A stretch of 64,000 nucleotides of DNA, taken from Candidatus Dojkabacteria bacterium (GTDB taxonomy: Bacteria > Patescibacteriota > Dojkabacteria > B142 > OLB20). The notes beneath the pieces were generated by a model that saw nothing but the letters and a program-made list of their open reading frames with translations, ran no database searches and was not told where the DNA came from. The DNA is taken from the NCBI GenBank assembly GCA_035444565.1, contig DAOMOX010000001.1, forward strand, positions 59,987 through 123,986, written 5' to 3'. Positions 1 through 64,000 of this stretch are shown here, piece after piece; the first letter of the stretch is position 1; each line of letters begins with the position of its first letter. The translations under genes were made by a program, and so were the position numbers.

Positions 1-14
1 TGCAAGACGGTGCT

Positions 15-788
15 ATGCTAGCAAGATTAAGTGAAGAAGTTGCAATGGTAGTTCCAAGTTCAGTATTTTCGAATCATTTCCATGATGGATATGGGGTAGT
101 AGAAAGAGGTGGATTCCCCTGGAAAGTTATTCCTGCACAAACCAAGCAAGGTTATGAATTAATTCCCCCAAAAGAATATTACAGGATAGATTTCAGACAA
201 ATATCAGAAGTTTATGTACCTGAATATGCATCAGTTCAAGGAGGACAAGTTGGAGTTCGTTTTCAATGGGACATCACAGGAAACAAACCTTCATTAAGGT
301 TGTTTGACATAAGTTGCGCGGGTACCGCAGCAAATAAAACTAGATTTATACGGGCAAAAGACGATCCACAATATTTTAAACCCAGTCAATTTGGAGTTAA
401 CCTACAAAACACAAGTGTATTTAAACCTCTAAAAGCTCCTGCTTTGCTTCCACATCCCCGAATAGTTTACGACTTCAACGAGAGCGATTTACAAACACAA
501 AAGAGTGCAAATCCAGAGGATAAACTTAGTGGAAAGTATTACGTTGGAAGTGGAGGACAGCAAATTATTTTTCCAGGTCCTTCAACAAATAATTCCGTAT
601 CTTCTATGACCTTTAATGTTGAAGTATCAAGTATTGAATATACGATAAATTCAATCTTTGATGATAATACTATAGGTATACATCTCAGGATTCCACTTGT
701 TGTTGAAGATTTTCGTAATCCTCATATTGACATAAGGTCAGTAGATAGGTTCATTGGAAATATTGCATCAATTATCCTTCCAAAGTAA
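15..788 (+). CDS. hypothetical protein; may be the 3' part of a gene that starts before the window
   Basis: Long ORF with coding-like composition. No motif I recognise. The ATG at 15 may be internal. Confidence 0.4.
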   Translation: MLARLSEEVAMVVPSSVFSNHFHDGYGVVERGGFPWKVIPAQTKQGYELIPPKEYYRIDFRQISEVYVPEYASVQGGQVGVRFQWDITGNKPSLRLFDISCAGTAANKTRFIRAKDDPQYFKPSQFGVNLQNTSVFKPLKAPALLPHPRIVYDFNESDLQTQKSANPEDKLSGKYYVGSGGQQIIFPGPSTNNSVSSMTFNVEVSSIEYTINSIFDDNTIGIHLRIPLVVEDFRNPHIDIRSVDRFIGNIASIILPK

Positions 789-858
789 CCTAAGAAATAA
801 ATTAAATTGAATCAAGAAAAGAGTATAATATAGTAATCTTATTTTTTACCCCCTATAA

Positions 859-1233
859 ATGAACAAATCCCAAAACGGATATCTCGACAACATTGAGCGA
901 GAAACTGAGGAGAATACCAGTTACAGAAAAGTTCTTTTTACTGGTGAATACTCACAATTAGTTTTGATGTCGCTTAAACCAGGCGAAGAAATCGGAAAAG
1001 AAGTACATGAAGGCCACGATCAATTTTTCAGAATCGAGACTGGTGAAGCCGAAGTTTTAATCGGAGACGAAGTCTTAAAAGCTGGTGCAGATGATGCAAT
1101 TATTATTCCATCAGGAGTGAAGCATAACGTCACCAATATCTCGGAGACTGAAGATTTGAGATTATATACTATATACTCACCTGCAGAGCATGCGGATGGA
1201 CTTGAGCAGGTGGAAAAACCGGAGGAAGATTGA
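859..1233 (+). CDS. cupin domain protein
   Basis: 124 aa. Two-His cupin motifs 'GEEIGKEVHEGHDQFF' and 'IIPSGVKHNVTN'. Preceded by an AT-rich promoter-like region. Confidence 0.65.
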   Translation: MNKSQNGYLDNIERETEENTSYRKVLFTGEYSQLVLMSLKPGEEIGKEVHEGHDQFFRIETGEAEVLIGDEVLKAGADDAIIIPSGVKHNVTNISETEDLRLYTIYSPAEHADGLEQVEKPEED

Positions 1234-1280
1234 GGAATTAAGAGATTAAGGGATTAAGGAATTAAGAAATTAAGAGATAA
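1234..1280. repeat. Tandem 7-8 nt repeat (attaagRga), about 6 copies
   Basis: gaggaattaagagattaagggattaaggaattaagaaattaagagataa, directly after the cupin stop codon. Confidence 0.8.
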
Positions 1281-1328
1281 TTTTATTGGAGTTGGATTAG
1301 ATCTGAAATTGTGAGTTCGGAATGATTG

Positions 1329-3083
1329 CTACTTTCTGAGTTTTACTTTTAACATTCGAAAGTGTTCTCTCTTTAGCTTATTCCCATTTATTACGAAGAA
1401 TCCGACAGACATTAATACTAGCCCTACCAATGGCGACTCAACAAGAGTATTCCCAGTATCTACAAGATCCACATTTATTCCCAACGTCATCTGAGGATAA
1501 GTTATCACTTCCCCTCCCACAGTCGTCGCAGTAATTGTCACTGTATGAAGTCCATCTTCAATGTATGCGAAAGTACACTCGAAATTACCATCAACATCGG
1601 CTGTAGTTTCGCAAATTTTAGGATCTGAGTTTACTACAATTCTTACAAAAGCTAGAGGGTGGGTTATTCCAGTAAATTTGATGTTATTGTTACCTTGGTA
1701 ATAGTATGCAAATACATTTTTGAGGACTTCAATTGCATTTATGTTGGTGATTTTAAGACTCACAGATGTTGAAGGTATGATTGTTGGTATAGAGGTGGGT
1801 GTAATTGTAGGCACTATAGTCGGAGTAGGTAATTGTGAATTTATATCAAACATCATCAACTTTGTTGAATTCTCACTGCCTGTAGGATTGAAAAAGAATT
1901 TATCGTTTATAATTTTATAGTTCCAAATATCAGTATGACCATTTGTGTTTAAGTCGACACCTAAAAATGTACCTTCCGTAGTACCATCACTTACCCATAT
2001 TTCTTGGCCGTGTACTCCATCATCTATCAGAAGGTAAAGTTTTTGGTTAAAGGTTTTCATAAAACTTGCAGGATTTCCCGTCCAAGTCTTTATTAGGGAT
2101 AATCCTGTCTCGGTTCCATCGGTTTTCCATAGTTCGGTAGAATTAGCAATAAAATATAATTCACTATCCAGTGTATTAAATGCATTTGGAGCACTACCTG
2201 TTATAGGGTTAATGTCATGAACTAAAACCGTTCCATCCTGACTCCCGTCCGTTTTCCACAACTCATTACCTTCTAAGAGGGTATTCGCAGTGAAATATAA
2301 TTCGTTCTTGTAATAATAAAAATTATTTGGATCTGAGGTATTAAAGGTATTGATATTTTTCACCATTGTTGTGCCAGATTCGGTTCCATCTGTTCTCCAT
2401 AATTCTTTATCGCCATCAGTATCCTCAGCTGAGAAGTACATAAAGCCATTATATTCTGCTAACTCCAAATAGTAACTTGAATTATAATTCTTGAAATTAC
2501 CCGATTCATTTATATCTTTTAATAATCTTGTTCCTAAGGTAGTACCATCAGAAACCCAAAGCTCATTTCCATGTACACAATCATATGCTGAGAAGTAGAG
2601 TAAATCATTCACCCCAAATTGCATATTTGTGTTATAACCTCCGTTATTCAATTCCAGCGACATCAGTCCAAATGGATCTTGTTTTGAACCATCTGGCCCA
2701 ATATAGATATCTTTCACCAATACGGTTCCTGATGGGGTTCCATCTGTTTTCCAAAGTTCACGCCCATGTGTTCCATCGTCAGCATAAAACATTAGTTCAT
2801 TTCCCGTATTTTGAAAAGCAAAGGGCATTGATGAAGAAATCCCAGGATTAATGTCTTTCACTATGTAAGTGCCTTGTTCCGTTCCATCAGTTCTCCATAA
2901 TTCTTCACCATTAATTGCATCAAAATTACTAAAATAGAGTACGGAATTAAACTCTGTCGCATTTAAGAAAGTTGAATTACTGGGAGAATCCGTAGCGAGT
3001 GTTGTTACCCTTAAAGTTCCATTCGAAGTACCGTCTGATTTCCATAACTCGTAACTTCCTTCTGCCCATCGAACAAAATACAA
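1329..3083 (-). CDS. Secreted ELWxxDGT-repeat surface protein with PT-rich linker, Ig-like C-terminal region and sortase-like sorting signal (LVDTG, TM helix, basic tail)
   Basis: At least 11 repeats of 'ELWKTDGTxxGT'. PT-rich linker 'PTPTIVPTITPTSIPTIIPS'. C-terminus 'LVDTGN..LVGLVLMSVGFFV..KLKREHFRMLKVKLRK'. The ORF begins on a TTG. Confidence 0.6.
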   Translation of the reverse strand: MYFVRWAEGSYELWKSDGTSNGTLRVTTLATDSPSNSTFLNATEFNSVLYFSNFDAINGEELWRTDGTEQGTYIVKDINPGISSSMPFAFQNTGNELMFYADDGTHGRELWKTDGTPSGTVLVKDIYIGPDGSKQDPFGLMSLELNNGGYNTNMQFGVNDLLYFSAYDCVHGNELWVSDGTTLGTRLLKDINESGNFKNYNSSYYLELAEYNGFMYFSAEDTDGDKELWRTDGTESGTTMVKNINTFNTSDPNNFYYYKNELYFTANTLLEGNELWKTDGSQDGTVLVHDINPITGSAPNAFNTLDSELYFIANSTELWKTDGTETGLSLIKTWTGNPASFMKTFNQKLYLLIDDGVHGQEIWVSDGTTEGTFLGVDLNTNGHTDIWNYKIINDKFFFNPTGSENSTKLMMFDINSQLPTPTIVPTITPTSIPTIIPSTSVSLKITNINAIEVLKNVFAYYYQGNNNIKFTGITHPLAFVRIVVNSDPKICETTADVDGNFECTFAYIEDGLHTVTITATTVGGEVITYPQMTLGINVDLVDTGNTLVESPLVGLVLMSVGFFVINGNKLKREHFRMLKVKLRK

Positions 3084-3137
3084 AGTTTCATTTAACTCGG
3101 AGAAATGTAAAATATATGACTCGTTCGATTCATCTAT

Positions 3138-3239
3138 TTATTTTACAAGTACTGGAATTATCTCGGAAGCTGAAACTTTATTTATAAACGACAAAGAAAG
3201 TATAATGGAGACAAAAAAAACAAAGACTAATTTTTTCAT
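3138..3239 (-). CDS. Signal-peptide mini-ORF (MKKLVFVFFVSIILSLSFINKVSASE...) in a different frame directly upstream of the ELWxxDGT protein; likely the frameshifted 5' end of that gene
   Basis: 33-aa ORF with a classic n-h-c signal peptide. Its stop lies 55 nt upstream of the TTG of the body ORF, in a different frame. Confidence 0.45.
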   Translation of the reverse strand: MKKLVFVFFVSIILSLSFINKVSASEIIPVLVK

Positions 3240-3368
3240 TTTACGATAAGTTGAATTATCATTTATTATCTAACAATTCAAAAAATCTTACAAACTAGTA
3301 AACTACTGATTACGTTATATTCAGAATATATTTCGGAAACAGAAATTATTCCAGAAGTTAACCTTTGG

Positions 3369-6024
<2,656 letters not shown>

Positions 6025-7479
6025 TTAATCTAGATATGATTTAATAATAGTGTTAATTTCTTCGGCTAATTCACCTTCTACTTTTTCTTTACCTGTGTTC
6101 AATCTTTCCCAAACCTTTGGATATTTAGTCTTTAATGTAAGAATAATTTGCTTTTTCCAAGGTCCAATTTCATTCAATGGCATTTCATCAAGGAATCCCT
6201 GACTTGCTGAGTACATAATCACTATCTGCTCAGGAGCTGGTAGTGGATTGTACTGAGCTTGTTTGACTGCTTCGGTGATATGTTCACCTCGAATCAATTG
6301 AGCTTTTGTAGCTTCATCAAGTTCTGAACCTAATTGAGCGAATACTGCCAATTCTCTAAATTGTGCAAGATCAAGTTTAACTTTACCAGCAACACTTTTC
6401 ATCGTTTTTGTTTGAGCAGCACCTCCGACACGAGATACTGAAAGACCTACGTTAAGTGCAGGTTTCTGACCAGCGTTGAATAAATCTTGATCAAGATAAA
6501 TCTGACCGTCTGTAATAGAGATAACGTTTGTAGGAATGTATGCTGACAAGTCGTTTGCTTGAGTTTCAATGATTGGAAGTGTCGTAATCGAGCCTCCACC
6601 AAGAGCATCAGAATACTGCAGTGCTCTCTCTAGTAGTCTTGAGTGAAGATAAAAAACATCTCCAGGATAAGCCTCTCTACCAGAAGGTCTTTTCAATAAT
6701 AACGACATTTGTCTATATGCATTTGCATGCTTGGTAAGATCATCTATAACAACAAGAACATCCTGGCCTTTTTCTGCAAAATATTCTGCAATGGCAGTAC
6801 CTGCGTATGGAGCTAGATATTGTTGTGTTGCTGGATCATTTGCAGATGCTACAACTACTGTTGTGTATTCCATCGCATCTTTTTCTTTCAATTTTCTGAC
6901 AATATTTGCAACATTTGAAGCTTTCTGACCGACTGCTACATAAACACATAGGCAGTTTTTGCCCTTTTGGTTGATAATAGCATCCACTGCGATAGCGGTT
7001 TTACCAGTCTGTCTGTCTCCGATAATTAATTGCCTTTGTCCTCTACCAATTGGAATCAAAGCATCAATAACTAAAATTCCAGTTTCTATAGGTCTTTCGA
7101 CATCTTTTCTCTCGATGACACCAGGAGCTTTCTTCTCCATAGGCATCATTTTCGCATCTTGACCATATTGAATCTCAACACTACTGTCTTGAACTTCTCC
7201 TAAAACATTGATTACTCTTCCGAGAACATTGTCATCGACTTTAATTGAAGGTAATTCCCCAGTTGATTCTACGCTTTGGCCTTGCATTACTTCGTCAAGG
7301 TGATCGATCATAACTCCTTTTACGACATCTTCTTCGAGGTTCAATGCTAAAGCTCTAGCGTATTTATTTTCATCAATTTTGACTCTAATTAACTCACCAG
7401 CACCTACAGACGACAATCCTGATACTGTAACAATACCTTCATCAATCGAGATTACTTTTCCAGTCGTTACATTTGCCAT
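6025..7479 (-). CDS. atpA: F0F1 ATP synthase alpha subunit
   Basis: 484 aa. Walker A 'GDRQTGKT', and conserved 'ITDGQIYL' and 'SVSRVGGAAQ' blocks. Confidence 0.95.
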   Translation of the reverse strand: MANVTTGKVISIDEGIVTVSGLSSVGAGELIRVKIDENKYARALALNLEEDVVKGVMIDHLDEVMQGQSVESTGELPSIKVDDNVLGRVINVLGEVQDSSVEIQYGQDAKMMPMEKKAPGVIERKDVERPIETGILVIDALIPIGRGQRQLIIGDRQTGKTAIAVDAIINQKGKNCLCVYVAVGQKASNVANIVRKLKEKDAMEYTTVVVASANDPATQQYLAPYAGTAIAEYFAEKGQDVLVVIDDLTKHANAYRQMSLLLKRPSGREAYPGDVFYLHSRLLERALQYSDALGGGSITTLPIIETQANDLSAYIPTNVISITDGQIYLDQDLFNAGQKPALNVGLSVSRVGGAAQTKTMKSVAGKVKLDLAQFRELAVFAQLGSELDEATKAQLIRGEHITEAVKQAQYNPLPAPEQIVIMYSASQGFLDEMPLNEIGPWKKQIILTLKTKYPKVWERLNTGKEKVEGELAEEINTIIKSYLD

Positions 7480-7500
7480 TTTTTTGTATGCTAATAATTA

Positions 7501-7863
7501 TTATGCTGATTTTTGTTTTTTGGCGATAAGCTCTTTTACCTCATCCAACATAGTCTTTGACTTTTCTTTTGCTGTTTCTACAATTGATTTTGCCTCTGTA
7601 TTAGCTTGGCTAATAATTTCCTCTGCTTGTAGTTCCGCTTTCTCTATCAATTTTGCTTCTTTCTCCTTTGCTTCCTTTTCTAGCTCTGCTTTGTGCATTT
7701 CGATTTCTGCTTGGAGTTTAAGATTGTCCTCAAGAAGCTTTTTTCGAGCATTGATATTCTTCAAAAGTGGAGGTACGAGAAATTTATTCAACACTACAAA
7801 TAGAACTGCGAACAGTACTAGATATATGATGAAACTTAGTAAATTGAATCCTAGTGCTTGCAT
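7501..7863 (-). CDS. atpF: F0 ATP synthase b subunit (short, 120 aa)
   Basis: N-terminal TM helix then a charged coiled coil ('LNKFLVPPLLKNINARKKLLEDNL'). Only 22 nt separate it from atpA, leaving no room for a delta gene. Confidence 0.8.
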   Translation of the reverse strand: MQALGFNLLSFIIYLVLFAVLFVVLNKFLVPPLLKNINARKKLLEDNLKLQAEIEMHKAELEKEAKEKEAKLIEKAELQAEEIISQANTEAKSIVETAKEKSKTMLDEVKELIAKKQKSA

Positions 7864-7882
7864 GATAATTTTTGTTTAATAA

Positions 7883-8131
<249 letters not shown>

Positions 8132-8145
8132 TTAAAAAATATTAA

Positions 8146-9081
8146 TTATGAATGATGATGTTCGATTGCCAAATTGATAAAGACAGCCGTTAACATGAAA
8201 AATACTAACGCCTGAATAACCCCCACGAATAATTCGAGTCCGAGGAAAGGCAATGTTGCGACACCGAATGAAATTGCTGTAATAACCACGAGCAGAACCT
8301 CTCCTGCGAAGATGTTTCCAAACAACCTGAAAGAGAAAGATACAATCTTTCCAATTTCTGAAATTAATTCCAGAATACCGACTACAAAGTTAATAGGACC
8401 GTTGAAGTTAATGTATTTGCTCAAGTAAGCGAGTTTATTTGTTTTGAATCCGATAAAGTTTGTGACCAATACTGAGATAAGTGCTAGTGCAATACCTGCG
8501 GAAAGATCCGCAGTTGGAGCTCTAAACATATGTGTGAAGCTACCGGTTGTGATTCCTGAAGTAGTCAAATAGCATTTGCCCTTTAATAGACATCCGAAAG
8601 TTGGTTCTACTTCTTCTTCGACTGTAGCTGTTTCTGATAATACTGCACCTCCATCTGTGTTTTCGATTATTTCTGAATTAGAAGATGCAGTGTATTCGAC
8701 GCTTGTCTCTTCGGTATGTTCTTCTTCACCAACTAGACCAATTGAAGATATTCCAGGCAGAAGTGGGAACCAGTTTGAAACTAAGATGAAAACGAAAAAT
8801 GTGAGTAAAAAGGAGAAATATTTCAATGCGTTTTTCTCTCCCATAATGCTCTCGACCAAACCGAACAGTCCACCTATGAACATTTCTAGAAACAATTCAA
8901 ACTTTGAAGGCTTGAGTGCGTTAAAGTTCTTACTAAATATGACTATCAAGATGATAGTCGGAATCAACACAAATAATGCTGTGTAGAGTGAGTTCGTGAT
9001 TCCTTGGGAAAAAAGATTGAATAAAACTTCTGGTTGAAAACTGATATGTACTTCCACGGTTAAAAATAGCTTAAGGAGCAT
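8146..9081 (-). CDS. atpB: F0 ATP synthase a subunit with an acidic ~70-aa insertion
   Basis: Conserved 'FSFRLFGNIFAGEVLL' arginine motif. An E/T/S-rich insertion ('GEEEHTEETSVEYTASSNSEIIENTD...') lies between TM helices. Confidence 0.85.
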   Translation of the reverse strand: MLLKLFLTVEVHISFQPEVLFNLFSQGITNSLYTALFVLIPTIILIVIFSKNFNALKPSKFELFLEMFIGGLFGLVESIMGEKNALKYFSFLLTFFVFILVSNWFPLLPGISSIGLVGEEEHTEETSVEYTASSNSEIIENTDGGAVLSETATVEEEVEPTFGCLLKGKCYLTTSGITTGSFTHMFRAPTADLSAGIALALISVLVTNFIGFKTNKLAYLSKYINFNGPINFVVGILELISEIGKIVSFSFRLFGNIFAGEVLLVVITAISFGVATLPFLGLELFVGVIQALVFFMLTAVFINLAIEHHHS

Positions 9082-9172
9082 AGTAGCACAAAGGGCATCA
9101 AATGGGCAATGGGGTTGGAGAGGAATATTGAGAATTCAGAATTCACACATTAAGCCTGCAATTCTATCCAAA

Positions 9173-9421
9173 TTACTCTAGATTTTGATTTGGGTTCCAT
9201 TCAACTTTTGTTTCTTCCATAACTAGATATGCTGATGCAGCTTTCATTAAAGTTTTTCCCATGAAATCCAACGTACCTACTGTATAGGTATCAATTGGTA
9301 AAGTACTTTCTTCTGATGTAGGTATACCCCCCTTACTGATTGACATGACTGTCGTAGCTTTAAGAGTTTTTACACGTTGACCATCGGGAACTTCATTTAA
9401 ATCATAAATATTACCTTCCAT
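9173..9421 (-). CDS. hypothetical protein
   Basis: 82-aa ORF, coding-like composition. Confidence 0.35.
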   Translation of the reverse strand: MEGNIYDLNEVPDGQRVKTLKATTVMSISKGGIPTSEESTLPIDTYTVGTLDFMGKTLMKAASAYLVMEETKVEWNPNQNLE

Positions 9422-9522
9422 GAACTTTTTTCTAATATGTATATAAGGATTATACGCTATACACTAGTATTTACAAACTCAGATTATTCTTAAATATAAG
9501 GATACAATACTCAGGGAATTAA

Positions 9523-10614
9523 CTAATTTGGATTTCTTAACAATCTTTCAGCAATTATCCTAAAAGTATCTCGTAAATTACTTCTTATCTTTTTTGAATT
9601 GTCTACCTCCCTAACTTGTGCCCATATCTGCGATTCTGTAGGAGTGGTAATAACATTTAATTCCATATCGTCAGGTATGACAAAGTCCTTTGGATGAATA
9701 TCATTCTCCATAAAATTACGTGAGTCTCTAAAAACTCCTTTCAAGATTGGCCTCCCCTCATGTAAATCTATAGCAAATACTGTCTCTTCAATTACATCTT
9801 CAGGAAGTACTCTGCCATCTTCTAAAATCCTGCGTCCTTTAGATTCTTGTGGTAGTTTGACCAAACTTCCCAATGGTAGTTCATTTATTAATCCCCAGTA
9901 TTCCTGTTCTTGAAAGGGTTCTACTGGCGCTCCTACTTCCCAACAACTAGCCCATAAATTTGCCTCTTCGGGGATTGTTACTATTCCCACTATCAAATCG
10001 TCTGGGAGTATATAAGTTATTTCAATATTATTAGTACCCGCTCTCATGGTCGTTAGAGTATGACCTCTATTGGACATACCAACTAAGTAATCCTTATCAG
10101 ACTTCTGTAGTGCATGTACTACTTCGTTTGAATCTTCACCCCTAAATAATTGGCTAAATCTTTCCCCAAAAAGTCTCACGACACTTCCTACAGGGACCCA
10201 CTGCATCTGAGTTTTATATTGAGGATTTGATTCAGGAATTATACTTTTATAAGTTAGATTATATATTTCATTAGAGTCATGTGGCCCCATCGTCGCACAT
10301 ACCCCACCACTGGCAACACATTCCTCACATCTTTCACTCAAATCTAAGGGACCAACTATTCTTAATGTAGATCCCGGGCTGGGAGAAAAAGTCTTAGAGG
10401 AGTAATTATCTGGCGAAACAGTCCCATTATGAGAAGGTTTACCAAGTGTTCCGAAAGGACCATTTGAGATGCAATTTACAGTGGTGCAATGACTTACTTC
10501 AATTGGTAATGTTTTTGTGGTGACTACATAAGTAACACCCTCTTGCAGAAGTGAAGAATCTTCAGGAAGTGAAGGGAACAATTGGGATATCTCTACAAGT
10601 TCGGTTTCATCCAT
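9523..10614 (-). CDS. hypothetical protein (363 aa, Cys-rich N-terminal region)
   Basis: Long ORF. No motif recognised. Confidence 0.5.
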   Translation of the reverse strand: MDETELVEISQLFPSLPEDSSLLQEGVTYVVTTKTLPIEVSHCTTVNCISNGPFGTLGKPSHNGTVSPDNYSSKTFSPSPGSTLRIVGPLDLSERCEECVASGGVCATMGPHDSNEIYNLTYKSIIPESNPQYKTQMQWVPVGSVVRLFGERFSQLFRGEDSNEVVHALQKSDKDYLVGMSNRGHTLTTMRAGTNNIEITYILPDDLIVGIVTIPEEANLWASCWEVGAPVEPFQEQEYWGLINELPLGSLVKLPQESKGRRILEDGRVLPEDVIEETVFAIDLHEGRPILKGVFRDSRNFMENDIHPKDFVIPDDMELNVITTPTESQIWAQVREVDNSKKIRSNLRDTFRIIAERLLRNPN

Positions 10615-10745
10615 AATCTAAATTAGTCAACGCAGATTATACATTTATTTGACTAATTTCGGCAAAATTTTATGCATAAATCCTTATCAATCCATACCTC
10701 AATACTTCCAGATTTAGAATTATTATAATTTATATAAAAACCTTC

Positions 10746-11015
10746 TTAACTTGGACGAACTCCTGGAATTACGTGATGTACGACTCCATATTCATCTTTC
10801 TCAGCAGTGCTAACGGAATCCACAACGTTTCCTCCTGCTTTAATTACATGCACAGTGTGTTCACCAGGCTTTGGAGCACCTAGCATGGATGATATAAATC
10901 CTCCCAGTGCATTCACAACAGCGTACCCAGAACAAGCCACTTTTGTTTCGGGCTCTACAGGTAAAGTATCTGGTAGCATAATGGGAAAATAAAAATTAGA
11001 AATACGTGATAACAC
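10746..11015 (-). CDS. hypothetical protein
   Basis: 89-aa ORF. Confidence 0.35.
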   Translation of the reverse strand: MLSRISNFYFPIMLPDTLPVEPETKVACSGYAVVNALGGFISSMLGAPKPGEHTVHVIKAGGNVVDSVSTAEKDEYGVVHHVIPGVRPS

Positions 11016-11193
11016 ACCGTTAACGTAAAGATTCGTTAGTAATTACAATAATGAAGATGGATTTGAGAGAATAGATAAAGAAAAAATGAATACGGATAGA
11101 AGGGAGATTAATCAGTAGAATTAGAAACCAGTTCTTGGAATTTCTCTCGTAGTCCTATTTCACTTGAACTATGTATTTATAATATGGTTGAAT

Positions 11194-11571
11194 TTAAACT
11201 TCTCGAGCTACGATTACATGAGCCATTGGAGACATAAAGAAGATTCCTTCTTCACTTCCTATCTTAATAAATTTGCCATCGATTGTTTTCCCTAACACCA
11301 TTCCAATACCTGAAACGTAACGCCCCAATCTAACCGATTGAAATGGGTCTCCGTAATTAAAAAGTTGAAAATCTTCCTCACTTATCCCACTAATGTCTGG
11401 ACATAGACACTCGCATCCAGATTCTAGGGAAATTAAAGGAACATAGCCAAAACGACCTGAATCATTTCCCAATTTCTTCATTTCCCCGGGATATTTTTCT
11501 AAAAAAAATAATATCAAATTGTCAGTTGGAGTCTCTCCAAGCATTATTAATATATGATGATATTTAATCAT
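11194..11571 (-). CDS. hypothetical protein
   Basis: 125-aa ORF. Confidence 0.4.
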   Translation of the reverse strand: MIKYHHILIMLGETPTDNLILFFLEKYPGEMKKLGNDSGRFGYVPLISLESGCECLCPDISGISEEDFQLFNYGDPFQSVRLGRYVSGIGMVLGKTIDGKFIKIGSEEGIFFMSPMAHVIVAREV

Positions 11572-11640
11572 TATATCATCACAACATCTTATTTGGGAAG
11601 AATATCTAAAACACAGAATTCGGAATTAATATTTTACGTA

Positions 11641-12045
11641 TTAGGAATCTAATTCCTGTGAAATTTTGTTACTTTTCTTCGTGCTATAAATCAATAACCC
11701 AATCACCACTGAAAAAGTTACCAACTGAGGAAATGACGAAAGTAGTAATTTTGATTCGTCGTTCATCAAAGCGAGTATGGCAAAAATGAGAATATTTGTA
11801 ATAAGCGATAAAAGCGAGAATAATATAAACATATTATTCATTACCCCTCTGATTGCTTGAAATCCGAGAAACATTCCCAACAAGAAAATAACACCAGCAC
11901 TCTGATACCATGATATCGTTGCTATCAATTTAAGTTCAGATTGATCACTCGCAAATTCATTTAGGAAATTCTCTCTACCCCAGATAATATGTACAAATGA
12001 CATTAAAATTAAAATTGCACTGGAAATAAGTAGTGGCTTTTTCAT
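11641..12045 (-). CDS. integral membrane protein (4 predicted TM helices)
   Basis: 134 aa with a hydrophobic segment pattern. Confidence 0.5.
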   Translation of the reverse strand: MKKPLLISSAILILMSFVHIIWGRENFLNEFASDQSELKLIATISWYQSAGVIFLLGMFLGFQAIRGVMNNMFILFSLLSLITNILIFAILALMNDESKLLLSSFPQLVTFSVVIGLLIYSTKKSNKISQELDS

Positions 12046-12200
12046 AGTTATATTGATGATGAGTAACTAAGTATATGGGGAAATGATATTTGTATCAAGT
12101 TATTACCATTACGGTCATGAATCGAGAATGTCCATTTCGATTAAACTAGCAATCTAAAACTCAGATTAATTTAACCAAGTCCTGCTACATACTGTAATCC

Positions 12201-12485
12201 CTATGTGTGACCATGTTCTTCAAATCTTCGCTCATAAGGATTATTTGATGTAACAATATCCTCAAGAGGGATTTGACTTAAACCATGAATTAAACCTAAT
12301 AAAAAACATTCTTCTAACTCTTTTCTACTTTCATCTTCAAATCTATACCTCCTTGGTCCTATATCTATTTAGGAAGGTTCGTTCTGATATCTGGTATCGA
12401 ACTCTGCTTGGGCTGCTTCACTCCTTAGGATATTATCAATATCCCCATCATTTAACGAAGGTTTGCTGGGATTTAAATCTGGCAT
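12201..12485 (-). pseudogene. Small gene interrupted by a single in-frame TAA (38 aa + stop + 55 aa)
   Basis: 'MPDLNPSKPSLNDGDIDNILRSEAAQAEFDTRYQNEPS*IDIGPRRYRFEDESRKELEECFLLGLIHGLSQIPLEDIVTSNNPYERRFEEHGHT' reads through in one frame except for a TAA at 12370-12372. Confidence 0.35.
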
Positions 12486-12644
12486 AAATAAAGGATAAGA
12501 AATATATCGGGATTATACAGCTACATAACCAGATTGTAAAATCACTAGTGGCTTTTCTATTTATCACAGAAAAGATTGCTCGTCATTGTTATACTCCGAT
12601 CTTCAGTTCTTAATTTTGTTCCGAGTAAAGTTTCCCACTAAAAA

Positions 12645-12686
12645 CCTCAGTTTCTAGAACACTTTTTGATATAATCTATTTCGTGA
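12645..12686 (+). promoter_or_regulatory. Promoter-like repeat copy 1 (extended -10 'TGaTATAAT')
   Basis: 'cctcagtttctagaacactttttgatataatctatttcgtga' is 34/42 identical to the copy at 12834-12875. Extended -10 at 12667-12675. Confidence 0.45.
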
Positions 12687-12743
12687 TTTGTAGTTGTATC
12701 CCGTACAAATTCACTCACAAGTTCGCTCTTTTACGGGACACTC

Positions 12744-12762
12744 CCCCGGATTAAATCCGGGG
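12744..12762. repeat. Perfect hairpin CCCCGGAT-taa-ATCCGGGG inside a possibly structured ~150-nt intergenic transcript
   Basis: Palindrome seen directly. An upstream 7-bp stem 'tcccgta...tacggga' (12699-12742) and downstream 'gatttaatcccgg' echo it. Confidence 0.5.
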
Positions 12763-12833
12763 TTGTTACACCTCATTTTGTTTCTTCGTTCCTTGTTCAG
12801 TGATTTAATCCCGGACAATTTTCTTATTTAATC

Positions 12834-12875
12834 CCTCAGTTTCTAGTTTACAATTTGATATAATCTCTTACGTGA
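12834..12875 (+). promoter_or_regulatory. Promoter-like repeat copy 2, directly upstream of the tRNA-His 5' fragment, hairpin and GIY-YIG gene
   Basis: 'cctcagtttctagtttacaatttgatataatctcttacgtga'. Confidence 0.45.
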
Positions 12876-12882
12876 CAAATTT

Positions 12883-12905
12883 GGTGGCAATAGTTCAGTT
12901 GGTTA
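12883..12905 (+). repeat. Partial duplicate of the tRNA-His 5' end (G-1 plus 22 nt; 22/23 identical to 13188-13210)
   Basis: 'ggtggcaatagttcagttggtta' versus 'ggtggcaatagctcagttggtta' in the intact tRNA. Confidence 0.8.
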
Positions 12906-12925
12906 CCTGCCTGCCGGCAGGCAGG
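12906..12925. repeat. Perfect 20-bp palindrome CCTGCCTGCC/GGCAGGCAGG
   Basis: Seen directly. Lies between the tRNA fragment and the GIY-YIG ORF. Confidence 0.85.
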
Positions 12926-12947
12926 GAGCGCCGATTTATTTGATAAA

Positions 12948-13211
12948 ATGTTTTATATATACATAATTCAAAGCAAAAAGGATCATAAGTTGTATACTGG
13001 TTACACCAAAGACATTGATAAGAGAGTGAGTGACCATAATCTAGGTAAAGTGAAATCAACAAAGGCCAGAATACCTTTTGAGTTAGTTTATAAAGAAATA
13101 TTTAGAACCAAGGAAGAGGCAATCGATAGAGAAAAAGAATTAAAAACTGGTCAATGGAGGGAATTGATAAAAGAATTTATCAAAGATGGTGGCAATAGCT
13201 CAGTTGGTTAG
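12948..13211 (+). CDS. Small GIY-YIG nuclease superfamily protein (YhbQ/UPF0213-like)
   Basis: 'FYIYIIQSKKDHKLYTGYTKDIDKRVSDHN' is a canonical GIY-YIG module followed by a conserved Glu. The 3' end overlaps the first 24 nt of tRNA-His. Confidence 0.75.
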   Translation: MFYIYIIQSKKDHKLYTGYTKDIDKRVSDHNLGKVKSTKARIPFELVYKEIFRTKEEAIDREKELKTGQWRELIKEFIKDGGNSSVG

Positions 13212-13265
13212 AGCGCCTCTCTGTGGAAGAGGAGGTCGTGGGTTCGAGTCCCATTTGCCACCCCA
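13188..13265 (+). tRNA. tRNA-His (anticodon GTG) with genome-encoded G-1 and 3' CCA
   Basis: Manual fold. G-1 precedes acceptor GTGGCAA/TTGCCAC. D arm GCTC-AGTTGGTTA-GAGC. Anticodon stem CCTCT/AGAGG with loop cTGTGga. T arm GTGGG-TTCGAGT-CCCAT. Discriminator C73 then CCA. G-1:C73 is the tRNA-His identity element. Confidence 0.9.
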
Positions 13266-14714
13266 TGTAGGACGCTGGTTCATTTCCACTAATGTAGAGA
13301 AGGGTATTTTATAATCATAGTGCAGTTTTGCACCATCCCAGTTAGCGTTCGATAGTACAAGATTCACAATTTTCGATTTATCGGCGTTATTTTCTTCTCC
13401 TTCTTGTAAAAATAGTTCATGAGCCTCTTGTGAAAGTTCGACAATTTTGTTTGCAGTTGTAAAGAAATTCTTATCCGCTAAATCAATATTCTTTAGCTTT
13501 GTAGTAATCATTCTAATCTCATTAGAGTATTCAGCATACTTAACATCATAGAGGTCTTTAGATATCTTCTCATCAAGATATTCATCATACATTTTGGAAA
13601 GTCTATTCCTTAGTTTGATTTTTCTATCCTGGAGTTCTTTTATTAGATCTTCAGAATAACCAGCCCTATCATTGTTAGTTTTCTTAATTGTTTCTTTAAG
13701 CTCTAATGCTATTTGAGGCTTAATCTTTATTTGTTTAAGTGCCTCTGCTATCTGCTCTGTTAATATTTCTTCCCTAACATAGCTTACAGCGTGTTTTTTT
13801 CTGCCCTGACTACAGCTATAGTAGTGAAAGCCTTTATGTCTTTCGGGGACCATTGAACACCCACAGATGGAGCATTTTATCAATCCCCGATATATGAAAT
13901 TGATTTTACCCATGAGTTTAACAGGATTAATTAATCTATTGGACCTGATATCCTCTGCTTTCCTGAAGAGTTCTTCAGATATTATTTGAGGATAAACATG
14001 CTTGTATTTAATATTCTTTTTCTTGTATGTAGCAATACCTATGTAAAAGTCATCCATTAAAATTCTACCTATCTTACTGCTCACTAGCTTTACATTATCT
14101 TCTTTGAGGGATTGAACAATCTCTCTAATAGACATACCATCATATACATAAAGATTAAAAATCTTCTGAACTACCTTAGAGGTAAACTCATCTACTACAA
14201 TATTATTGGGAACGTTTTTGTATCCATAAGGGGCTTTACCGAGTGATAAACCCTTTGATATCCTTTCATTAATAACCTTCTTAACGTTATCAGAAACGGA
14301 TAGTGCATAGCTTTTAGCAAACATTACCCCCATATCCCACCTCAATAACTCATGGCTCCTGGAGTCCTGGTTAATAACTAGATTTTCTGCTATGAAATGG
14401 ACCTCTATTTTATTGGATTTTCGTAAATCATCGAGTGCTACACTATCTCCGAAGTTACGCATACCTCTATCAATGGTATCAAACACTAATGCTACAACGG
14501 AGTTGAGTTCATCAACACGTTTCAACATCTCTTTGAAGGTTTTACGTTCATGCCTTCTACTTGCAGTTTCTACAACTTGATAAATATCTTTAGGAGATTG
14601 TATGAAGAGGTCGTTTTTTTCAAGGTAGGAATATACCCTCTTGAGTTGTGAAGGGATGGAGAAATTATCGCTTTGGTCTGGAGTTGATACTCTAGTAAAT
14701 ACGAAAGCCCTCAA
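13200..14714 (-). CDS. Large serine recombinase (phage integrase)
   Basis: N-terminal resolvase catalytic domain 'FVFTRVSTPDQ'. Central recombinase domain. Zinc ribbon 'CSICGCSMVPERHKGFHYYSCSQ'. C-terminal coiled coil. The 3' end overlaps the complement of tRNA-His. Confidence 0.85.
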   Translation of the reverse strand: MRAFVFTRVSTPDQSDNFSIPSQLKRVYSYLEKNDLFIQSPKDIYQVVETASRRHERKTFKEMLKRVDELNSVVALVFDTIDRGMRNFGDSVALDDLRKSNKIEVHFIAENLVINQDSRSHELLRWDMGVMFAKSYALSVSDNVKKVINERISKGLSLGKAPYGYKNVPNNIVVDEFTSKVVQKIFNLYVYDGMSIREIVQSLKEDNVKLVSSKIGRILMDDFYIGIATYKKKNIKYKHVYPQIISEELFRKAEDIRSNRLINPVKLMGKINFIYRGLIKCSICGCSMVPERHKGFHYYSCSQGRKKHAVSYVREEILTEQIAEALKQIKIKPQIALELKETIKKTNNDRAGYSEDLIKELQDRKIKLRNRLSKMYDEYLDEKISKDLYDVKYAEYSNEIRMITTKLKNIDLADKNFFTTANKIVELSQEAHELFLQEGEENNADKSKIVNLVLSNANWDGAKLHYDYKIPFSTLVEMNQRPTWGGKWDSNPRPPLPQRGALTN

Positions 14715-14779
14715 GTTATGAATTAATAATTAAACGTGGGAAGTAATCTTATTGAATAACAGATTGAGGATTTTGTCAA

Positions 14780-14998
14780 TTATTTCTTTGGTTGTCTAGG
14801 AGGCTGAGGGGGCTGAGGAATTATTCGTTTTTCTCTCCTATTCCTATCTTGGCTGCCCCTTATTTTCGGTCTAGGAGTTGGACGTTTACCCTGCCCCCCC
14901 ATGTTAATTATATTTCCCCCACTTATTAACAATGTGTTTTCAAAGTGTATTAAAGGCGATTGTGTTAGGATACCTTCTTCAGTTCCAATAATTTCCAT
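14780..14998 (-). CDS. hypothetical small protein with an Arg/Pro-rich basic C-terminus
   Basis: 72-aa ORF ending 'RPTPRPKIRGSQDRNRREKRIIPQPPQPPRQPKK'. Confidence 0.3.
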   Translation of the reverse strand: MEIIGTEEGILTQSPLIHFENTLLISGGNIINMGGQGKRPTPRPKIRGSQDRNRREKRIIPQPPQPPRQPKK

Positions 14999-15177
14999 GC
15001 GAGAATATTTCCTAATATACCTAATGCAACAGGAATATATCTACCTATTGCCCCACCTGCCGCTATTGCATCATCACTCACCATTGCAATCATGGTAGCA
15101 ATTCCAGCATAAAGAATAATCTTTACTGGAGTTGGTAGACTATCGAATTTAGATCTTGTTGTGTAGAGTAATCTCAT
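14965..15177 (-). CDS. small membrane protein (holin-like, 2 TM helices)
   Basis: 70 aa with two hydrophobic helices. Lies downstream of the putative lysin. Confidence 0.4.
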   Translation of the reverse strand: MRLLYTTRSKFDSLPTPVKIILYAGIATMIAMVSDDAIAAGGAIGRYIPVALGILGNILAWKLLELKKVS

Positions 15178-15182
15178 TACAA

Positions 15183-15374
15183 TTAATTAATAGATAAAAT
15201 AGGTGTAGGAACTGGAGCTAGTTCGTTAATGTCTGCACTCAACAATTCCCGATTAAATGTTTGTAGGTAAAAGAGTATTAATATCAGCAGTAAAACAACT
15301 GCTAGTGTGTACATAATAGAATCAGTTTTTCTCATGTTTTCGATTGAATAAATTTTTGATAAAGGTATAAACAT
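15183..15374 (-). CDS. small membrane protein (holin or spanin-like, 1 TM helix)
   Basis: 63 aa with TM 'MYTLAVVLLLILILFYL'. Confidence 0.35.
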   Translation of the reverse strand: MFIPLSKIYSIENMRKTDSIMYTLAVVLLLILILFYLQTFNRELLSADINELAPVPTPILSIN

Positions 15375-16491
15375 CTTTTAATAATCTTTTGTAATCATCT
15401 GCACTCCCTTGTGTTTCCTGGAGGAGTTTCTCATACTTTTCCTCTAGCTTATTGTATTGGGCGGTCTTTGTTATTAATTGAGAGTTTTGCTCTGCAACTG
15501 TATTCTTTAGTTCTACAATTTGAGGTTCCCAATTCAAAGCCTCATTTTCCAATACTAGAATTTGATGTTTCGCCTCTTCAAGTTCTTTCTTTTTGCCTAA
15601 CAGTTCCACGTGGGCTGTATCCAGTTGAGCATTGAGAGAGTCTATAGTCGGTTGTAATTCCTCTACTTGTGCTTTGTATTTGTTTCTATCTGTAGTTAAA
15701 CCCCCAATCCTTGCATTAAGTTTAGCTATCTCACTATCTTTAGTTGCTACAACTTTAGTCATTGTTTCAAGTTCAGTCTTAACCGCTTTGCATGGGTCGG
15801 GTCTATTATCATATTGTTTTGTAACCCCTTTAGCGGTTACTTCATAAAGCGCCTCTAACATACCAGTATTGATTGGTCCCCCATCATTCCCCACACTTTT
15901 ATTACAGAACACAGTCCAGGAGGTACCCTTTGAAATATTCTTAACAGTTGCGTTCTCATTGATAGAACCTGATGTAACCCTCATGTACATATCGGACCCT
16001 TTTAGATAAAGATCATAATTAAAACTCATTGGAGGTTGATTAGAATTAGAAATAGGTAAGTGTACGCCTTTGTTTAAGCCCGTATAGGCATTAGAACCAT
16101 AACTGGTTGATATCTTGATAGATGGGTCCAGGTGTTCTAGGTATCTTAGGTATTTAGTAACTGTACTAGCATATCCGCCAATCTTTATATGCACGTGTAG
16201 AAACTTTGAAGGTACTAAATCAAATGCAATTTCTCCTCTTTTAGCGGACCTTGCATTCCTGATATGAACTGCAAAGAGATAGTAATCTGTTCCAGTTAGT
16301 TTGAATACTGCATAATTGGTTCCATCCCCATTAGGTGCCTCTAATATCTTTTCATAGTCATACCATGCTCTATTAAGTCCAGGAGTATGTACCATGTCTA
16401 GACGATAACCCCCACTCTTTTTATGTTCGGCAGTTTGTAATCCGCCCCCTATGATAAATTCTTTTAAGTAACTGTTCCCTAAATAGCTCAT
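15322..16491 (-). CDS. Putative lysis protein: globular N-terminal domain with an HxH motif (possibly M23-like peptidase) and a ~150-aa C-terminal coiled coil
   Basis: 'LFAVHIRN...FLHVHIKIGGYA' resembles the M23 HxH region. The C-terminal half is a heptad-rich coiled coil. Two holin-like genes lie immediately downstream. Confidence 0.3.
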   Translation of the reverse strand: MSYLGNSYLKEFIIGGGLQTAEHKKSGGYRLDMVHTPGLNRAWYDYEKILEAPNGDGTNYAVFKLTGTDYYLFAVHIRNARSAKRGEIAFDLVPSKFLHVHIKIGGYASTVTKYLRYLEHLDPSIKISTSYGSNAYTGLNKGVHLPISNSNQPPMSFNYDLYLKGSDMYMRVTSGSINENATVKNISKGTSWTVFCNKSVGNDGGPINTGMLEALYEVTAKGVTKQYDNRPDPCKAVKTELETMTKVVATKDSEIAKLNARIGGLTTDRNKYKAQVEELQPTIDSLNAQLDTAHVELLGKKKELEEAKHQILVLENEALNWEPQIVELKNTVAEQNSQLITKTAQYNKLEEKYEKLLQETQGSADDYKRLLKDVYTFIKNLFNRKHEKN

Positions 16492-16587
16492 ATGATGGCA
16501 TTAAGTAAGAAGTAGGTTTGCATCAGAAATAAATAGATTGAAGTAATGGTTACAATAGAGAGAAGAATTTTTATTATCCTAATATCT

Positions 16588-16986
16588 TTATTCATTGTCT
16601 GAATCTAATAATTCAATAGATACGTAAGCTATATCCTTATTCAATGTAGGGTCAAAAGAGAGGTTCACATGGCGGAGGATTGTATAGTTATCATCACTTA
16701 GAATAGCGGTATCTACTAGTAAATCAGCTATGCTTTCAAACTTATTGGAAAGGTCCCATTTTCTCTTACTAGCAGTACCAAAAAGGACATCGATTTTAAC
16801 TGGAGTATTTACTGGAAGTTCTATTTCTGACCGATACAGAGCCTTCTGTACGTTGAGTTCCCATTTCTTATCCCTTGCCCATTGTTCGTGATTAACCGAG
16901 GGTACACTAAATTTTCTACCACCCCTCATAATCATCCTTCTTGAGTTCTTCTTACTAGGGATTATCCCTTCAAGAATAAAGTTCAT
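16588..16986 (-). CDS. rusA: RusA-family Holliday junction resolvase
   Basis: 132 aa. Contains 'PSKKNSRR', 'VPSVN' and 'ILSDDNY', which are conserved RusA catalytic Asp and PSxN blocks. Confidence 0.7.
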   Translation of the reverse strand: MNFILEGIIPSKKNSRRMIMRGGRKFSVPSVNHEQWARDKKWELNVQKALYRSEIELPVNTPVKIDVLFGTASKRKWDLSNKFESIADLLVDTAILSDDNYTILRHVNLSFDPTLNKDIAYVSIELLDSDNE

Positions 16987-17345
16987 TTAGGGGATGAGAT
17001 TAAGTTAAATACAAACTGAATCAAGAATACAACTCCAGGTAATCCCAGGAATGAAATTACAAGCCATAGGTTTTGGAATATCCATTGATTCTTTTCTCTG
17101 TATCTAGTATTGACCTGATGTTCTGCAATCATGTTTTCGGTAATGTCTAAGTGGTTCCTCAATTGGTCCCTTACTCTATTAACCTCTTTTTCTAAGGTAT
17201 CCGTTCTCTTCGTGATAGTATCAATTGCTATTGGAATTACCCGAATCTGCTCTGATACTTCTGCAAACTTCTCAACCATTGTTTGCCTTAACCAACTAAC
17301 ATCATTTTTAATTACAGCAATATCAGTAGTTTCTTGATGGTCCAT
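16983..17345 (-). CDS. hypothetical coiled-coil protein with a C-terminal TM anchor
   Basis: 120 aa. Ends 'WLVISFLGLPGVVFLIQFVF'. Confidence 0.4.
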   Translation of the reverse strand: MDHQETTDIAVIKNDVSWLRQTMVEKFAEVSEQIRVIPIAIDTITKRTDTLEKEVNRVRDQLRNHLDITENMIAEHQVNTRYREKNQWIFQNLWLVISFLGLPGVVFLIQFVFNLISSPK

Positions 17346-17362
17346 AAGGTTTAATTACTAAT

Positions 17363-17425
17363 TTTTGCTTTCGGGAGTATTACTTTTATGTTGCAAAAAG
17401 TCAAGAAAAAAGTAATACTCCGCCC
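17363..17425. promoter_or_regulatory. Bidirectional palindromic late-promoter-like element (TTGCAA-N16-TAATACTCCGCCC going right; TTGACT-N16-TAATACTCCCG going left)
   Basis: 14-bp perfect palindrome arms GGAGTATTACTTTT (17374-17387) and AAAAGTAATACTCC (17408-17421). The element sits immediately before the TerL ATG. The same motif is found at 42786-42820 and 45983-46016. Confidence 0.55.
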
Positions 17426-19873
17426 ATGAAATCAAATACATACACTTACAAAGAGTTAATGATAGAAACAATTCGCAGGAGAAGAGAGGAAAAATATAGG
17501 TTTTATGAACCCATTGGTAAGGTTGAGGAGTTTCTTAATAATTTTGGTTCATGTGATTTTTTTGTTTCTGTGCTGAGTGCCGCTAATGGTGTTGGCAAAA
17601 CTACTTTAATAGGGAATATATTAGCTAATCTATTCTATCCGAATAAGAACTCATACTTTCATCAGAAATTGTTTCAAGATTATCCTTTCTCATTAAAGCG
17701 TGGAAGGATAGTTTCTGAACCTACTACCATCAAAGAAACGATTATACCTATGTTAGAGGAGTGGTTAATTCCTGGTACCTACAAGCGTGAAAAAATGGGA
17801 AAGAATTACTACTACCATTGGGAGGTAGAGGGAGGATGGGTTTTCGATATTATGAGTTATGATCAAGCGGTTAAAGAGTTTGAATCTATTACTTTAGGAT
17901 GGTGTCTCTTTGACGAACCACCGCCTGAACCAATTTATAAAGCCACAGTATCACGTATGAGGCGTGGGGGTATCATTGGTATATTTATGACCCCTCTAGC
18001 AGGTTCAGCCTGGATTTATGATGATATTATTGCTAATCAGAACAATGATGAGGGAGAGAGATACTGGAGTACAGCAGAGATGGAGGACGCTTGTTTTCCT
18101 TTATGGATGGAAGTGTTAACAAACCAAGGTTGGAAAAGTTTTAATGATATAGATATCAAAATTGATAAGTATGCAAGTGTAGATTCATTTAATAATAGAT
18201 TCAGCTTCAAAAAATCAACTAGGTTGGTAGAGAAAACCGCTAATGAATTATGCTATCTCAATAGTGGAATTACCTGCACACCAGATCATGACTTTCCCGC
18301 AATTAGAGATGATGGGAAAATACATAGAGTTAAAGCATCACAACTATACAGGGGAAACAAATTACTAACAAGATCTAGAATACACTCCGATAAACTAAAT
18401 TATTCTCCTGATGAAAGGTTTACACCTCTGCAATGGGCAGAGTTTTTAGGGTGGTATATCTCCGAGGGATGCGCTGAAGGGTCAAAGAGTGGAAATAACC
18501 AACACAATCAAGTAATAATTTCTCAAACAAATAAAAGACTCGAACTAGAAACTTTCCTAAATTCTCTCCAGATAGGGTTTAAAAGTAAAAAATCAGGCGA
18601 TAATTGGATATGTGATGAAAAACTTCATCAAATACTTTCACCACTAGGAACAGCAAGAGATAAATATTTACCTTCATATGTGTTTGAAGGGGATTATGAT
18701 TACAGGCATAGACTCCTCGACTCGTTAATAATGGGAGATGGAGATGAGAACGATACTGCATATAGATATAGGACATCTTCAGAAAGATTATCAGACGATA
18801 TACAAATCCTTGCTATGAGTTTAGGTTACAGAACAACAATTACATATCAATCTAATAGGGAAAGATATATTAAAGGTAAAAAACTTCCAGCTATAGGTGG
18901 TGTTTACACTATACGAATACTAAAAAGTAATAAAAACATTTATATTGAAAGAAAACCAGAAATACATACCACAGAACCACAAAAAGTGCGGTGTGTAACA
19001 GTCGAGGATGGCTACATCTTTGTTCGTAACCCGATAGAGAAAGTACCAGTAATAGCAGGGAATTGTATTGAGCATGGAGTTAGAGGTTTCCTACAACACA
19101 AAGATATTGAAAGGATTGTAAATCAGTTCAGCGAGGAAGATAAACAAGCTAGGGTAAAGGGACAATTCCAGCATTTAACAGGCTTAGTATTCAAACAATT
19201 CCAGCCACAAATCCATGTAATAGAACCTTTCGATATAGATATATATAACTATGTAGTAGTGGAGGCACTAGATACTCATCCACGAGTTCCAGATGCTTTG
19301 CTTTATGTAGCAATAAACGAGCAGGGACAGCACTTTGTTATAGATGAATCCTTCGAGAATAACACAACATCACAACTTGCTTTCAAGATTAAACAAAAGA
19401 GGTCTAACTACAGAGTGGTGAAGAAACTTATTGAACCAGCCGCATTTAACCAGGACCAGCATAGAGATTTAAGACAAGGACAATATGCATCCTTAGCAGA
19501 TGAGTTGTATTACGAACATGGATTAGACTTTGAGGCAGGTAGTAAAAGAAGATTAGATGCCATCAAAAGGATTGGGGACTATTTATCCTATCAGAAAGTC
19601 GGGGACCAGTTCATTACATCCCCTAATCTATATATCTTTAGTAGTTGTACGAGATTGAAGTATGAAATTCAGCACTACTTATGGGATGAGTGGAGAGGTA
19701 AGTCGGCTGAATATAGGTCTAAAAAAGAAACACCAATGGACAAGGATGACCACTTGATAGAGGATTTGGGTAGGGTTCTATTAGAGAACGTTCAATTCAC
19801 ACCATATGTTAAGCCATCTTCAATGGACAATAATTCTATTTCTTATAATTCAGATCCATATGCCAAAGTCTAA
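17426..19873 (+). CDS. terL: Terminase large subunit (TerL) interrupted by an intein
   Basis: N-terminal ATPase with Walker A 'AANGVGKTT' and Walker B 'WCLFDEPPP'. C-terminal nuclease region after the intein. The exteins together are ~491 aa, a typical TerL size. Confidence 0.85.
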   Translation: MKSNTYTYKELMIETIRRRREEKYRFYEPIGKVEEFLNNFGSCDFFVSVLSAANGVGKTTLIGNILANLFYPNKNSYFHQKLFQDYPFSLKRGRIVSEPTTIKETIIPMLEEWLIPGTYKREKMGKNYYYHWEVEGGWVFDIMSYDQAVKEFESITLGWCLFDEPPPEPIYKATVSRMRRGGIIGIFMTPLAGSAWIYDDIIANQNNDEGERYWSTAEMEDACFPLWMEVLTNQGWKSFNDIDIKIDKYASVDSFNNRFSFKKSTRLVEKTANELCYLNSGITCTPDHDFPAIRDDGKIHRVKASQLYRGNKLLTRSRIHSDKLNYSPDERFTPLQWAEFLGWYISEGCAEGSKSGNNQHNQVIISQTNKRLELETFLNSLQIGFKSKKSGDNWICDEKLHQILSPLGTARDKYLPSYVFEGDYDYRHRLLDSLIMGDGDENDTAYRYRTSSERLSDDIQILAMSLGYRTTITYQSNRERYIKGKKLPAIGGVYTIRILKSNKNIYIERKPEIHTTEPQKVRCVTVEDGYIFVRNPIEKVPVIAGNCIEHGVRGFLQHKDIERIVNQFSEEDKQARVKGQFQHLTGLVFKQFQPQIHVIEPFDIDIYNYVVVEALDTHPRVPDALLYVAINEQGQHFVIDESFENNTTSQLAFKIKQKRSNYRVVKKLIEPAAFNQDQHRDLRQGQYASLADELYYEHGLDFEAGSKRRLDAIKRIGDYLSYQKVGDQFITSPNLYIFSSCTRLKYEIQHYLWDEWRGKSAEYRSKKETPMDKDDHLIEDLGRVLLENVQFTPYVKPSSMDNNSISYNSDPYAKV
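18092..19063 (+). mobile_element. Intein (324 aa) with a LAGLIDADG homing endonuclease domain, inserted in TerL
   Basis: Block A starts with Cys ('CFPLWMEVLT'). Block B 'GITCTPDHDF'. LAGLIDADG motifs 'LGWYISEGCAEG' and 'LLDSLIMGDGDEN'. Block F 'VRCVTVEDGYIFV'. Block G 'VPVIAGN' is followed by the +1 Cys ('CIEHG'). Confidence 0.8.
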
Positions 19874-20084
19874 ATCACCTGAAAGAAAACTATTGAGTCA
19901 AAAAGAGTGTGTGATGAAGGTATCAATATATGAGGCTACATTAATCCTGGAATTAAGGAAACTGAGTTTTGGGAATGTAACTATTTATAAAAACATGGGA
20001 GAACCTTTCAGAATTAATCTAAATCAATCTAAGAACCTTAATATAGATGAGGCGGTTAAATCAGAAGATGTACAAATACTCTAA
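19860..20084 (+). CDS. hypothetical small protein
   Basis: This ORF overlaps the TerL 3' end. A start at 19860 or 19914 is possible. Confidence 0.3.
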   Translation: MPKSKSPERKLLSQKECVMKVSIYEATLILELRKLSFGNVTIYKNMGEPFRINLNQSKNLNIDEAVKSEDVQIL

Positions 20085-20113
20085 AATACAATTTTATTTA
20101 TTAGGACAATACA

Positions 20114-20506
20114 ATGCAATTTACAAATTCAGAGGGGAAATACATAGACCTGGAAAGATTCGTATGGATAGCCTTCTACAACGATAACACTTCACTAAGT
20201 CAATTCGATACAGATACTCAAGCGTATCACTACTTCAGAGAGATTGAACAATCTAAACTCATTGTATTTAGGATATTAGATACTTCTAATAATCAGACAT
20301 ACGACCTACAGTTTGACCCTTCAACAATGAAACTAATTCACTTCTATAGAACGTTAGTTGTAAAAGGTGCATCTACAACCCAAATAAGATTAACTTGTTT
20401 TGGATACGAAACAAAGCAAGGGGCAGTAATAAACGTTCTACTTCCCGATGGTAGATTAATCACTACAAATAACAAGGATTTCCATATTAATTTACAGGTT
20501 ATATAA
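20114..20506 (+). CDS. hypothetical protein
   Basis: 130-aa ORF. Its stop overlaps the start of the next gene. Confidence 0.45.
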   Translation: MQFTNSEGKYIDLERFVWIAFYNDNTSLSQFDTDTQAYHYFREIEQSKLIVFRILDTSNNQTYDLQFDPSTMKLIHFYRTLVVKGASTTQIRLTCFGYETKQGAVINVLLPDGRLITTNNKDFHINLQVI

Positions 20507-20507
20507 A

Positions 20508-23500
20508 GTGGCAGTAGTAATAACACAAACAGCCAATCCAGCAGGAGTTAACACATCCTCAAATGTAGCCACATACTCTAGCGTAGCCATTGGAGCTGCG
20601 GCAGCGAATAGAATAGTAGTAGTCTTGGTTGGCTCTGAATTAGCCTCAGCCTCGATAAACTCCGTAACGCTTGGTGGAAACGCCATGAGTGCTGGTACTC
20701 AGGGCAATTTTGGTGCAGTATACGCAAGAGCATTCTATTTAGCCTACCCAACAGGAACGACTGCCGACATCGTTGTTACTTACGGAGCAGGGGCAACAAG
20801 CACACAAAACCATATTGCAGTATATAGCGTAACTGGTGGGGTTTATTCTGCTACTGGAGCAGACCAGTCTAGCGATATGGACACAACCGATAGGCTAACT
20901 ACTGGTGCAATAACAATAGCCTCAGGTGGGGGGTTTATTGCAATTGCGGCAGGTGCTACTGATACTGCTGCCAAGACGTGGGCAAATGCTACTGAGGACC
21001 TTGACGTGGATGCGGGGGGTTTTAGGTTTACGACAGCTACTAGGACAACCGCTCTTACCGCTACTGCGGTTACGTGTACTGGTGGTACTAACGGAGAGGA
21101 TGGTGCATTATCTTATCTCCTCTTTACTGCAAATGTTTCCCCAACAGTTGCACTTAACAGTCCAGCAGATACTGCTACAATAACAGACACTACTCCCGAA
21201 TTGATATTCACAGGAACGGATACTGAGAGTAACGATATAAGGTATAACGTGCAGGTGGATACGGTTAATACGTTTGATAGCCTAGGTGGTGCTGAAGATG
21301 CCCTGTACCTAAATGATAATGGAAACCTAAACGCCTCACCTCTTTCAACTTATACCAACGGAATGTCTTTCTTTTGTTGGGTTCAATTAGAAACATTAAG
21401 TAGGTATCATTTAATATGGTCGAATGGTAGAGGTGGCGACTATGGGGAGGGGTATGAATTTTATATTACGTCTGGTGACAACTCTCTTATCATAGGGTTA
21501 TCCTATATTGGTGGTCATAGCTCTTCATTGTCCATAACAGATACAGATTGGCATTTTGTGGGTTTTACAAGAAATTCTGGTACGTGGACACTATATCTTG
21601 ATGGGTCGTCAGAGGTTGTTGGGACTGGAAACCCATACTCTATAAATGGTGCGAATTCCAAAAGTATGATAGGTGGTTACAATGATGCAGGGACACCTGT
21701 TAGTGAGTTCAAGGGTTCTATTGCTAGGGTTGGATATTGGGAAAGAGTTCTAAGTGGGGGGGAAATAGCAGGCCTTTACGCAGGTGCGTTAGTTTCAACG
21801 CTTTCCTCTAACTTGGTAATTGACTGCCAACTAGATGATAGTGCCAATTTTGGTGTTAATGATGGCTCTGCTGGGGACTTCACAGAAAGTGGTACTTTAA
21901 CAGAGGACACGCTTGGCTTTGATGCAGTAGGCGGTGGACCGTTAATTGATGCAGTCTCTGGTACAGATGCGGGGTTTCTGGACTCACCCGATGAAAGTGA
22001 TACAGACCCTTTCACCTCTGGAACTGCAGTTGCCTATACGGTTCAGTCGGCACTTGACCCCGATACTTATTATTGGAGGGTAAGAGGGCTTGACCCATCA
22101 GGTAGTAATTCGTATGGAGCATGGAGTTCTATTAGGAGCTTTACTATTACATCTGGAGAAACTGAAGTATCAATTACCAAAACCCTTGCATACAAAGTAC
22201 AACCATCAGTCTCTATTACTAAAACCATCGCTTATAGAATTAAAACGGATACTGCCATCACAAAGAATTTGGCTTATAGCATAGTAGATGAAATCTCAAT
22301 AACAAAAGGATTAACGTATGAAGTTATTGTAACCACAACGGAAACAATCCAAAAGGATGTTGACTACACAATTATTACCGATAGCTCAATTCAGAAAGGA
22401 TTAGAATACCAAGTTGTAACAAACGCACAAATACAGAAGGACCTGGATTATTTCATCAAGCTAGAAACATCTATTCAGAAGGATTTAGATTATACAATCC
22501 TTACCTCTGATAGTGTAGTAAAGGACCTGGAGTATATTATCATCATTACTGATAGTATAAACAAAGACCTGGACTATACAGTCCTTACGGAAGGATTAAT
22601 ACAGAAGAGTATGCTTTATGAGGTTGTGGTTACTGGAATTGAGAAGGTACAGGCAACGCTTGACTATACAGTAATTACAAGTACAACAATCCAAAAGGAC
22701 CTAGAGTATTTCATCACTACAGAAGGATTAATACAAAAAGACTTATCCTATAAAGTACAACCCTCAACAACAATAACAAAAGATTTAACTTATACAGTTG
22801 AATCTCAGCAGGATGTTACAAAAGACCTTGATTATCATATAGTAATTCCTAAACTTATACAGAAGGATGTAACTTACTTTATAAAAGGTTCTACAGGTAT
22901 TCAGAAAGATGCTGATTATTCGGTTATAACTACCATCGACCAGGACAAGGCATTAGATTATAGAGTCATAACTGAGGGTGATATACAAAAGGATGTAGAC
23001 TACTACATATCAATCACCACGAACGTAGAGAAAGATATCAATTATAACTTGCAAGTAAGTACAACTATTCAGAAGGGAGTTACCTACTCTATCGATGTCC
23101 CCTCAATAATAGTTCAGAAAGAACTTGACTATGCAATAGTAACAACAACAAGCACAACAACCGACCTTGATTATAATATTCTGCTTGAAAGCACTATTCA
23201 GAAAGATACTGATTATTCGGTTATGGGTAGTACAGCAATAACGAAAGGAATTGAGTATACAGTCATAGCACCACAATCAATTGAACAAGCCCTTCAGTAT
23301 ACAATCGCCATCACACCATCAGCTCTAGAGAAAGCACTTGAATATATCATTGTACAAAGGACCACTAAACAATATGAGTTGAGATATAGGGTAGATGCAC
23401 CTCATAGCATTTCTAAGGATTTAATGTATACTATCGGCGAAAAAATAGGGATATGGATAAAACATCCTGGAGAAAGTTCAGACTCATTCACAAAAGATGA

Positions 23501-23627
23501 AGGAGTATCAAGCACATACACTAAAACAGAATCTGTAACAGCGAGTAGTTATACAAAAGAAGAATCTGTAACACCTAGCATATATACAAAGACGGAGAAA
23601 GAATCGTCTTTATGGACCAAAATTTAG
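20508..23627 (+). CDS. Large tail-fibre or receptor-binding-like protein: A/T/G-rich N-terminal region, LamG/concanavalin-like domain, and ~40 tandem 15-aa repeats (consensus IQKDLDYxIxTxxxx)
   Basis: GTG start. The 20.5-22.1 kb stretch is clearly more GC-rich than its surroundings. LamG-like block 'WHFVGFTRNSGTWTLYLDGS...SIARVGYWERVLSGGEI'. The repeat array spans ~22150-23400. Confidence 0.65.
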   Translation: MAVVITQTANPAGVNTSSNVATYSSVAIGAAAANRIVVVLVGSELASASINSVTLGGNAMSAGTQGNFGAVYARAFYLAYPTGTTADIVVTYGAGATSTQNHIAVYSVTGGVYSATGADQSSDMDTTDRLTTGAITIASGGGFIAIAAGATDTAAKTWANATEDLDVDAGGFRFTTATRTTALTATAVTCTGGTNGEDGALSYLLFTANVSPTVALNSPADTATITDTTPELIFTGTDTESNDIRYNVQVDTVNTFDSLGGAEDALYLNDNGNLNASPLSTYTNGMSFFCWVQLETLSRYHLIWSNGRGGDYGEGYEFYITSGDNSLIIGLSYIGGHSSSLSITDTDWHFVGFTRNSGTWTLYLDGSSEVVGTGNPYSINGANSKSMIGGYNDAGTPVSEFKGSIARVGYWERVLSGGEIAGLYAGALVSTLSSNLVIDCQLDDSANFGVNDGSAGDFTESGTLTEDTLGFDAVGGGPLIDAVSGTDAGFLDSPDESDTDPFTSGTAVAYTVQSALDPDTYYWRVRGLDPSGSNSYGAWSSIRSFTITSGETEVSITKTLAYKVQPSVSITKTIAYRIKTDTAITKNLAYSIVDEISITKGLTYEVIVTTTETIQKDVDYTIITDSSIQKGLEYQVVTNAQIQKDLDYFIKLETSIQKDLDYTILTSDSVVKDLEYIIIITDSINKDLDYTVLTEGLIQKSMLYEVVVTGIEKVQATLDYTVITSTTIQKDLEYFITTEGLIQKDLSYKVQPSTTITKDLTYTVESQQDVTKDLDYHIVIPKLIQKDVTYFIKGSTGIQKDADYSVITTIDQDKALDYRVITEGDIQKDVDYYISITTNVEKDINYNLQVSTTIQKGVTYSIDVPSIIVQKELDYAIVTTTSTTTDLDYNILLESTIQKDTDYSVMGSTAITKGIEYTVIAPQSIEQALQYTIAITPSALEKALEYIIVQRTTKQYELRYRVDAPHSISKDLMYTIGEKIGIWIKHPGESSDSFTKDEGVSSTYTKTESVTASSYTKEESVTPSIYTKTEKESSLWTKI

Positions 23628-23643
23628 CTCTTAAAATAAAATA

Positions 23644-25461
23644 ATGGCAGAAAAACAATCAAGTTTCATTCAGGTTAAGAATATCAATTCGGGAGGAATT
23701 GCAGAAAGTATTTTTCAGGGACCACCTAATTCAGTTGCTGAGGCAGTTGGACTAGATCTTCATTCAGTTCCTGGAGAAATTAGAGTCAATCAAGCACCAG
23801 TTAAAGCAAGTAGTACAGTTGTTACAGAGTTTTGTAAGGTGTCAATTGCACTATCAACTGGACAAGTATTATTCTTCAGTAGTTCATCAGGGAAGATATG
23901 GTTAGAAGGTAGTCCTTATACCCTACTCGATACAACAGCCCCTACAAATGGTAGTGCAGGATGTAGCGGAGCTTGTGAGTATGATGGTTATCTATATTGG
24001 GCTACACAAAACTATATTCATAGGATAAGAATAGATAAGATAGCTACATTCTCTACAGACAAAGAGGAGAATTGGGGAGAGTTACATCTAGACCAGGAAG
24101 AAATGGGAGGGACTGGACAGTCATACACTCTTCAAACATCAGTTAATGAGGGAGAAACACATAAAATCCCGATTAATTTCCATGAAAGAATACAGTATGG
24201 AATTGGAATACAGGTATTGGCTAAAGGTACTGGAGACTGGACAATAACACTTCATGATGAAGATAACAACTCTATCACCTCTAAAACAGTTACAAATGCT
24301 AGTTTAGCTAATGGATGGAATTATTTACTTTGGACTACTCAGCTAACAGTTGATAGAAGTTTGAATTATCACATACACATACATTCAACTGTAGCGGATG
24401 GGACAATGAACACACTAACAGGGAATGATTTAGCACAAGGGAGTGTGAAGATTTTCACATTAGGGGACCCCGATTATCATCAAATGAAGATACAGAATCA
24501 AACCCTATACCTTGCAGATAGACATTACATTCACCAAGTGGGAGAGAATGAGGGAGTACATATATTCACTAATTGGGCGTTGGACCTTACAGAACCTCAT
24601 AGGATTAAATGTTTAGGTAAATCCCCTGGAACAGACTTAATAATAGGAACTCATGTAGACAACGGAGTAGAAGAGGTACAAGTGGCGGTATGGGATACAT
24701 TCTCTGAGGCACCAATATTCATTGACCCAGTAAAAGAAAGATCTATTCATACATTCCTAGAGCTTGATAATGGATTATTAGCAATAGCAGGTGATAGGGG
24801 TAGAGTATACGAATACAACAATTATAGACTACAGAAGAGAAAGTCTATTCCTGGAGAATATTCACCATCAAAGTATGTAACAGTTCATCCTGAGGCAGGT
24901 ACAGTATTAGATGGTTTGCCAATATGGGGAGTATCTAATGGGACAGGTAATCCATGCAAACAAGGGGTTTACAGTTATGGAAGTAAAAATCCAGCCTATC
25001 CATTCATACTAAATCTTGAGTTTGTAATATCCGAAAGGAGTGGAAGTGATTTTGTTACTAGTAATATCGAGATAGGAAGTTTACTTGCTAAAGGAAACGA
25101 CTTGTACATAACATGGAAAAATGGCTCCTCTTATGGTGTAGACAAGCTAGATTATAATACTAAACTCAACGGAGCCTATTTTACTACACGAGCATTATTC
25201 ATCAGTAGAATCTATAGAGATGTATTCAAAAATATATATCTACCCTATAAATCACTACCTGCTAATACAAACATAGGAGTACAGAAGAGTATCCGATATG
25301 GTTCATATTCTAGCTGGAATGATGTTCGTAACGACACCGACAACTACATGATGGTTAGCCACAACGAAGAGAAGGCTAATATTATGCAGATTAAAGTTTC
25401 ATTTACAACAAGTGGGAACAATGCCCCCATACTTGAAGAATTATTAGTTGAAATAGCATGA
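23644..25461 (+). CDS. hypothetical virion or tail-associated protein (605 aa)
   Basis: Long ORF in the same operon. Confidence 0.5.
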   Translation: MAEKQSSFIQVKNINSGGIAESIFQGPPNSVAEAVGLDLHSVPGEIRVNQAPVKASSTVVTEFCKVSIALSTGQVLFFSSSSGKIWLEGSPYTLLDTTAPTNGSAGCSGACEYDGYLYWATQNYIHRIRIDKIATFSTDKEENWGELHLDQEEMGGTGQSYTLQTSVNEGETHKIPINFHERIQYGIGIQVLAKGTGDWTITLHDEDNNSITSKTVTNASLANGWNYLLWTTQLTVDRSLNYHIHIHSTVADGTMNTLTGNDLAQGSVKIFTLGDPDYHQMKIQNQTLYLADRHYIHQVGENEGVHIFTNWALDLTEPHRIKCLGKSPGTDLIIGTHVDNGVEEVQVAVWDTFSEAPIFIDPVKERSIHTFLELDNGLLAIAGDRGRVYEYNNYRLQKRKSIPGEYSPSKYVTVHPEAGTVLDGLPIWGVSNGTGNPCKQGVYSYGSKNPAYPFILNLEFVISERSGSDFVTSNIEIGSLLAKGNDLYITWKNGSSYGVDKLDYNTKLNGAYFTTRALFISRIYRDVFKNIYLPYKSLPANTNIGVQKSIRYGSYSSWNDVRNDTDNYMMVSHNEEKANIMQIKVSFTTSGNNAPILEELLVEIA

Positions 25462-25730
25462 AAATAATTAATAACAAAGTGTTTACTGATATTGGAGATT
25501 TCAATCCGATGGAGAGGGACCAGGACATTCAGTCAGGGGACCAGAACAATTTCCTTTCAAACACAAGAAAGCTAACGATTGGAGAGGGTTCAGCAAGTAT
25601 TAAGATGGGAAAAGAGGGTTTATGGAGTGGTAGTAGAACGTTTATTACAGCACCATTCAGGATGGATATAAACGGAAACATGACCTGGAATGATGGTACT
25701 ACAGATAGAATGTATATCGGACGGGTTTGA
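25458..25730 (+). CDS. hypothetical protein
   Basis: 90-aa ORF with an ATGA overlap onto the upstream gene. Confidence 0.4.
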   Translation: MKIINNKVFTDIGDFNPMERDQDIQSGDQNNFLSNTRKLTIGEGSASIKMGKEGLWSGSRTFITAPFRMDINGNMTWNDGTTDRMYIGRV

Positions 25731-25795
25731 AAAGGTTCAAAAGTATTTGAAAGTCTTTAGGACTGTTAAGGACTGTTAAGGACAACTTACAAAAC

Positions 25796-27919
25796 ATGAA
25801 TGAGTTCAAAATAGAAACAGGTACAATAACGCTATCAGATACTATCGATAATGGGATAGAGCAAACTATCACGTTCAAATTCCATTACGTAGACCCTATC
25901 ATAGTGGCATATATCGCTACTAGAAATAATGGAGAATCTATTGATGTTAGAGTTCATGATGTAACAAGTAACAGTTGTAAGATTTATACTCAAGAACCTA
26001 GCCTCGGTACACATGGGACCGAAGATATTAATTACATGATTGTAGAGGCTGGAGAGTGGACACTACCTTCAGGCAAGAAAATTAAAGCTGGAAAAACTTC
26101 AACACAACATCAACATTACTCAGGAAATTCTTATTTAGGGGATAAAATTACATTTTCAGATGCATTTTCAACAGCTCCAGTAGTGATACACCAAATTTCG
26201 AGCCAAAATAGCCCTAATTTCTGTAGTAGTGCCATATTGAGTATTGCATCAACTGGTTTTGAAATAACACAAGAAAAAGGCGGTACAGCTACCGACCTTT
26301 CAGTAGAAACTATAAATTGGATTGCATTTGAGAATACTGGAGGAAATTTTGTGTTTGATCATGGACAAACTGTAAAAATGGAAGTTGACGTTGAGAACAA
26401 TGGATTTTCTGATGGTATAGATAATACTTATCATGAATACACTTTTACTAATACTTACACTTCCACCCCTTATGTAATAGCTAAGATGAATAGTTCTAAT
26501 GATACAGATGGAGCATGGAGTAGAGCCTCAGCTACAGCAACTAACACAACAAGGACAAGAGTATATGCTGAAGAGGACCAGGTGGGAGATAGTGAGAGGA
26601 GCCATAATGACGAGAGTTTCGGGTTCGTTGTTTTCTCTAAACATATTGCATGGAGAGATTGCCTTTCATCTAATGGGTTTAAGATGGAAGTAGGACAAGT
26701 AAATAGTGAGGGTTCGATATACGACCACTCGGTGTTTGTAGAGTTCCAGAATAACTATATAAATCCAATAGTTGTAGCCTTTATTCAAACCAGGAATAAT
26801 ACAGGTTCAATGATAGTTCAAACACTTATAGATGATAGTTTAGAGGGCTATCAGTTCGCCTCATTGTATCTTATCAATATGAGAGATGAAGTGGGTTTAA
26901 GTAAAGGCTTTATAGTAAACATTCAAAATGCTAGTGCATCCTTAGGAGCAAATGCTGAAAAGATTTCCTACATAGTGGTAGAGGCTGGAGACTGGACATT
27001 ACCCAATGGGTTACATATCCAAGCAGGAAAAGCATCTAGTTTAGAATACCATGAGACAGTAGAGGCTTATACAGGTACAACAATACCATTTTATAGCGCT
27101 TTCAGTTCTACCCCTATTCTATTACATAGTTGCGGTGCTAGTTGGTACACAAACGGAACTGTATTAGGTTTTGGAGTAACTACCACAAACTTCAAGTGTG
27201 TAATTGAGAAGGCTGGTTTAACAACATCAAACGGATATTCAGATGTTCCTTGTTATATGAATTGGATTGCTATTGATGATGCAAATGGTTCATTTACACT
27301 ACATGATTCTATTGACTTACTAATGGAAACAAAGAAAGGTTCTCCAGGTGTGAATTGTGGTGTAGATGATACTGCTTATGTTATCAATTATGCTAACACT
27401 TATAGTGTAGCCCCCATAGTAATTGCATCTCAAAATACTGGTAATGGTTCTGATGGTGGATGGGCGAGAGGTTCAGGTACAAACTCAACAACACAGTTCG
27501 GCATTTATTCAGAAGAGGACCAAATATCAGATAGTGAGAGGGCGCATACTAGCGAGACTTTCTCTTTTGTTGTTTTCGAGTCTACATTTAGTCTAGACCT
27601 TACAGAAGAAACTATCACACCTCCATTAGACTACACCATTAAAATATCCCTGGAAGGTAATTCCGTAAACAATGAGAATTTACCAGAGTATGCTCATGCG
27701 ATTATTGATAACAGACAAGCATTAAAAGAAGTTAGTTCAGGTTTATCAGACCAAGATATTGATATAGGTTATTCATTAGGGATGCCCCTTGCTATGTCCT
27801 TTACACGTTCAGGAAACTATAGGTTCGGATTAGTGGGTACAGAATTGGATATGTCCGACCTTCTAAGCCCCTCAGAAGGCTTTTATAGAATATTTTACAA
27901 TAACACTAAAACAGGATGA
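25796..27919 (+). CDS. Tail-fibre or adhesin-like protein with an internally duplicated A-B-A-B domain organisation
   Basis: A-type: 'PIIVAYIATRNNGESIDVRVHDV' and 'PIVVAFIQTRNNTGSMIVQTLIDD', each followed by 'IVEAGEWTLPSGKKIKAGK' or 'VVEAGDWTLPNGLHIQAGK'. B-type: 'DGAWSRASATATN...DQVGDSERSHNDESFGFVVFS' and 'DGGWARGSGTNST...DQISDSERAHTSETFSFVVFE'. Confidence 0.55.
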   Translation: MNEFKIETGTITLSDTIDNGIEQTITFKFHYVDPIIVAYIATRNNGESIDVRVHDVTSNSCKIYTQEPSLGTHGTEDINYMIVEAGEWTLPSGKKIKAGKTSTQHQHYSGNSYLGDKITFSDAFSTAPVVIHQISSQNSPNFCSSAILSIASTGFEITQEKGGTATDLSVETINWIAFENTGGNFVFDHGQTVKMEVDVENNGFSDGIDNTYHEYTFTNTYTSTPYVIAKMNSSNDTDGAWSRASATATNTTRTRVYAEEDQVGDSERSHNDESFGFVVFSKHIAWRDCLSSNGFKMEVGQVNSEGSIYDHSVFVEFQNNYINPIVVAFIQTRNNTGSMIVQTLIDDSLEGYQFASLYLINMRDEVGLSKGFIVNIQNASASLGANAEKISYIVVEAGDWTLPNGLHIQAGKASSLEYHETVEAYTGTTIPFYSAFSSTPILLHSCGASWYTNGTVLGFGVTTTNFKCVIEKAGLTTSNGYSDVPCYMNWIAIDDANGSFTLHDSIDLLMETKKGSPGVNCGVDDTAYVINYANTYSVAPIVIASQNTGNGSDGGWARGSGTNSTTQFGIYSEEDQISDSERAHTSETFSFVVFESTFSLDLTEETITPPLDYTIKISLEGNSVNNENLPEYAHAIIDNRQALKEVSSGLSDQDIDIGYSLGMPLAMSFTRSGNYRFGLVGTELDMSDLLSPSEGFYRIFYNNTKTG

Positions 27920-28464
27920 GTAATTATGCTATAAAAATATCACAACAGGGAAAGGATATACACCTTGCAGACTATAACGAATTACGTTTCACTTCTGAAT
28001 TTCCCGCTTTGAAGGTGGGGCAAAGTGGATATCATCAAGTATTACTTGCTAGACAAATAGATCCTACATTACAGATGACACCAGTTCTTTATGCTCAAGT
28101 AAAAATCCCTCACAATGTGGGAAAAACACCAATGTTCATAGCATATACACAACACCATACAATAGCGGAAACATCTACAAAAGTTGAGAGTTTCAAACAA
28201 TTCAGTTGGACCGACATACTAAGCATTGATGCAACATATGATTATATTGAAATTACAAATGAGTACAAAGCATACACCGATGATAAATATATCTACTTCA
28301 CCTGGACCATTACATCCCCTACTGATTTATACGAAAGATTAGACTTCTTTTACTTTATCTTTGAAGAACCACAAGCACAGAATGAATACAATATAGTTGG
28401 AGATGGATTTGCAGGTAATTCTATAGTTGGACAAGGCATAGTAGCAAAACCTTTTAATTCTTAA
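27916..28464 (+). CDS. hypothetical protein
   Basis: 182-aa ORF with an ATGA overlap. Confidence 0.45.
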   Translation: MSNYAIKISQQGKDIHLADYNELRFTSEFPALKVGQSGYHQVLLARQIDPTLQMTPVLYAQVKIPHNVGKTPMFIAYTQHHTIAETSTKVESFKQFSWTDILSIDATYDYIEITNEYKAYTDDKYIYFTWTITSPTDLYERLDFFYFIFEEPQAQNEYNIVGDGFAGNSIVGQGIVAKPFNS

Positions 28465-28473
28465 TATGTAAAA

Positions 28474-29232
28474 ATGAATATACCAGACCTAATAAGAGTA
28501 GCAGGAAATTATATTAGAACCTCTACTACTACAGCTTTTGATAATAATGATTTAACCTTTGATGTTTACGACCCTACAAAAATAGAAAGTGAAGGAGGAT
28601 TACTAGAGGTTCAATACGATGTCCCTCATAAGAGAGAAGTAGTATATGTAGTTTCCAAATCAGGGAATACATTAACTATTGCGGATGATGGAAGAGGATT
28701 ATATGGTACAAACGCACAGGACCATCCAGCCAATTCTAAGGTGAGAGATTTTTTTGTATCGGACCATATCAATCAATTTACTTCTACTGTATTAGGAATA
28801 ATATATCCTATTGGAAGTATCTATATATCCACTAACTCATCATTACCAACTTACATATCAGCATTGGGTACTTGGACAACATTCGGGGCAGGAAGAGTTT
28901 TAGTAGGTAGAGATAGTGGAGATACAGACTTTGACACCGCAGAAGAAACAGGAGGACAAAAGACAACACGACATGCCTATCCTATCACAGCATTAAATAG
29001 TAGCCAATTTCAAGACCCTGGAGCCGCATATTGGACCTCAGTTCGTGGAGATATCAATTCATACTTAACTGGTGGTGGTTCATCATCAGTATCATCACAA
29101 ACAGCAGTTAGAGGAGTTGGAGGTACAGGAGGGACAACTGGTACAGGGAATACAGAAGTTACACACGATAGATATACCGCAACCAACCTACAACCATATG
29201 TAGTAGTTTATATGTGGAAAAGAACAGCATAA
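28474..29232 (+). CDS. hypothetical tail-associated protein with a Gly/Ser/Thr-rich segment
   Basis: 252 aa, including 'GGGSSSVSSQTAVRGVGGTGGTTGTGNT'. Confidence 0.45.
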   Translation: MNIPDLIRVAGNYIRTSTTTAFDNNDLTFDVYDPTKIESEGGLLEVQYDVPHKREVVYVVSKSGNTLTIADDGRGLYGTNAQDHPANSKVRDFFVSDHINQFTSTVLGIIYPIGSIYISTNSSLPTYISALGTWTTFGAGRVLVGRDSGDTDFDTAEETGGQKTTRHAYPITALNSSQFQDPGAAYWTSVRGDINSYLTGGGSSSVSSQTAVRGVGGTGGTTGTGNTEVTHDRYTATNLQPYVVVYMWKRTA

Positions 29233-29702
29233 TGTTTGGAGCCAACATATCACAACTGAATAGCAACGTAAACGATGATAATTACCAGGATAAGGTATTC
29301 TCATCAATCAAGCCCTCATTTCTTATTAGAGGTAAAATCTCTATACCACTTACTACTTACGATACTGGAAACTATGCTCAGATTGTTTATACACACAATT
29401 ACGGATATATACCTAACGTGATGGTATTCACTCATACCATGTCAGATAAGTATATCAACATACCTTCAACATGGGGAGAATATTATAATGATCCAGAAGG
29501 GTTAGTAATTGTATCTACTGAAGAGAGTTTCAATTGTTTTGCAGATTCTGTAGCGGTATACATAGAGGCTAGAGTTCATAGATTAGGTTTATATAGAGAG
29601 TTCAATTGGGACACTATGGTGTGGGACGAAACACCAGTAGATGAATACATAATCTATGATTATATGTTTGAGTTAATACTTTCAATGGAGGAGGTCAGTT
29701 AG
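29214..29702 (+). CDS. hypothetical protein
   Basis: 162-aa ORF, the last gene of the plus-strand block. Confidence 0.45.
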   Translation: MEKNSIMFGANISQLNSNVNDDNYQDKVFSSIKPSFLIRGKISIPLTTYDTGNYAQIVYTHNYGYIPNVMVFTHTMSDKYINIPSTWGEYYNDPEGLVIVSTEESFNCFADSVAVYIEARVHRLGLYREFNWDTMVWDETPVDEYIIYDYMFELILSMEEVS

Positions 29703-29719
29703 GTTTAGCAACGAGTCCA

Positions 29720-29741
29720 ATAAGGGTACCCTTATTTTTTA
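29720..29741 (+). terminator. Rho-independent terminator (ATAAGGG-ta-CCCTTAT followed by a T6 run)
   Basis: Perfect 7-bp stem, 2-nt loop and T-tract, 18 nt after the stop of the last plus-strand gene. It is embedded in the 'aggtttagcaacgagtccaa' boundary element. Confidence 0.7.
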
Positions 29742-29814
29742 CCCTCTGAACGCATTGTGGGGAGTTTATTTAGCCCCTAGAAACGGTTCACCTATCCTAG
29801 TTGATACTTCCTAT

Positions 29815-30771
29815 TCATGCCTCACTATCCTGGTCATCAAAAGCAATTTGTTGTGGTTTCTTAAATTCTATATATTCTATTAAGTTGGTGATGACGTAAC
29901 TATTTAGAATTTTATTTTGATAGTCCTTTTTTTGCCTGATTTCTAAATCAACCTTTAAGACATCTTCATGAAATAACCTCAAGCTTCCATCTTTTAACTT
30001 ATTCAATAACTTTGGATCTTCAATGCTTGTTGGATAGAGAATACTTTCTCCCATATAAAAAGAGTATGCTTTGTCCTCACCAGAATACGAGCCTCGTTTT
30101 GGTTTTATATACACATTAGGGAGTTTTTGTACATTCTCTTCAACGTCTTCAAGAAGAATCTCCCCTAGATATGTCTCGAATATCTCTACATCTTGTTGTG
30201 TAACGGATAATCCACTTTCTTCACTTTCTTTATAGATTGACACTCTACTAGCATCGGGAAACCTTTTAAGAGGGATAATAACACTATTAAAATAATTAAC
30301 TTGAACTAGTGGAGACTGTACTAATCGGTGTTCCTCCATAGATACTTCAAATTTTCCTCCATCAGGCATTACATATTCAATTTTTCCGTTTTCTTTTTTG
30401 TGGAAGTTTGTTACCTTCCCTTTTGTGAACCTCAAGATGTTCATAACCCCTACTATGCCTTCTTTGGCATTAAGACCTAGGAAACTAAATAGCAACATTA
30501 AATCCTGTCCATCGCTATCTTTTAGATAGTTTAGAAGACTGCTTACAGGAGAATCTGGTTGAAAGACAAAATCGGTTATCCATGAACCCTCCCTAAATGG
30601 TTTGACCTTAACGTTAATTTTCTTGTCGTAACCCAAAATCTCTGCTGAAATCTTTATTAATTCCCCAAAACTCATTAGAATTGGTGCAATTTCAAATATA
30701 TCCACACCATTGTCGGGATCCACGCCATCTAGCCTGTATACATATTCAATTTTTTTATTATCACTAATCAT
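29815..30771 (-). CDS. hypothetical protein (318 aa)
   Basis: ORF downstream of the giant protein. Confidence 0.45.
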   Translation of the reverse strand: MISDNKKIEYVYRLDGVDPDNGVDIFEIAPILMSFGELIKISAEILGYDKKINVKVKPFREGSWITDFVFQPDSPVSSLLNYLKDSDGQDLMLLFSFLGLNAKEGIVGVMNILRFTKGKVTNFHKKENGKIEYVMPDGGKFEVSMEEHRLVQSPLVQVNYFNSVIIPLKRFPDASRVSIYKESEESGLSVTQQDVEIFETYLGEILLEDVEENVQKLPNVYIKPKRGSYSGEDKAYSFYMGESILYPTSIEDPKLLNKLKDGSLRLFHEDVLKVDLEIRQKKDYQNKILNSYVITNLIEYIEFKKPQQIAFDDQDSEA

Positions 30772-30862
30772 TGTTTGTTATAGGGTTTTAGGACAACTAA
30801 TATTTGTATACTACTATGTTAACTTCTATAAAGTATGAGGTCAATTAAGATTTCGACTAAAA

Positions 30863-33800
30863 CTATTTCTTACTTTTGTTTTTATAACGAGTTTTAGTCC
30901 TATCTTTAGACCACTCTGCAAAATCTCTAGGATAATACTTAGGGTTTTCCAAACCTTCAACATTAGTTAGTATTTTTGACCGTAATTTGGAAGCCTCCTC
31001 TTGATTCTTCTCAATATCAACTTCCCTAAACTCATCTAACAAGTCGTCTACATCGTCCGTAATTGCTTTTATCCTATATATTTCTTTGATTTCTGGTTCT
31101 GTAATGTTTTCGTACTCTCCCCTATGATTTTGAACCGAAGAATATTTTTTATCATTCTCGTCACGAGTGTTATAAAAGTCTGTAATTCTTCTATCAGACG
31201 TCAACCAATAATCTCTCTGGAAAGATGTTAAAGGATTCAAATTTTCGGGTTGACCCATCAGCATTTTACTTGCACGTCCGAATGTTCCTGTAACAAAATA
31301 GTCAATCTTAATTGGGCTGAGGTTCATCATTTCGCCCAATTTTTTAGCCAAAGGTGTTGTACCTTCATTATATTGTTCGGCATTTGGTCTGTTGGATAAT
31401 CCCTGATTAACTAGAGGTCTCACTTCTGGATACTCTTTTACATTAAAAATTACATGTGTTGTAGGTTTAAAGAATTGTGGGACCCATGCTAGTGCTGCCT
31501 TAGTAGGTTCTGCTAAATTAAACTGATCTGGAATCCACGAAGTAACTAAATCTATATACTCATCAGAGTCATACTTTGTGTCAAACATAGCTTCGGAAAC
31601 TATCATGTTTAGGACCGTAGCAGGGATTGTAATTGGAGTAGGAACCCTAAATCGCCACAATCCTTTTCCAGAAGGATTGGGGAAATATATAAAGTTTGCT
31701 AACTCCTCAGGTGCCAAACCTTTATACTGTTCTTTCTGATCGTCTGATGAGTTTCTAAATAAGTAATCTAATGAAGCTAGATAGGCTGCCATTAACACTA
31801 GACCTACAAACATTATGCGTTTTCTCCCACCAGGAGTTTTAGAAACTCTTGCAAGTTGATCCAATACTTGAAGACTTGCATTAAAGAACGGAAGTCCTCG
31901 TATATAGACCGCTCCAGTAATATCAGATGATGTACTTCCCCACACACCTGTGTGATGAAAAGGTGCCGTTACACGACCTGCTTCTTCTAATGCAACTACT
32001 TGAGATTTACCTGCTTTTCTAGCTGCAACATACTCAGCAGCCCTTGTAATAATCTCACTAGCAGAAGCTGGTTTCTGTAGAATATCAAGCGCCTTAGACC
32101 CAATTAAGGTGGCTTTATCTATAAGGCTTTTCTCTGATTTAATTTTCTCAAACAACTGACTTGGTGACATTTTTTGCCAACCCATGAAGGTTTGTCTTTC
32201 ACCCCCCATTACTAGGTATTCCTCATAATACTTTGACTCAATACTATTCTTGTTGATTTTTTGTTTAATATATGTACTAAAAGGACTATAGAGGGGAATG
32301 AATTTATTGTATGAGTTCACAGATGCAGTCACCTGGTCCATGAAAAAGTTGGTTATAGTAAATGGAACAAAAGCTCCAGTAGTACCTAAAGTGAACATCC
32401 TAGAAACTGCGAGATACAATTTACTGAACTTACCAATCGATTTATAATCAAGGATATCATCTATTATTGTTTTAACCTCTTTGTTAACCAAAATAGGTTG
32501 TCTCTTGTAATTCAGTCTTGCCATTATTATGTTTGGATCTTTCTCTTGCGGATATGTTACCTTCTCGGAGCTTTTATCATAGAGAATTTTTAATTCTTGT
32601 TCCTGGAAGATATTCGGAATTGCCGCTGAACTACCAAGACCCCCTATGCGGTTATATACAACCTGTCTCATAGACTTCCTGACTATTTCCGAATGGTTAA
32701 TCATGGAGGAGTAAATAGGATTAATGATAGTTCTCTCTGATCCTGTTCTTCTCATAAGAGATGAAATCTTGGTCTTTTTAACCTTACTAGTTGAGGGGAT
32801 GTCTGTTTCTCCAACCAACTCATCATAAAACTGTCTTTTGAATGATGCGTAACCTTGGGTGTTGTTAAGTTTATCGAAAGTTGCTTTGTCTATTAGTTGG
32901 ACTTCTGGGTTGTGTAATAATTCTAAATCAGCCTTAACTAGTGAATCAAACATTTTCTCCTCATATTTATATGCTTCAGAGTTCTGTTTATAGGCATCGT
33001 CTACAACCTGTCGTGAGAAACCATCATTATCAAGTACAGACTTAAACTCTTCATATTCTTTTTCTAGTTTTTGTAATAACCTATTGGTCTCTCTTTTAAA
33101 GCGCTCAAGGTTCATGGCGGTATACTCGGGCTTACCATTTTTGATGGTACTAGGGATTATTTCAATCCCATAATCTTCCTCTAACATGGACTTTAAATCC
33201 CTGTTAAATCTAGATAACTTATTAGGCTCGGTTATTTTATTTAGTGCCTTAACAATCACCTCTAGTTGACCTTTTCTGTTCCCTAATAGATCTAACTCTT
33301 TGTACAGAAAGTGCTGTCTTCTAGCTACTAAATAATATCCAAAACTATCAGCTCTGTTATTCTTTTCTAATCTGTCTATTAAAGTCTTCCAATTATATTC
33401 ATATTTCTTTTGAAAACCCGATTCTAAGTCTGTAAATGCCCAATACCCACGTTTAGTAGAGATATTATTTCCAACTATTCCATTTACTGCCGAATATGCC
33501 CTTGCCCATAAAGATGGATCAATCGACTTATTATCAATCCCCGCTTTCTTGGCTATAACCTCTAATGGATACACCTTATCTGCTAATTGTTGCCTCAACC
33601 TTTCTTGTGAGGTGAAGAAGCTCTTGCGATCTATTCCAGTATCATCACTAGAAACTCTCGTTCCAATCTTATCTAACGACTCCAGACCTTGATAATCTGC
33701 TACTAATTGGTTTAAATCTTCTAACATTTTCCCAATTGTGGGTTCATAGTATTCTCCCTTTGGTTTAAGAAACTCATTAACTAGTAAAGGATATTCTGTC

Positions 33801-36800
33801 TCTGTAGTCGTAGGAAACTCGACATACTTCTGTAGTAATGTTGCAAACCCTTCTAATTGCTTTAATCTTGGATTATGCCCTGCCTCAGCTCCTGGATAAT
33901 ATTGTAGATAAATCTTTGATAGTTCTTTGTTTAATTCTGGCTTACTTAGATGTACTGTAATTTTGTATTTTGCATCTAAATAATGGGTGAATTCATGAGC
34001 AAACACCGATAAACTATTAATTGAATCGACACGAATGTTTTTTGTAGAAGGATAATACACGCCTAATGCGCCCCTAGGAAGGTATTTCTCACCAACCGTG
34101 AAGTCTTTATCGTATGATTTAAGCAGACTCTGAATCCTCTGGTATATTTTAAACTCCCTAGTCCCTGGCTTGGGCGATTCCCTTAATTCATACTCATCAA
34201 TTGAGGTGGTCCCTTTAGATTTTAGACTAGATATGGTGGCATATCCTTGTCCCCCTCGTACTTTCTCCCCTCTCTGTTTGCCTGTCTCCTTGCCTCTAGT
34301 TCCCTCTGTGAATTCTCTCTCCCTATTCTCAACGACTCCACCAGTTCGGGTGGAAGAGGAGGTTCTTGATTTCTCCTGAATATTTTGTTTAGTAGTTCTT
34401 TCATTGTTGTTATTACTATCTATGCTAATATTTTTTTGCCCTCCCTTTTCATTTTCTCTAGATACTTCCTTCTTCTCTCCTTGCCCTTTTCGATTCCTTC
34501 GTTCATCGCCTTGATTATGTAATTCTCCCTGCCTTCCCTGTCTTCCCAAGAGGGCATCGAGTTGTTTTTTTGTAATTCTTCCTGATTCATATAATTGTTC
34601 TGCATAACTAGCTATCTGATTAATTAAAGTTTTTTTATTGAAGGGGATTTCCTTTATATATTTAACGTCTAGCCTATGAACTCCTTGCATATTCTCCCCA
34701 TTATTTGTAAACATAATGTTTACATTTTCATTTTTCCCGTAATCTTCAAATAATTTTAAGATTACCATCCTTGCTTTTCTATGAGAATTAATGTGATTAC
34801 TTATAGTGACAGTTCTTGGAGTTCCACTTTCATACCTTGCCATAACTCCATCCTTAAATGCCACAAAAGGTTCTCTGTATACATAAAGGATATCGGTCTT
34901 ATAACCTAAGTCTATGGCTTTATCAATATAGCTTTTAGCCCTATTATAATCAGATAGCGTAGAATCATAAGTAATAGTATAATCATTTTTCAATCGTGAT
35001 TTTGAGGTTGTTTTGCCCGATCCTGTACCTCCTGCTAACATAAGTATGCTTTTGTCTTGTTCTTTACTTTTCTCTACTAGTAGTTTATTTAATACTTTAT
35101 CTGCTACTATTCCACTTGCTCTACCATAATCAACTGCATTGGTACGTTTATAACCATCGAATAAAAGTTTTGCACTATCGGAACTAACGTTATTTCCGAA
35201 CCTTTGAATATAGTTATCAACAATCTCGTCGGGGTTTTCCGATAATTGCTCAAAAGACTTTTTTTCGTCTTCGGATCGGAATTTCTCAGGAACTTCTATT
35301 TTCCCAACGTTATCTTCTTTGGGTGTCGACAATAAATTACCATTGGCTTGAACCCTTTTCTCATCTTCGGTTTCGACTGCGATACCCTCTGTTACTTCTC
35401 CTTCTGCCTGGTCCTCTCTTATTTTAGTGGTGATTATAGGGATTTCATTTATCTTTAGTTCTCCATATGCTTTTAAGCGATGATTTCCATCTTCTACCTC
35501 AAAGGTATTCGGTCCTGTAGGTCTAGCAACAATTGGTACTCTTTTACCGCTTTTAATCTCCTCAAGCGCCCTTTGCCCCCTTTCACTATCAAGAGATACA
35601 TTTTCACTTGATTTTATTTGTGTTCTATCTATTGTTCGCCTTTCAACATTATCAGGTCCGCCTATGTTATCAATCGCCTCTTTGAAAGTTCCTTTGCCTA
35701 TAAACTCATCCTCAAAATAACCCGATTCAGTATCATTGTATTCCTGGAATATATCTGATTCAGGGGTAACATCATTTCTCAAACTCTCTGTTACCTCTTG
35801 TACGTCATTCTCGACTGGACCACCCTCTAACTCATTCAATTCATTGATATCATAGTTCCCATCTTCAACACCTTCTGTTATCCCATCCCTAGCTATAAGA
35901 TCATCCATCCCGGCTATTTCATCTGACACACCTTCATCCACACTTATCTCATCCTCTTCAATACCTGCCTGATTTTCGTTCTGTAATAGTTCTATTTCTT
36001 CTCTTATTACTGAAGGTAAACTATCAGGAGGTATATTCTCTTCTTCATCAATGGGGATCTCGATAGGTCCAAATTCGGGTCTTTTTTCTCTCCACTTATA
36101 CCCGGCATTAACAGTTACCTCTGGAATCTTTACCAATCCCCCATACATACCAATCCCTATAATCTCCATCATTAATCTTTGCGCACCTTCCGGTGTAAGA
36201 AGAGAATGATATTGCCTATCTTCAATCTTGGCTTGTACCGGCTCATTGATTTCTTCTTCTAATATCTCCATTAAAAGCCCATCAAATCCACTCTTCTTGA
36301 GATACCTTGAGAATAAATCAATTGATTTGTTATTACTCTTCGAGATTGCCTTACCAATCAACGCCTTCTGCATGAACTTCTCCGGATTCTCTGTAATCAA
36401 TCCCATACGTTTAACAATTCCTTTATACGCTGCACTACCACCCTTTGTTGTTAAATCTCCGACACGTTCTGAAAAATGTTCAGCCCATGAAGATAGAAAT
36501 GCTTTCCTAAAAGCAACGTTAGGATCATCTCCCTTACTTGCTTCCTTCAGTAAAGCCTCTCCATCTTCACTCATCATTATTTCGTATTCGGGTAACGCAT
36601 ACCCGGCTGCCTTCTCTGATAGTGCCGGGAAATTGATTCCTGTTTGAACTGCTGATTCTGCTAACTCGCCTGTCAATTTCTGCATAAATGGTCCTGCGAT
36701 TCTCTTGGGTAGTATCTTTGTAACAGCCGGACCTATTTTAGTGGCACCTAAGGCACCTTTGGCTGCACCCTTTGTAATCAGAAATTCATATCCGTACCTA

Positions 36801-37696
36801 GCCATATCCGGCATCATCTCTCCGACTGCATAAGGAATACCCCTATCTATTCTAGAATCTATCATCTTGGCTGACATTAGATTCAATGCGGCAATTTCAG
36901 TCTTACTTAATACATCACCTCCATGATATTTCTCGGTTATTGCTTTGATATCTACCAATTCCCTTTCACCCTCTTCTAACTTCTCTAGTGCTTCTTTCGT
37001 GAGCTTATCCCTATCACTTTTCAATGTGTTATATCCAAAGGGTAGAAAACGGAGATCAAGGATTGATTCTTTTAATCCATCAAAGAATCCGGATTTAACA
37101 TCAGACCTATTAATAAACTTGTTGTACATTTCCGCCTCTTCACTAATCAACTGAAGATACTCATGATCTTCTTTCCTCTTCTTTCGTTTCTCTGGATCAA
37201 TTGTAGGAATAAAACCAGCCCATCTTTCCTCAAAGGTCATATTCTGGAACTCTTGATTAAGGAAATTCATCCTCTCTAGTACATAAGGACTCTTTGCTTC
37301 ATACACTTCCGGAGCATTATGATCTATCACCTTCTTCTGGTCGTTATACATCTTCTTTGCATACTTGACTCTATCCTTTGCTCCTTTAATGCTTAGAGGA
37401 TCCTTTAGAAGGACCTTCTTTGGATCCTTCTTGATCGCACTCTTTAGTTTGGAGAAAAAGCCCTCTTCAGGCTCCTCTTTTTTAGTTGAAGTTGATATGG
37501 GAGTTGTATCGGGAGCGGTCCATTTCTTAGGAGTTGTTGGCTCTACTGCCTTGTTATAAGTGCCATCTAAAATAGCATCAAATTGTTTCCTATCGAAACT
37601 GACTTGACGCATTTCTTCATCATCATCATTGTCATTTGTTTGAACTCCGGTAGATAATATCCTATCAAAGTCCTCCCTTGAGAATATCTTAGACAT
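30863..37696 (-). CDS. Giant polyvalent virion protein (2277 aa) with ParB-like nuclease, zeta-toxin-like P-loop kinase, low-complexity R/G/E linker, HExxH metallopeptidase and a long C-terminal region with a TM segment
   Basis: ParB nuclease (ParBc) 'KRVPIVARPTGPNTFEVEDGNHRLKA'. P-loop 'ILMLAGGTGSGKTTSKSRL' with a zeta/PNK-like downstream region. Linker 'RQGRQGELHNQGDERRNRKGQGEKK...'. Peptidase 'SVFAHEFTHYLD'. TM 'IMFVGLVLMAAYLASLDYL'. Confidence 0.7.
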   Translation of the reverse strand: MSKIFSREDFDRILSTGVQTNDNDDDEEMRQVSFDRKQFDAILDGTYNKAVEPTTPKKWTAPDTTPISTSTKKEEPEEGFFSKLKSAIKKDPKKVLLKDPLSIKGAKDRVKYAKKMYNDQKKVIDHNAPEVYEAKSPYVLERMNFLNQEFQNMTFEERWAGFIPTIDPEKRKKRKEDHEYLQLISEEAEMYNKFINRSDVKSGFFDGLKESILDLRFLPFGYNTLKSDRDKLTKEALEKLEEGERELVDIKAITEKYHGGDVLSKTEIAALNLMSAKMIDSRIDRGIPYAVGEMMPDMARYGYEFLITKGAAKGALGATKIGPAVTKILPKRIAGPFMQKLTGELAESAVQTGINFPALSEKAAGYALPEYEIMMSEDGEALLKEASKGDDPNVAFRKAFLSSWAEHFSERVGDLTTKGGSAAYKGIVKRMGLITENPEKFMQKALIGKAISKSNNKSIDLFSRYLKKSGFDGLLMEILEEEINEPVQAKIEDRQYHSLLTPEGAQRLMMEIIGIGMYGGLVKIPEVTVNAGYKWREKRPEFGPIEIPIDEEENIPPDSLPSVIREEIELLQNENQAGIEEDEISVDEGVSDEIAGMDDLIARDGITEGVEDGNYDINELNELEGGPVENDVQEVTESLRNDVTPESDIFQEYNDTESGYFEDEFIGKGTFKEAIDNIGGPDNVERRTIDRTQIKSSENVSLDSERGQRALEEIKSGKRVPIVARPTGPNTFEVEDGNHRLKAYGELKINEIPIITTKIREDQAEGEVTEGIAVETEDEKRVQANGNLLSTPKEDNVGKIEVPEKFRSEDEKKSFEQLSENPDEIVDNYIQRFGNNVSSDSAKLLFDGYKRTNAVDYGRASGIVADKVLNKLLVEKSKEQDKSILMLAGGTGSGKTTSKSRLKNDYTITYDSTLSDYNRAKSYIDKAIDLGYKTDILYVYREPFVAFKDGVMARYESGTPRTVTISNHINSHRKARMVILKLFEDYGKNENVNIMFTNNGENMQGVHRLDVKYIKEIPFNKKTLINQIASYAEQLYESGRITKKQLDALLGRQGRQGELHNQGDERRNRKGQGEKKEVSRENEKGGQKNISIDSNNNNERTTKQNIQEKSRTSSSTRTGGVVENREREFTEGTRGKETGKQRGEKVRGGQGYATISSLKSKGTTSIDEYELRESPKPGTREFKIYQRIQSLLKSYDKDFTVGEKYLPRGALGVYYPSTKNIRVDSINSLSVFAHEFTHYLDAKYKITVHLSKPELNKELSKIYLQYYPGAEAGHNPRLKQLEGFATLLQKYVEFPTTTETEYPLLVNEFLKPKGEYYEPTIGKMLEDLNQLVADYQGLESLDKIGTRVSSDDTGIDRKSFFTSQERLRQQLADKVYPLEVIAKKAGIDNKSIDPSLWARAYSAVNGIVGNNISTKRGYWAFTDLESGFQKKYEYNWKTLIDRLEKNNRADSFGYYLVARRQHFLYKELDLLGNRKGQLEVIVKALNKITEPNKLSRFNRDLKSMLEEDYGIEIIPSTIKNGKPEYTAMNLERFKRETNRLLQKLEKEYEEFKSVLDNDGFSRQVVDDAYKQNSEAYKYEEKMFDSLVKADLELLHNPEVQLIDKATFDKLNNTQGYASFKRQFYDELVGETDIPSTSKVKKTKISSLMRRTGSERTIINPIYSSMINHSEIVRKSMRQVVYNRIGGLGSSAAIPNIFQEQELKILYDKSSEKVTYPQEKDPNIIMARLNYKRQPILVNKEVKTIIDDILDYKSIGKFSKLYLAVSRMFTLGTTGAFVPFTITNFFMDQVTASVNSYNKFIPLYSPFSTYIKQKINKNSIESKYYEEYLVMGGERQTFMGWQKMSPSQLFEKIKSEKSLIDKATLIGSKALDILQKPASASEIITRAAEYVAARKAGKSQVVALEEAGRVTAPFHHTGVWGSTSSDITGAVYIRGLPFFNASLQVLDQLARVSKTPGGRKRIMFVGLVLMAAYLASLDYLFRNSSDDQKEQYKGLAPEELANFIYFPNPSGKGLWRFRVPTPITIPATVLNMIVSEAMFDTKYDSDEYIDLVTSWIPDQFNLAEPTKAALAWVPQFFKPTTHVIFNVKEYPEVRPLVNQGLSNRPNAEQYNEGTTPLAKKLGEMMNLSPIKIDYFVTGTFGRASKMLMGQPENLNPLTSFQRDYWLTSDRRITDFYNTRDENDKKYSSVQNHRGEYENITEPEIKEIYRIKAITDDVDDLLDEFREVDIEKNQEEASKLRSKILTNVEGLENPKYYPRDFAEWSKDRTKTRYKNKSKK

Positions 37697-37719
37697 AGTT
37701 GCAAATATAGATAAATCAA

Positions 37720-39156
37720 TTATTTCTTCTTTAGACCACTTATGGCGTTCTTGACCGAATCAGCAACTTTGTTTCCAACAGTTTTAGCTGCTCCTTCTGC
37801 TCCATACTTGTAGCCACCTGCTTCAAACGCTGCATAAACTAGATCTCTAGCTTGTGCATCAGTCAACCTATATGCTGCCTTCACAGTATTAACTGCATTT
37901 GTCATGTTCTGTTGGGATAACACTTTGGAATCACCTCCGTATCCTTTTAGTATCGATGCGGTCCTATTGAATTGAGTTGGAGTATATCCTCCTCCGGTAC
38001 CGCCACCACCTGTACTTGTTTTACTCTGGTAAGTTGATCCCATCCTCTCGCTTCTGGTAGTGAATGAGCCATCTGCATTTTGTATCAAGATATCTAGGTA
38101 TTGTGTACCACTTGCATCCGTTCTTACGTTCATATGTTTTATAGTTTCAGATGGAGCAATCTTTATTCCTTGTACAAAACCAATTGGTAATCCGGCTTGT
38201 ACTTCCAATTTATTGATTTGGGACCTCTCGCTATCTGTTAGGCTTTCCCATGTCTTAGATCCGCTTGTTAGAAGATCTATGTATATCTGTACATTAGCCC
38301 TTGCCATGTTCTCATCAGCACGTTTAACCTTCTCGGCAAACTCTGTATCCCATCTTCTCTTATCTTCTGCCGCTTGTTCTTTTTCAAACTCTAATCTCAT
38401 TTCAAACCTTCTCTTATCCTCGACCATTTCATAGATCTGGATGTTCTCTGAAAGCCTTGCATTATAGTCTTGTACTGCATTGTTATAATCCATTGCAGTA
38501 AGGTCCATAATGTTCTTGACTAGATCATTAGCTATCTGAAGTTGAAATGCTTTGGTAGAGATCTGCCTATTGATGAAGTCAATATTTTCACGTTCCTGAC
38601 GTTCTACTTGACCTACACGACCTTCGATCACTCCTAAGTTAACTCCGGCTTTACCACGTTCTGATTGGCTTCTAGCTCTAAGTCTAGCTTCTGCCTCCAT
38701 CCTTTGAGCCTCAAGGTCCGCTAATCCCTTCTCAATCTCTTCCATCCCCCTTGCTATCCTTTGTTTCTCGAACTCATCTACAAGATTAGGGACCTCTGGT
38801 CTATCTCCGGGAGATAGATCGTCATACAGTTTGCGTTCTTCTGATCCTTCGGCGAAAGGCGATTTATACCCTCCGGTTAGTGAGTCCTGCACATCATCAA
38901 GATACGCACCCACATCCTCTGGTTTTTGTGGATCAGGCACTATTGCACCGGCATCTACCGCATTGGTAGGTTTAGGTACAATAGGCTGAAGTTCATAGTC
39001 GTTATTACCGGGAATACCGGGAACACGAGCACCACCGGGAACAGGTGATAACGATCCTTCATTGGGTACAGGAATCACCGGTGCGGTATTAGCTATACCT
39101 TCAGTTGGTGTTTGTCTTGTAAGTGGTGATGTTGTAGGTAGTGGTGATGTTGCCAT
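37720..39156 (-). CDS. hypothetical virion protein (Pro-rich N-terminus, central coiled coil, Gly-rich segment)
   Basis: 478 aa. Central 'EKGLADLEAQRMEAEARLRA'. Gly run 'TSTGGGGTGGGYTPTQ'. Confidence 0.45.
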   Translation of the reverse strand: MATSPLPTTSPLTRQTPTEGIANTAPVIPVPNEGSLSPVPGGARVPGIPGNNDYELQPIVPKPTNAVDAGAIVPDPQKPEDVGAYLDDVQDSLTGGYKSPFAEGSEERKLYDDLSPGDRPEVPNLVDEFEKQRIARGMEEIEKGLADLEAQRMEAEARLRARSQSERGKAGVNLGVIEGRVGQVERQERENIDFINRQISTKAFQLQIANDLVKNIMDLTAMDYNNAVQDYNARLSENIQIYEMVEDKRRFEMRLEFEKEQAAEDKRRWDTEFAEKVKRADENMARANVQIYIDLLTSGSKTWESLTDSERSQINKLEVQAGLPIGFVQGIKIAPSETIKHMNVRTDASGTQYLDILIQNADGSFTTRSERMGSTYQSKTSTGGGGTGGGYTPTQFNRTASILKGYGGDSKVLSQQNMTNAVNTVKAAYRLTDAQARDLVYAAFEAGGYKYGAEGAAKTVGNKVADSVKNAISGLKKK

Positions 39157-39659
39157 TAAGCCACTTCATCATACTGGTAGTTCATGGTTGTGCTTGATCC
39201 TGCTGTATCACCCGCATCGGTTTGGATCTGGTGTACAAGATAATCACTCAATCCAGTTGCTGTAAGTTCTCCAGTCAATGAACCTCCAATACCTAGATTA
39301 GCTGTTCCTGGTTCACTTGTTGGCATTGCCTGGTCCGCTACTGTAGATGAAGTAGCTACTGGTGTGGCGAAGGTTTCAGCTCCTCCATAAGCAGATGTTC
39401 TAGCATTTGTTACATGAGTTGCGGCTCCTCCTAATGCTCCAGTTCTCCATACTTTAAGATTCTTAATAGCACTAGAACCCCCCATGTTGGTTACTTCTAT
39501 TTTCTGCCATTTCTCGTAGGAGTTTTCTCCTGGAACAATTGGATAAGATGCAGCAGTTAGATTAACTGCATCTGTACTACCCATGTTTGAGTTAGTGATT
39601 GATGCGGTTTTAGTTTCCGATACTGTATTAAATTCGTTTATTTGTACTGTAGCTGCCAT
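39156..39659 (-). CDS. hypothetical structural protein (167 aa, A/T/G/S-rich)
   Basis: ORF in the morphogenesis operon. Confidence 0.4.
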   Translation of the reverse strand: MAATVQINEFNTVSETKTASITNSNMGSTDAVNLTAASYPIVPGENSYEKWQKIEVTNMGGSSAIKNLKVWRTGALGGAATHVTNARTSAYGGAETFATPVATSSTVADQAMPTSEPGTANLGIGGSLTGELTATGLSDYLVHQIQTDAGDTAGSSTTMNYQYDEVA

Positions 39660-39677
39660 TTTGATTAGACATAATAA

Positions 39678-40433
39678 TTAAAGTTCAAAGCCATGATTAG
39701 GATACGCCTCTCCTCGGCTTAGAGGAGTGGTAATTTCATATGACCTATCTTTATTTTTTCGTCTCATTTGGAAAAGTGCATCATCAATGAATTTCTCTAT
39801 ACTTTGTTCATATTCATCTAATGGTAATGGCTTATCCTTGTTCGACTTAACATCTTTACTACATAAATAAAGTAGTGGAGCATGTAACTCTTTAGGGAAC
39901 CCACGTGTAGTGCTTGAAGGTGCTATTGATAAATCTACTGCATCATCCAAATCTCCAGCCTCCCATGGGTCGGGATACGTTGCAAAATAGACTTTAAGTC
40001 CACTAGTAACGTTTGTAATGGCTCCAGTAAGTAGATAAATAGCCCCTCTAAACTGGTAATACTTAGCTCTACCACGTTCGTTTCCAAATAAAGAAATAAT
40101 CATATCTTCTGTAATAGCCCGATCTATTGAAGAGAGTTGAACCTCTTCTAATTCAATCCAGTTAGTACCATCTAATTTAGCCTCAACTTTCTCTAACGAA
40201 ATAACTTCATCCCCTGTACTTGCATCAATCACTAATGAATATTCCCTTTGGTCCTCAATCAAGTTAGTAGTAGCGATAGCTCCGAAATAACTTTCAGATA
40301 CTTCTGCTACTACCTTCTGAGCAAGTAGGTCCTTGTGGAAGTTCATTAGTGGTAATATCTCTGCATCAGTTAGAGTGGTGCTATTCGTACCAGTTCTAAA
40401 TCTGAGTAGAGTTGTAAATTCAGTAAATAGCAT
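39678..40433 (-). CDS. hypothetical structural protein (251 aa)
   Basis: ORF in the morphogenesis operon. Confidence 0.45.
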   Translation of the reverse strand: MLFTEFTTLLRFRTGTNSTTLTDAEILPLMNFHKDLLAQKVVAEVSESYFGAIATTNLIEDQREYSLVIDASTGDEVISLEKVEAKLDGTNWIELEEVQLSSIDRAITEDMIISLFGNERGRAKYYQFRGAIYLLTGAITNVTSGLKVYFATYPDPWEAGDLDDAVDLSIAPSSTTRGFPKELHAPLLYLCSKDVKSNKDKPLPLDEYEQSIEKFIDDALFQMRRKNKDRSYEITTPLSRGEAYPNHGFEL

Positions 40434-40692
40434 CCTTCTCTTCTAATACTAATTTAATGGTATCCTTGTTAACTTCAATCAGTTCTTTATAATCCTGTAA
40501 CTTCTTCTCGTATTGTTCCTCTTCAAACTTACCTAGTTTCTTAAATGTTTTGCTTTTCTTTAACTTATCTATCTTTTTTCTGTGTCTCAGTTTTGCTAGT
40601 TTAATGCTTAAATCTAGCTGTATGAGATTTTTCCTGGATTGTGTTTCAAGTTCGTCTAGATAAGTTAGTTTGAATTTTTCGTTTACAATCAT
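40420..40692 (-). CDS. hypothetical coiled-coil protein (90 aa)
   Basis: Small ORF, overlapping genes on both sides. Confidence 0.35.
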   Translation of the reverse strand: MIVNEKFKLTYLDELETQSRKNLIQLDLSIKLAKLRHRKKIDKLKKSKTFKKLGKFEEEQYEKKLQDYKELIEVNKDTIKLVLEEKDAIY

Positions 40693-41063
40693 GATAGGGC
40701 ATCCCTAACATCTTCAGCTCTCTCTACTGCAAACATGCTTAAACTTTCATCGGTTTGCTGTTGGGACCTCATGATGATATCAGCGATAGCTTGAGGTAAA
40801 TCTATATATTCACCTTTAGGAACCTTGTAAAAAGCTCCGTTTAATCCAATCTCTAGAAATGATTTACCCCTCTTCTCTGTAGGTCCAAGAGGTACTAAGA
40901 CTCTGACCTTTTGTTGTTCCCTGAGTCTTTCTTCCATTTGTTCTTTTTGTTTCTTGAAAGAACTTGCTATATCTTTACTTCTAGCTACTGGTGATTTAAC
41001 TGTATTTTCTTTTACGTCTGAGGATTCAACCTCTTTTGTATTTACGTCTTTGACTTTAGACAT
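40689..41063 (-). CDS. hypothetical protein (124 aa), possible head-tail connector or completion protein
   Basis: Sits between the capsid and tail genes. Confidence 0.35.
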   Translation of the reverse strand: MSKVKDVNTKEVESSDVKENTVKSPVARSKDIASSFKKQKEQMEERLREQQKVRVLVPLGPTEKRGKSFLEIGLNGAFYKVPKGEYIDLPQAIADIIMRSQQQTDESLSMFAVERAEDVRDALS

Positions 41064-41135
41064 TTTGTTTTTGTTAATAAATAAGCTATTGGGTAGGGAT
41101 GAGATAACCCCATCCCTACCATCAATTAATAGTTA

Positions 41136-41675
41136 TTATTCTGCTGTTACGTCTCCAGGTGCCCATGCATCATCAAATCTACCTAGAAGTGATGCATTAC
41201 CTCCGAAACTTACATAAGTGTCGGTGATGTGAGCTGCATCAAGGTCATCTGAAGAGGCATCAAAAGCAGTTGCCCCTGCGGCAATTGCAATTCTCGCATA
41301 TCCTAAAGCTACCTTTCCTGAAGGTACTTCTGGTATTAATGCGTTTCCAGCTCCTTCAGCGATATCACCCATTACTAGAGTGATAGTTCCTGCTGAATCG
41401 GCAACTACAAGATATACTGCCTCTTGTACGCTTGATGCGTTAGCAGCTATATCATGAGTCGTTGCGGTGAAAGCTGTCTCTGCTCCAGTTACGGATACAA
41501 GTACACCATTTACACAAGCAACTGCTGTAGTAGTCTTAATTGTTTTCTTTGATGAAGTTCCAATAGCAACTACTGGATTTCCCAACATTCGATAGTTGAG
41601 TGCATCATGGAGTTGGTCCATGTAGTTCATTAAGGCTTGTTTATGCCCTACTATGTGGTTTGAGTTAATTTCCAT
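41136..41675 (-). CDS. hypothetical structural protein (179 aa, possible head decoration or fibre)
   Basis: Ala/Gly/Thr-rich ORF immediately downstream of the capsid gene. Confidence 0.4.
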   Translation of the reverse strand: MEINSNHIVGHKQALMNYMDQLHDALNYRMLGNPVVAIGTSSKKTIKTTTAVACVNGVLVSVTGAETAFTATTHDIAANASSVQEAVYLVVADSAGTITLVMGDIAEGAGNALIPEVPSGKVALGYARIAIAAGATAFDASSDDLDAAHITDTYVSFGGNASLLGRFDDAWAPGDVTAE

Positions 41676-41703
41676 AGTTAATTAATTAATAGTTAATAAA
41701 GTA

Positions 41704-42681
41704 TTATTCGTTAGAGTGTTCAACTCGGACCATAAACATCTCTTGAAGTCTAGTTACACCCATAGTTGCTTTCCAACCTGATGTACCTCTTTGATTCAAA
41801 GGATCTTCTGTACCTCCTGAACCTACTGGTTTGACAATGTTTTCCATTGCTCTACCTGATAGTCTCGAAACTCCGTATGCATCCATACCTAAGAATAGAG
41901 TTGAGTAAACATCAATACCTCCATTGCCTCCATCTTCAAAAACTTTAGCGTTTGTAGTTTCTACAAATCTAACCTCTTCAAATTTTCCAACTTCTCCTGG
42001 AAGTGGTTGTGAGTTCTGGTAGTATTTCTCTACTGGTTCAAACCCTGATACGCCTCTAAGGTTTAGAGTAGTTGTAGGATGGACCATAGCAACATAAGCT
42101 GAGGCTACTGGAGTAGTGTTGTAACCTCTATCTGCTGAAACGATTTTAGTAATCCTCTTTGCGTTCTGCATCTTCAAGGTCCAAATAGCGAGTCTTATTT
42201 CATCTGCAAGTAGTTTATCTCCAGTTGTAATGTCTGTTCTTTCATCATTAGCTTTAGGAGCTGTAACATCTGCATAGCGGATATTAGTTCCAGCATGTAA
42301 TACTTCTCTAATTATTAAATCAAGTGATTGTCCTGCTTGTTCTCCCAATACTTCTGCAGCCTCCATCAAAACGAGGTCTATTGAAGTATCTAGCGTGAAG
42401 TCATCTACAGTCATGTAATCACCATATTGTTTTATCTGAGTGGTTACATCAGTAACTGATAGTTGTTTACCTTCAGGAGTTACTCCAGGTGTTAGAGGAG
42501 TAGTGTTTGCTGATAATGCATTGTATTTTCTGAACTTGATAGTATCAGTATTATGCATTGGTAAATCTCTTACTTGTGCAAATCTATCATGTAAGAGTAA
42601 AGGTAAAGCCCTGCTCAATAGTTGTCTATCGTAGTATGTATTTACAGGGTAGGGAATGTTTGCTGTGGTGTTTAATGCCAT
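41704..42681 (-). CDS. Probable major capsid protein (HK97-fold family)
   Basis: ~325 aa. Lies after the portal and scaffold genes. N-terminus 'MALNTTANIPYPVNTYYDRQLLSRALPLL..DRFAQVRDLP' resembles phage coat proteins. The ORF could start at 42717; the ATG at 42681 is preferred. Confidence 0.55.
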   Translation of the reverse strand: MALNTTANIPYPVNTYYDRQLLSRALPLLLHDRFAQVRDLPMHNTDTIKFRKYNALSANTTPLTPGVTPEGKQLSVTDVTTQIKQYGDYMTVDDFTLDTSIDLVLMEAAEVLGEQAGQSLDLIIREVLHAGTNIRYADVTAPKANDERTDITTGDKLLADEIRLAIWTLKMQNAKRITKIVSADRGYNTTPVASAYVAMVHPTTTLNLRGVSGFEPVEKYYQNSQPLPGEVGKFEEVRFVETTNAKVFEDGGNGGIDVYSTLFLGMDAYGVSRLSGRAMENIVKPVGSGGTEDPLNQRGTSGWKATMGVTRLQEMFMVRVEHSNE

Positions 42682-42785
42682 TTGATTAAAGTAATAAATA
42701 AAAAATAAAGGGTACAAATAGTCTCTTCCCTAGAGATTAAATTATCTGTACCCAGTATTTCTGGTTAAGCTGTACCCAACTTATC

Positions 42786-42820
42786 GGGCGGAGTATTACT
42801 TTTTAGTTATAAAAAGTCAA
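42786..42820 (-). promoter_or_regulatory. Late-promoter-like motif upstream of the capsid gene (TTGACT-N17-TAATACTCCGCCC, minus orientation)
   Basis: Plus strand reads 'gggcggagtattactttttagttataaaaagtcaa'. Contains an 8-bp inverted repeat ACTTTTTA/TAAAAAGT. Confidence 0.5.
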
Positions 42821-43302
42821 TATCTTCCAGCGTTTTTTATTCTCATCTGATTAATTGTCTTTTCAAAATCCTCTTCTGAAAGGTCCCAGGCATTGCCTAG
42901 TTCATTTCCTTTGCTTGAAGAGTTGGACCCTTTGAAGAAGTCCCTATCTACATTAGATTGATTCGTATCTGCCATCTGCTTACCTATCTCTACTAATTCA
43001 GATGGACCTAATGCAATAGCTACAACTCTATCAATGGGTAGTGTTCTGTTCTCAGGTTTCATAGCCTCTTCAAGTATTTTATTAGCGTGTTTCTTGTATA
43101 CTTCATTTCCATCCTCAAGTAGGAAATCACTAACTTTATCCTTTGCTACTAGCCTTTCAACTCTATCATCGGGGTTGTCCTTGCCTTCAGGCTTTGTTTT
43201 ATCCCCTTTAGTTTCTGCCTTCTTCTCTTCAGGTTCGTTGTTCTCTTCTCCTTCTGCCTCTTCATCTAAGTCATCAAAAGGATCTTTGTAATCTTCATTC
43301 AT
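42817..43302 (-). CDS. Putative scaffolding protein (highly acidic N-terminal region)
   Basis: 161 aa with 'DPFDDLDEEAEGEENNEPEEKKAETKGDK'. Sits between the portal and capsid genes. Confidence 0.45.
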   Translation of the reverse strand: MNEDYKDPFDDLDEEAEGEENNEPEEKKAETKGDKTKPEGKDNPDDRVERLVAKDKVSDFLLEDGNEVYKKHANKILEEAMKPENRTLPIDRVVAIALGPSELVEIGKQMADTNQSNVDRDFFKGSNSSSKGNELGNAWDLSEEDFEKTINQMRIKNAGRY

Positions 43303-43331
43303 TGTATGAATATAAAAAATAAATTACCCAG

Positions 43332-43634
43332 TTAATCTGGTAGGTTATAATATGGGTCCAGGTAGTTTTTAATAGATGTTTTCTTATATTGCTTATCTAG
43401 TCTTACAACTTGTTCGGGTAGACTTATAAACCTAGTTAATTGCTCTATTAGTTTGGCGGTCCTTACTCTCTCTTCTCCTAGTTTCTGATAGTCTACAGAC
43501 TCTGGAATCACTAACAAATCCTTGTTGAGTTCCTCAATCGTATCCTCAATAACGGAAACAAGGTATTTCCATCCCTCAGTTGAGATTAGATTAGCAAAGT
43601 TTTCTACAATTACCTCTTGTTCCTTATGTATCAT
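43332..43634 (-). CDS. hypothetical protein (100 aa)
   Basis: ORF with a 4-nt overlap onto the portal gene. Confidence 0.4.
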   Translation of the reverse strand: MIHKEQEVIVENFANLISTEGWKYLVSVIEDTIEELNKDLLVIPESVDYQKLGEERVRTAKLIEQLTRFISLPEQVVRLDKQYKKTSIKNYLDPYYNLPD

Positions 43635-45559
43635 TGCATCATAAGTGCTTGGCTTATATTAGATGGAGCATCAGGGTTCAATTGTGCATTTATATTAGGT
43701 TCTCCTGGTTGTTGATTCTGTAATTCAGGGAATAATTCAGGCTTAGCTTTCTGAAGTGCCATTGCCGCCTTATGGGTTTCAATATGTGCAAACGTGGCGT
43801 TAGTTGCTTTAGCTCTTTCGTGTATCTCTATGTGAGCCATGTGGTCATCATTCGGTTTAACTGGAGCTTTCTTATTCTTATCGAGTAATTGATTCTCCTC
43901 TTCTGCCATCAACTCATCAGGAGATGGAGGGAGTAGTTTATTAATCTCAGTAACGCTATACCCTATGAGTTTATACATCTTCTTAGCTATATAGCGGTGA
44001 TTAGTTCCTGGATTTTGTGCAGTTGCTTTATAAACTGTAGCAAGTCTAGTTAGTTCCTTGTCTCTGATAGCCTCTGATAATATCTTAGATGTGATTGTTA
44101 TATTCGGGTCCGCCTTAGGAGTTATAAGTTCGTTCTTCTTGTATGTTTTCCAGTCAGAACCAAAAGCCGATTTAAGCTCTACCAATTTCTTAGAAGTATC
44201 AGGCATGTACTTGTGATACATGAAGTACCATGTTTTCCAGAAGTTCTTTTCTGATATCTCAAAGAATTTAGCTGTTAGAGAATATCTTACTCCAACTTTA
44301 GAGGCTACAAGGTTAATTTCTCCTAGAGTTTTATCCTGAGATGATGTTACGCCTTGTTGTGTTTCAGGCGTGGCTGTAGCTTTTTGAGCCGCCTCATCCA
44401 GTTGATTCATGATATATTCAACGACATTTACATTAGGGTAATCCTTTGGAAGGGCTACTACAGCCCCTACAGGGTCGTGTTTTATTCCAGTTTTCTTATT
44501 TAAGCCAAAATCTAGCTCTTTTGGATTAGTTATCTTAGTTTCATTGTATAAGTAATGAGGGTATATCGAGTGTTGTATGCTATCTAGAGTTGCATTTTGT
44601 GTAATTGCTCTAGCCCTTTGCTTATCCTCAATCAAGTCAGGAATAGATACTCCATCCCAGTCTCTACTCATTTTAGATGATGGACGATCTACAGCTAACC
44701 AACTAGCCTGGTTCTTAGCTACAGAATACTTAACAACATCTGCAAAATCATTAGTGGTAACAACTAAACATTTCTTTCCGTTAAAGTGTGTATGCCATTT
44801 GATAAGTTGAAACGATTCATTATCTCCAAATTCAGGACCCTCTTTAGAATCATTCTGAGTATTTTGAGCATCAGCTCTAGCCCTTCTAGCCTCTTCTATT
44901 CCTGAATCATGCTTGATTGATGTTTGAATAATTCTATCAATGGATGCATAGCGGTCCTTCTCTAATTCCCTTTTGGTAATTTCTACATCCTGCCCCCAGA
45001 ACCTACAACCACGTGAAGTTGAACTATCATTAAATGCACTTGCTTTAGGGTCCCTATAGAATACAAGGGGGTCTATTACCTGGACCTCAGGAGTATTAGT
45101 TTTGGTATCGAATCCTACAAACTCAACCATACCTCTACCAAAGAAAAGGGAATCAAATATCCAATCATAATTAATCTCAGCCATCCCCATTTCATCAAAA
45201 TCATATCGGGCGATATGGTTCAAGTTCTCAGCTTGTGTGTCATCTCCAGTCTCATGTCCTGAAAACTCTACTTGCATTTGGTCGTTATACAAACTAGCTA
45301 TAACAGTCATGAAGATTGTATATAGCAAAGGGTCCCCGAACTTATCTTCATCCCTCTTTTGGTTATTGAAAAGGGAAAGTCTCATTCCCCATACTTTTTT
45401 CTTGTGGAGTAAATAGTTTCTAGAGGTATCGTATTCTGCCTCAACTTGTTTTAATAATCGTTTAGTCTCTTCAGGAGTAAGGGGAATATCCCCTCCGCTT
45501 GTGTCTTGTTCCTGGAACTCTACCTTCACTTGCTCATTGGTTATTTTATTTTTTGGCAT
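43631..45559 (-). CDS. Portal protein
   Basis: 642 aa, directly downstream of TerS. Size, charge pattern and position fit a podovirus portal. No single diagnostic motif. Confidence 0.6.
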   Translation of the reverse strand: MPKNKITNEQVKVEFQEQDTSGGDIPLTPEETKRLLKQVEAEYDTSRNYLLHKKKVWGMRLSLFNNQKRDEDKFGDPLLYTIFMTVIASLYNDQMQVEFSGHETGDDTQAENLNHIARYDFDEMGMAEINYDWIFDSLFFGRGMVEFVGFDTKTNTPEVQVIDPLVFYRDPKASAFNDSSTSRGCRFWGQDVEITKRELEKDRYASIDRIIQTSIKHDSGIEEARRARADAQNTQNDSKEGPEFGDNESFQLIKWHTHFNGKKCLVVTTNDFADVVKYSVAKNQASWLAVDRPSSKMSRDWDGVSIPDLIEDKQRARAITQNATLDSIQHSIYPHYLYNETKITNPKELDFGLNKKTGIKHDPVGAVVALPKDYPNVNVVEYIMNQLDEAAQKATATPETQQGVTSSQDKTLGEINLVASKVGVRYSLTAKFFEISEKNFWKTWYFMYHKYMPDTSKKLVELKSAFGSDWKTYKKNELITPKADPNITITSKILSEAIRDKELTRLATVYKATAQNPGTNHRYIAKKMYKLIGYSVTEINKLLPPSPDELMAEEENQLLDKNKKAPVKPNDDHMAHIEIHERAKATNATFAHIETHKAAMALQKAKPELFPELQNQQPGEPNINAQLNPDAPSNISQALMMQ

Positions 45560-45941
45560 TTTTTAGATCTTTTAATAATTCTTCTAGTTCTTTATCAGTC
45601 ATAGTTTTTAGTTCATCTGTAGGGTCCGCCCTCTTTATCTCTTGTAGGTCCCTCCAACCAAATCTATTTTTCATATTGAAAATCCAAACTGTAGCATTTA
45701 GTTTTACATCTTGTGGTCCGCCTAGAATATAATCAATCCCTAATCCTTCCCAAAACATCCTACATTGCACTTCCCCTTCTTTTATGGCATCTGAAAACTC
45801 TCTATGAATTTTCACCCATCTATACAAAGTATCTGCTGTAATATGTAAAGAACCTGCAACTGCCTCTTTAGAATAACCCTTACTCATCAAGTCTACGACT
45901 TTCTTACAATAGGCTTTTTTGTATTTAGTAGGTCTAGCCAT
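45546..45941 (-). CDS. terS: Terminase small subunit (TerS)
   Basis: 131 aa. N-terminal HTH 'ARPTKYKKAYCKKVVDLMSKGYSKEAVAGSLHITADTLYRWVK' is typical of the P27-family TerS. Immediately upstream of the portal. Confidence 0.7.
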   Translation of the reverse strand: MARPTKYKKAYCKKVVDLMSKGYSKEAVAGSLHITADTLYRWVKIHREFSDAIKEGEVQCRMFWEGLGIDYILGGPQDVKLNATVWIFNMKNRFGWRDLQEIKRADPTDELKTMTDKELEELLKDLKNAKK

Positions 45942-45982
45942 CTCATAGAATTAGAGTTACGAGTTTGATTCTCAATTTTCGT

Positions 45983-46016
45983 GGGAGTATTACTTTTTTT
46001 TGAGGCGATTGTCAAA
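45983..46016 (-). promoter_or_regulatory. Late-promoter-like motif upstream of terS (TTGACA-N17-TAATACTCCCACG, minus orientation)
   Basis: Plus strand reads 'gggagtattacttttttttgaggcgattgtcaa'. Confidence 0.5.
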
Positions 46017-46329
46017 TATTTTGTGTGATTTTATCCAGGAATAAATGTTTCATCCCTAGAAGATATCGAGTAAGTTCTGATATCTCTTCATCCTCTGTAA
46101 GGTAGTCGTAATAATAACTACCCTTTTTGAAGTTGATAATTACCTTATTTTCCCCATGTTTTGTGTAGGCTATAGCCCCTTCTTTAACTTTAACCTTTTT
46201 GTTTTCTCTGATGATGTGAAAGGAATTAGCTACACGATAACGGAGACGAACAAAAGTAATTATATCTACGATTGACTCGGCTCTAGTGGAGCTAAATCTG
46301 TAGTATTTACGTGATATGTTGTTTCCCAT
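46012..46329 (-). CDS. hypothetical protein
   Basis: The ORF is trimmed to the internal ATG so that it abuts the replisome organizer stop. Confidence 0.35.
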   Translation of the reverse strand: MGNNISRKYYRFSSTRAESIVDIITFVRLRYRVANSFHIIRENKKVKVKEGAIAYTKHGENKVIINFKKGSYYYDYLTEDEEISELTRYLLGMKHLFLDKITQNI

Positions 46330-46330
46330 G

Positions 46331-47185
46331 TTAGGTAGTGTTAAGAAATAAACCAGTACGTTTAAGCTCCTCAAAGCGTTCACGACTGAGTTTGAGGAGG
46401 TCCGAACTCGCACGTTTAGGCGATGGTGGTGGTACCCATCCAGGAGGTAAATCTAGTTTTCGTTCCTGGTACATGGGTTTAATATCTAAATCATCATTCC
46501 ATCTTTGAGCATTAAGCCAACTTGTTGGGAGGGGAATATATCGGGGTTCTGTTTTGTGTTGTTTCCAGTAACGGAGATAGCGTTGAAGTCCCTGGATTAT
46601 TTTTTCATGATAACCATCCTTCACTAGGATTTTATATTTCTTCTCTGCATCAACTTTACTTTGTTTCCTAGGATATAAATTCCAAAATTCTAAAAATTCC
46701 TTACTCTCTTGCACATGTTCTTTTGTAATAGTTTCTTTTGTAATAGTTTCTTTTGTGTGTTTCCTTTTGGTAACTACCTGTGTAACCATTTGGTAACTAG
46801 TGGGGGTACATTTGGTAACTAGTTTCCTTTTGGTAACTACCCAGTTATCCGTATTGGGATTGATTTTATAATGTAGTGGTTCCCTATTGGTAACTAGTAG
46901 AATTTTCGCATTAATAAGCCTAGCTAATGATTTAGAGACCGACTTTCTTGTTAGTCCAGTAAATTTTTCAAACTGAGTGTAACTTATCCAATCTGCGTTT
47001 TTATTAAATCCCGAAGTCTTTCTCAAAATAACAAGAACCACTCTAAAGTCGGATCCCGATAGTTCAGCAAGTGTAAGTTTTTCTAGTAAGGTATTTTCAA
47101 ACTGTGTAAATAGTTCGTCTTTATGGTGATTGGTATTTTGTGGGCTAGTTGAGACCATGATTTTATGTTTAGTTGTCGTAAACAT
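46331..47185 (-). CDS. Phage replisome organizer or replication initiator (N-terminal winged-HTH domain) with iterons embedded in the coding sequence
   Basis: 'FRVVLVILRKTSGFNKNADWISYTQFEKFTGLTRKSVSKSLARLINAKILL'. Internal 'TKETITKETITKE' and a VTK-rich region are encoded by the iterons. Confidence 0.65.
   Translation of the reverse strand: MFTTTKHKIMVSTSPQNTNHHKDELFTQFENTLLEKLTLAELSGSDFRVVLVILRKTSGFNKNADWISYTQFEKFTGLTRKSVSKSLARLINAKILLVTNREPLHYKINPNTDNWVVTKRKLVTKCTPTSYQMVTQVVTKRKHTKETITKETITKEHVQESKEFLEFWNLYPRKQSKVDAEKKYKILVKDGYHEKIIQGLQRYLRYWKQHKTEPRYIPLPTSWLNAQRWNDDLDIKPMYQERKLDLPPGWVPPPSPKRASSDLLKLSRERFEELKRTGLFLNTT
46767..46896. repeat. Iteron array: 5 direct copies of TTGGTAACTA plus an adjacent 15-bp tandem duplication (46719-46748); candidate phage replication origin
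   Basis: Copies at 46767, 46790, 46812, 46830 and 46887. An inverted partial copy 'tgtaacca' lies at 46781. Confidence 0.7.
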
Positions 47186-47450
47186 TTATAATCTATCAAT
47201 AAAACTTAGCACTCGTCAACTAGAAAAAAGAGAAAAATTACTTTTTAGTAGGAATTAGAGAAACTATTTTCTCCATTAAGTCGACATAAGGAAGGAGGAA
47301 TTTAGAGGAGGAGTGGTCGATTGAATTTCTCAAGGATTGTAATTCCTGAATTATCTTATCAAGTCGCTTAATCATATTGATATATAAGATAGTGTGTTAT
47401 ATATATCAAACCAAGGGCTATTTTGTCAACACAAACACATTTTGATGAAT

Positions 47451-48053
47451 TTAATCATCAGTTGACTCGCATACTACCCCATTGTCTATAAATTCTAAAC
47501 CGTCTAGATCCATAGGATCATTAGTTTTCGTAAAGCCACAACTATCAAAGAATTTTTGGGCTTCTGCCTGGCTACTAAAATCGCTACAATCCCTATCAAC
47601 ACTACAAGAATATTTTCCCCCCTCGCTTCTTCTATTAACAGTCTCATACGTTTCCAATCCCACCGCTAACATAAATAGAAAGAGCGGTACCAAGACAATT
47701 GATGCGAAAAACAACATAATCGAAATCAATAATTTCTCTCTCCGTGACGAACTAGCCCAAAATCCCCTAAAAGATTTAAAGATACTTAGAATTACTCTAA
47801 AGAAAAAGTACAAAATAAATAACCCTAAAAAGCTTGATATTACGGGGTATTTGTATGTAGGTATTTCGGACCAGACAAGATATAAAACAAAGGTTAAAAC
47901 CAATCCAAATATATTGAACGCAGCTTCGTGATGGTTGTTGACATGCTTACTAATATTCATATCCCCTTTCAAGAATTTATATAATAGATAAAGGATAAAC
48001 CCACACAAAAGACCACTCGATACCCCTATTAAATAAATATCTAGATTGACCAT
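47451..48053 (-). CDS. Membrane protein with a C-terminal Excalibur-like calcium-binding domain
   Basis: 4 TM helices. Then 'DRDCSDFSSQAEAQKFFDSCGFTKTNDPMDLDGLEFIDNGVVCE', matching the Excalibur 'DCSDF..QAEAQ.FF....DPH.LDRDGDG.ACE' signature. Confidence 0.55.
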   Translation of the reverse strand: MVNLDIYLIGVSSGLLCGFILYLLYKFLKGDMNISKHVNNHHEAAFNIFGLVLTFVLYLVWSEIPTYKYPVISSFLGLFILYFFFRVILSIFKSFRGFWASSSRREKLLISIMLFFASIVLVPLFLFMLAVGLETYETVNRRSEGGKYSCSVDRDCSDFSSQAEAQKFFDSCGFTKTNDPMDLDGLEFIDNGVVCESTDD

Positions 48054-48111
48054 GAGCGATTAATTAGAAATTAACTATTGTAAGCAAATGGCAATAAATA
48101 GATTGTGCGAT

Positions 48112-48471
48112 CTATTTATCTTTCGGTGGTTTAATTGGTTGATTGGTGAGGTTACTCAATGCCTTTCTTCTTAGAGTAAATTCATATTTATCTAACCCAG
48201 TAGTATATTTCTGTCCATAATACTTCTCAAAGTCCTTATATAGTTGTTGAGGGCTGACATTCAACTTTTTTGCCAAATCTCTTATTCCAGCATACTCCAG
48301 ATCTTGTGCCAATAAAGCTATTAGATGAATCTTTTTCATATGGAGCATAGCTTTTGCCTTGTTATAATTTTTTGGCATTGTAATAAACACAAGAGAGAAA
48401 GAATCAATTCTCCCTTTTAAGTGGTCCTTAAAATGACTGAGGTTATGTTGATATTTTATCATATTTTTCAA
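48112..48471 (-). CDS. Putative HTH transcriptional regulator (phage repressor or activator candidate)
   Basis: 119 aa with 'GIRDLAKKLNVSPQQLYKDFEKY'. Lies at the divergent junction between the minus-strand and plus-strand blocks. Confidence 0.45.
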   Translation of the reverse strand: MKNMIKYQHNLSHFKDHLKGRIDSFSLVFITMPKNYNKAKAMLHMKKIHLIALLAQDLEYAGIRDLAKKLNVSPQQLYKDFEKYYGQKYTTGLDKYEFTLRRKALSNLTNQPIKPPKDK

Positions 48472-48688
48472 TGTTTACAAGTAAATACAAGATGTACGTA
48501 TCGTAAATGCAAGTTAAATATAACACCAACCTTACCCACCGTCAAGTGTAACTGACTGGATAGATATTCCCTTTTATCATTTCTCGCAACCGCCTAACGC
48601 AGTAGAGAAAATTGAGAAAATACACATTTTAACTTGACGACTACTAATCTATATTATATATTTTATACAGAGTTACGACCGCTAAACC

Positions 48689-48847
48689 ATGACAAACCAA
48701 ATTTACAACACGAGAAAATACGTGGAAGGCAAGAAGAAGAAAGAGAGAACTGAGTTAATTATCTTTGTACTTGAGAGTGCAATGGTAGTAGCAACAGTTC
48801 TAACTTTCATACTAGGAGTACCCTTCTGGTATCTCTTCACCTTCTGA
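48689..48847 (+). CDS. small membrane protein (52 aa)
   Basis: 'MTNQIYNTRKYVEGKKKKERTELIIFVLESAMVVATVLTFILGVPFWYLFTF'. Preceded by TTGACG-N17-TATATT and followed by a G/C hairpin with a T-tract. Confidence 0.35.
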   Translation: MTNQIYNTRKYVEGKKKKERTELIIFVLESAMVVATVLTFILGVPFWYLFTF

Positions 48848-48914
48848 ACTTAATCAGGGGGGGTTTTTTGCGTACACATAAGACCCCCGCTATTTAAGTT
48901 TATTACTTCTAATT

Positions 48915-49199
48915 ATGGGAATAAGGGATATCTGGCAACAGATGACACTAAGGGAGGCTAAATCAAGAAAGAAGAGTATAAGATCTTCTCAAATTGAATT
49001 AGCCAAACAACTATTATTTTTGATAGCTACAAAGCAATTAGGGATAGTAGGCAAACAGAAGAGGAAGATTTTTCAATTCCAATTCGGAAAGGTTAACCAT
49101 AATACCTACAATCGAAGATGCATACACGCTGATTCGCTTGAGCAATGGTTAGAGGACCAAAACATTAAACTTAAATTTAAGAATATTGCCAATGGATAA
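48915..49199 (+). CDS. hypothetical protein (94 aa, basic)
   Basis: ORF ahead of RecT. Confidence 0.4.
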   Translation: MGIRDIWQQMTLREAKSRKKSIRSSQIELAKQLLFLIATKQLGIVGKQKRKIFQFQFGKVNHNTYNRRCIHADSLEQWLEDQNIKLKFKNIANG

Positions 49200-50094
49200 C
49201 CAACAATTAGCGACAGTTAAAGAATACACACCACAAGAGGTTGAACTAATTAAGAACACGATAGCAACTGGTTCTACAGATAATGAACTAAAGTTGTTTC
49301 TATATCAAGCTAAGAGGACACAACTAGACCCCCTTGCAGGACAGCTACACTTTACTAAGTACAACACTAAATCAGGACCGAAGGTGGGCTTTATAACCTC
49401 AATAGATGGGTACAGATTAATAGCGGAGAGAACAGGACAATATGCAGGGAATGATGATTATAGTTTTAATGATAATAAATCTCAGTATGAAGTATTGAAG
49501 AACGGAGAAAAAAGACCCCTAACCGCTACAGCTACAGTCTATAGATTAGTGAACGGAGAGAGAATACCTTTCACATCTACTGTAGTATGGGATTCATATT
49601 ATCCAGGACCAAACAAGGGTTTTATATGGGATAAGATGCCCTTCCTAATGTTAGGAAAGTGTGCAGAGGCGATAGCATTAAGAAAAGCATTTCCACAAGA
49701 GTTGGGAGGATTATACACAAGTGAAGAGATGGACCAATCAGAGATGATACATAAGCACAACGGAAAGGCTACAGAGAAGAAAGAAGAGGCTACTGAAGGA
49801 GAAGTAGTACACAAAAAAGATTATGAGACATTGCCCGAAGATGAGATGCAGAAATTGAGACTAAGAATAAAGATAGCAGTTAGACAATCGGACCTGGAGA
49901 AGGTGGGAGAGATGATTAAGAAACTCAAAAAGGATATGAAGATAGACGTATCCCAACTAACAGAATTAAGCAAACTATATAAGGAAAGGGAGTTCTATTT
50001 ACTAGGGGAAGAGGATGAGGACGAGGAAGAGGGTCCAAAAGAAGAGGATAAATCATATGTAATAGACCCTGATGAAATAAAGATAGACGAATAA
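49186..50094 (+). CDS. recT: RecT-family single-strand annealing recombinase with an acidic C-terminal tail
   Basis: 'LFLYQAKRTQLDPLAGQLHF' and 'ITSIDGYRLIAERTGQYAGN' are conserved RecT blocks. C-terminal tail 'EEDEDEEEGPKEEDK'. Confidence 0.7.
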   Translation: MPMDNQQLATVKEYTPQEVELIKNTIATGSTDNELKLFLYQAKRTQLDPLAGQLHFTKYNTKSGPKVGFITSIDGYRLIAERTGQYAGNDDYSFNDNKSQYEVLKNGEKRPLTATATVYRLVNGERIPFTSTVVWDSYYPGPNKGFIWDKMPFLMLGKCAEAIALRKAFPQELGGLYTSEEMDQSEMIHKHNGKATEKKEEATEGEVVHKKDYETLPEDEMQKLRLRIKIAVRQSDLEKVGEMIKKLKKDMKIDVSQLTELSKLYKEREFYLLGEEDEDEEEGPKEEDKSYVIDPDEIKIDE

Positions 50095-50129
50095 GCACTA
50101 TTTTATATTTTATTTTTTAACTTGCCCCC

Positions 50130-50312
50130 ATGAGTCAAATCTCAAAACTCAAAGAGATAATGAGTTGTAAAGAGGATTTAGAGACTTTTGAAGAGAAATA
50201 TATTGAGAGTGTTTTCAGGTTTTATAGGAGATACGGATATCTTACCAGGAGCCAATGGGACTGGATAGATATCTACTATAACAAACTTTATCAATTATAC
50301 AGCTATGAGTAA
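50130..50312 (+). CDS. hypothetical small protein
   Basis: 60 aa. Confidence 0.3.
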   Translation: MSQISKLKEIMSCKEDLETFEEKYIESVFRFYRRYGYLTRSQWDWIDIYYNKLYQLYSYE

Positions 50313-50345
50313 TGGTTCTAGAGCTACATTAGATTATGTCCTATT

Positions 50346-50531
50346 TTGGACTATTGGAATGATTATTTTAGTTATTACCTTTCTTTAATGCCCTACATTA
50401 AAAGCACTAATTTTGGATTTAATGGTGATGATGATTATCCGAAGTTAACGAAAGCAGGAACTGTTGTATCCGTATTGATGGTTTTACTTACAGTTAGTTT
50501 TCTACTATGGATAACAATAGCATACAGCTAA
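50346..50531 (+). CDS. hypothetical small membrane protein
   Basis: 61 aa with a C-terminal TM helix. Confidence 0.3.
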   Translation: MDYWNDYFSYYLSLMPYIKSTNFGFNGDDDYPKLTKAGTVVSVLMVLLTVSFLLWITIAYS

Positions 50532-50692
50532 CAGAAGAGGACAAGCAGAGTATAGTAGAATATCTACAGGCGTTACAAAGCATAAAGGACCGCACTACAG
50601 AAGGTTAATAATTGAATTGTGGTGGACAATGCGGGGCATAGGGGTATGTTTAAGTTGTCCATCACAACCCATTTACATTTTAACCAATCCAA

Positions 50693-51187
50693 ATGAGAGA
50701 GATAAGATTCAGGGCTTGGCAAAGCGAAGATAAACAAATGATTTACTCGCCTTTAATCACATCTAATGATGGTGCCGATAAAGCCTTCACGTCTTTTTGG
50801 GCTTTTATTGAAGATAACACTATATACGCGGGAGATGTTCAGATAATGCAATACATAGGACTAAAAGACAAGAACGGTAAAGAGATTTACGAGGGGGATG
50901 TGATAAATTATTTAGATAATTCTCATGATTATGGTGAATTTGGTTTTGGAATTAGAAAGGGGGTATGTGAATTTTCAAACCATACGGGAAGTTTCTTTTT
51001 TAGGGGTGATGATGGAGATACAAGGGATTATATGAACCTTGTTAATATGCAAGAAAAATGGAGTAAAGAAAGTTATCAAACAGTAAGTTCGCCATTCAGA
51101 GATGGTAAATTAGTAAAAAGTTACACTGAAATTGAAATCATCGGAAACATCTACGAAAACCCTAATTTATTATCACAAGACAAATGA
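50693..51187 (+). CDS. YopX-family phage protein
   Basis: N-terminus 'MREIRFRAWQ..' and 'IGLKDKNGKEIYEGDVI', as in the YopX domain. Confidence 0.65.
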   Translation: MREIRFRAWQSEDKQMIYSPLITSNDGADKAFTSFWAFIEDNTIYAGDVQIMQYIGLKDKNGKEIYEGDVINYLDNSHDYGEFGFGIRKGVCEFSNHTGSFFFRGDDGDTRDYMNLVNMQEKWSKESYQTVSSPFRDGKLVKSYTEIEIIGNIYENPNLLSQDK

Positions 51188-51414
51188 CAGACAAAGAGAT
51201 TGAGGAAAAAAGAGAGGAGTTTATTACAACATTTCCGAGTCTTTACGAGGGTCTTGGAACTGGAAGTTATTTGGAGATTCACGATAAGGTATGGCAATGG
51301 ATAGAGGAACTGATAAGGCATTATCATACACAAGGAAAGATAGAGGGATATAAAGAATGTCTTGAAGAGCAAGACGAACATGGCAAATATAATTTATTAA
51401 AAGATAAAAGATGA
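51184..51414 (+). CDS. small acidic protein, paralog of 53066-53359 (WxWIEELI motif)
   Basis: 'MTDKEIEEKREEF...VWQWIEELIRHY' versus 'MTDKEKAEKKNEY...LLIWEWIEELIKEV'. Confidence 0.45.
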   Translation: MTDKEIEEKREEFITTFPSLYEGLGTGSYLEIHDKVWQWIEELIRHYHTQGKIEGYKECLEEQDEHGKYNLLKDKR

Positions 51415-51493
51415 AAATTCACGAGGTTAATAAGTTCATAAGGGACACTAAAGTCACATTGATAAGCGAATATTATGACGGACAGGTTGCCCG

Positions 51494-51742
51494 ATGAAGA
51501 GTACTTCAAAAATGAACTTAATACAGAAAGCTCAAAAGGTTAAAACAAGCACTTATTCATATAACAAGAAGTATACCTTTGAGGAGGTACAACTTGCCAA
51601 TGCTTGGGTTCATAGAGCAGTTACTTCTCACCAATTAGCTACAGTACTGAACATGAGTGGCGGAAATATTTATGTATTTATTTGTGGAGCTTTAAAGTAT
51701 GGTGCAAGCAAGGGTTGGTTAGAAACAAATATAATTTATTAA
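51494..51742 (+). CDS. hypothetical protein
   Basis: 82 aa. Confidence 0.35.
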   Translation: MKSTSKMNLIQKAQKVKTSTYSYNKKYTFEEVQLANAWVHRAVTSHQLATVLNMSGGNIYVFICGALKYGASKGWLETNIIY

Positions 51743-51750
51743 ATAATGAC

Positions 51751-52089
51751 ATGAACTATTATCCCAAAACTATAAAAAAAGACCCACTCCATAATTGGAA
51801 AGAGGTTGAGAAATATCGAGACAATAATAAAGGGAGATTACCAACAGAGCCAACTATTAAAGAAAGGGATATTAGGCTTTTAATAGATGAACTGGGCTTT
51901 GAATGGCACTCAGTTAGAACTTGGATTTTTGAAAGGGCTTATGGAGTTGAAAAGATTAGATTCACAATAAGCCAGAGTAGAACGCAAAAGGACCATTGGA
52001 TGTTCACAATTAAAAGCAAGGGTTATATACAGCAAACAAGAACTAATAAGTTAGAAGAGATTTGGAACGAGATACACGCTCATTTTTAA
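51751..52089 (+). CDS. hypothetical protein
   Basis: The track ORF starts at 51682 and overlaps the upstream gene. The internal ATG at 51751 is preferred. Confidence 0.35.
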   Translation: MNYYPKTIKKDPLHNWKEVEKYRDNNKGRLPTEPTIKERDIRLLIDELGFEWHSVRTWIFERAYGVEKIRFTISQSRTQKDHWMFTIKSKGYIQQTRTNKLEEIWNEIHAHF

Positions 52090-52218
52090 ATTATTATTTC
52101 TTATTATGAAAATAAATACAGAAATAGCAAAAGGAACTAAAAAAGTACCAACACTTGATATTACCAAGAAGGTAAATCAAGATCCTATCCAAAAGAGAGA
52201 AGATAACTAACTTATTAA

Positions 52219-52653
52219 ATGATTGATATGTTAAAAAGAAAATTTAGAATAGATGATTATGGTGATTTACTTGCAGAGGGAGTGGGGAAAAAGCTCATTT
52301 CTATTACTTATTTCGGTAGCTATCAGGGCGATTGGATTGCCGCACTTGATAATGGAAAGAACATAGAGGTTTGGAAGGGTTTTTATGGTAGTTGTTCGGT
52401 GTGTGATTCGTTACAGTCGATGTATCGTATGGATAAAAATGCAGACGACTATTTAACTAGGGGAGATATTGACGCATTGACAGATATGCTCAAAGAAGAG
52501 GGTAACCCATTCATTAAAATACCTAAGAATATATTTAATGACATTTCTGTAAAAGATTTTGAGGCACTACTTCCTCTGAATACCAGGGCTGACATATACA
52601 ACTTCGATGCAGGGGAATTATTAACAGATATTAGACAAGCTCTTCAAAACTAA
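52219..52653 (+). CDS. hypothetical protein (144 aa)
   Basis: ORF containing a CxxC pair 'CSVCDS'. Confidence 0.4.
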   Translation: MIDMLKRKFRIDDYGDLLAEGVGKKLISITYFGSYQGDWIAALDNGKNIEVWKGFYGSCSVCDSLQSMYRMDKNADDYLTRGDIDALTDMLKEEGNPFIKIPKNIFNDISVKDFEALLPLNTRADIYNFDAGELLTDIRQALQN

Positions 52654-52807
52654 ATAGGAACCAAACACAGGTGGTTTGCTTGACCGAAAAGAGGGCGTAG
52701 AGGGAATGTGCAAACGTAGCACTAGGTCGGTAAGTTACGCATTAGCCATGAAAGAAGTCGACTCAGACATGGCAGACCGCAGACCACCTCTGTTTAGTTT
52801 TTATTAA

Positions 52808-53047
52808 ATGCTTGATATGAGCTATATAGATTTTATTTATCAAGAGCCACCAGATGAAGGGGACTTCTATGCAGACTTAGCAGAGCTAGATAGGCAATGG
52901 ATTTGGAAAACAAAGAGTGGTGAGGAAATAGAATATGACAAACTAGAAACAAGTCATATTCAAAACATCATTAAAAAACTTAAAGTGGAAAGGTACAACA
53001 TGCCAAATTTATTCAGAGAATTAAGAAGAAGAGGGTTTACTAACTAA
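52808..53047 (+). CDS. hypothetical protein
   Basis: 79 aa. Confidence 0.35.
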   Translation: MLDMSYIDFIYQEPPDEGDFYADLAELDRQWIWKTKSGEEIEYDKLETSHIQNIIKKLKVERYNMPNLFRELRRRGFTN

Positions 53048-53065
53048 CTTATTAAATGAAACCAA

Positions 53066-53359
53066 ATGACAGACAAAGAAAAAGCCGAAAAGAAGAATGA
53101 GTATTACGAGAAATTCGTGGGCTATGATGCATATGACGAGTTAACAGATGCAGAACAGGAGAAGCTATTGATATGGGAATGGATAGAGGAACTGATTAAA
53201 GAAGTTGAGAACAAAATAGAATCAGATATCCAAGACATTAGGATAGATTATTATCAAAAGTATTTAGGACACAATGTTTTGAAAGAGTTATCTGTACACG
53301 AGATGGAAAAAGTAATGATATGGAACTGGTTTGAAGAAAAGTTACGGAACTTTTCGTAA
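53066..53359 (+). CDS. small acidic protein with two WxWIEELI-like repeats (paralog of 51184-51414)
   Basis: 'LLIWEWIEELIKEVENK' and 'VMIWNWFEEKLRNF'. Confidence 0.45.
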   Translation: MTDKEKAEKKNEYYEKFVGYDAYDELTDAEQEKLLIWEWIEELIKEVENKIESDIQDIRIDYYQKYLGHNVLKELSVHEMEKVMIWNWFEEKLRNFS

Positions 53360-53437
53360 CCATCTTTATGTTAAAGAGAAAAATGTGAAGTCCTGATTTA
53401 AGCTCATTATTCCAGTTCTAAACACGTCCCATAAGGC

Positions 53438-53515
53438 ACCCCAGTGTTTCTGAGCTTGCGAAGAAATACACTGGGTAAGGTCTGCCGTAGCTTTAGCGTA
53501 GGCATGACCACCCCA
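53438..53515 (+). repeat. 78-bp direct repeat, copy 1 (75/78 identical to 58818-58895); contains a hairpin CCAGTGT-N22-ACACTGG
   Basis: 'accccagtgtttctgagcttgcgaagaaatacactgggtaaggtctgccgtagctttagcgtaggcatgaccacccca'. Confidence 0.85.
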
Positions 53516-53561
53516 TTTCATCAATTAACTTAAATCCAATCAAACTCTCAAAAAAACATAT

Positions 53562-54554
53562 CTAGTTTAAGATAGTTGTTAAATCAGACTCGTCTAGCAT
53601 GATTGCAAGATCTTTTAGTAATTCATGTCCCTCCGGCATATGAACTCCAGGTAAATTAGCAAGGACATGATCAGTAACACCATCACTATATACGTCAGGA
53701 TTTGCATATCTATATTGCATTATTGGATCGAGTGCTAATTGAGATAAAATATTTCCCGGAATCATAGCCATACTCATTTCGGCAAATATTACCCCTCCTC
53801 TCAACGTTTTACCATCATACTTCCCGGCAGTTCCTTTATGTTCTCGTTTGACTCCTTCCGCCAAATCAATACCTGAATCACCATACCGTCTTAAGGGATC
53901 GTTGAATAAAAGTAATTCTGTTTCTCTTCCAACGTAACCAAAAATACGCCTCCTAACATGACCTTCTTTAACAGGATGGCCAAATGCATGCTCATACAAA
54001 CCCCAGTATTGATCAAAGCTCAATTGAAGTTGTTTTCTAAACAGAATATTTAATGTGTTTTGTTCTAAATATTGAGTAATAAGTGAGGAAATATGTTTAA
54101 TTTCTGGCCTTATTAAGATTGCTGAGACACCATTTGCTACCAGTGCATTTACCTGAGGTATTTTTTCTGCAAACAACCGCTCCAAGTTGATACCGCCAAG
54201 ATACCGAAATGTGCCATAGTCTTGACTATTTAATATTGGAAGGACTTCCGGGAAATCGCAATGTGCAGATACAATCATTGCTTTTTCTATGTATCCTTGT
54301 GCTGCATTTGAGTCTTTTGGAGTTAACCCAGTCTCTTGAGTCAAATACAAAAGTTGTTGGGGTAGAATGTGTGCTAATTCTTTCATAGCCTGCCCAGCAA
54401 GAAAAGTGAGATGTTCATTTCTTTGTTGATAGAAAGGAGGCATTTCTTCGGGTTCAGAAGAAAAAGATCTTTCAAAAAAATCTAGATATTGAGTGATCGA
54501 AATTTGGTTAACATTTGGGGCAGTTCTATTTTCACCAGAGAACTTGAGATTCAT
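53562..54554 (-). CDS. hypothetical protein (330 aa), last gene of a 4-gene operon
   Basis: Long ORF separated by 6 nt from the CYTH gene. No motif recognised; 'RRYGDSGIDLAEG' is faintly nucleotidyltransferase-like. Confidence 0.5.
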   Translation of the reverse strand: MNLKFSGENRTAPNVNQISITQYLDFFERSFSSEPEEMPPFYQQRNEHLTFLAGQAMKELAHILPQQLLYLTQETGLTPKDSNAAQGYIEKAMIVSAHCDFPEVLPILNSQDYGTFRYLGGINLERLFAEKIPQVNALVANGVSAILIRPEIKHISSLITQYLEQNTLNILFRKQLQLSFDQYWGLYEHAFGHPVKEGHVRRRIFGYVGRETELLLFNDPLRRYGDSGIDLAEGVKREHKGTAGKYDGKTLRGGVIFAEMSMAMIPGNILSQLALDPIMQYRYANPDVYSDGVTDHVLANLPGVHMPEGHELLKDLAIMLDESDLTTILN

Positions 54555-54560
54555 GTTTCA

Positions 54561-55208
54561 TTATTTAAACAAAAGCTCGGAATAAAAATTAATATTATAT
54601 AGATCAAAAAAACTCTGTCCCGAAAGAATTGATACTTGATTTCCCCCTAGACCAAGTTTTTTAATCCAATTATGAATGATTTCAGAATTACTTGCTTCAA
54701 TCTCCAAATAAGTAGGGATTCCTGGCCACGTATCAATATCAAAATGAGCAGAAAGTGATTCGTGAACAATTTGGTATGAAATTCTTTTTTTCTGTTGATG
54801 TGCAGTAACAATTAAACCAGCATCGGTAATAGTTTGGCCAATTTTTCCCCATTCATTCTTTGTTAAATTTGTATTTAGCTCGACTTCTTTTTTTACGTCT
54901 ATATTGTGAGACTTTGAAAATTTAAGTGTAAACTCATAATGCTCACCTTGTTTTCGTGCTCGTAAATGATAATTTTGATCACGCAATGATTTACCATGCC
55001 AAGTTAATTCTTCAGCAATTTTAATAGTATCTACTAGTTTTGCCGGTAGCTTTGTATATTCAATTTCAAGACTCTTACTTATATCGAAAGTCCAAATTTC
55101 AGTAAGAGCATCTAAAATTTTTTCAGCATGATTCTTTTCAAGTTCATTTATTAAATGTTCCTTGTTTACTGCTAATACTTTTAATTCTAATTCTTCTACT
55201 TTTTTCAT
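54561..55208 (-). CDS. CYTH-domain protein (class IV adenylyl cyclase / triphosphate tunnel metalloenzyme family)
   Basis: N-terminal 'ELELKVLAV' (EIE[RK]KFL-like) and C-terminal 'YLEIEA'. Length 215 aa fits a CYTH domain. Confidence 0.55.
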   Translation of the reverse strand: MKKVEELELKVLAVNKEHLINELEKNHAEKILDALTEIWTFDISKSLEIEYTKLPAKLVDTIKIAEELTWHGKSLRDQNYHLRARKQGEHYEFTLKFSKSHNIDVKKEVELNTNLTKNEWGKIGQTITDAGLIVTAHQQKKRISYQIVHESLSAHFDIDTWPGIPTYLEIEASNSEIIHNWIKKLGLGGNQVSILSGQSFFDLYNINFYSELLFK

Positions 55209-55209
55209 T

Positions 55210-56109
55210 TTAAGTTAATAATATATCAATGGATTCATCTTCATTAAGCAAATACTCCGTTGCTCTTTCGGACAGCCTAGCTATTTTATCGGGGCTACTG
55301 TTTATCTTGTATGGGACATTTGTTCTATAAGTCCGATACAAGATCGTGGCTGCAATATATTGGTTTATTAAATTCTTATTAAATGTTAACCCAAAGCTAG
55401 TTTCAAAACCAGAAAAGAATGCATCGAAAATCTCTCTACGAGCATCAGAGTTTAGAAGTAAATGACCTAATGCATAACCAATATCGAATTCTTTTATACC
55501 TACGCAAACTGTTTCTAAATCACAAATCTTAATTTCTCCTTCCGTATCTATCAATATATTTTTTGGGGATAGGCTCCCCATTATTAACCCTTTATTACCT
55601 TTATTTAAAAGTTGTAGATGATTAAATCCGGGGATTCTTGAAAATCTAAAATTTAATATTTGTTCAAAAAATGATTTATCGTCTTCCCTAAACTCATCAA
55701 CAACTGGCAATTTAGATTGCACACAAGCAATTAGCTCACCAAACTTAAACGCGAAGCCAGGTGTGATTCCAGACGAGAAAATCATATTTTGTAGTGTATC
55801 TCCACCTGATGGTAATAAATCCGATAGAACAATTATCCCATTTTCAATATCTTCACCTAATAAGAGAGGGAAATTTTTAGGGGCAATTCCTGAAAATATT
55901 TTTATCCCTTCTGCTTCATATTCAATCTCATGAGGTTGTGTAGTTACATTTTCCAATTGTGAGGCACTTTTACCTCTGATTTTTACTATATACGTTCCAT
56001 CTTCACCAAAGATTCTATAGACCTGATGTACTAAGCCACCCGACAATTCAGCAACATTCACTGGTTTATAATTTAGATATTTTTCAAGTACAAGATTTGA
56101 TTCCGTCAA
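55210..56109 (-). CDS. APH/ChoK-family small-molecule kinase (phosphotransferase enzyme family)
   Basis: Nucleotide-binding 'LSGGLVHQVYRI'. Catalytic region 'PKNILIDTEGEIKICDLE'. 299 aa. Confidence 0.6.
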   Translation of the reverse strand: MTESNLVLEKYLNYKPVNVAELSGGLVHQVYRIFGEDGTYIVKIRGKSASQLENVTTQPHEIEYEAEGIKIFSGIAPKNFPLLLGEDIENGIIVLSDLLPSGGDTLQNMIFSSGITPGFAFKFGELIACVQSKLPVVDEFREDDKSFFEQILNFRFSRIPGFNHLQLLNKGNKGLIMGSLSPKNILIDTEGEIKICDLETVCVGIKEFDIGYALGHLLLNSDARREIFDAFFSGFETSFGLTFNKNLINQYIAATILYRTYRTNVPYKINSSPDKIARLSERATEYLLNEDESIDILLT

Positions 56110-57044
56110 AATACTCTAGGTAAAAAGAATTCGGGAGGTTCAAAAAGCTGAGTTTCAGAAAAATCATCTCTTTGTATACTGCTAACAATTTGTTCATACG
56201 ACCAATCTGGACAAACATTATGTGGTATTTGTACAGTATCTCTACCTAAGTGAGCTAATTGCCTCACCCCAACAATATAATATGGTGGTCTATAAGTATC
56301 TTCACTTAAACCACCATCTATCCCCATATTAATCATAAGATCATCAGTCTCAATTCTTGATCTCTGAATCACACCTTCAATTTCTTCTAATAAAAATTCT
56401 CTAGTATTTCTTAAGGGTAATTTATCTGTGAGATATAAAATATGTTTAAGTTTTGCTTTCAGTACATATTGGTAGTCATCCCTTATTACTCGCCATGCTT
56501 CAAGTTTGCTCGAAAGATGGTCATCAATCATTGATCTTGTGACAGTACCTGTATTTAGTTTGCCTTCGAGGATATTTACATACCAATTTGATTCACTCAA
56601 TCGCGGTACAATCATTCCAATTACTGCTCTTAATCCGTTAATGTTTTCTACATCAAATTGCAATTTTAATAGTTCTGAAAATTGTGGAAATAGATAATCA
56701 AAGCCGGCAAACAATGATTGCCTATCCCAATAAGGAATATTTTCGGTATTTGACCCACCCCATTCTGCGATTCCTGTGACAACATGAACTTTTGTATGCC
56801 TATCCATCCTTCTCAAATGGTTTGGCTTGGACAAATCAATTCCAGCTTGAAGTTGAGTATTAGGCTTAACTTTTTCCTTCTCTCTAGCATACATGTCGTT
56901 TACGGCTTCAAAAAACATTACTGGATGTGATACCACTTCTTGAAGGGGATAATTTAATACTGCAGTATGGGACGCTGAACTGTTTGGAAATAGTTCTTGG
57001 TCAAAGATGTGATTTTTAACGTCTGTGGAGAATTCACTACCCAT
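56106..57044 (-). CDS. hypothetical protein (312 aa), first gene of the 4-gene operon
   Basis: ORF overlapping the kinase start by 4 nt. Confidence 0.5.
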   Translation of the reverse strand: MGSEFSTDVKNHIFDQELFPNSSASHTAVLNYPLQEVVSHPVMFFEAVNDMYAREKEKVKPNTQLQAGIDLSKPNHLRRMDRHTKVHVVTGIAEWGGSNTENIPYWDRQSLFAGFDYLFPQFSELLKLQFDVENINGLRAVIGMIVPRLSESNWYVNILEGKLNTGTVTRSMIDDHLSSKLEAWRVIRDDYQYVLKAKLKHILYLTDKLPLRNTREFLLEEIEGVIQRSRIETDDLMINMGIDGGLSEDTYRPPYYIVGVRQLAHLGRDTVQIPHNVCPDWSYEQIVSSIQRDDFSETQLFEPPEFFLPRVF

Positions 57045-57183
57045 ACCTTAATATATTATATTAATAAGTAATGTGGGCAGTTAAAATAAATGTGTTATCC
57101 ATTATACCATTTAAGTAAAGTGTGATTAATAGGAGGTCGTCTTGTAGTACATCCTATACGAGTCCTACAAGTGACCCCCCATC

Positions 57184-57918
57184 TTAGGAATTATTTATTG
57201 AGAATTTATCCAATTCTTTTTTCACTTGTACTAATAATTGTTTATCAACTTTAAAATCCTTTGAGTAAATTTCGTTATGTAATGAGCTCAAATCAAGTAT
57301 GATATCTTTAGTATGTATATCATCAGGATTGAAATCATTGACCATAACAACTAATGGTTTAACGAAAAGTTTGTCATGCGTATCTTCGGGTAATTTATCC
57401 AGCAAAAACTTTCTTAATCTCATTGCATTGGATAATGCCTGTGTATTTGGAGATCTTAGTAATTGTTTACGCTTACCACTTATACCAAATTTCCGTTTCT
57501 CAGTTCGATACCATTTATCGCCATATACTTCAATCCTACCTGTATAATTCTTAGTTTCTATTACAAAAATCCCTTTCCTAGATAAGACAATATGGTCAAT
57601 ATCCATCTTACTATTAGGTAGCATTATATTTTGGTAACTATAACTATGCTCTACTTCTAACAGTTTATTAGCAACAACTATTTCTCCTTGGTCACCTCTT
57701 TCGTAACTATCATAGCTATCCCAGCTCGAAAAAAACATATCAATTATCTTATCCATTAATATGAATAGTCCACAAAAGCCTAACAAATAGAATAACAAAG
57801 TATTTTGCACAATGAATTTTTTATCAAGTAGAATGAGGAATATCAACACTGTAATAAATCCGCTAAGTAGCATTATTATAAGTTTTCTGGATTTTTGTTT
57901 TTTAGAATATTTACTCAT
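57184..57918 (-). CDS. Membrane-anchored NERD (nuclease-related domain) protein
   Basis: Two N-terminal TM helices, then 'QGEIVVANKL...MDIDHIVLSRKGIFVIETKNYTGRI', the NERD signature. Confidence 0.7.
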   Translation of the reverse strand: MSKYSKKQKSRKLIIMLLSGFITVLIFLILLDKKFIVQNTLLFYLLGFCGLFILMDKIIDMFFSSWDSYDSYERGDQGEIVVANKLLEVEHSYSYQNIMLPNSKMDIDHIVLSRKGIFVIETKNYTGRIEVYGDKWYRTEKRKFGISGKRKQLLRSPNTQALSNAMRLRKFLLDKLPEDTHDKLFVKPLVVMVNDFNPDDIHTKDIILDLSSLHNEIYSKDFKVDKQLLVQVKKELDKFSINNS

Positions 57919-58056
57919 ATATGAATCAGTATAAACACTTTGTTCATGAACATGAAGACCTTGCTAGATACCATCATAAAATGAACAGTCAGTTAATGTA
58001 AAATTGACTAATTAAAGCAATAATATTAAAATCCTAATATATGAATCCTTCTCCAA

Positions 58057-58365
58057 ATGACTGATAAAGTAGTTAAACTCTCAATAGATAATAGACTAAT
58101 AATATTGGTTGTTTTATTAGTTGCAGGAATCTTTTCTCTATTTGTAATGTACGAAAAGATTAATGACCAACAAAAGCAGTCCAATTTCGAAGAATGCCAA
58201 GCCTCAGCATACAAGAGGTTCGGGGAACGACTTCAGTCACTTTGTGGAAAAAAAGATCTCTCAGAATGTCAAGCCTCAGAAATATCTACAGACTTAGCAG
58301 ATCACTACACTAAAATGTATGATGATGAGAATGATGATTGTTTGAAAATTATGCTTTATGATTAA
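58057..58365 (+). CDS. small secreted or membrane-anchored Cys-containing protein (paralog of 58372-58674)
   Basis: N-terminal TM or signal, then 'FEECQASAY...LCGKKDLSECQASE'. Confidence 0.45.
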   Translation: MTDKVVKLSIDNRLIILVVLLVAGIFSLFVMYEKINDQQKQSNFEECQASAYKRFGERLQSLCGKKDLSECQASEISTDLADHYTKMYDDENDDCLKIMLYD

Positions 58366-58371
58366 TTTGCT

Positions 58372-58674
58372 ATGAAAAGGTCCTATGCTTTAATCGCACT
58401 CATATTTACAAGTTTAATTATAATCATGCTTGGTATCCTAGTTGGATACCCAATTTATAAGGACCAATCAAGAAAAGAGCTTGTTAGTAATTGTAACGAG
58501 TTTCGAGATTTCTCACTTAGAGAGAAGCTTAGCGAAGTGTGCAAAGACGAGGGTTTTAGAAACACTGACGAATGTAAACTTCCAGATGATACGTTTAAAG
58601 CTATAAATAATTACGCGGACATACAAGAGGAAGCATGCATCAAACAAGACTGGCCTTCCAAATATGATGAATAG
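58372..58674 (+). CDS. small secreted or membrane-anchored Cys-containing protein (paralog of 58057-58365)
   Basis: N-terminal TM, then 'SNCNEFRDFSLREKLSEVCKDEGFRNTDECKLPDD'. Confidence 0.45.
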   Translation: MKRSYALIALIFTSLIIIMLGILVGYPIYKDQSRKELVSNCNEFRDFSLREKLSEVCKDEGFRNTDECKLPDDTFKAINNYADIQEEACIKQDWPSKYDE

Positions 58675-58794
58675 TATTAGTTTATAGTATATAGTTTCCA
58701 ATACCCATGTAATGATATTGAGAACTACTAAATTGTCGACTCTGAAAGCAGTGAATTTATATTATTAATGTTGAAGTTAAAATCAATTTTAAGG

Positions 58795-58895
58795 TTTAGC
58801 AACGAGTCCAACAAGTGACCCCAGTGTTTCTGAGCTTGCGAAGAAATACACTGGGTAAGGTCTGCCGTAGCTTCAGCGAAGGCATGGCCACCCCA
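58795..58895 (+). repeat. Boundary element: 'ggtttagcaacgagtccaacaag' (22/23 identical to 29701-29723) fused to copy 2 of the 78-bp repeat (58818-58895); 'cgagtccaacaagtgacccca' resembles the tRNA-His 3' end
   Basis: Direct comparison with 29701-29723, 53438-53515, 57155-57176 and the tRNA 3' sequence 'cgagtcccatttgccacccca' (16/21). Confidence 0.75.
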
Positions 58896-58984
58896 AGTGT
58901 GACTCTTAGCGGAAACAAACACACTATCAAAAGGTTTAACCCATTCGTAGCTTAGCTTTCCATCCTTTATTTCAAATTCGACTA

Positions 58985-59557
58985 TTATTTTCGACGAGAA
59001 TGTTCATCATACTTTTTATTCATTTTCTCTGCTGCCTTTTTCCCCAATAGTCCTTCAGATTGAACTCTGCTTGCATATTTGTCCGCCGAGCAACCTTTGA
59101 CTCCTCTTCCTGTAGATGCGTCATTAGCAGCTTTGGCTTCTTTATTGGTCCATATTATCCGTTGTCTTTGTTGACCAGACCATTCTTCAGGATTAGTTCC
59201 GATATATCCTTCACTAACCCTATTATCCCAAGAATAAGCTAAAAGAGGCAAAACAGCAGTTACGCCCAGACCCCATAACATACTACCTGCTAAGGTAGCT
59301 AAAGTTCGGCGAAGGACCTGTGGATTGTCTGGAAACATTTCATTAAAGCTTTCTCCTAATCCGTGAAATGCATGCTTTGATCCACCCTCCTCCCAATCCG
59401 CTACAAAAGCTTCTGAACCGGGGAGAGTTCCAGGCAAAGGGGATGGTTGTGCTTTATATCTTTGGACAAGGGATCCTACTAATCGCGATCCGAATGGCCT
59501 ATTTTTAGAAATATTGTCAGGTTGAACAGCTTCCATTTCATCTATTCGTATATACAT
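58985..59557 (-). CDS. hypothetical membrane protein (190 aa); locally GC-rich relative to neighbours
   Basis: Long ORF with TM 'LATLAGSMLWGLGVTAVLPLLAYSW'. By eye it is clearly more GC-rich than the flanking sequence. Confidence 0.4.
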   Translation of the reverse strand: MYIRIDEMEAVQPDNISKNRPFGSRLVGSLVQRYKAQPSPLPGTLPGSEAFVADWEEGGSKHAFHGLGESFNEMFPDNPQVLRRTLATLAGSMLWGLGVTAVLPLLAYSWDNRVSEGYIGTNPEEWSGQQRQRIIWTNKEAKAANDASTGRGVKGCSADKYASRVQSEGLLGKKAAEKMNKKYDEHSRRK

Positions 59558-59636
59558 ATTATATCACGCGATTCAGCTTAAGTACCTATTAAAAAGTTCA
59601 TAACTTCGAGATGCTAGTTCTAGTGTATTACACAAT

Positions 59637-60260
59637 CTAGTGTTTTATTGCTTGTATCAAACAAAGAGGATTTTCAGATTTTGGGTCTGAAGTGATATTC
59701 ATACTTAAAAGGTTTATCTCCATGCGTTGAGCTTCCTGACTAACCCTATTTTGAAATTCTGAAGCCCAATTTACTGGAAAAACAAAGTAGGCTCTTCCAT
59801 CTACGGCTAATACTCTTTTCAGTTCTAACAAAGACCCTATAGTTAAATCCATTAAATCGCCTTCTGAAGGACAATTAATTCCATAGGGAGGATTAACAAT
59901 CGCCAACTTAAAGGAAGATGCTGCAAGGGGTAGTTTTGTAGCATCCCATGCAAAAAACCTCTGATCTGCTCCTGCATAACCATGTTTTGCTCTTAATCTT
60001 TCTAACCCTTCAATTGGATTAGGGTAATCTGTAGCATGCCTTATATCTCCAGAAAAAGTTAAGATCCCTAATGAATCAAAAAAAATAGGCATGGACCCTG
60101 GACCTCCGAAAGGGATTAATACTTTGTCCCCTTCATGATAACCTCCTTGATCCAATACTTTTTGCCAAATAATAAATAATTTTTCAGTCCCCAAACAGAA
60201 ATTACGAAACTCTTCAGGCACACCTAATTTATTAAAGTTTACGCCACATGATTCACACAT
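59637..60260 (-). CDS. SAM-dependent methyltransferase with an NPPY motif and an N-terminal CxxC
   Basis: Motif I 'VLIPFGGPGS', motif IV 'AIVNPPYG', N-terminal 'CESCG'. 207 aa. Confidence 0.55.
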   Translation of the reverse strand: MCESCGVNFNKLGVPEEFRNFCLGTEKLFIIWQKVLDQGGYHEGDKVLIPFGGPGSMPIFFDSLGILTFSGDIRHATDYPNPIEGLERLRAKHGYAGADQRFFAWDATKLPLAASSFKLAIVNPPYGINCPSEGDLMDLTIGSLLELKRVLAVDGRAYFVFPVNWASEFQNRVSQEAQRMEINLLSMNITSDPKSENPLCLIQAIKH

Positions 60261-60525
60261 TATTAGATTTATAAAAAAATGCCAAACAGCAGTATATCAC
60301 AATTATATACCCTATTGTTATTTAATGACTACGAGGTAGAAAGTTCGTAATGTTATGCCAAATCAAGCATATGTTATGGGTAGTAGTTTGGAAAGACTTT
60401 CGTTGATTTAGAAATTATAGAAATAGATCCATATCCACCCAATACCAAAATTGTATATTTGTTTTTACATATAATCAATATATATGTTACTATGTAATCC
60501 AGATAGATATACTTGATATATAACA

Positions 60526-63500
60526 GTGAGACTCATTACAAACTATGGAGGGGAATACTCCCCTCCCTTTTTTGCACCAAGTAATTCAGTGCAATTAGAC
60601 TTAAAATATGCCGACCTACACTCCTATATAACTGGAGTAGTCAATGTTGTTGAAAATAATAGCAGTAACCAAAGGGAAAAATTAGGTCTAGGTTCGATTT
60701 GGGGGAATAAATCTTCTCTTCGAGATTTTGATTTATCTAATAATCAAGTAGGATTACGAGGGAGTTATAAATTAGGTAAGAACTTAGACTCTGATGAATC
60801 TGATACTGGATTGTTACCATACTATCAGAAAGATGGAAGGTTAGACGCTTTTCCTGGTCAAAAACCCACCCATAAAGGAGCGAGATATTATATTTCTGTA
60901 GACTCAAGTGTTCCCACACAGTGGAAGTTAGAAGTCATAAAAGAAGATGTTAATGATGCAATAGCGCAACTTTCAGAAGGATATGAAGATGAAAACTATC
61001 TACAATATCTCGGAGTGATTGACCATTTACGTAACCATATAAGCACTTTATATCATTCATACACATATAAGGATAGGTATGAATTAACTGAAAATGCAGA
61101 GTACGTAGAAAGGAGAGAGAGGATTTTCAATTCTATGGTTAATATTACCCAGGAGTACTATTTAACTTTGCTTGGCCATAAGTCAGGAGTTGAAATTAAT
61201 TCAGCAGAAATACTTTCTATTGTTGATGATACTACAAACGATTTATTGGGACGAGATGATGTGGTTTTCAAGATGCCAGAAATTGAAAACTCTCTGAAAG
61301 TACTAGCATTTGCAGACTTGGTTACAGACAAGCATCCTGAAATTGATGTGGTTGTTGGTGCTCCATCGGGAGGAAGCGAAACTGCAATAGTTACAGATCT
61401 CCTATATAAAATTAAAAATCCCAATAGAGAAAGACAATTGGAGTTACTTCCAATTTCTACACACTCTGCATCAGTTAAGAGGGATGACGAAGAAACCACC
61501 AAAGACGACATTGAAGATTACATAAAATCAAATGGGATTGAATTCCAAGGAAAGAAAGTATTATTTGTCGACGACAACAGCAATACTGGACGTACTTTGG
61601 CACTTGCAGAAAATATAATTATTAATTCAGGTGCAGAAAATGTTATTTGTAGAGTAGTAGAGGCAGATCCGATAAGAATTCAATTAAAGTCAAGTCCAGA
61701 CAACGTTCAACTTGTGCCTAATCCGATGGTGAACGAATGTTCAGTTGGGTTTGTACCTATAACGAGAGGTGCGGGTCTACTATCTCCAGATCGTCAAATG
61801 CTTAAAATAGAAAGACAGGGTGTCCTACGCAGAAATTATAATAGAACTACAAATGCGGAAGATTCTCCAATGGAGCGAGATGAGGTGGATTCGAAAACTC
61901 AGGAAAGTAGAACGGAAGCAGAAATAAAAGTATGTGGAGTTCACAACATCTATGATGCCCAAGCATGTTTGCTCTCTGGGGTTAGAAATTTCGGAATACA
62001 TTTAACTTACACCCCAGAAGAGTACAAGAGAAAAGCACTAGGAATCGATGATCCGAGAGTAGCTATAAAGATGAATAAAGTACACGATTTTTACAGTGAC
62101 CGGGATTTACCCTTACCATGGCTCGAATTAAATCCTATAAGAGACATGATAGATTATCTTGACGAAAGTGAAATAGAAACTAACCTATTCCTACTGATGA
62201 GACCTAAAAGTTCAGACGAAGCTATAAGAATATTAAGAAGAGTTATTCCAAGTGGAAGTCAGCAAAAAGTAACCCTCCAGTTACAAGGTGATTATGATGC
62301 CGAATTGGTCAATTCCATCAGGGAAGAATTAAAAGCTGGATTTGAAAATGAAATTTCAATCGTACAGATGGTTGCCCTGGATGAAGATGATTTAGATCGA
62401 AAAATTTTTGAATTGAATTCTGATACAAATGTGGATGCGGTTCTAGTTGATTCAAAGAAAAAAGGTGGAACTGGGGAGCAAGGGGATATCGAACAACTAG
62501 TAAGAGTTCTAGGAGGAATCTCAAAGAGAAAATATTTGGCTGGAGGGCTTTCTAGTTCAAATATAAATCAAACGTTAGAAATACTGAGGAATAACGGAAT
62601 CCAAGTTGAGGGATTGGACTTAGAGTCGTCTGTTGAATTTGACGAAACCATGATAAAAGTTAAATCGGATGGAAGTATAGTAAAAAGACGTAAAGATCCT
62701 GAGAAAATATCACGATTTGTTGATGAAGTTGAATTAATTGAATATATGGAAATCACAATTCAAGACACCCAATTCAAAACGGTTTTAAATCAAGCTTGGG
62801 AATTTGCTAAAAACGAAACTGGTTATTTCAATCTTGATGCAGCAGCAGAAGGATTTTGGATCTATGCTTCCCAGGAGGGTTTACTAACCGACATTGCATT
62901 ATCGAATAAGACTGCATTCATCAATCAATTTAGAATCGCCGCTTCTACATACCCTGCTATACCAGGAATCGTGCGCGAGAAGTTAAGCAGAGATGAAGAA
63001 AGTGATGCTTTTCAGGAGAAAAAGCCTCAAGCATGGCTGAATGCTGGTGTTGGAAACTTTCTTAGTCAAATCGCTAATGCTGGTGATGTTTCATCAATAA
63101 TTTGGACTGCTGGTGATTCTGTAGTTGAGGACTACCCAAGGATAGGTAATTACGCAATGACCGAAGAACAACGACTTCGTTACGAATTATCTGGTTTGGA
63201 GAGACTTTCGAATCAAATATTTGCCGAACATACAGGCATAGAATTTATAGCACATCCTGACAAGCTGGGCGTTGTCGGAAAAAGAATCGAGGAGTGGAGC
63301 CAACACGGAACGATATATGTAATGGATAACGACTTGGAGAATCTCAGAAGGTTTAATGAAATTTGTAACAAACATGGCGTAACGAATGTACAGATAATAC
63401 ACATTGATGGTCCTTTAGATGGATATTCTGATAGAATCACAAATTTGGTACCTGGAGATCTAGTTATCATGGATATGGACGACGTTTTACTAAATGGCGA

Positions 63501-63570
63501 GTTCAGGAAATTCCACCAGCCCAGAAATATATTGAAACACTTAACCGATTTGGGCTACTACCATGAATGA
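60526..63570 (+). CDS. Multidomain protein fusing a type I phosphoribosyltransferase domain and a TrpF-like phosphoribosylanthranilate-isomerase domain, with unknown N- and C-terminal regions
   Basis: PRTase 'GKKVLFVDDNSNTGRTLALAE', preceded by 'VVVGAPSGGSETAIVT'. TrpF-like 'EIKVCGVHNIYDAQACLLSGVRNFGIHLTY' and 'VLVDSKKKGGTGEQGDIEQL...KYLAGGLSSSNINQTLE'. Confidence 0.6.
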   Translation: MRLITNYGGEYSPPFFAPSNSVQLDLKYADLHSYITGVVNVVENNSSNQREKLGLGSIWGNKSSLRDFDLSNNQVGLRGSYKLGKNLDSDESDTGLLPYYQKDGRLDAFPGQKPTHKGARYYISVDSSVPTQWKLEVIKEDVNDAIAQLSEGYEDENYLQYLGVIDHLRNHISTLYHSYTYKDRYELTENAEYVERRERIFNSMVNITQEYYLTLLGHKSGVEINSAEILSIVDDTTNDLLGRDDVVFKMPEIENSLKVLAFADLVTDKHPEIDVVVGAPSGGSETAIVTDLLYKIKNPNRERQLELLPISTHSASVKRDDEETTKDDIEDYIKSNGIEFQGKKVLFVDDNSNTGRTLALAENIIINSGAENVICRVVEADPIRIQLKSSPDNVQLVPNPMVNECSVGFVPITRGAGLLSPDRQMLKIERQGVLRRNYNRTTNAEDSPMERDEVDSKTQESRTEAEIKVCGVHNIYDAQACLLSGVRNFGIHLTYTPEEYKRKALGIDDPRVAIKMNKVHDFYSDRDLPLPWLELNPIRDMIDYLDESEIETNLFLLMRPKSSDEAIRILRRVIPSGSQQKVTLQLQGDYDAELVNSIREELKAGFENEISIVQMVALDEDDLDRKIFELNSDTNVDAVLVDSKKKGGTGEQGDIEQLVRVLGGISKRKYLAGGLSSSNINQTLEILRNNGIQVEGLDLESSVEFDETMIKVKSDGSIVKRRKDPEKISRFVDEVELIEYMEITIQDTQFKTVLNQAWEFAKNETGYFNLDAAAEGFWIYASQEGLLTDIALSNKTAFINQFRIAASTYPAIPGIVREKLSRDEESDAFQEKKPQAWLNAGVGNFLSQIANAGDVSSIIWTAGDSVVEDYPRIGNYAMTEEQRLRYELSGLERLSNQIFAEHTGIEFIAHPDKLGVVGKRIEEWSQHGTIYVMDNDLENLRRFNEICNKHGVTNVQIIHIDGPLDGYSDRITNLVPGDLVIMDMDDVLLNGEFRKFHQPRNILKHLTDLGYYHE

Positions 63571-64000
63571 ACTTATAAGTTATTTCGGTCCCAAGCATAT
63601 GCCCGAAGTTGTTAAAGATAGTTACAATGTTGCCTATTTACAACCGGGAGATACATACTCTCTGGAGGAATTTGAAGGTAGAAGAGTGAACGTTTTAGAA
63701 ACTCCATCTTTTGCTCTACCTGATGCATTATTACTTAGAATTGCGGGTTTGTTGTTATATCCCGGTAGACATCCTCAAAATCATCATGATTTGGATGTAC
63801 TATCAAACGAGGGAATTCGTACTGCTTATTTTGAAGATGATACACCCTGGAATCGAGCAGTAGTAAACTATTTATTAAAAGCTGTTGGTAGTTTTCTTGC
63901 TGGAGACCTTCAAACTTTTGCTAATTTTAAGACAAGGAAGGATATAAAATTAAGAGAGAATAATTCCGATTTGAAAATCGGTGTGATTGGGACCGGTAGC
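63563..64000 (+). CDS. hypothetical protein, 3'-truncated by the window end
   Basis: Open frame 'MNELISYFGPKHMPEVVKDSYNVAYLQPGD...' with an ATGAATGA overlap onto the previous stop. Runs off the window. Confidence 0.4.
   Translation, partial: MNELISYFGPKHMPEVVKDSYNVAYLQPGDTYSLEEFEGRRVNVLETPSFALPDALLLRIAGLLLYPGRHPQNHHDLDVLSNEGIRTAYFEDDTPWNRAVVNYLLKAVGSFLAGDLQTFANFKTRKDIKLRENNSDLKIGVIGTGS

Follow-up and report, generated by a model that had tools for sequence, protein, structure and literature searches.

We have found that the tRNA-His locus of a Candidatus Dojkabacteria (Patescibacteria) genome consists of three superimposed, unrelated layers, and not of a single history of prophage insertions. 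The layers are a native, doubled promoter/leader in front of the tRNA gene, a GIY-YIG mini-element at the 5' part of that gene and, at the 3' end, a prophage. The DNA analysed was a 64,000-nt stretch around tRNA-His, referred to here as the window. Native modules together with a homing-like GIY-YIG mini-element and an independent prophage form, in our judgment, the best explanation of the locus as a whole, and a reasonably probable one. An earlier note on this DNA had read the same locus as the product of repeated insertion and partial duplication at the tRNA. All of the elements that it listed are present in the sequence, although some needed correction. The features are as follows.

12615..12686 (core 12645-12686), plus strand: promoter-like repeat 1, the more upstream of the two native promoter modules of tRNA-His
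12687..12803, plus strand: leader module A (the "hairpin-rich segment"), whose homolog in relatives is the tRNA-His 5' leader
12804..12882 (core 12834-12875), plus strand: promoter-like repeat 2 (P2) and short leader, from a repeat search and the relatives' alignment
12883..12905, plus strand: orphan copy of the tRNA-His 5' end, positions -1..21, with one mismatch (C11 to T)
12906..12925, no strand: PAL, CCTGCCTGCCGGCAGGCAGG, a perfect 20-bp palindrome, unique in the window
12926..12932, plus strand: continuation of the orphan copy, positions 22-28/30, GAGCGCC, compared with 13211-13217 of the intact tRNA
12948..13211, plus strand: GIY-YIG nuclease ORF of 87 aa, UPF0213/YhbQ, bacterial Slx1-like type (Pfam PF01541)
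13188..13265 (13189-13265 without G-1), plus strand: intact tRNA-His (GUG) with encoded G-1 (ARAGORN; Rfam tRNA, 70.3 bits)
13200..14714, minus strand: large serine recombinase (integrase; Pfam Resolvase, Recombinase and Zn_ribbon_recom)
13266..58886, no strand: prophage of 45.6 kb, from its gene content (portal, capsid, baseplate and RepO genes)
58887..58895, plus strand: attR core, GCCACCCCA; the native flank next to it downstream reads AGTGTGACTCTTAGCGG

The tandem promoter/leader before tRNA-His is native. The two promoter-like repeats, described earlier as ~42 bp long and ~190 bp apart, have cores spaced by 189 nt, and their similarity is longer, reaching 72 nt at 72% identity (12615-12686 and 12804-12875; two matches versus none in shuffles). 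Both contain TGnTATAAT, with TATAAT at 12670-12675 and 12859-12864, and a poor -35 element; neither was called by a generic sigma-70 scan. The promoter module also occurs upstream of tRNA-His in relatives that lack the GIY-YIG gene (L247, L248 and L250-L252), and three of these (L250, L252 and L247) have neither a GIY-YIG gene nor a recombinase beside the tRNA. In relatives with an empty site, a P2-type promoter lies 18 nt upstream of tRNA-His, and the sequence from promoter to tRNA reads ...tttacaatttgatataatcttttacgtgacaaacat|GGTGGCAATAGC in L250-L252. The same modules are found in L253, together with an ORF-less remnant of the tRNA fragment and hairpins. The promoter repeats are therefore not insertion scars, because they are present in relatives without the nuclease gene, some of which are also without a prophage.

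Between the promoter copies lies leader module A, which had been taken for a candidate small RNA. It contains a hairpin of TCCCGTA (12699-12705) and TACGGGA (12732-12738), and a GC hairpin, CCCCGGATTAAATCCGGGG, at 12744-12762. In the alignment, the GC hairpin is an insertion relative to leader B of relatives, where ATAT stands. An Infernal run on 12686-12800 had been suggested as a check; Rfam searches of 12400-13400 and of the whole window returned the tRNA only, with no match in leader A. The fold z-score of leader A is a modest -2.3, and its conservation is that of the whole 12639-13265 block, no better than its surroundings. With no known RNA family, no conservation beyond its flanks and homology to the relatives' tRNA-His leader, a small RNA gene at 12686-12800 was rejected.

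The second layer is an insertion of 305 bp plus the 20-bp palindrome, as measured against exact empty sites in L250-L252, which read P2-cttttacgtgacaaacat|tRNA and whose tRNA is identical to that of the window. The 23-nt copy of the tRNA-His 5' end that was first reported is present with its single mismatch. The true copy is 30 nt long (tRNA positions -1..30) and is split by the palindrome at D-loop 21/22. Approximately 7 nt upstream of the tRNA are likewise duplicated, the right-hand copy of the duplication being 13181-13217 (-7..+30), for a total of ~37 bp relative to the empty site of L252. The orphan copy is absent from the aligned empty-site relatives, and no short target-site duplication was found when the window element was compared with the L252 site. 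The orphan fragment stays beside the promoter, and behind the ORF the tRNA is complete again. The ORF does run into the real tRNA-His, as the earlier note stated: its TAG stop lies within the tRNA D-loop, the overlap is 23 nt, and its last eight codons and stop codon come from the 5' part of the tRNA.

The site is occupied in the window, L001-L008 and L011, and empty in L250-L252, L247 and L248, a polymorphism for presence or absence that affects a single defined site among close relatives and includes an exact empty site. When the loci are ranked by identity of the neighboring membrane protein, occupied and empty states are interleaved. At 93% are L011, which is occupied, and L253, which is without the ORF; at 83%, L249 carries a different GIY-YIG gene; sites at 80%, 79% and 74% are empty, and L003, also at 79%, is occupied. 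The gene in L249 belongs to a second, unrelated GIY-YIG lineage at the same 5' side of tRNA-His, which is found in tandem in L009/L010. In L011, the orphan fragment has the acceptor allele GGTGGTTG, as in relatives lacking the GIY-YIG gene, and the intact tRNA has the compensated allele GGTGGCAA...TTGCCACC; this split is suggestive of co-conversion.

The ORF matches Pfam PF01541 with E = 4.5e-18 (65.8 bits versus a cut-off of 22.6), and phmmer against the PDB returned 1zg2 (BH0048; E = 4.8e-11) and 1ywl (EF2693; E = 4.9e-5), UPF0213/YhbQ Slx1-like proteins that the window protein resembles in family, size, single domain and Y/G/R/H/E residues. Y16, G18, R26, H30 and E62 are invariant (alignment A1), and Y3 and Y5 are conserved (A2). 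The profile and the catalytic residues together place the protein in the Slx1/UPF0213 (YhbQ) branch of the GIY-YIG superfamily, and a nuclease function is predicted. A dN/dS of 0.18-0.24 (about 0.2) at dS up to 0.56 shows that the ORF is under purifying selection. The GIY-YIG domain takes up residues 1-66 of 87; Pfam and NCBIfam gave no second domain, and the 87-aa protein was found to lack the kind of DNA-binding module by which I-TevI and Seg recognize a long site. The GIY-YIG cassette encodes no recombinase, the sole integrase being that of the prophage on the other side with its 9-bp core; lacking an integrase beside an att repeat, the cassette does not belong with the integrative elements at tRNAs. 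A group I intron-encoded endonuclease was also ruled out, since the window has no Intron_gpI match and nothing interrupts the downstream tRNA; as a positive control, the search did detect a group I intron in L122 (86 bits). A sigma-70 match of 10/12 within the ORF start (12940-12967) could serve as an internal promoter for the tRNA, which counts against the favored explanation.

The mini-element, palindrome included, is one of a widespread group of elements at tRNA genes. Homologous GIY-YIG genes of ~85 aa lie beside a same-strand tRNA at 41 of 79 distant loci in many phyla, and beside an opposite-strand tRNA at none. tRNAs number 1.81/kb within 170 nt of these ORFs, all 48 of them on the same strand, compared with 0.10/kb further off. 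A partial copy of the adjacent tRNA occurs on the far side of the ORF at 28 of the 40 testable loci, above the 99th percentile of controls, and some loci are mirror images with the tRNA repeat on the T-loop/3' side. Inverted repeats of 12-22 bp bracket most of the remaining loci. At several loci only 0-7 nt separate the tRNA 3' end from the ATG, so a separate promoter has no room there. Closely related proteins are found at different tRNAs (L043 at Leu and L045 at Glu, 81% identical), tandem re-insertions occur (L014, L066 and L199), and the ORF of L225 is degraded.

The perfect 20-bp palindrome noted earlier was confirmed. PAL is identical at 20/20 positions in four lineages, although dS reaches 0.54. 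The same 20-mer is present in other GIY-YIG/tRNA-fragment cassettes (L087, L122, L176, L199, L170 and L225); PAL-bearing cassettes are situated at tRNA-Ser, Thr, Lys, Asn and Leu. PAL was further seen in 35 stretches of viral origin and in at least 120 from metagenomes, where two control palindromes scored 0. Only 7% of the metagenome copies are within 500 nt of a GIY-YIG gene of the family, so PAL is tied to the nuclease only statistically. PAL insertions have neither a target duplication nor a flank consensus. We hypothesize that PAL, tied to this nuclease family, is either a micro-element of 20 bp in its own right or a scar, and that it would survive in dead tRNA copies. Fungal mitochondrial GC clusters (yeast GC42 and the tRNA-flanking GC palindromes of Neurospora) resemble PAL: they too are short palindromes rich in GC, lie dispersed through AT-rich genomes, often by tRNA genes, can fuse or nest, and have been proposed to be mobile (PMC4478555). 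PAL differs from them in being 20 bp with no loop, identical across unrelated bacteria and phages, devoid of target duplication or flank consensus, and statistically tied to the GIY-YIG family.

The ~0.3-kb element, whose only gene is the 87-aa nuclease, sits between the proximal promoter and the tRNA, and we hypothesize that it spreads like a free-standing homing endonuclease gene. The ORF and the tRNA would probably form one transcript from the tRNA promoter, since the element has no recognizable promoter of its own and parts the tRNA from its promoter. An RNase P cut at G-1 would free the tRNA, and the mRNA would then stop within the final ORF codons. The nuclease would break tRNA genes without the element, and their repair on the template of an occupied allele would bring in the ORF along with adjacent tRNA sequence. 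A preference for tRNA genes may come from the conserved D-/T-loop (A/B box) or from cloverleaf-forming DNA, and the tRNA promoter would assure expression.

The spread of such genes is known as "intronless homing", and the closest likeness is the Seg family of T4-like phages, free-standing GIY-YIG homing genes of which SegB lies within the T4 tRNA gene cluster. Shared traits are a small intronless GIY-YIG gene by tRNAs, presence or absence that varies between close relatives, signs of co-conversion (the L011 alleles) and, probably, expression from host-gene transcription. Seg enzymes have a C-terminal DNA-binding domain, whereas the window protein is an 87-aa catalytic core alone, of the Slx1/UPF0213 branch. 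Unlike Seg genes, the window insertion duplicates and regenerates part of a tRNA, hosts are cellular genomes of many phyla, and cleavage is a prediction. With tRNA-targeting integrative elements the mini-element shares an insert flanked by a partial-tRNA direct repeat and a restored functional tRNA, but here the repeat is on the 5' side, the insert is ~0.27 kb, no integrase is present and the left repeat is interrupted by a palindrome. Mitochondrial tRNA punctuation, in which RNase P and RNase Z release mRNAs, is similar in that ORFs lie within 0-7 nt of tRNAs or overlap them, and therefore tRNA processing would define mRNA ends. The present case differs in being bacterial and in that an RNase P cut, as we infer it, would take off the stop codon of the window ORF.

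Several observations count against homing. Characterized GIY-YIG homing enzymes recognize long targets through a DNA-binding domain, and the window protein is a bare 87-aa catalytic domain. The immunity of an occupied genome to its own nuclease is not obvious, because the restored tRNA is the same as the empty-site tRNA (L250-L252). The 37-bp target duplication is unlike the product of simple double-strand-break homing, and the many family members with bracketing inverted repeats and short flanking repeats resemble transposition more. We tentatively offer a joint reading, possible though less than probable, in which minimal Slx1-type GIY-YIG genes (~85 aa, ~0.3 kb) and PAL together are a kind of ultra-small mobile DNA, unrecognized so far, that inhabits Patescibacteria, further uncultured phyla and their phages. 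The nuclease would read DNA structure (cloverleaf- or cruciform-forming tRNA genes, hairpins) and not long sequence, and would nest in tRNA units or between inverted repeats, with PAL as a non-autonomous partner or break scar.

If the elements are indeed mobile, they would rank with the smallest protein-coding mobile units on record (~0.3 kb, one catalytic domain of 85 aa). They would persist in very small genomes by inserting in essential tRNA genes that are rebuilt, with borrowed promoters and processing, and the "housekeeping" UPF0213/YhbQ family, with 7,986 cluster representatives at 50% identity, would at least in part need to be reinterpreted as selfish DNA. An explanation is also offered for orphan tRNA fragments, tRNA-like pseudogenes and over-extended ORF calls beside tRNAs in Patescibacteria genomes. 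Full-text literature searches turned up no description of tRNA-associated GIY-YIG/palindrome mini-elements, and for UPF0213/YhbQ we came across no published mention of nesting in tRNAs, of inverted repeats around the gene or of a linked palindrome.

An alternative that we consider unlikely is a miniature transposon, cut-and-paste or copy-and-paste, with the nuclease of the GIY-YIG unit acting as a transposase on terminal inverted repeats or hairpins. PAL and the GC hairpins would then be ORF-less, MITE-like derivatives or excision footprints, and the tRNA duplication a long staggered-cut target duplication. Consistent with this, 29 of the 36 loci not beside a tRNA are bracketed by inverted repeats (score >=24) versus 5 of 250 shifted controls. 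These units are 275-320 bp long with the right repeat inside the ORF end, and complementarity is kept although the repeat sequence differs between clades. The short direct repeats TGAA, TGAG, TGAC and TACG flank such units at gene junctions, as read from the occupied loci. The same palindrome stands on both sides of the ORF in L033 and L076, in L042 and L054 PAL is split into halves on either side of inner sequence, and the L253 remnant has fragment and hairpins but no ORF. However, the units with inverted repeats yielded no empty site, inverted repeats in the window element are unconvincing (18 nt, AT-rich and 89% complementary for the best pair), PAL lacks target duplication and flank consensus, and 37 bp is much longer than known target-site duplications. 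To our knowledge, no GIY-YIG transposase has been described.

It is rather improbable that the protein is a domesticated host factor, co-expressed with tRNAs, that resolves structures where tRNA genes are strongly transcribed or guards these integration hot spots against invading DNA, with the tRNA fragments as by-products of local tRNA gene duplication. The purifying selection on the ORF and the strict same-strand tRNA linkage in many phyla would suit such a role, as would the location of the window and L122 cassettes at tRNAs that serine-integrase phages also target. Bacterial Slx1-like proteins of the UPF0213/YhbQ type have been described as vertically inherited, repair-type enzymes (PMC1564403). 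Against a host role stand the interleaving of occupied and empty alleles among close relatives, the entry of two unrelated GIY-YIG lineages at the same tRNA-His 5' side, the closely related proteins at different tRNA isotypes, the degraded ORF, and prophage integration that is independent of the cassette (L251 and L248 have a prophage and no cassette).

The orphan fragment and PAL might instead be a regulatory 5' leader, a dimeric-protein operator or an RNA hairpin with a stabilizing or attenuating effect on the transcript, kept for control of tRNA-His or the ORF, which we regard as very improbable. At dS 0.54, PAL has 0 changes in 20 nt and the fragment 2 in 30 nt, far fewer than neutral sites (4 in the 15-nt spacer); PAL lies ~40 nt downstream of the -10 element, and a perfect palindrome fits a dimeric DNA-binding protein. 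Yet the identical 20-mer occurs in more than 150 unrelated contexts, mostly far from promoters, tRNAs and GIY-YIG genes, twice within 10 nt in L220 and within the variable loop of a phage tRNA-Met (L115), and gene conversion from the intact tRNA can account for the conservation of the fragment.

The third layer, the prophage, is set at the tRNA 3' end. The last 9 nt of the intact tRNA-His are the attL core, and the core shared there is the 9-bp GCCACCCCA. The integrase domains, the short attL/attR core and unoccupied attB sites in relatives identify a temperate phage with a large serine recombinase; in L003, L010 and L011 the unoccupied site matches the attR flank. Because a serine integrase shares only this 9-bp 3' core, the prophage leaves no 5' fragment. 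Insertions did strike the tRNA and one gave a partial duplication, as the earlier note proposed, but the duplication is unrelated to the prophage: relatives with the same cassette arrangement and no prophage, an outcome that the note had named as speaking against it, were found in L002, L003, L004 and L011, where the prophage site is unoccupied. That fragment, palindromes and doubled promoters are scars of repeated prophage or island integrations is thus barely credible, for although the tRNA 3' end is a polymorphic integration site with at least four downstream contexts diverging exactly after CCA, cassette and prophage occur without each other (L002-L004 and L011; L248 and L251), the shared 9 bp are at the 3' end alone, and promoter repeats are present in loci with neither element (L250 and L252). 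The window result separates native, selfish and phage parts at a locus resembling one composite scar. The overlap of the integrase C-terminus with the tRNA 3' end, also seen earlier, amounts to 66 nt antisense, and the last 22 integrase codons read through the tRNA across attL. The integrase ORF spans attP, so that its last 22-56 codons are exchanged on integration: the protein has 504 aa in the prophage and 538 aa in the reconstructed excised form, and the viral contig L126 encodes a 98%-identical integrase with a different tail in attP form.

The GIY-YIG gene at tRNA-His in the Candidatus Dojkabacteria window belongs to a variant of selfish nuclease genes that apparently has no earlier description. 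All features listed by the earlier note are present in the window, and the main ones are the following:

3369-9081, minus strand: F-type ATP synthase operon, host chromosome, left part of the window
11641-12045: membrane protein next to the tRNA-His locus, used to find relatives
12645-12686 and 12834-12875: two promoter-like repeats, spacing 189 nt, TGnTATAAT in each
12948-13211: GIY-YIG ORF, 87 aa, PF01541, E = 4.5e-18
13189-13265, with G-1 at 13188: tRNA-His(GUG), the sole tRNA in the window
13200-14714, minus strand: large serine recombinase with Resolvase, Recombinase and zinc-ribbon domains

Besides the ATP synthase operon, the left host part holds small ORFs without family matches, and the DNA to the right of tRNA-His is phage DNA, which encodes baseplate, portal and capsid proteins and has a RepO-like gene. 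The membrane protein matches at 100% identity a database protein whose source gives a Candidatus Dojkabacteria MAG, which puts the organism in the Patescibacteria (CPR). A toxin-antitoxin-like remnant at 12150-12485 (minus strand) consists of a 38-aa ORF followed by a RelE/ParE-like frame that has no proper start codon; it is present but diverged in two relatives (L011 and L247) and absent from eight others (L001-L008).

The GIY-YIG ORF, of which the window holds one copy, runs into tRNA-His as described in the earlier note, its TAG stop being part of the D-loop of the real tRNA. Upstream lies an orphan copy of the tRNA 5' end, consisting of GGTGGCAATAGTTCAGTTGGTTA (12883-12905), the perfect 20-bp palindrome (12906-12925) and GAGCGCC (12926-12932). 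Because GAGCGCC resumes the tRNA after the palindrome, the copy, previously put at 23 nt, is real but longer; it spans positions -1 to 30 and is interrupted by the palindrome at D-loop position 21/22. Exact empty sites with an identical tRNA sequence occur in three relatives (L250-L252), and against these the window has two extras, the palindrome and 305 bp, the latter made up of a 268-bp ORF unit and a second, ~37-bp copy of tRNA positions -7 to +30 that restores the tRNA. The duplicated upstream 7 nt are clearest in an occupied relative (L003), where TCAAATAT precedes the GG of the intact tRNA, versus ACAAATAT before GG where the site is empty. In L011, the orphan fragment carries the acceptor allele GGTGGTTG, as do the GIY-less loci L248 and L253, and the intact tRNA carries GGTGGCAA with a compensating 3' strand. 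These differing alleles indicate that the fragment is the remainder of the resident gene and that the complete tRNA arrived with the ORF. Duplication anchored at the ends of a mature tRNA and mediated by RNA was rejected, since the copies reach upstream of position 1 by 7 nt (window, L003), ~20 nt (the tRNA-Asn locus L170) and ~65 nt (L249).

The insertion is polymorphic among relatives. When these were ranked by identity of the neighbouring membrane protein, the 93% relatives comprised one occupied locus (L011) and one with fragment and hairpins and the ORF missing (L253); the 80%, 79% and 74% relatives L248, L250-L252 and L247 were empty; and further 79% relatives (L001-L008) were occupied, so that presence and absence of the cassette are interleaved across the ranking. 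The 83% relative L249 has a different, 79-aa GIY-YIG gene between ~65-nt leader repeats (285-900), a second and unrelated lineage at the same 5' side of tRNA-His. An apparently frameshifted remnant of this second type lies in tandem with a window-type cassette in L009/L010 (1-484). This remnant accounts for an upstream flank that had been considered as a prophage arm and hence as a sign of a phage-captured cassette; the flank scored 28 against the prophage right arm, with a shuffle maximum of 30, and tblastx was blank. A search of a phage collection with the locus region gave matches at the tRNA level only. The window-type ORF is under purifying selection (dN/dS 0.18-0.24 in six comparisons, dS up to 0.56), and its conserved residues are intact in the homologue alignment. 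The missing Shine-Dalgarno site before it is uninformative, as such sites are scarce across this organism's genes.

Homologues of the ORF form a family of UPF0213/YhbQ-type proteins, for which an exhaustive profile search returned 7,986 cluster representatives, nearly all of 80-130 aa; among solved structures, the UPF0213 proteins BH0048 and EF2693 are nearest. When one genome per species was scanned with an alignment of homologues, 452 stretches were confirmed, and the best 80 loci, which were analysed, come from Patescibacteria, Ignavibacteria/Melioribacteraceae, Planctomycetota, Bacteroidota, Poribacteria, Gemmatimonadota and others. Among the 79 of these best loci that lie outside the window's lineage, a same-strand tRNA was found within 170 nt of the ORF in 41 and within 60 nt in 34, versus an opposite-strand tRNA within 170 nt in 0/79. 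The tRNA density was 1.81/kb near family ORFs versus 0.10/kb farther off, and many isotypes were represented. Two arrangements recur. In the first, as in the window, a 5' fragment, the ORF and an intact tRNA follow one another, and the stop codon often overlaps the tRNA. The second is a mirror image in which an intact tRNA and the ORF are followed by a 3' fragment beginning in the T-loop, and the ATG can lie 0-7 nt past the tRNA end (L041, L045, L058, L049, L042, L043). The partial tRNA copy exceeded the 99th percentile of control alignments in 28 of the 40 testable loci, often with GC-rich hairpins inside or replacing tRNA arms (L060, L077, L058, L066, L034, L014, L170). Related proteins mostly sit at the same tRNA, with the exception of L043 (Leu) and L045 (Glu), which are 81% identical, and units are repeated in tandem in L014, L066 and L199. 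In the Poribacteria locus L063 (1832-2976), eleven tandem pseudo-tRNA units with a 107-nt period lie immediately upstream of the family GIY-YIG gene, each with a tight palindromic hairpin in place of the anticodon arm, and a similar pseudo-tRNA flanks the gene on both sides in L081, also from Poribacteria. The viral contig L122 (IMG/VR, 478-3014) has four elements stacked on one tRNA, namely a 5' fragment with the palindrome, a GIY-YIG ORF, an intron-interrupted tRNA whose anticodon-loop group I intron (Rfam 86 bits) carries an HNH ORF, and the gene of a serine recombinase, which overlaps the 3' end of that tRNA.

Family loci away from tRNAs mostly have a different form. Inverted repeats of 12-22 bp bracketed 29 of 36 such loci versus 5 of 250 shifted controls; their sequence varies by clade (ACCCCGTTAGAGAT, TCCCGTACGAAAT, ACCCCCACACCAAAT) and complementarity is maintained. 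These units measure 275-320 bp, have the right repeat within the ORF end, and show short flanking repeats at gene junctions. Among L012-L090, one-ORF units of ~280 bp with 4-bp flanking repeats were seen at gene stop/start junctions (for example L028, 2978-3260), and in L051, L070 and L090 the gene downstream apparently has its start codon recreated by the repeat end. Two of these loci, L028 and L031, share 6.2 kb of identical sequence in MAGs labelled Planctomycetes and Syntrophales, which probably reflects conflicting binning, not gene transfer.

The spread of the tRNA-associated cassettes is most simply explained by break and repair with co-conversion: the nuclease would break unoccupied tRNA genes, repair would proceed from an occupied copy, and the tRNA would be co-converted. 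The insertion put tRNA-His 325 bp from its proximal promoter; this displacement, together with the lack of room for a promoter in the mirror loci, makes co-transcription of ORF and tRNA the most likely arrangement. Processing of the tRNA would then set the ends of the mRNA; RNase P would, in the window, remove the ORF's stop codon. We keep two rivals, a transposon-type explanation, for which the resemblance of the inverted-repeat-bracketed relatives to transposons speaks, and one in which the genes are domesticated. Both are retained because homing by break and repair has weak points: the nuclease is without a DNA-binding domain, the restored tRNA shows no obvious immunity, the 37-bp duplication is unusual, and the family has these transposon-like relatives.

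The nearest known concepts include the free-standing GIY-YIG homing genes, T4 SegB in its tRNA cluster being one example, and the UPF0213/Slx1-like minimal nucleases, which a 2006 account (PMC1564403) presented as repair proteins inherited mostly vertically. Also near are integrative elements that target tRNAs, the palindromic GC clusters of mitochondria (PMC4478555) and tRNA punctuation of transcripts. In none of them do a bare 85-aa nuclease, a split tRNA that is regenerated and a fixed palindrome of 20 bp occur together. Such elements are not described in the full-text literature searched, which excludes subscription journals, so that an earlier description is possible; a recent survey of Patescibacteria tRNA introns (PMC13011429) does not mention them. 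The locus draws its interest chiefly from the pattern seen across the family and from the palindrome, which is unexplained, rather than from its prophage or its promoter repeats.

The palindrome is identical at 20/20 positions in the window, L011, L009/L010 and L001-L008, at synonymous divergence up to 0.54, and the adjoining 15-nt spacer has 4 changes over the same comparison. It also occurs in the D-arm of tRNA fragments beside GIY-YIG genes of the family elsewhere, at tRNAs other than tRNA-His and in further organisms, in cassettes at L087 and L176 (Ser), L122 (Thr), L199 (Lys, twice), L170 (Asn), L225 (Leu, with an additional variant copy) and L220 (twice within 10 nt). In L205 (Val) it sits in a tRNA fragment at the same point of the D-loop, and a GIY-YIG gene was not found nearby; in L042 and L054 a split or extended form lies between the ORF and the 3' fragment; and in P0027, a 62%-identical Dojkabacteria-type database protein, it is translated within an over-extended N-terminus. 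Viral contigs yielded 35 stretches with the palindrome versus 0 for half-swapped and 0 for shuffled-tetramer control palindromes of matched composition, and metagenomes yielded at least 120 stretches with a mean GC of 44%. A family GIY-YIG gene lay within 500 nt in 9 of the 127 metagenome copies listed (7%), and on the fetched loci of the viral stretches only in L122. About a dozen of the 169 copies listed lie in tRNA-derived sequence, and in the phage tRNA-Met of L115 the palindrome forms a long variable arm. Specificity for tRNAs was rejected, given that deletion of the palindrome restores a full tRNA in 1 of 169 copies, with ~10 more in tRNA fragments. This abundance outside cassettes and tRNAs makes the palindrome a widespread micro-insertion in its own right, enriched in these cassettes yet not confined to them. 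The flanks of the copies listed have neither a consensus nor a target duplication. A sequencing or assembly artefact was likewise rejected: the palindrome occupies orthologous positions in 11 contigs that stem from different projects and assemblers, is conserved across dS 0.54 and occurs in mutated and split variants, and the control palindromes gave 0 hits. In several GC-rich phage contigs (L091, L096, L099, L112, L114) the palindrome lies within iteron-like arrays of short direct repeats, and some copies there are abutted by 7-14-nt direct repeats.

The promoter-like repeats upstream of the cassette are native to tRNA-His. Their similarity spans 72 nt at 72% identity and ends directly after CGTGA. 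In L248 a single promoter module is followed by a 115-nt leader (leader B) abutting the tRNA, and in L247 there are two promoter-leader units in tandem. The empty sites L250-L252 have the order promoter 1, leader A, promoter 2 and, 18 nt on, the tRNA, which is the window arrangement minus fragment, palindrome and nuclease gene. The reading of the hairpin-rich segment at 12686-12800 as a candidate small RNA, put forward previously, was not borne out: no small RNA family was found there with Rfam in gathering or E-value mode, the fold showed a moderate gain only over shuffles (z = -2.3), and the near-perfect identity to L011 covers the entire 12639-13265 block rather than this segment. On these grounds and from the organization in relatives, 12687-12803 was taken as a promoter/leader module, leader A. 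Where leader B of relatives has ATAT, leader A carries the GC hairpin CCCCGGATTAAATCCGGGG (12744-12762), a second small GC-rich palindromic insert at the locus. A generic scan for sigma-70 promoters and terminators gave matches at background frequency and did not call the two promoter repeats.

The third layer is an ordinary serine-integrase prophage. The earlier note had read the locus as one history of repeated insertion and partial duplication at tRNA-His, which is only partly right; insertion and partial duplication hold, and the prophage leaves no 5' tRNA fragment. At unoccupied sites (L003, L010, L011, L252, L253), AGTGTGAC comes directly after the tRNA, and this flank recurs at window position 58896. 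The attL junction joins CATTTGCCACCCCA to TGTAGG and attR joins GGCATGGCCACCCCA to AGTGTG; the core GCCACCCCA at 13257-13265 and 58887-58895 places the prophage at 13266-58886 (45.6 kb). The recombinase ORF runs antisense across 66 nt of tRNA-His. A viral contig (L126, IMG/VR, 47.9 kb) encodes a 98%-identical integrase whose ORF continues through a different arm, and joining the window arms (13200-13265 and 58700-58895) gives a 538-aa integrase versus 504 aa in the prophage form. The overlap is thus real: the integrase gene contains attP within its 3' end, and its tail is exchanged for antisense-tRNA codons on integration. The same arrangement is found in L001, L005, L007, L009 and the unrelated L122; unrelated recombinases of L001 and L122 end in ALTN or LVTN before the stop. 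The prophage looks complete: besides genes for serine integrase, portal, capsid, baseplate and RepO, it has a 2277-aa ORF (30863-37696). Its 815-aa ORF at 17426-19873 may carry an intein, as suggested by Intein_splicing and LAGLIDADG_3 matches below Pfam cut-offs.

Follow-up and report, generated by a model that had tools for sequence, protein, structure and literature searches.

The window analysed here, a stretch of 64,000 nucleotides, carries a 40.2-kb prophage in which the large terminase gene (TerL) heads the tail operon, away from the small terminase (TerS) and portal genes. Taken as a whole, the element is best explained as one intact-looking temperate phage of tail-less type (podovirus-like), a reading to which we give a probability of about 0.8. 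The displacement of TerL is genuine and derived, and the layout is stable within a subclade of related phages; the relocation is a real but modest oddity. The host is Candidatus Dojkabacteria (CPR/Patescibacteria), TerL being 100% identical to an NCBI entry of that name on a 620,866-bp contig. The features are listed in Table 1.

Table 1. Features of the prophage and of the adjoining island, in window coordinates
Feature	Position	Strand	Evidence
tRNA-His (GTG), integration target	13189-13265	+	ARAGORN
attL core CACCCCA	13259-13265		tRNA acceptor end plus CCA
Large serine recombinase (integrase)	13200-14714	-	Pfam Resolvase, Recombinase, Zn_ribbon_recom; phrog_95 3e-61
Block B: coiled-coil 389-aa protein 15322-16491; RusA-like resolvase 16588-16986; 120-aa protein 16983-17345	15322-17345	-	PHROG RusA families
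Divergent control region, 80 bp; two back-to-back motif copies, 17374-17404 (minus) and ~17392-17421 (plus)	17346-17425	.	Repeat and motif searches
TerL, 815 aa	17426-19873	+	529 homologues (E<=1e-10), including ones named terminase or with Terminase_6N
Small 74-aa ORF accompanying TerL	19860-20084	+	Homology to canonical relatives' ORF
Tail/receptor-binding module: p130, LamG-repeat protein 20508-23627, p605 23644-25461, p90, H-lectin protein 25796-27919, p182, Gp10_C tail-fibre-like protein 28474-29232, p156	20114-29702	+	Pfam Laminin_G_3, H_lectin; PHROG tail families
Convergent junction of the two late arms	29703-29814	.	Sequence and repeat search
Distal head arm: p318 29815-30771; 2277-aa polyvalent protein 30863-37696; p478 37720-39156	29815-39156	-	Pfam, PHROG
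Head module: TerS 45546-45941, SU10-type portal 43631-45559, p100, p161, major capsid protein 41704-42681, p179, p124, p90b, SU10-type adaptor 39678-40433, p167	39156-45941	-	phrog_309 TerS 5e-24; PF23899 portal 42 bits; phrog_1357 capsid 2e-70
Promoter-like motif 5' of capsid gene	42790-42820	-	
Promoter-like motif 5' of TerS	45984-46015	-	
Replication/regulation genes: p105, O-like replication initiator 46331-47185, membrane protein p200, p116 48112-48462	46012-48462	-	phrog_270 3e-31
Early arm: p94, RecT 49192-50094, YopX 50693-51187, small ORFs to p97	48915-53359	+	PHROG RecT 3e-43; Pfam RecT, YopX
attR core CACCCCA	53437-53443		attL/attR/attP sequence comparison
Separate island outside the phage	53444-58895	.	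Repeat-flanked; Pfam and PADLOC

The prophage occupies positions 13266-53443 (40,178 bp). Its ends were placed from attL and attR, from the attP-type junction of a relative (IMGVR_UViG_3300048838_000562, in which window 13248 is joined to window 53447) and from a phage-free junction in MAG DTUPAT2 (tRNA-His, then CCACCCCA followed at the junction by GTGTTTCTGAGC), and all these sequences are mutually consistent. The prophage is inserted by a large serine integrase at the extreme 3' end of tRNA-His. The attP carries a weak imperfect dyad and the short common core, without a long att duplication; since the attL core is the acceptor end of the tRNA plus CCA, insertion leaves tRNA-His intact. The integrase ORF crosses attL into the antisense strand of tRNA-His and spans the crossover site, so that its last 20-30 residues are altered upon integration (504 aa integrated, 513 aa in the relative's attP form). 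In MAG DTUPAT2 the tRNA-His is occupied by a different serine-recombinase element; the gene is an integration hotspot. Because the overlapping ends of the IMG/VR contig are merely 84-91% identical, its attP-type junction could be that of a tandem prophage or a strain chimera instead of a free circle.

The earlier note had extended the phage to 58895. A 95-nt direct repeat (copies at 53421-53515 and 58801-58895) ends at that position, and the attR core puts the phage end at 53443. Beyond it lies a 5.3-kb island flanked by repeats of 78-95 nt, with genes for p330, p215, a kinase-like p299, p312, a NERD protein and two small membrane proteins; neither an integrase nor phage structural genes were found among the genes of the island, and the segment is missing from the IMG/VR phage relative. 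The interval 13200-58895 is thus composed of two tandem elements, phage and island, with every phage gene in the first. To this extent the suggestion of two independent elements stood. Its stronger form, in which one element with TerL, tail and integrase and an adjacent one with TerS, head and replication genes mimic a single phage, could draw on the island itself, on the tRNA-His hotspot with its other element in MAG DTUPAT2, and on a 24-nt att-arm-like sequence (29701-29724) at the convergence point of the late arms. We hold it to be very unlikely: a single attL/attR pair surrounds 13266-53443, the relative's attP junction unites exactly those ends, neither half would be viable as a phage alone, and the four common promoter motifs described below are distributed over both halves. 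The 24-mer is also missing from a relative of like layout (L011). The earlier note's claim of one phage gene set in an atypical layout is supported.

The proposal of a podovirus-like particle likewise held: portal and adaptor are of the SU10 type, one gene encodes a giant polyvalent protein, and the prophage gene identities include no tape-measure protein. The giant protein matches Pfam LPD38 (52.7 bits) and Zeta_toxin (36.9 bits) and has a ParB-like PHROG match; the adaptor matches relatives' genes that bear SU10_adaptor. TerL is interrupted by a 324-aa LAGLIDADG-type intein (window 18092-19063), for which the Pfam intein and LAGLIDADG matches are weak. An allele lacking the intein, P0002, gives a gap-free alignment with the predicted 491-aa extein, and all residue differences lie outside the invariant columns of the alignment, which leaves the Walker A, Walker B and DKDDH nuclease motifs in place. 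Judged from these motifs, TerL looks functional.

Among the early genes, the homologues of block B occupy an equivalent position in L011 and the IMG/VR relative, and p97 is also found in the latter. The 120-aa protein of block B has a transmembrane segment at its C-terminus, and p116 is a weak-HTH protein whose HTH matches fall below threshold. No endolysin, holin or excisionase was identified among the prophage genes, so that completeness of the prophage is not proven. The unrecognised lysis and excision functions, the intein in TerL and a small host genome known from a MAG would also fit a decaying, scrambled cryptic prophage, whose gene order is no longer relevant. We consider this unlikely, since all large ORFs are intact, the catalytic motifs of TerL are retained and its intein boundaries exact, layout and promoter positions are conserved in relatives down to 64-79% protein identity, and the viral contig of a close relative includes an attP-type junction.

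The genes of the intact-looking phage form strand blocks at 13.2-17.3 kb (minus), 17.4-29.7 kb (plus), 29.8-48.5 kb (minus) and 48.9-53.4 kb (plus); these coordinates agree with the earlier note, which had counted three blocks where the gene calls give four. It was also right that TerL lies ~26 kb from TerS and on the opposite strand of the linear map, and that the receptor-binding genes go with TerL, lectin-type and LamG-type tail genes being found downstream of it. Across attP the gap between TerL and TerS is ~11.7 kb. The ~34 kb reported between integrase and regulator apply to the linear prophage map only, and shrink to ~6.4 kb across attP on the circle. There, an early/lysogeny/replication segment of ~11.7 kb (RusA, int, attP, RecT, regulator, replication initiator) is flanked by two late operons that point outward and converge at 29.7 kb on the far side, at a junction with a palindromic hairpin plus T-run (AAGGGTACCCTTATTTTTT). 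One late arm runs from TerS through portal, capsid, adaptor and p478 to the giant polyvalent protein, the other from TerL and the small ORF into the tail and receptor-binding genes.

With its opposed gene arms, its giant virion-type protein and no tape-measure protein, the phage brings to mind the crAss-like phages, whose two-arm organisation had been put forward as a possibility. Membership of that group, or its organisation, is practically out of the question: the genome measures 40 kb (crAss-like phages have ~95-100 kb), the capsid matches phrog_1357 (Bacillus phage Page type) and the portal Pfam SU10_portal, the closest deposited relatives of TerL are a Manatee Spring podovirus and Arthrobacter phages, and both arms are late here, rather than a replication arm and a structural arm.

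That the layout of the window phage is derived emerges from comparison with related phage genomes, as the earlier note had advised. All informative IMG/VR relatives (72/72) and two ENA contigs (L012, L013) carry TerL-small ORF-portal-capsid-adaptor on one strand, followed on that strand, where the sequence extends far enough, by tail genes, p478 and the giant protein. In L012 (58% TerL identity) the order is TerS, TerL, small ORF, portal ... adaptor, p167, p130, LamG, p605. The homologues of p130, LamG, p605 and p90 lie downstream of the adaptor on the portal strand in these canonical relatives, and in L095-L102 the tail genes are succeeded by p478 and the giant ORF on the same strand. The 74-aa ORF is homologous to the ~70-aa ORF between their TerL and portal, and was relocated along with TerL. 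The window layout recurs in the IMG/VR relative and in two further contigs: L011 (79% TerL identity) has the TerL-plus-tail arm as here, a divergent cc389/p120 block and a convergent large ORF, and L109 (64% portal identity) has rep, TerS, portal ... p167, p478 and giant protein, without TerL or tail genes. The latter two come from different samples and may not be two arms of one genome.

This recurrence also bears on an assembly artefact, the note's other alternative, in which wrong contig joins would conceal a collinear phage of standard order. The source is a metagenome-assembled genome, and the related IMG/VR contig shows strain-level inconsistency between its two overlapping ends. An artefact is nevertheless extremely improbable. 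Three contigs assembled separately, with different runs and assemblers behind them (ERZ773355, SRR1763385 and SRR1763381), match the window at 100% identity over every junction that they reach, namely 17.35-17.43 kb in all three and also 29.7-29.8 and 48.5-48.9 kb in SRR1763381_6080. The layout is common to relatives at 88-97% nucleotide, 79% TerL and 64% portal identity, the first being the IMG/VR viral contig with like order across its attP-type junction. In addition, TerS and portal overlap by 14 nt, and p167 and p478 abut with a 1-nt overlap.

Set against the ancestral order of its relatives, the window phage is the signed permutation +2 +4 -3 -1, with 5 breakpoints and at least 3 reversals; a single inversion, one of the origins that the earlier note had considered, cannot yield it. 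Simple inversion of the 17.4-29.7 kb block, as a one-off event or as a reversible switch of the Gin/Cin type by which Mu and P1 invert tail-fibre segments, might seem attractive, given the receptor-binding genes in the block and the serine recombinase of the phage. It is highly improbable: with the inversion undone, TerL would still follow the giant protein instead of adjoining TerS, no inverted repeat of at least 9 nt was found between the block boundaries, and one orientation only is seen in every assembly and relative. Single inversion and invertible switch were rejected on these grounds, as was the crAss-like model on size, capsid and portal. In the scheme we favour, the clade would have had the ancestral single-strand order TerS-TerL-small ORF-portal-head-adaptor-tail-p478-giant. 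In the subclade, TerL and the small ORF would have left their place between TerS and portal to become the first genes of the tail module, and this fused unit would have been inverted and set beyond the giant gene, a change for which at least three inversions would be needed. The window TerS is not homologous to that of L012, so part of the layout could stem from module replacement by recombination with another phage, not from rearrangement in place.

The separated modules have a promoter-like motif in common. TTGACx-N17-AATACT, within AAAGTAATACTCC, occurs upstream of TerS, the capsid gene, TerL and the RusA block, in four exact copies that each lie 5' of their own operon and point into it (chance expectation 0.17, one mismatch permitted). 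A sequence variant (CATACTCC) is found at the corresponding four positions in L011 and L109 (the control-region arrangement in L011, the TerS position in L109). Generic sigma-70 scans gave no enrichment over shuffled sequence. The shared motif suggests co-regulation of the four operons, and its copies, as one phage-specific promoter-like element, probably hold the separated modules in co-expression. In the plus-strand copy of the control region, the AATACT hexamer ends 7 nt ahead of the TerL start codon (ATG) and an ACTCC motif 4 nt ahead of it. The mRNA from which TerL is translated may be leaderless or nearly so, and the product would need intein splicing. We infer that the terminase would act in trans, its gene position being irrelevant provided that timing is kept.

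The closest known systems are metagenomic podovirus-like phages of ~37-42 kb linked to Patescibacteria, with SU10-type portal and adaptor (for example ERZ27309300 k141_420249, which is L012, and IMG/VR contigs L014-L102). They share with the window phage a TerL 43-58% identical, a similar genome size and homologous portal, capsid, adaptor, p167, p130, LamG, p605, p478 and giant protein, and some have RecT, YopX or a Rep-O-like early gene. The window phage has TerL joined to an inverted tail module, whereas all 72 informative IMG/VR members, L012 and L013 have TerL-small ORF-portal; it also has another TerS family, and no serine-integrase lysogeny module like its own appeared in the parts of the other genomes that were fetched. 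The podophage Page of Bacillus (Pagevirus, 39.9 kb) resembles it in genome size, capsid (35% identical over 91% of length), RecT and DnaD/Rep-type early genes, and in the very large ORF (1679 aa) of its virion region, but has TerS-TerL-x-portal-capsid with all genes on a single strand, and neither its TerL nor its portal is detectably similar in sequence to the window protein. Escherichia phage SU10 (Kuravirus) is the source of Pfam SU10_portal and SU10_adaptor. The window portal matches PF23899 (42.2 bits, curated cut-off 30), and homologues of its adaptor match PF24175 weakly; tblastn of the portal against 50,697 deposited phage genomes gave no match at 1e-3. The window phage differs from SU10 in its genome of about half the size, CPR host and temperate lifestyle. 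The integrases of phiC31, Bxb1, A118 and SPbeta have a matching three-domain architecture and likewise a short core without long att duplication; here, however, integration takes place at the very 3' end of a tRNA gene, and the int ORF crosses the crossover site. Such tRNA targets are more typical of tyrosine integrases.

Displaced terminase genes are familiar from non-homologous phages. P2 transcribes its portal (Q) and TerL (P) genes in the direction opposite to those for scaffold (O), capsid (N) and TerS (M); in T7, TerS gp18 and TerL gp19 come after the genes for tail and core, at a great distance from portal gp8; in phi29, the ATPase gp16 stands at the end of the late operon. In these phages TerL works although its gene is separated from that of TerS or portal, and even where it lies on the other strand; T7 and phi29 also have the packaging ATPase linked to the tail-distal part of their late region. 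The two P2 operons are adjacent and divergent, whereas TerL of the window heads the tail operon, 11.7 kb (circle) or 26 kb (prophage map) from TerS, in a state demonstrably derived inside its own clade.

Gene content was established from an ORF listing combined with PHROG and Pfam scans (see the table). TerL heads the tail operon of the podovirus-like prophage, on the strand opposite to TerS and portal. TerS overlaps the portal gene, no TerL lies between them, and the canonical TerS-TerL-portal synteny is absent, which bears out the separation reported in the earlier note. The limits and polarity that it gave to the strand blocks also hold; it spoke of three blocks, and the ORF listing and scans give four. 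Head, packaging, tail, receptor-binding and replication genes are present (TerS, TerL, portal, capsid, adaptor, Rep-O, RecT, RusA and integrase). As already remarked from the sequence, PHROG and Pfam scans of the interval found no tape-measure gene, matches to tape-measure families in the PHROG scans being limited to coiled-coil noise in the 389-aa coiled-coil protein cc389. The SU10-type portal and adaptor, the latter homologous to genes of relatives matched by PF24175, together with the lack of a tape-measure protein place the phage in the podovirus-like SU10-portal clade. In an exact-protein look-up the capsid protein was matched with an ATG start, and no record was returned with a TTG start.

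Features of the window. ORFs are named by length in amino acids (p130 and so on); a slash marks the junction in att sequences.
Feature	Position	Strand	Content or remark
Block B	13.2-17.3 kb	minus	integrase, three small ORFs, cc389, RusA-like resolvase, 120-aa protein
Large serine recombinase (integrase)	13200-14714	minus	Resolvase, Recombinase and Zn_ribbon_recom domains
Block C	17.4-29.7 kb	plus	TerL, 74-aa ORF, then tail/receptor-binding genes: p130, LamG, p605, p90, H-lectin, p182, Gp10_C, p156
TerL	17426-19873	plus	first gene of block C; 74-aa ORF next
Laminin_G_3 (LamG) protein	20508-23627	plus	1039 aa, 14-aa repeats
H-lectin protein	block C	plus	707 aa
Gp10_C protein	block C	plus	tail-fibre-like
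Block D	29.8-48.5 kb	minus	transcription starts with weak-HTH protein, membrane protein, Rep-O-like initiator, p105; after portal: p100, p161, capsid, p179, p124, p90b, SU10-type adaptor, p167, p478; end: 2277-aa polyvalent protein (LPD38, Zeta_toxin, ParB-like), then p318
Putative regulator	48112-48462	minus	weak HTH
TerS	45546-45941	minus	phrog_309 at 5e-24
Portal, SU10-type	43631-45559	minus	PF23899, 42.2 bits (cut-off 30)
Major capsid protein	41704-42681	minus	phrog_1357 at 2e-70
Block A	48.9-53.4 kb	plus	RecT, YopX, small ORFs
13-mer copy	45984-45996	minus	upstream of TerS
13-mer copy	42790-42802	minus	upstream of capsid gene
13-mer copy	17374-17386	minus	upstream of p120/RusA
13-mer copy	17409-17421	plus	upstream of TerL
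attL			tRNA-His ...CCCATTTGCCACCCCA/TGTAGGACG
attL, alternative extract of left arm			...TTTGCCACCCCA/TGTAGGACG
attR			...CATAAGGCACCCCA/GTGTTTCTGAGC
attR, alternative extract			...AAGGCACCCCA/GTGTTTCTG
attP-type junction	IMG/VR relative		...CACGTCCCATAAGGCACCCCA/TGTAGGACGCTGG...
Phage-free junction	JAJTYI010000004.1, MAG DTUPAT2		tRNA-His...GCCACCCCA/GTGTTTCTGAGC

Several gene products deserve separate mention. The 2277-aa protein at the end of block D matches LPD38 (52.7 bits, cut-off 27) and Zeta_toxin (36.9 bits, cut-off 22.3), in addition to a ParB-like PHROG and a zincin-like HEFTH motif in its sequence, and is classed as a polyvalent protein; in the concept of Iyer et al. (2017), such proteins of phages and conjugative elements are reportedly very large and unite LPD domains and several enzymatic domains of unrelated kinds. 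In the Laminin_G_3 protein, 14-aa (42-nt) repeats of the rough form (I/V)xKDLxYx(I/V)xTxxx make up the C-terminal half, whose length differs strongly among close relatives; this tail protein may serve as a hypervariable fibre for receptor binding or decoration. PHROGs and Pfam gave no recognisable endolysin, holin or excisionase in 13266-53443. Candidates are p120, which has a membrane segment at its C-terminus, the N-terminal domain of cc389, and p200; the canonical-order relative L013 encodes an Amidase_2 protein downstream of its tail genes.

The layout recurs in separately assembled records. Through the block junctions that they cover, three contigs match the window at 100% identity: ERZ773355 NODE_12 (186.9 kb), SRR1763385_60976 (39.3 kb) and SRR1763381_6080 (34.9 kb). 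A relative from IMG/VR (IMGVR_UViG_3300048838_000562, retrieved as L008, L010 and L093; 47,932 bp) shows, once reconstructed, the same order throughout its 1.16 genome units (period 41,267 bp). Because its two overlapping ends are only 84-91% identical, this contig is a strain-mixed assembly or else a tandem of two diverged prophages, the junction being of attP type in both cases. The two copies of its LamG-repeat gene encode 892 and 1693 aa. The layout first described is thus real; the boundaries proposed with it have to be moved, and its interpretation was right in part.

A search for long att direct repeats of the tRNA region gave none of at least 16 nt, and the prophage ends were taken instead from a relative's junction. 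The IMG/VR relative (88-97% nucleotide identity) directly joins window 13248 to window 53447. The attL and attR of the window agree with this attP-type junction and with the phage-free junction in MAG DTUPAT2, as expected of an integrated prophage, and the four junction sequences therefore delimit a prophage of 40,178 bp (13266-53443). The core common to attL and attR is the 7-nt CACCCCA, that is, the tRNA-His acceptor end plus CCA; the attP dyad is weak (9 of 16 positions). A search for attB in JGI metagenomes returned no match. The integrase scores above the curated cut-offs for all three large serine recombinase domains (PF00239, 39.8 bits; PF07508, 51.3; PF13408, 33.6). Its ORF continues past the crossover point and ends antisense to tRNA-His (window 13200-13290), and its C-terminal tail therefore differs between the two forms: 504 aa when integrated (...TWGGKWDSNPRPPLPQRGALTN) versus 513 aa in the attP form of the relative (...TWGALWDVFRTGIMSLNRDFTFFSLT). 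Since the prophage map is a circular genome cut at attP, the distance of ~34 kb noted earlier between integrase and regulator holds on the linear map only; on the circle they lie ~6.4 kb apart across attP, and the 34-kb figure is biologically meaningless. The TerL and TerS starts are separated by ~11.7 kb across attP. On the other side of the tRNA gene, two copies of a promoter-like segment of 72 nt lie at 12615-12686 and 12804-12875, and a 30-nt copy of the tRNA-His 5′ end (12876-12905) precedes a small GIY-YIG ORF (12948-13211) overlapping the start of the real tRNA-His; these duplications (12615-13211) look like an old insertion or duplication on the 5′ side of the gene.

The right end had been set at 58895. 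At that position stops the second copy of a direct repeat of 95 nt (53421-53515 and 58801-58895, 91% identical) that brackets a 5.3-kb island, whereas the att junctions end the phage at 53443. The alternative that the interval joins two independent elements is correct insofar as it holds a phage and a tandem island, but attL, attR and attP delimit a single phage. The island (53444-58895) has direct repeats of 78-95 nt beginning at the att core and is missing from the IMG/VR phage. Besides a NERD protein and a kinase-like one, it encodes three unknown proteins and two small membrane proteins. It carries no integrase and no convincing defence-system match, PADLOC giving only domain-level NERD and methyltransferase matches. 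In DTUPAT2 (locus L103, JAJTYI010000004.1, 1-8000) the same tRNA-His harbours another element, of 7.2 kb and with repeats of ~150 nt, which has a large serine recombinase of its own (548 aa) and also encodes an SNase-domain protein, a DUF4352 protein and an HTH-Peptidase_M78 regulator; tRNA-His is therefore an integration hotspot in Dojkabacteria-like genomes.

The direction of change was read from relatives. The intein-removed TerL has 529 homologues at E<=1e-10, and a profile of 16 TerL homologues retrieved 80 IMG/VR loci, 79 of them distant relatives (43-53% TerL identity). TerL is followed by portal on the same strand in all 72 loci with enough downstream sequence (median gap 676 nt; the remaining seven were too short to judge and were left out), and the capsid gene and the adaptor also lie downstream where the locus reaches (63 and 43 loci). 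The comparison with related phages proposed in the earlier note thus finds canonical order in 72/72 informative relatives. The nearest canonical relative, L012 (58% TerL identity), has all genes on one strand, in the order HTH, TerS, TerL, 71-aa ORF, portal, p161, capsid, p179, p124, adaptor, p167, p130, LamG, p605. In loci centred on p605, the strand of the tail genes also carries, farther downstream, p478 and a giant ORF (1235-1870 aa). With s for the small ORF, P for portal to p167, T for tail and G for p478 plus the giant ORF, the ancestral order reads TerS [TerL s] P T G.

In the window, TerS P G comes first and ([TerL s] T) follows in inverted form, a signed permutation +2 +4 -3 -1. This permutation has 5 breakpoints and therefore requires at least three reversals, or one transposition and one inverted transposition; the single inversion suggested at first is insufficient. 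The 74-aa ORF after TerL is homologous to the ORF between TerL and portal in canonical relatives, and so a two-gene module has moved. The window TerS is unrelated to that of L012, and the layout may owe something to exchange with another phage. An invertible tail-fibre segment of the Mu G or P1 C type was rejected, inverted repeats of at least 9 nt being absent between 17250-17500 and 29600-29900; all contigs show one orientation of block C. Also rejected was an inversion or fusion mediated by the integrase at a 24-mer at 29.7 kb: undoing it does not restore the canonical order, and the 24-mer, found in the IMG/VR relative, is missing from L011, a relative with 79% TerL identity. This 24-mer (AGGTTTAGCAACGAGTCCAAyAAG), which resembles the 3′ half of tRNA-His plus the left arm of attP, follows the stop codon that closes the last tail gene, at the convergence point of the arms (29701-29724). 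A second copy, at the right end of the island (58792-58815), directly abuts an att-type junction CCCCA/GTGTTTC, and another lies in L107 (CXWK01013210.1) around 1099; the 24-mer may be the vestige of an att arm.

The derived order is maintained in more diverged relatives, found in different samples and physically unlinked. L011 has the same arm, with divergent homologues of cc389 and p120, then TerL, the small ORF, p130, LamG, p605, p90, H-lectin, p182, Gp10_C and p156, followed by a convergent large ORF. L109 (64% portal identity) carries p116, Rep-O, p105, TerS, portal, and further on adaptor, p167, p478 and the giant ORF, without TerL or tail genes between. Such persistence across substantial divergence speaks against a prophage that is dead and scrambled. 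The late region shows a derived, stable rearrangement in a small subclade of CPR-associated temperate podophages. Separately, the L011 and L111 contigs (Logan SRR25425400 and SRR25425399) begin at an identical base 3.1 kb upstream of TerL, which could be a physical genome end or an assembly-breaking repeat in the 79% relative.

TerL itself carries a 324-aa intein of LAGLIDADG type (aa 223-546, CFPL...VIAGN/C; window 18092-19063) between EMEDA and CIEHG. The insertion is in frame, begins with Cys1 and ends with Asn followed by Cys+1; Pfam intein and LAGLIDADG matches are below cut-offs. An intein-less allele from other samples (P0002, 491 aa) has the intact junction EMEDA/CIEHG and aligns gap-free to the predicted extein (476 of 491 positions, 97%), none of the differing residues falling in invariant columns of the family, including Walker A, Walker B and DKDDH. 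The catalytic motifs are thus kept, and TerL looks functional. A distant TerL homologue, P0076 (800 aa), also has an intein domain.

The 64-kb window contains exactly four copies of a 13-mer, AAAGTAATACTCC, all of them intergenic and pointing toward the downstream gene, with TTGAC(A/T) or TTGCAA upstream and a 17-18-nt spacer to an AATACT hexamer. Shuffled sequence gave 0.17 matches even with one mismatch allowed. The IMG/VR relative has the same four copies, and L011 and L109 have a variant, TTGACA-N17-(A/G)CATACTCC, at these four positions. Two copies share the 80-bp spacer between TerL and p120 and thus form a back-to-back pair. The TerL-side motif ends 4 nt upstream of the ATG in both the window and L011, which suggests a leaderless or near-leaderless TerL message. 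Generic sigma-70 and terminator scans showed no enrichment over shuffled sequence and were left out of the evidence. Taken together, these observations would fit a subclade of CPR podophages living stably without TerS-TerL-portal linkage, with two convergent late arms, four copies of a phage-specific promoter and a leaderless TerL; we give this joint reading about one chance in four. Regulation, not synteny, would then hold the two convergent late arms together: the four promoter copies, one pair back to back, would drive TerS/portal, capsid, TerL/tail and the RusA/lysis-like block. The rearrangement may have come about by recombination between dispersed promoter copies or att-like sites.

A TerL of 100% identity is on record from a Candidatus Dojkabacteria MAG (620,866-bp contig), where it is annotated as a hypothetical protein, and many TerL homologues are labelled Patescibacteria or Parcubacteria. 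Prophages of Patescibacteria have already been reported (PMC12455944, PMC6509639). In our literature searches, neither the phage group nor the layout turned up. Among the synteny rules for tailed-phage annotation and for calls of prophage completeness, TerS-TerL-portal adjacency is one of the most dependable. Here the adjacency is lost, in diverged relatives as well; the direction of change is known, the ancestral state being documented in 72 relatives, and the four motif copies offer a testable reason why the broken synteny is tolerated. Callers relying on a contiguous packaging module could mis-split such elements. In addition, attP, attB, attL and attR are all readable for a precisely delimited, apparently intact serine-integrase prophage of Dojkabacteria. 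Large serine integrases are standard genome-engineering enzymes and, to our knowledge, genetic tools for CPR bacteria are almost absent; the prophage could provide a tool for CPR genetics.

Among known systems, deposited phages give only a distant mosaic of matches. The capsid resembles that of Bacillus podophage Page, whose genome is collinear (TerS-TerL-x-portal) and whose TerL is unrelated in sequence; the nearest deposited TerL relative, from a Manatee Spring podovirus, has 31% identity and the order TerS-x-TerL-portal; the portal has no tblastn match at 1e-3 among 50,697 deposited phage genomes. All have canonical order but are too distant, and they were set aside as a guide to the direction of change. 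The phage is not a Kuravirus (SU10/phiEco32-like), given the unmatched portal and a genome of 40.2 kb versus ~77 kb. Genomes of crAss-like phages are about 95-100 kb, with replication and structural arms. The crAss-like two-arm organisation once considered for the window fails on the Page-like capsid (phrog_1357), the SU10-type portal, the 40.2-kb genome and two opposed arms that are both late/structural, and nothing links the phage to that group. Uncoupled terminase genes are known from P2 (Q and P opposite O, N and M), T7 (gp18 and gp19 far from gp8) and phi29 (gp16), and TerL is therefore expected to function in trans.

Follow-up and report, generated by a model that had tools for sequence, protein, structure and literature searches.

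The window, by which we mean the whole stretch of 64,000 nucleotides analysed, carries a prophage whose host is an uncultured, ultra-small member of the Dojkabacteria. The prophage borders were set by comparison with prophage-free strains, and no direct repeat of a tRNA end of at least 12 nt was found as a border. The gene for the large terminase (TerL), of which an intein-free variant is found (491 aa, 97% identical), is the first of a rightward late operon that continues with lectin-like and tail proteins to 29702. Divergent from it, a leftward operon with its ATG at 17345 encodes a 120-aa membrane-anchored protein, RusA and a 389-aa coiled-coil protein, and two further late units carry the capsid-to-tail and the terS/portal genes. 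A conserved gene for a 105-aa protein (46012-46329) stands directly before the terS promoter, and a helix-turn-helix (HTH) protein (48112-48471) is conserved in a sister phage whose capsid and TerL are 75% and 79% identical to those described here. The features and their coordinates are collected in Table 1.

Table 1. Genes, predicted promoters and other features of the prophage, in window coordinates.
Feature	Position	Strand	Details
Leftward-operon late promoter (predicted)	17370..17404	-	-35 TTGACT 17404-17399; -10 AATACT 17381-17376; discriminator CCCGAA
Inverted repeat of two back-to-back promoters	17374..17421	.	arms 17374-17393 and 17402-17421
TerL late promoter (predicted)	17391..17425	+	-35 TTGCAA 17391-17396; spacer 17 nt; -10 AATACT 17414-17419; discriminator CCGCCC 17420-17425
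Large terminase (TerL) gene	17426..19873	+	LAGLIDADG-type intein at 18092-19063
Major capsid gene, N4-gp56 family	41704..42681	-	phrog_1357, E = 4e-70
Structured capsid-mRNA leader	42682..42785	-	several hairpins, U-run, then A/U-rich stretch before ATG at 42681
Capsid late promoter (predicted)	42786..42820	-	-35 TTGACT 42820-42815; -10 AATACT 42797-42792; discriminator CCGCCC
SU10-type portal gene, after terS	43631-45559	-	PF23899
One-mismatch copy of the motif	45090-45103	-	AAAACTAATACTCC; inside portal gene; weak -35 TTGTAG
Small terminase (terS) gene	45546..45941	-	phrog_309, E = 5e-24
terS/portal late promoter (predicted)	45980..46015	-	-35 TTGACA 46015-46010; spacer 18 nt; -10 AATACT 45991-45986; discriminator CCCACG
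Promoter before replication gene (predicted)	47219-47190	-	TTGACG-N18-TAGATT
Divergent early promoter pair (predicted)	48545-48517; 48634-48662	-; +	TTGACG-N17-TATATT in both

The initial annotation had proposed that a promoter-like motif recurs before four late genes of the prophage, and this held. The 14-mer AAAAGTAATACTCC is present in four exact copies, at 17408-17421 (+), 17374-17387 (-), 42790-42803 (-) and 45984-45997 (-), against about 0.1 by chance (0.10 matches expected when one mismatch is allowed); of 100 dinucleotide-preserving shuffles, none reached five. All four exact copies are intergenic and each is oriented toward the next gene, so placed that they head the TerL/tail unit, the divergent leftward operon, the capsid-to-tail unit and the terS/portal unit. 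The concern that the motif might occur at random or within genes was borne out only for the one-mismatch copy in the portal gene, which is probably due to chance because its -35 is weak and it is absent from the sister phage. A position-weight matrix built from the eight late sites of the two phages was also scanned over the window: the four late sites scored 23-28.6 (27.0 for the TerL promoter), and no fifth late site was detected, the next best score being 14.4 and intragenic. The best score per shuffle ranged from 0 to 23.6 over 20 shuffles, and because one shuffle reached that upper value, the exact 14-mer count and the orthologous conservation were preferred over the matrix score.

The internal structure of the motif had to be redrawn in part. 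The -10 element had been placed at TAATAC; we assign it to AATACT instead, since a consensus scan that is independent of the motif calls three of the four late sites as TTGACx-17/18-AATACT and the CATACT of the sister phage fits only this register. The spacer to AATACT is 17 nt at three sites and 18 nt at terS, and the -35 hexamers (TTGACA, TTGACT, TTGACT and TTGCAA) are close to TTGACA. A TTGAC-like box before every copy, as first described, is found at three of them in the form TTGACA or TTGACT, whereas the TerL copy has TTGCAA, the adjacent GTCAA being the -35 of the opposite promoter. Nor is the -10 followed by an invariant CTCC(G)CCC: after TAATACTCC come GCCC in the TerL and capsid copies, CGAA in the leftward one and CACG in that of terS. 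Compared with TATAAT, the late -10 matches at four of six positions, lacking T at -12 and A at -8, and the discriminators are G+C-rich and start with CC in a genome of 36% G+C. The motif is absent from the three early promoters and from all 10 predicted host-type promoters of the window; the latter are TATAAT-like, three of the 10 have CC directly after the -10, and with only about 10 predictable they sample the host consensus poorly.

A search for the motif over the whole window and in related phages returned the four sites here and found all four orthologous places occupied in the sister phage. In that phage, TTGACA/TTGCAA-N17/18-CATACTCC precedes the terS, capsid, TerL and divergent genes; the spacers, of 17, 17, 17 and 18 nt, are unrelated in sequence, the flanks differ as well, and the -35 hexamer is TTGACA at three sites and TTGCAA at one. 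The individual sites read TTGACA-N18-CATACT-CCCGGC before terS (locus L008, ATG 9 nt after the -10), TTGACA-N17-CATACT-CCGCAC before the capsid gene (also L008), TTGCAA-N17-CATACT-CCAGCG-ATG at TerL and TTGACA-N17-CATACT-CCGCCG before the leftward gene (locus L173). The -10 is AATACT or CATACT at all eight sites, always with A in its second and T in its sixth position, and the bases departing from the consensus (A/C at -12, C at -8 and CC at -6/-5) are constant across both phages. What the two phages have in common is the -35 plus ATACTCC, the parts contacted by the RNA polymerase holoenzyme, and AAAAGT, the part of the spacer from -18 to -13, is conserved within the present phage only. Relatives that are 97-100% identical carry few substitutions, all outside the promoter cores, and are uninformative for footprinting; in relatives about 50-60% identical, the orthologous capsid promoter is an ordinary TTGACA-N16-18-TAnnnT.

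The bidirectional palindrome that had been noted at 17.4 kb was confirmed as an inverted repeat with 20-nt arms, 90% complementary and 8 nt apart. The -35 boxes of its two promoters interleave (Table 1), and the same back-to-back geometry with the same -35 crossover is found in the sister phage (L173). Because the hexamers cross over, the polymerase-binding sites overlap, such that only one of the two promoters would be occupied by polymerase at a time. Transcription of the leftward operon is predicted to start at about 17369. On the other side, the A of the TerL ATG lies exactly 7 nt past the -10, here and in the sister phage, and for this reason the TerL mRNA is predicted to be leaderless, with its first nucleotide at 17426. 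No alternative in-frame start codon exists between the stop codon at 17345-17347 and this ATG, and the TerL N-terminus is conserved starting at Met1. Leaderless mRNAs are known from lambda cI transcribed from PRM and from many genes in Actinobacteria and Deinococcus; what the present case shares with them is that, in both of two diverged phages, the ATG coincides with the predicted +1 and leaves no room for a ribosome-binding site. We know of no documented leaderless translation in Dojkabacteria.

With their consensus or near-consensus -35, a spacer of 17-18 nt and a weakened -10, the four sites resemble normal bacterial promoters whose second half is atypical. They are probably the promoters of the prophage late transcription units, read by the host polymerase with its primary (sigma-70/sigma-A type) sigma factor. 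Domain and family searches among the phage proteins found no sigma factor, RNA polymerase or recognisable late activator. A -35/-10 promoter architecture has been reported in the cultivated Nanosynbacter lyticus, a member of the same radiation (PMC12641261). The description of the motif as a phage-specific late promoter can be kept insofar as the class is restricted to late genes and conserved in the sister phage, but the shared part consists of polymerase contacts and no phage factor was found. The late motif would thus represent a lineage-specific class of host-polymerase late promoters, since no phage polymerase, sigma factor or activator was found and distant relatives have ordinary -10 boxes. 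Primary-sigma promoters of the type TTGACA-N17-TATAAT share with these sites the -35, the 17-18 nt spacer, the second-position A and sixth-position T of the -10 and a start expected 7 nt downstream; they differ from the (A/C)ATACT, the G+C-rich discriminator starting with CC and the 14 nt identical in four copies observed here. Such promoters start transcription 6-8 nt past the -10, and the one indirect hint at a start of this kind here is the placing of the TerL ATG in the two phages.

In our model, the host RNA polymerase would recognize all four late promoters through the -35 and through an AATACT that keeps both key positions (A at -11, T at -7) but has no T at -12 and has C at -8. Use of one common promoter type would switch on the genes for packaging, head and tail, and probably those for lysis, at the same time. 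The non-consensus -10 and the C-rich discriminator could make the promoters intrinsically weak or short-lived, and they would then depend on something, be it a condition or a factor, that is available only late in infection. Promoters of the E. coli rrnB P1 type have G+C-rich discriminators and form short-lived open complexes, as described in the literature on sigma region 1.2 and the discriminator. The sites resemble that type in having C two positions past the -10 and then a G+C-rich sequence up to the start, whereas rrnB P1-type promoters are host promoters under growth-rate control with good -10 boxes. We infer from their letters the identity of the polymerase, the start points, the late timing and the intrinsic weakness with its late dependence.

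Some points weigh against this model. The 14-nt identity of the four sites exceeds what a sigma-70 promoter needs, and the non-consensus bases are invariant, which could mean that an extra factor reads them. Moreover, promoters that combine a good -35 and a usable -10 should be active in the lysogen if nothing represses them. One may imagine a composite site, to which the host polymerase binds while a phage late factor is required as well, be it an activator, a protein that remodels sigma or a promoter-loaded antiterminator; this factor would read ATACTCC with the G+C-rich discriminator, plus AAAAGT in the present phage. The invariance of the non-consensus positions at eight sites in two phages is in line with such a factor, and late-gene timing needs some switch. 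The position of the 105-aa gene before the terS promoter is that of rinA-type activators and of lambda Q, and the HTH protein offers a second candidate, conserved in the sister phage, where the promoter of its own gene (CATACT-T-CCGCAC) closely resembles the sister capsid promoter. Conversely, AAAAGT is not kept in the sister phage, and the shared part consists of polymerase contacts whereas the candidates, two small conserved proteins of the early region, share only 41-44% identity between the two phages. A consensus -35 is also at odds with the common activators, which substitute for a missing -35. On balance, we regard a required phage factor as possible but unlikely.

The 105-aa protein itself was examined at several levels. 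It has a tiny family: a word search found two close homologues, and an exhaustive HMMER search of 1.8 billion representative proteins found four relatives. AlphaFold gave a mostly beta model of low confidence, reaching a pLDDT of 66 in only one of five models, for which no fold match was found (best Foldseek E-value against the PDB, 0.18), and no Pfam or PHROG regulator family was matched, including Q and rinA/ArpU/Ltr. Thus nothing in the homology, model or fold searches backs this protein as a late regulator. The late activators rinA, ArpU and Ltr of Gram-positive siphoviruses act on a promoter just before terS, and the order of small gene, promoter and terS is the same here, but the 105-aa protein shows neither sequence nor fold similarity to them. 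In lambda, late transcription from PR' depends on antitermination by Q at the tR' terminator, and the Q gene lies before PR'. The likeness to that system includes a sigma-70-type promoter that heads late genes, a small gene just upstream of the terS promoter and, at the capsid copy, a terminator-like hairpin within about 90 nt; against it, no Q homologue was found, the downstream hairpin is present at one of four promoters, and no Q-binding element is common to both phages.

The leader RNA of the capsid gene deserves separate mention. The capsid -35 overlaps the stop codon of an upstream 161-aa gene, and the transcript is predicted to start at about 42785; the terS transcript is predicted to start at about 45979. 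The capsid leader (fold energy -27.9 kcal/mol, z = -4.3) contains a 5' hairpin (42783-42766), a small hairpin CCAGAAAUACUGG (42764-42752) and a long one (42753-42710) followed by a U-run (42709-42697). This layout, to which enrichment tests were also applied, recurs in relatives across the phage family. In the window and in at least 20 relatives, the small hairpin is a stem of 3-4 bp topped by an AANNA loop and lies directly against the terminator-like hairpin. The terminator-like hairpin lies at most about 90 nt downstream of the capsid promoter, and no such hairpin follows the terS or TerL promoter, so that among the sites examined it is found at the capsid only. Rfam searches of the leader at E <= 10 and of the whole window at gathering thresholds returned tRNA-His and noise only.

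These features allow an undescribed two-part switch to be considered, in which a phage factor would act on ATACTCC and the G+C-rich discriminator of all late promoters, and the A-rich-loop hairpin of the capsid leader, set against an intrinsic terminator, would be a protein- or RNA-controlled antitermination site, alongside the leaderless TerL message. For the hairpin, the closest known counterpart is the lambda N/boxB nut site, where a small stem closing an A-rich pentaloop likewise stands in the nascent RNA between promoter and terminator. The likeness is that of the hairpin alone: the loop here is AANNA and not GNRNA, the stem has 3-4 bp, and the gene is late, not early. We hold such a switch to be rather improbable.

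An operator function was weighed as well, in which a prophage or host repressor bound over the -10 and discriminator would silence all late promoters in the lysogen. The conserved block from -18 to -5 is a usual place for a repressor, the promoters look strong enough for silencing to be needed, and a dimer could bridge the inverted repeat at 17.4 kb. The capsid and terS copies, however, are half-sites standing alone, with no second arm close by; the operator-like repeats of the sister early region (TGACATGTCA type) are unlike the late motif, and conservation between the phages is confined to polymerase-contact positions. This makes an operator very unlikely.

A promoter for a phage RNA polymerase, either single-subunit (T7-like) or virion-carried (N4-like), is close to refuted, and we give it hardly any weight. 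A motif of at least 14 nt identical before late genes is what T7-like phages have, the letters TAATAC are common to it and to the T7-group promoters (TAATACGACTCACTATAG), and the capsid (N4-gp56) and portal families are those of N4- and SU10-like podoviruses. No RNA polymerase domain was found in any protein of the phage or its sister; those covered include a 2277-aa protein with Zeta-toxin and LPD38 domains. T7-like promoters lack a -35 box and consist of some 20 conserved nt between -17 and +3, whereas here a TTGACA box is conserved at the right distance, the -18 to -13 block is not conserved in the sister phage, and the latter replaces TAATAC by ACATAC, GCATAC or TACATAC. That the copies are a repeat without a role in transcription, for instance a site used in packaging or recombination or a small mobile sequence, is a negligible prospect, since, although recombination can spread exact repeats, the copies are strictly intergenic at operon heads and oriented toward the downstream genes, their -35/-10 register is kept in the sister phage despite free spacers, and the distance to the TerL ATG is fixed.

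Taken as host-polymerase promoters, the four sites are a tidy, unsurprising example of a virus co-ordinating its late genes. To our knowledge, gene control in phages of the Candidate Phyla Radiation (Patescibacteria) is almost wholly unexplored, as is the way in which their hosts use promoters, since phages and hosts alike are hard to grow. The locus offers four precisely placed and comparable promoters with predicted starts (eight with the sister phage), together with a terminase message predicted to be leaderless and a leader RNA that is conserved at the capsid gene. If the motif needs a phage factor, it would define the late-gene switch of this phage group; if not, it would provide a useful set of Dojkabacteria promoters for annotation and genetic tools.

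When 24.7 kb of prophage sequence was compared at near-identity with 50,697 deposited phage genomes, no match was found, so no annotated relative was usable. Searched as a 20-base composite, the motif was found in the viral collection only in a 98%-identical copy of this phage and in the metagenome collection at 14 loci, two of them from this phage and 12 unrelated, the latter being roughly the number estimated by chance; it is therefore not a widespread mobile signal. In two loci from other metagenomic bacteria (L187 and L188), the 20-base pattern lies upstream of unrelated genes, as expected of a sequence usable by ordinary polymerases.

The 14-mer AAAAGTAATACTCC occurs four times in the window without mismatch, each copy being intergenic and aimed at the gene that opens a late block of the prophage. 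The observation of this four-copy motif, made in the initial annotation, is real and non-random: shuffled sequences yielded 0.1 matches even at one mismatch, versus four exact copies. At 17.4 kb, two copies pair up as the arms of a 20-nt inverted repeat, in agreement with the palindrome described at that place. Other details of the first description held only in part. The sequence CTCC(G)CCC, said to be invariant, is found at two copies only, the other two continuing with CGAA and CACG, and the TTGAC-like -35 box is lacking at the TerL copy, which has TTGCAA instead.

Positions of the late promoters, capsid leader and other features of the prophage (window coordinates unless a related contig, L-numbered, is named)
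Feature	Position	Strand	Description
Left prophage junction	13256-13265		Core CCACCCCA at the tRNA-His 3' end; from comparison with prophage-free strains
Large serine recombinase gene		-	Adjoins tRNA-His
Late promoter, divergent leftward operon	17370-17404	-	Exact motif at 17374-17387; predicted start about 17369
Late promoter, TerL	17391-17425	+	Exact motif at 17408-17421; predicted start about 17426
TerL gene	17426-19873	+	Intein inside; then lectin-like and tail proteins, block end 29702
TerL intein	18092-19063	+	324 residues, LAGLIDADG-type endonuclease
Second minus-strand block	to 29815	-	terS, SU10-type portal, two small genes, N4-gp56-type capsid, adaptor, 2277-aa protein, one further gene
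2277-aa polyvalent protein	30863-37696	-	Zeta-toxin and LPD38 (polyvalent-protein) domains; end of head/tail operon
Capsid leader	42682-42785	-	About 104 nt, structured, between capsid promoter and ATG
Late promoter, capsid	42786-42820	-	Exact motif at 42790-42803; predicted start about 42785
Late promoter, terS/portal	45980-46015	-	Exact motif at 45984-45997; predicted start about 45979
Early region	46.0-53.4 kb		Replication initiator, RecT, YopX, small unknown proteins
Divergent early promoter pair	48545-48517 and 48634-48662		Identical hexamers, TTGACG-N17-TATATT
Promoter 5' of replication gene			TTGACG-N18-TAGATT
Direct repeat	53421-53515 and 58801-58895		95 nt, 91% identical; end is the tRNA-His core CCACCCCA
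Second element	53516-58895		Seven genes, one NERD-like protein
Capsid leader in relatives	L008 9876-10000; L176 6078-6212; L177 8706-8842
Capsid leader in further relatives	L053, L058, L059, L065, L067, L070, L071, L073, L074, L085, L086, L087

An unbiased consensus scan (TTGACA-N16-18-TATAAT-like) listed three of the four late sites, as TTGACx-N17/18-AATACT. For comparison we used a sister phage, picked among about 1,600 capsid homologues and carried on contigs L008 and L173, whose capsid and TerL are 75% and 79% identical to those of the window. In this phage, TTGACA-N18-CATACTCC precedes terS and TTGACA-N17-CATACTCC the capsid gene, while the two strands of the gap between TerL and the divergent gene bear one site each, TTGCAA-N17-CATACTCC and TTGACA-N17-CATACTCC. 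Both the scan and the sister phage place the -10 in the register AATACT/CATACT, and not at TAATAC as first read. The spacers and flanks of the late sites show no sequence relation between the two phages; conservation is confined to the -35 box, the spacing, and (A/C)ATACTCC with the four G+C-rich bases after it, AAAAGT immediately 5' of the -10 being common only to the four copies of this phage. The conserved positions match the footprint expected from RNA polymerase holoenzyme, which contacts the -35, the discriminator and a -10 that has A at -11 and T at -7. The pattern is unlike the trace of a co-evolving phage DNA-binding protein, because the candidate proteins share only 41-44% identity from one phage to the other. 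A matrix made from the eight late sites of both phages found only the four sites in the window. A fifth copy of the motif, with one mismatch, lies within the portal gene and was treated as chance, since its -35 is weak and the sister phage lacks it. The initial promoter reading is thus well supported by where the sites lie, how they are built and their conservation at the orthologous places of the sister phage. They appear to form a co-ordinated set of phage late promoters with sigma-70 architecture, which is of a familiar kind; they might also be phage-specific elements or activator sites, as first proposed.

The motif xATACTCC was found in none of the three early promoters and in none of the ten promoter-like sites immediately 5' of host or island genes in the window, the latter having a TATAAT-like -10. 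CC directly follows the -10 in 3 of these 10 host-type sites, so that this dinucleotide may be a trait of the host's promoters and no mark of the phage. At several sites predicted as host or island promoters (9449-9476, 12512-12540, 58004-58032 and 60302-60331), TATAAT or TAAAAT leads into CCnnATAT or TGTGATAT, so that discriminator and start may follow a pattern specific to the host. Relatives with about 50-60% capsid identity still have the orthologous capsid promoter, directly 3' of the upstream gene's stop codon, with an ordinary -10 (TACTAT, TACAAT, TAATAT or TATACT) and an A/T-rich discriminator. These relatives thus mark the unusual -10 and discriminator as derived in the two Dojkabacteria-associated lineages and superimposed on an ordinary promoter of their ancestor.

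The best account of how the four late promoters are read would be recognition by the host polymerase carrying its primary sigma factor; owing to the weakened -10 and the C-rich discriminator, their activity would then hinge on some late condition or factor. Unrelated metagenomic bacteria also have the 20-base pattern, ahead of unrelated genes, which fits a sequence usable by ordinary polymerases. As to a factor, a 105-aa gene (46012-46329) just 5' of the terS promoter has the same position as rinA-type activators or lambda Q; its product has almost no relatives, and its low-confidence, mostly beta model gave no fold match. The other conserved early candidate is a helix-turn-helix (HTH) protein (48112-48471). 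In the sister phage the promoter of the HTH gene reads CATACT-T-CCGCAC, similar in sequence to that phage's capsid promoter, and combines operator-like TGACATGTCA / ACACGTCATG sequences with a late-type -10 and discriminator, no more than a hint that the HTH protein may be linked to the late promoters. A T7-like promoter, which the letters TAATAC might evoke, was ruled out because no protein of either phage matched an RNA polymerase or sigma family.

In both phages exactly six bases (CCGCCC here, CCAGCG in the sister phage) separate the -10 from the TerL ATG, whose A falls at the usual +1 position. No other in-frame TerL start codon lies upstream of this ATG, and conservation of the protein begins at Met1. 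The transcript must start within the 80-nt gap, as the only upstream gene runs the opposite way. From this geometry, we infer that the TerL mRNA is leaderless. The terS ATG of the sister phage is only 9 nt from its -10. Furthermore, the TerL -35 (17391-17396) sits inside the leftward promoter, flanked by that promoter's own -35 (17404-17399) and -10 (17381-17376), the predicted starts of the divergent pair being 57 bp apart, and the sister phage retains this arrangement without a single-base shift in register. Two polymerases cannot occupy overlapping sites together, so the TerL and leftward late operons should compete or alternate.

A structured leader was found only at the capsid copy among the late promoters, the terS leader being unstructured. 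It contains, in order, a 5' hairpin, a small hairpin CCAG-AAAUA-CUGG, a long hairpin and a U-run at 42709-42697 (fold z = -4.3). The small hairpin (CCAGAAAUACUGG, 42764-42752, minus strand) lies directly against the long one, which, together with the U-run, is shaped like an intrinsic terminator. At the equivalent place the sister phage shows CCGG-AAAAA-CCGG (z = -6.2). In at least 20 relatives a small hairpin, its stem 3-4 bp long and its pentaloop AANNA, lies directly against a terminator-like hairpin, with eight different stem sequences among them. Rfam gave no match to the capsid leader. In a first test, in which the small hairpin was not a selection criterion, 30 of 155 distinct capsid leaders had a simple terminator-like hairpin, and 15 of these 30 (50%) had an abutting small hairpin, every loop being AA..A, compared with 5 of 600 shuffles (0.8%). 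In a second test, only 27 of the 3,008 terminator-like hairpins in 2.56 Mb of related loci had such a companion, 17 of them within 160 nt ahead of a capsid gene. The promoter is 5' of the terminator-like hairpin, so mRNA for the most abundant virion protein is made only if transcription continues across the hairpin. This suggests regulated read-through (antitermination or attenuation) in a form like lambda boxB/N or PR'-tR'/Q; alternatively, the leader could be a stabilising or processing structure. The late-promoter set is of value because transcription in this host group is little known, and the predicted leaderless terminase message and the conserved capsid-leader RNA add to it.

Several features of the early promoters were also recorded. 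Within the region 48517-48870, a 52-codon hydrophobic ORF (48689-48847) lies downstream of the rightward early promoter, and a terminator-like hairpin (48840-48861 plus T-run) comes next, ahead of the RecT operon, making a second promoter-then-terminator case in this phage. Early promoters of the sister phage (L008 4432, 4863 and 5484) have repeated operator-like TGACATGTCA / ACACGTCATG. A related phage at about 55% has three early promoters (L175 871, 3876 and 7189, minus strand; TTGACA-N17-TAGTAT or TAATAT), each followed by TTTTTTAGTGTGTAT, a block conserved immediately ahead of the start codon and also listed at L011 6422.

The prophage lies within a Candidatus Dojkabacteria (Candidate Phyla Radiation) chromosome; the ATP-synthase proteins encoded in its flanks are identical to ones listed by NCBI under Dojkabacteria. 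Similarity of prophage-free strains to the window stops exactly at the tRNA-His 3' end (13264/13265, core CCACCCCA) and picks up again near 58887. Together with the 95-nt repeat ending in the core, these borders indicate that one site carries two insertions in tandem, first the phage, of about 40.2 kb (13265-53515), and then a second element of 5.4 kb. At 13200-13265 the serine-recombinase reading frame overlaps, through its 3' end, the tRNA-His gene, which is encoded on the other strand. An intein-free TerL variant (491 aa, 97% identical) is present in other samples, and one relative (L178) has a LAGLIDADG insertion in the portal gene instead of TerL. The 2277-aa protein, which may be injected, is conserved in the sister phage (49% identical across the first ~640 residues). 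Among named genomes, the nearest capsid relatives (L094, L095, L100, L122 and L159) come mostly from bins assigned to Candidate Phyla Radiation groups (Kerfeldbacteria, Parcubacteria, Patescibacteria, Gracilibacteria and Dojkabacteria), and more distant ones are Clostridia prophages.

Follow-up and report, generated by a model that had tools for sequence, protein, structure and literature searches.

The putative fibre gene and its genomic neighbourhood

The window, by which we mean the whole 64,000-nt stretch of DNA analysed here, contains a gene for a 1039-aa protein that is referred to below as the fibre gene (Table 1). The gene begins with a GTG codon located 1 nt past the stop of an upstream 130-aa ORF (open reading frame), and the N-terminal sequence MAVxITQTANPAGV read from this codon is kept in 45 homologs; therefore, the start assignment is right. 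Downstream of the gene lie ORFs of 605 and 90 aa, a gene for an H-lectin protein, a 182-aa ORF and a gene for a Gp10_C baseplate-domain protein, and the fibre gene forms one + strand cluster with the H_lectin and Gp10_C genes. The opposite strand encodes a 2277-aa LPD38/zeta-toxin-like protein, a major head protein (PHROG E = 2.5e-70), an SU10-like portal protein and a replication protein O; RecT and YopX genes come next, on the + strand.

A protein 100% identical to the fibre-gene product is encoded on a 620,866-bp contig of a Candidatus Dojkabacteria MAG. Because the phage genes lie beside an F-type ATP synthase operon and a tRNA-His gene and the identical protein comes from a Dojkabacteria contig, the locus is a prophage in the chromosome of Candidatus Dojkabacteria, a CPR bacterium. 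The window shows no second copy of the tRNA-His end of the kind expected for an att duplication. A template repeat of a diversity-generating retroelement (DGR) was likewise not found, as no long direct repeat pairs the region of 20.5-23.6 kb with any other part of the window.

Table 1. Features of the window around the fibre gene and modules of the encoded protein
Feature	Residues (aa)	Position (nt)	Strand	Description or basis
F-type ATP synthase operon		3.7-9.1 kb		host chromosome
tRNA-His		13189-13265
Large serine recombinase		13200-14714
Terminase large subunit		17426-19873		split by LAGLIDADG intein
Fibre gene, whole	1-1039	20508-23627	+	ORF list
N-domain	1-210	20508-21137	+	all-beta sandwich; most widely conserved module
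Junction module J1	211-274	21138-21329	+	small beta module ahead of LamG
Laminin_G_3/concanavalin A-like lectin domain (LamG)	275-421	21330-21770	+	Pfam PF13385
Junction module J2 (...YYWRVRGLDPSGSNSYGAWSSIRSFTI)	471-555	21918-22172	+	segment of about 75 aa before repeat arrays of many kinds
Repeat array, 30 tandem units	556-981	22173-23450	+	register and unit counts
C-terminal tail	982-1039	23451-23624	+	five [FYW]TK motifs; motif positions

N-terminal domain and the LamG cassette

The N-domain was modelled with a pLDDT of 95.5, and a fold search of BFVD with this model returned 69 matches at E <= 1e-3. Those ranking highest are phage 'minor tail proteins', which cover the whole domain with TM values of 0.6-0.78 and E down to 5e-10. 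These proteins, of the actinobacteriophage type, contain a beta-sandwich that is like the N-domain in fold over its full length but has just 12-20% sequence identity to it; they are devoid of LamG domains and 14-aa repeats, the role of their own domain is only putative, and the label 'minor tail protein' mostly derives from synteny. At the sequence level, the N-domain matched no PHROG at E <= 1e-3 and gave no meaningful Pfam match at E <= 10, and sequence matches to the N-domain and to the repeats were found neither in GenBank phages nor in PHROGs or PDB. Woesebacteria, Collierbacteria and Zambryskibacteria genomes encode relatives of the N-domain with 55-62% identity; in these proteins, SPSxS-type arrays of more than 1000 aa come after the domain. 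The domain is at times internal or C-terminal, as in the proteins P0024, P0037 and P0071.

The following residues, 211 to 555, constitute a junction-LamG-junction cassette. The LamG domain matches PF13385 with 57.1 bits (cut-off 27.6; E = 3e-15) over profile positions 8-151 of 151 and gives weak matches to neurexin/pentraxin LG domains in PDB; it is a candidate ligand-binding module. J1, which has no Pfam match, may be Ig/FN3-like, and its amino acid sequence is 93% identical to that of the orthologous locus in the sister prophage L004. More than 40 proteins share J2 (...YGAWSSIRSFTI) at 50-86% identity, among them all inspected proteins with a repeat array, and the segment shows a weak match to Ig_Rha78A_N (E = 0.034). 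The YGAWS motif of J2 is also found in the neighbouring H-lectin gene (family D5).

Period, divergence and predicted structure of the repeat array

The array has a period of 14 aa, or 42 nt. The autocorrelation of the amino acid sequence is 0.288 at lag 14 versus 0.077 at lag 15, that of the nucleotide sequence is 0.441 at lag 42 versus 0.319 at lag 45, and a repeat finder independently gave a spacing of 42 nt (family D1). Compared with shuffled sequences, whose maximum over all lags was 0.115 +/- 0.007, the lag-14 autocorrelation (0.30) corresponds to a z of 27. A period of 15 aa/45 nt was rejected because the signals at lags 14 and 42 exceed those at lags 15 and 45, and a two-unit (28-aa) super-repeat found no support, as the identity between units shows no alternation with the distance separating them. 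Twenty-six of the 30 units are 14 aa long, two are 15 aa and two are 16 aa. Their consensus is I-Q/T-K-D-L-D-Y-x-I/V-x-T-x-x-x, in which Tyr7 is found in 30/30 units, Ile/Val9 in 29/30 and Lys3 in 26/30, and positions 1, 5, 7 and 9 are hydrophobic in 90-100% of the units.

The units have a mean pairwise identity of 34% in amino acids and 46% in nucleotides (nucleotide maximum 0.76), which does not decay with the distance between units, and the longest exact duplicated word within the array is 16 nt. Synonymous codons are mixed across the units (for example, Lys is encoded by AAA in 14 cases and AAG in 12), and the 14-aa array went unreported by Tandem Repeats Finder. Recent slippage was rejected on the basis of the diverged units, the mixed codons and the blindness of Tandem Repeats Finder to the array; the units are old.

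In the AlphaFold2 model of the array, which was computed for the monomer only, nearly every unit has a 7-residue strand at positions 5-11 and one beta-bridge at position 1. The model is periodic, all-beta and solenoid-like, with a mean pLDDT of 48, a confidence too low for its topology to be trusted as evidence for either a trimeric fibre or a solenoid.

An earlier note on this DNA, made from the letters alone, had reported a 1039-aa protein bearing a long series of tandem repeats with a consensus starting IQKDLDYxIxT, the units of which had diverged at the DNA level and did not stem from recent slippage; our analysis agrees on each of these points. The period of 15 aa/45 nt and the number of about 40 units given in that note have to be revised to the values above. 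The array had been placed at 22150-23400 and at the C-terminus; it does lie in the C-terminal half, with the borders given in Table 1 and the 58-aa tail after it. The long regular beta-structure that had been proposed is supported at the level of secondary structure, by the strand predicted in nearly every unit; as to its three-dimensional form, the model with its low pLDDT favours neither a trimeric fibre nor a solenoid.

The tail contains its five [FYW]TK motifs at intervals of 10-11 aa, and Tandem Repeats Finder reported a 33-nt repeat within it, at 23528-23590. It is better conserved than the array: in the homologs P0002-P0004 the tail is 83-97% identical, versus 65-89% for the repeats.

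The repeat as a protein family

A profile of 3 units, made with units of the window itself, was searched against 1.84 billion proteins. The results gave 319 cluster representatives at E <= 1e-3 (clusters defined at 50% identity), 132 of which were detected at E <= 1e-30. The same profile found nothing in PDB at E <= 10, an hmmscan of aa 556-1039 against Pfam at E <= 10 returned only below-threshold matches to unrelated families, and a description of the 14-aa repeat was not found in the literature searched.

Among the best 150 of the 319 representatives, the dominant unit is 14 aa long in 122 and 15 aa in 28, with a median array length of about 24 units and a maximum of about 70. In 87% of these 150 the array ends no more than 80 aa from the C-terminus, and short periodic aromatic-Lys/Arg tails usually close it; tails comparable to that of the fibre protein (SPYxxK, GPWKTK) terminate many members of the family. 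The modules upstream of the array include LamG/DUF2341, GH18, Kelch propellers, CBM96/disaggregatase and GLUG-like repeats. Judged from these sequences, the array is a portable C-terminal module standing behind varied binding modules. Where the genomic context is readable, family genes sit within phage structural clusters. Their usual place is that of the first large gene past the head and connector-size genes, and relatives of the protein or of the repeat module occupy this place in four other phage backbones.

Base composition and module exchange

The first 1.6 kb of the gene has a GC content of 0.43-0.49, versus about 0.34-0.38 around it, and aa 1-210 consist of 19% Ala, 16% Thr and 12% Gly. 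GC1/GC2 is 0.53/0.59 in the N-domain versus 0.42/0.31 in the repeats. GC3 is flat along the gene at 0.31-0.33, with values of 0.20-0.33 in the neighbouring genes, and the L004 orthologue shows the same codon-position pattern. Since the GC excess is confined to codon positions 1 and 2, GC3 is flat and L004 is alike, the excess reflects amino acid composition and not foreign DNA; GC as a mark of foreign origin was thus rejected. The GC step mirrors a protein segment rich in Ala, Thr and Gly, and base composition is uninformative on acquisition.

Module exchange is supported by two other lines of evidence, discordant module identities and sharp breakpoints in the DNA. The protein P0003 (1693 aa) and the fibre protein share 68% identity over the N-domain, 89% over the repeats and 97% over the tail; the corresponding values for P0004 (1460 aa) are 92%, 66% and 90%. 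P0006 (894 aa) has an N-domain that is 97% identical and then a different 14-aa repeat (SERGLYT...), and P0005 (590 aa) ends ahead of any repeats. The locus L018, which has the same phage backbone and an additional glycosyltransferase-like gene upstream, is 88.6% identical to the window in nucleotides up to 20497, 68% over the N-domain and 94.6% from 22185 on, a switch located 12 nt inside the array. L020, an unrelated and differently organised phage, matches the window only at 20498-21275 (91%) and 21942-22142 (87%); the former match covers the N-domain and J1, which accompanies it, and the latter covers J2. These identity switches indicate that the breakpoints coincide with the module borders. 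Natural alleles of 1039, 1049 and 1693 aa were confirmed at the locus, and a further relative has 1460 aa.

The fibre gene is also the fastest-evolving structural gene in its operon. Between the window and L004, the flanking genes have 85-97% nucleotide identity, versus 55-78% for LamG and the repeats, and dN is 0.20-0.25 for LamG (0.23, with dS saturated), J2 and the repeats, 0.065 for the N-domain and 0.01-0.05 for five neighbouring genes. The dN/dS ratios do not exceed 0.22 with dS near saturation, and no direct sign of positive selection was seen in this comparison.

The GC-richer 5' part with an Ala/Thr/Gly-rich region and a LamG-like domain, from which the earlier note had argued for a mosaic receptor-binding protein acquired by module exchange, is indeed present. 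The compositional step does not bear on acquisition, as its flat GC3 and its recurrence in the L004 orthologue show; the mosaicism itself stands on the breakpoints and discordant identities, and receptor binding is a probable role to which we return below.

Comparison with known fibres and rods

The shafts of adenovirus fibre and reovirus sigma1 are likewise made of a short-period hydrophobic repeat in a viral attachment fibre. Triple beta-spiral shafts consist of a 15-aa hydrophobic pseudo-repeat, the number of which sets the shaft length (PMC7248032), and their consensus has hydrophobic residues at c, e, g, k and m and Pro/Gly at j (PMC3150272). In the best register, the array is hydrophobic at c, e, g and m (0.93, 1.00, 1.00 and 0.90, respectively) but not at k (0.13), and the hallmark Pro/Gly at j is found in 13% of its units, with no position above 17%. 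The period of about 15 aa also differs from the 14 aa of the array, in which the predicted strand comprises 7 residues, and a sequence match between the array and any PDB chain, shafts of the adenovirus/reovirus type included, was not obtained at E <= 10. Membership of the triple beta-spiral class was rejected because the array fails at j and k; by the sequence features that define the class the array appears to stand outside it, yet it may work alike.

Beta-solenoid rods, such as curli CsgA, parallel beta-helix adhesins and tailspikes, are a second point of comparison. A 14-residue rung would be much narrower than those of tailspike helices; rungs of 14 residues also occur in the beta-roll of the trimeric YadA head. 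The array has no sequence relationship to these rods, and its likeness to a solenoid comes from a model with a pLDDT of 48.

The protein resembles mosaic phage tail fibres and receptor-binding proteins in having a conserved N-terminal domain and exchangeable distal modules with breakpoints at domain borders. Unlike in mosaic tail fibres generally, the shaft and tail form a separate portable C-terminal cassette that is shared across unrelated N-termini, so that both ends are 'constant', in different families.

Probable function of the fibre protein

Taken together, we consider that the gene probably encodes a modular virion-associated fibre or adhesin of a temperate phage residing in the Candidatus Dojkabacteria chromosome, that is, a tail or neck fibre, which most likely serves as a host-recognition protein. 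A role in receptor binding is inferred from the genomic context, the fold and the evolutionary rate. According to this proposal, the N-terminal beta-sandwich would dock the protein on the virion, the junction-LamG-junction cassette would provide a lectin-type binding site, and the 30 x 14-aa array would form a long, regular, rigid all-beta stalk. The length of the stalk would be about 14 nm with one solenoid rung per unit and about 40 nm with a spiral of the adenovirus kind. The aromatic/Lys tail would cap, register or anchor the C-terminal end.

The polarity could be opposite to the one proposed. In the repeat family, the C-terminal part is constant and the N-terminal binding modules are variable; therefore, the attached end could be the C-terminus. 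Canonical tail fibres have the opposite polarity. A broader idea, which we regard as possible though rather doubtful, is that the array and its aromatic-Lys/Arg tail represent an undescribed fibrous beta fold, a portable 'stalk-and-anchor' cassette for interchangeable N-terminal modules with perhaps reversed polarity. Its users would be phages, notably those of CPR bacteria, and the displayed modules would be LamG, Kelch, GH18 and CBM96.

Three other explanations were weighed against a host-recognition fibre. The protein might be a virion decoration, such as a head fibre, neck whisker or collar appendage, which serves environmental adhesion or stability and is not the primary receptor-binding protein, with the repeats forming a monomeric beta-solenoid rod. 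We think this unlikely, because the fold matches are tail proteins and not head proteins, hypervariability and cassette exchange are typical of host-range determinants, and the solenoid-like model of the array is of too low confidence to establish the topology.

Still less probable is a lysogenic-conversion adhesin, that is, a LamG surface protein made by the CPR host for attachment to partner cells and not a part of the virion. Among the LamG/concanavalin proteins of CPR and DPANN viruses, those of about ten CPR phages, Dojkabacteria-linked ones included, are interpreted as host-adhesion factors in PMC11310336. The LamG protein described here is likewise encoded by a CPR phage; a 14-aa repeat array does not appear in the passages of PMC11310336 considered here. 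It also speaks for such an adhesin that CPR cells are episymbionts and that the P0005 homolog sits among glycosyltransferase genes. Against it, the 1039-aa protein contains no signal peptide, lipobox or transmembrane segment, its sole hydrophobic stretch lying on confidently modelled beta-strands; its gene is translationally coupled within a terminase-to-baseplate cluster; its N-domain carries a phage tail-protein fold; and four other phage backbones have relatives placed between the head genes and the tail genes. Whereas PMC11310336 reads such proteins as serving host adhesion, the genomic context, the missing export signals and the tail-protein fold of the N-domain suggest a virion component in the present case.

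We also give little credence to the idea that ligand binding resides in the array itself, as a multivalent Tyr/Lys ladder acting on a repetitive envelope polymer in the manner of cell-wall-binding repeats, with the N-terminal modules as delivered effectors: Tyr7 is invariant and Lys3 nearly so, the array and its aromatic/basic tail stay constant behind GH18, Kelch and CBM96 modules, and the repetitive shaft of reovirus sigma1 binds sialic acid (PMC3150272), but the conserved positions 1, 5, 7 and 9 alternate like a buried strand face, the variable positions 8 and 10-14 are those expected to be exposed, the array has no likeness to known wall-binding repeats in Pfam or PDB, and the keeping of about 30 units among close relatives suggests a length constraint.

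Significance

A phage fibre that is mosaic and evolves fast would not surprise specialists, and in this respect the protein is of an ordinary kind for phage host recognition. What sets it apart is the repeat cassette without a relative in Pfam or PDB, found in a poorly explored host group. The repeat family, with about 320 clusters and neither a Pfam model nor a solved relative, merits a profile and a structure, and the repeat could supply a new rod-like scaffold. To our knowledge, host recognition by the phages of CPR/Patescibacteria is little understood, and these bacteria are largely uncultured. The locus offers a concrete candidate for a host-recognition protein, for which the module borders are mapped and natural alleles are available, and its reading as a virion component can be tested against the published interpretation of the LamG proteins of CPR phages as host-adhesion factors.

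Prophage boundary and direct repeats

The 3' end of the large serine recombinase gene (see table) is overlapped by the tRNA-His gene. Beside this pair lies the F-ATPase operon of the host, and the site marks the prophage's left boundary. A repeat search of the window found no att duplication for the tRNA-His site. In the related contigs L004, L005 and L006, the recombinase is reduced to a remnant of 89 aa. The two copies of the 95-nt direct repeat are separated by 5.4 kb, and positions 29701-29731 are similar to its 5' part. The phosphoribosyltransferase/PRA-isomerase fusion, which is unusual, is located close to the presumed right prophage end.

Features of the window and of related contigs (window coordinates unless a contig is named)
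Feature	Position	Strand	Remarks
tRNA-His	13189-13265	+	
Large serine recombinase	13200-14714	-	504 aa
Terminase large subunit	17426-19873	+	815 aa, intein-interrupted
H_lectin-domain protein	25796-27919	+	707 aa
LPD38 protein	30863-37696	-	2277 aa; Pfam: LPD38, Zeta_toxin (weak)
95-nt direct repeat	53421-53515; 58801-58895		Copies 91% identical
Phosphoribosyltransferase + PRA-isomerase ORF	60526-63570	+	1014 aa
N-domain relatives	L010 6001-12279; L012 6001-9789		Woesebacteria and Zambryskibacteria genomes
Glycosyltransferase-like gene	L018 7369-8019		216 aa, extra gene in sister phage

Terminase and genes near the fibre cluster

The intein, at about aa 226-560 of the terminase large subunit, carries a LAGLIDADG homing-endonuclease domain. 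Between this terminase and its orthologue in L004, identity is 96-98% in the exteins but only 63% in the intein. The LPD38 protein, encoded by a gene with the fibre cluster on one side and the head genes on the other, is similar to the large polyvalent proteins that mobile elements carry. Besides the fibre protein, the H_lectin protein is a candidate for a further adhesin; its gene contains an internal duplication (26021-26067 and 26957-27003, 79%), and the 'GAWS' junction motif occurs both there and in the fibre gene.

Fibre alleles and relatives of the N-domain

In the sister phage L018, the glycosyltransferase-like gene is inserted directly upstream of the fibre allele of 1693 aa, in which GLUG-like repeats and DUF2341/LamG are also present. 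The N-domains from the Woesebacteria and Zambryskibacteria genomes are 55-62% identical to that of the fibre protein. Behind them, hexapeptide arrays of the SPSASV/SPSLSP type extend over 1000-1800 aa, an extremely low-complexity alternative to the proposed 14-aa stalk.
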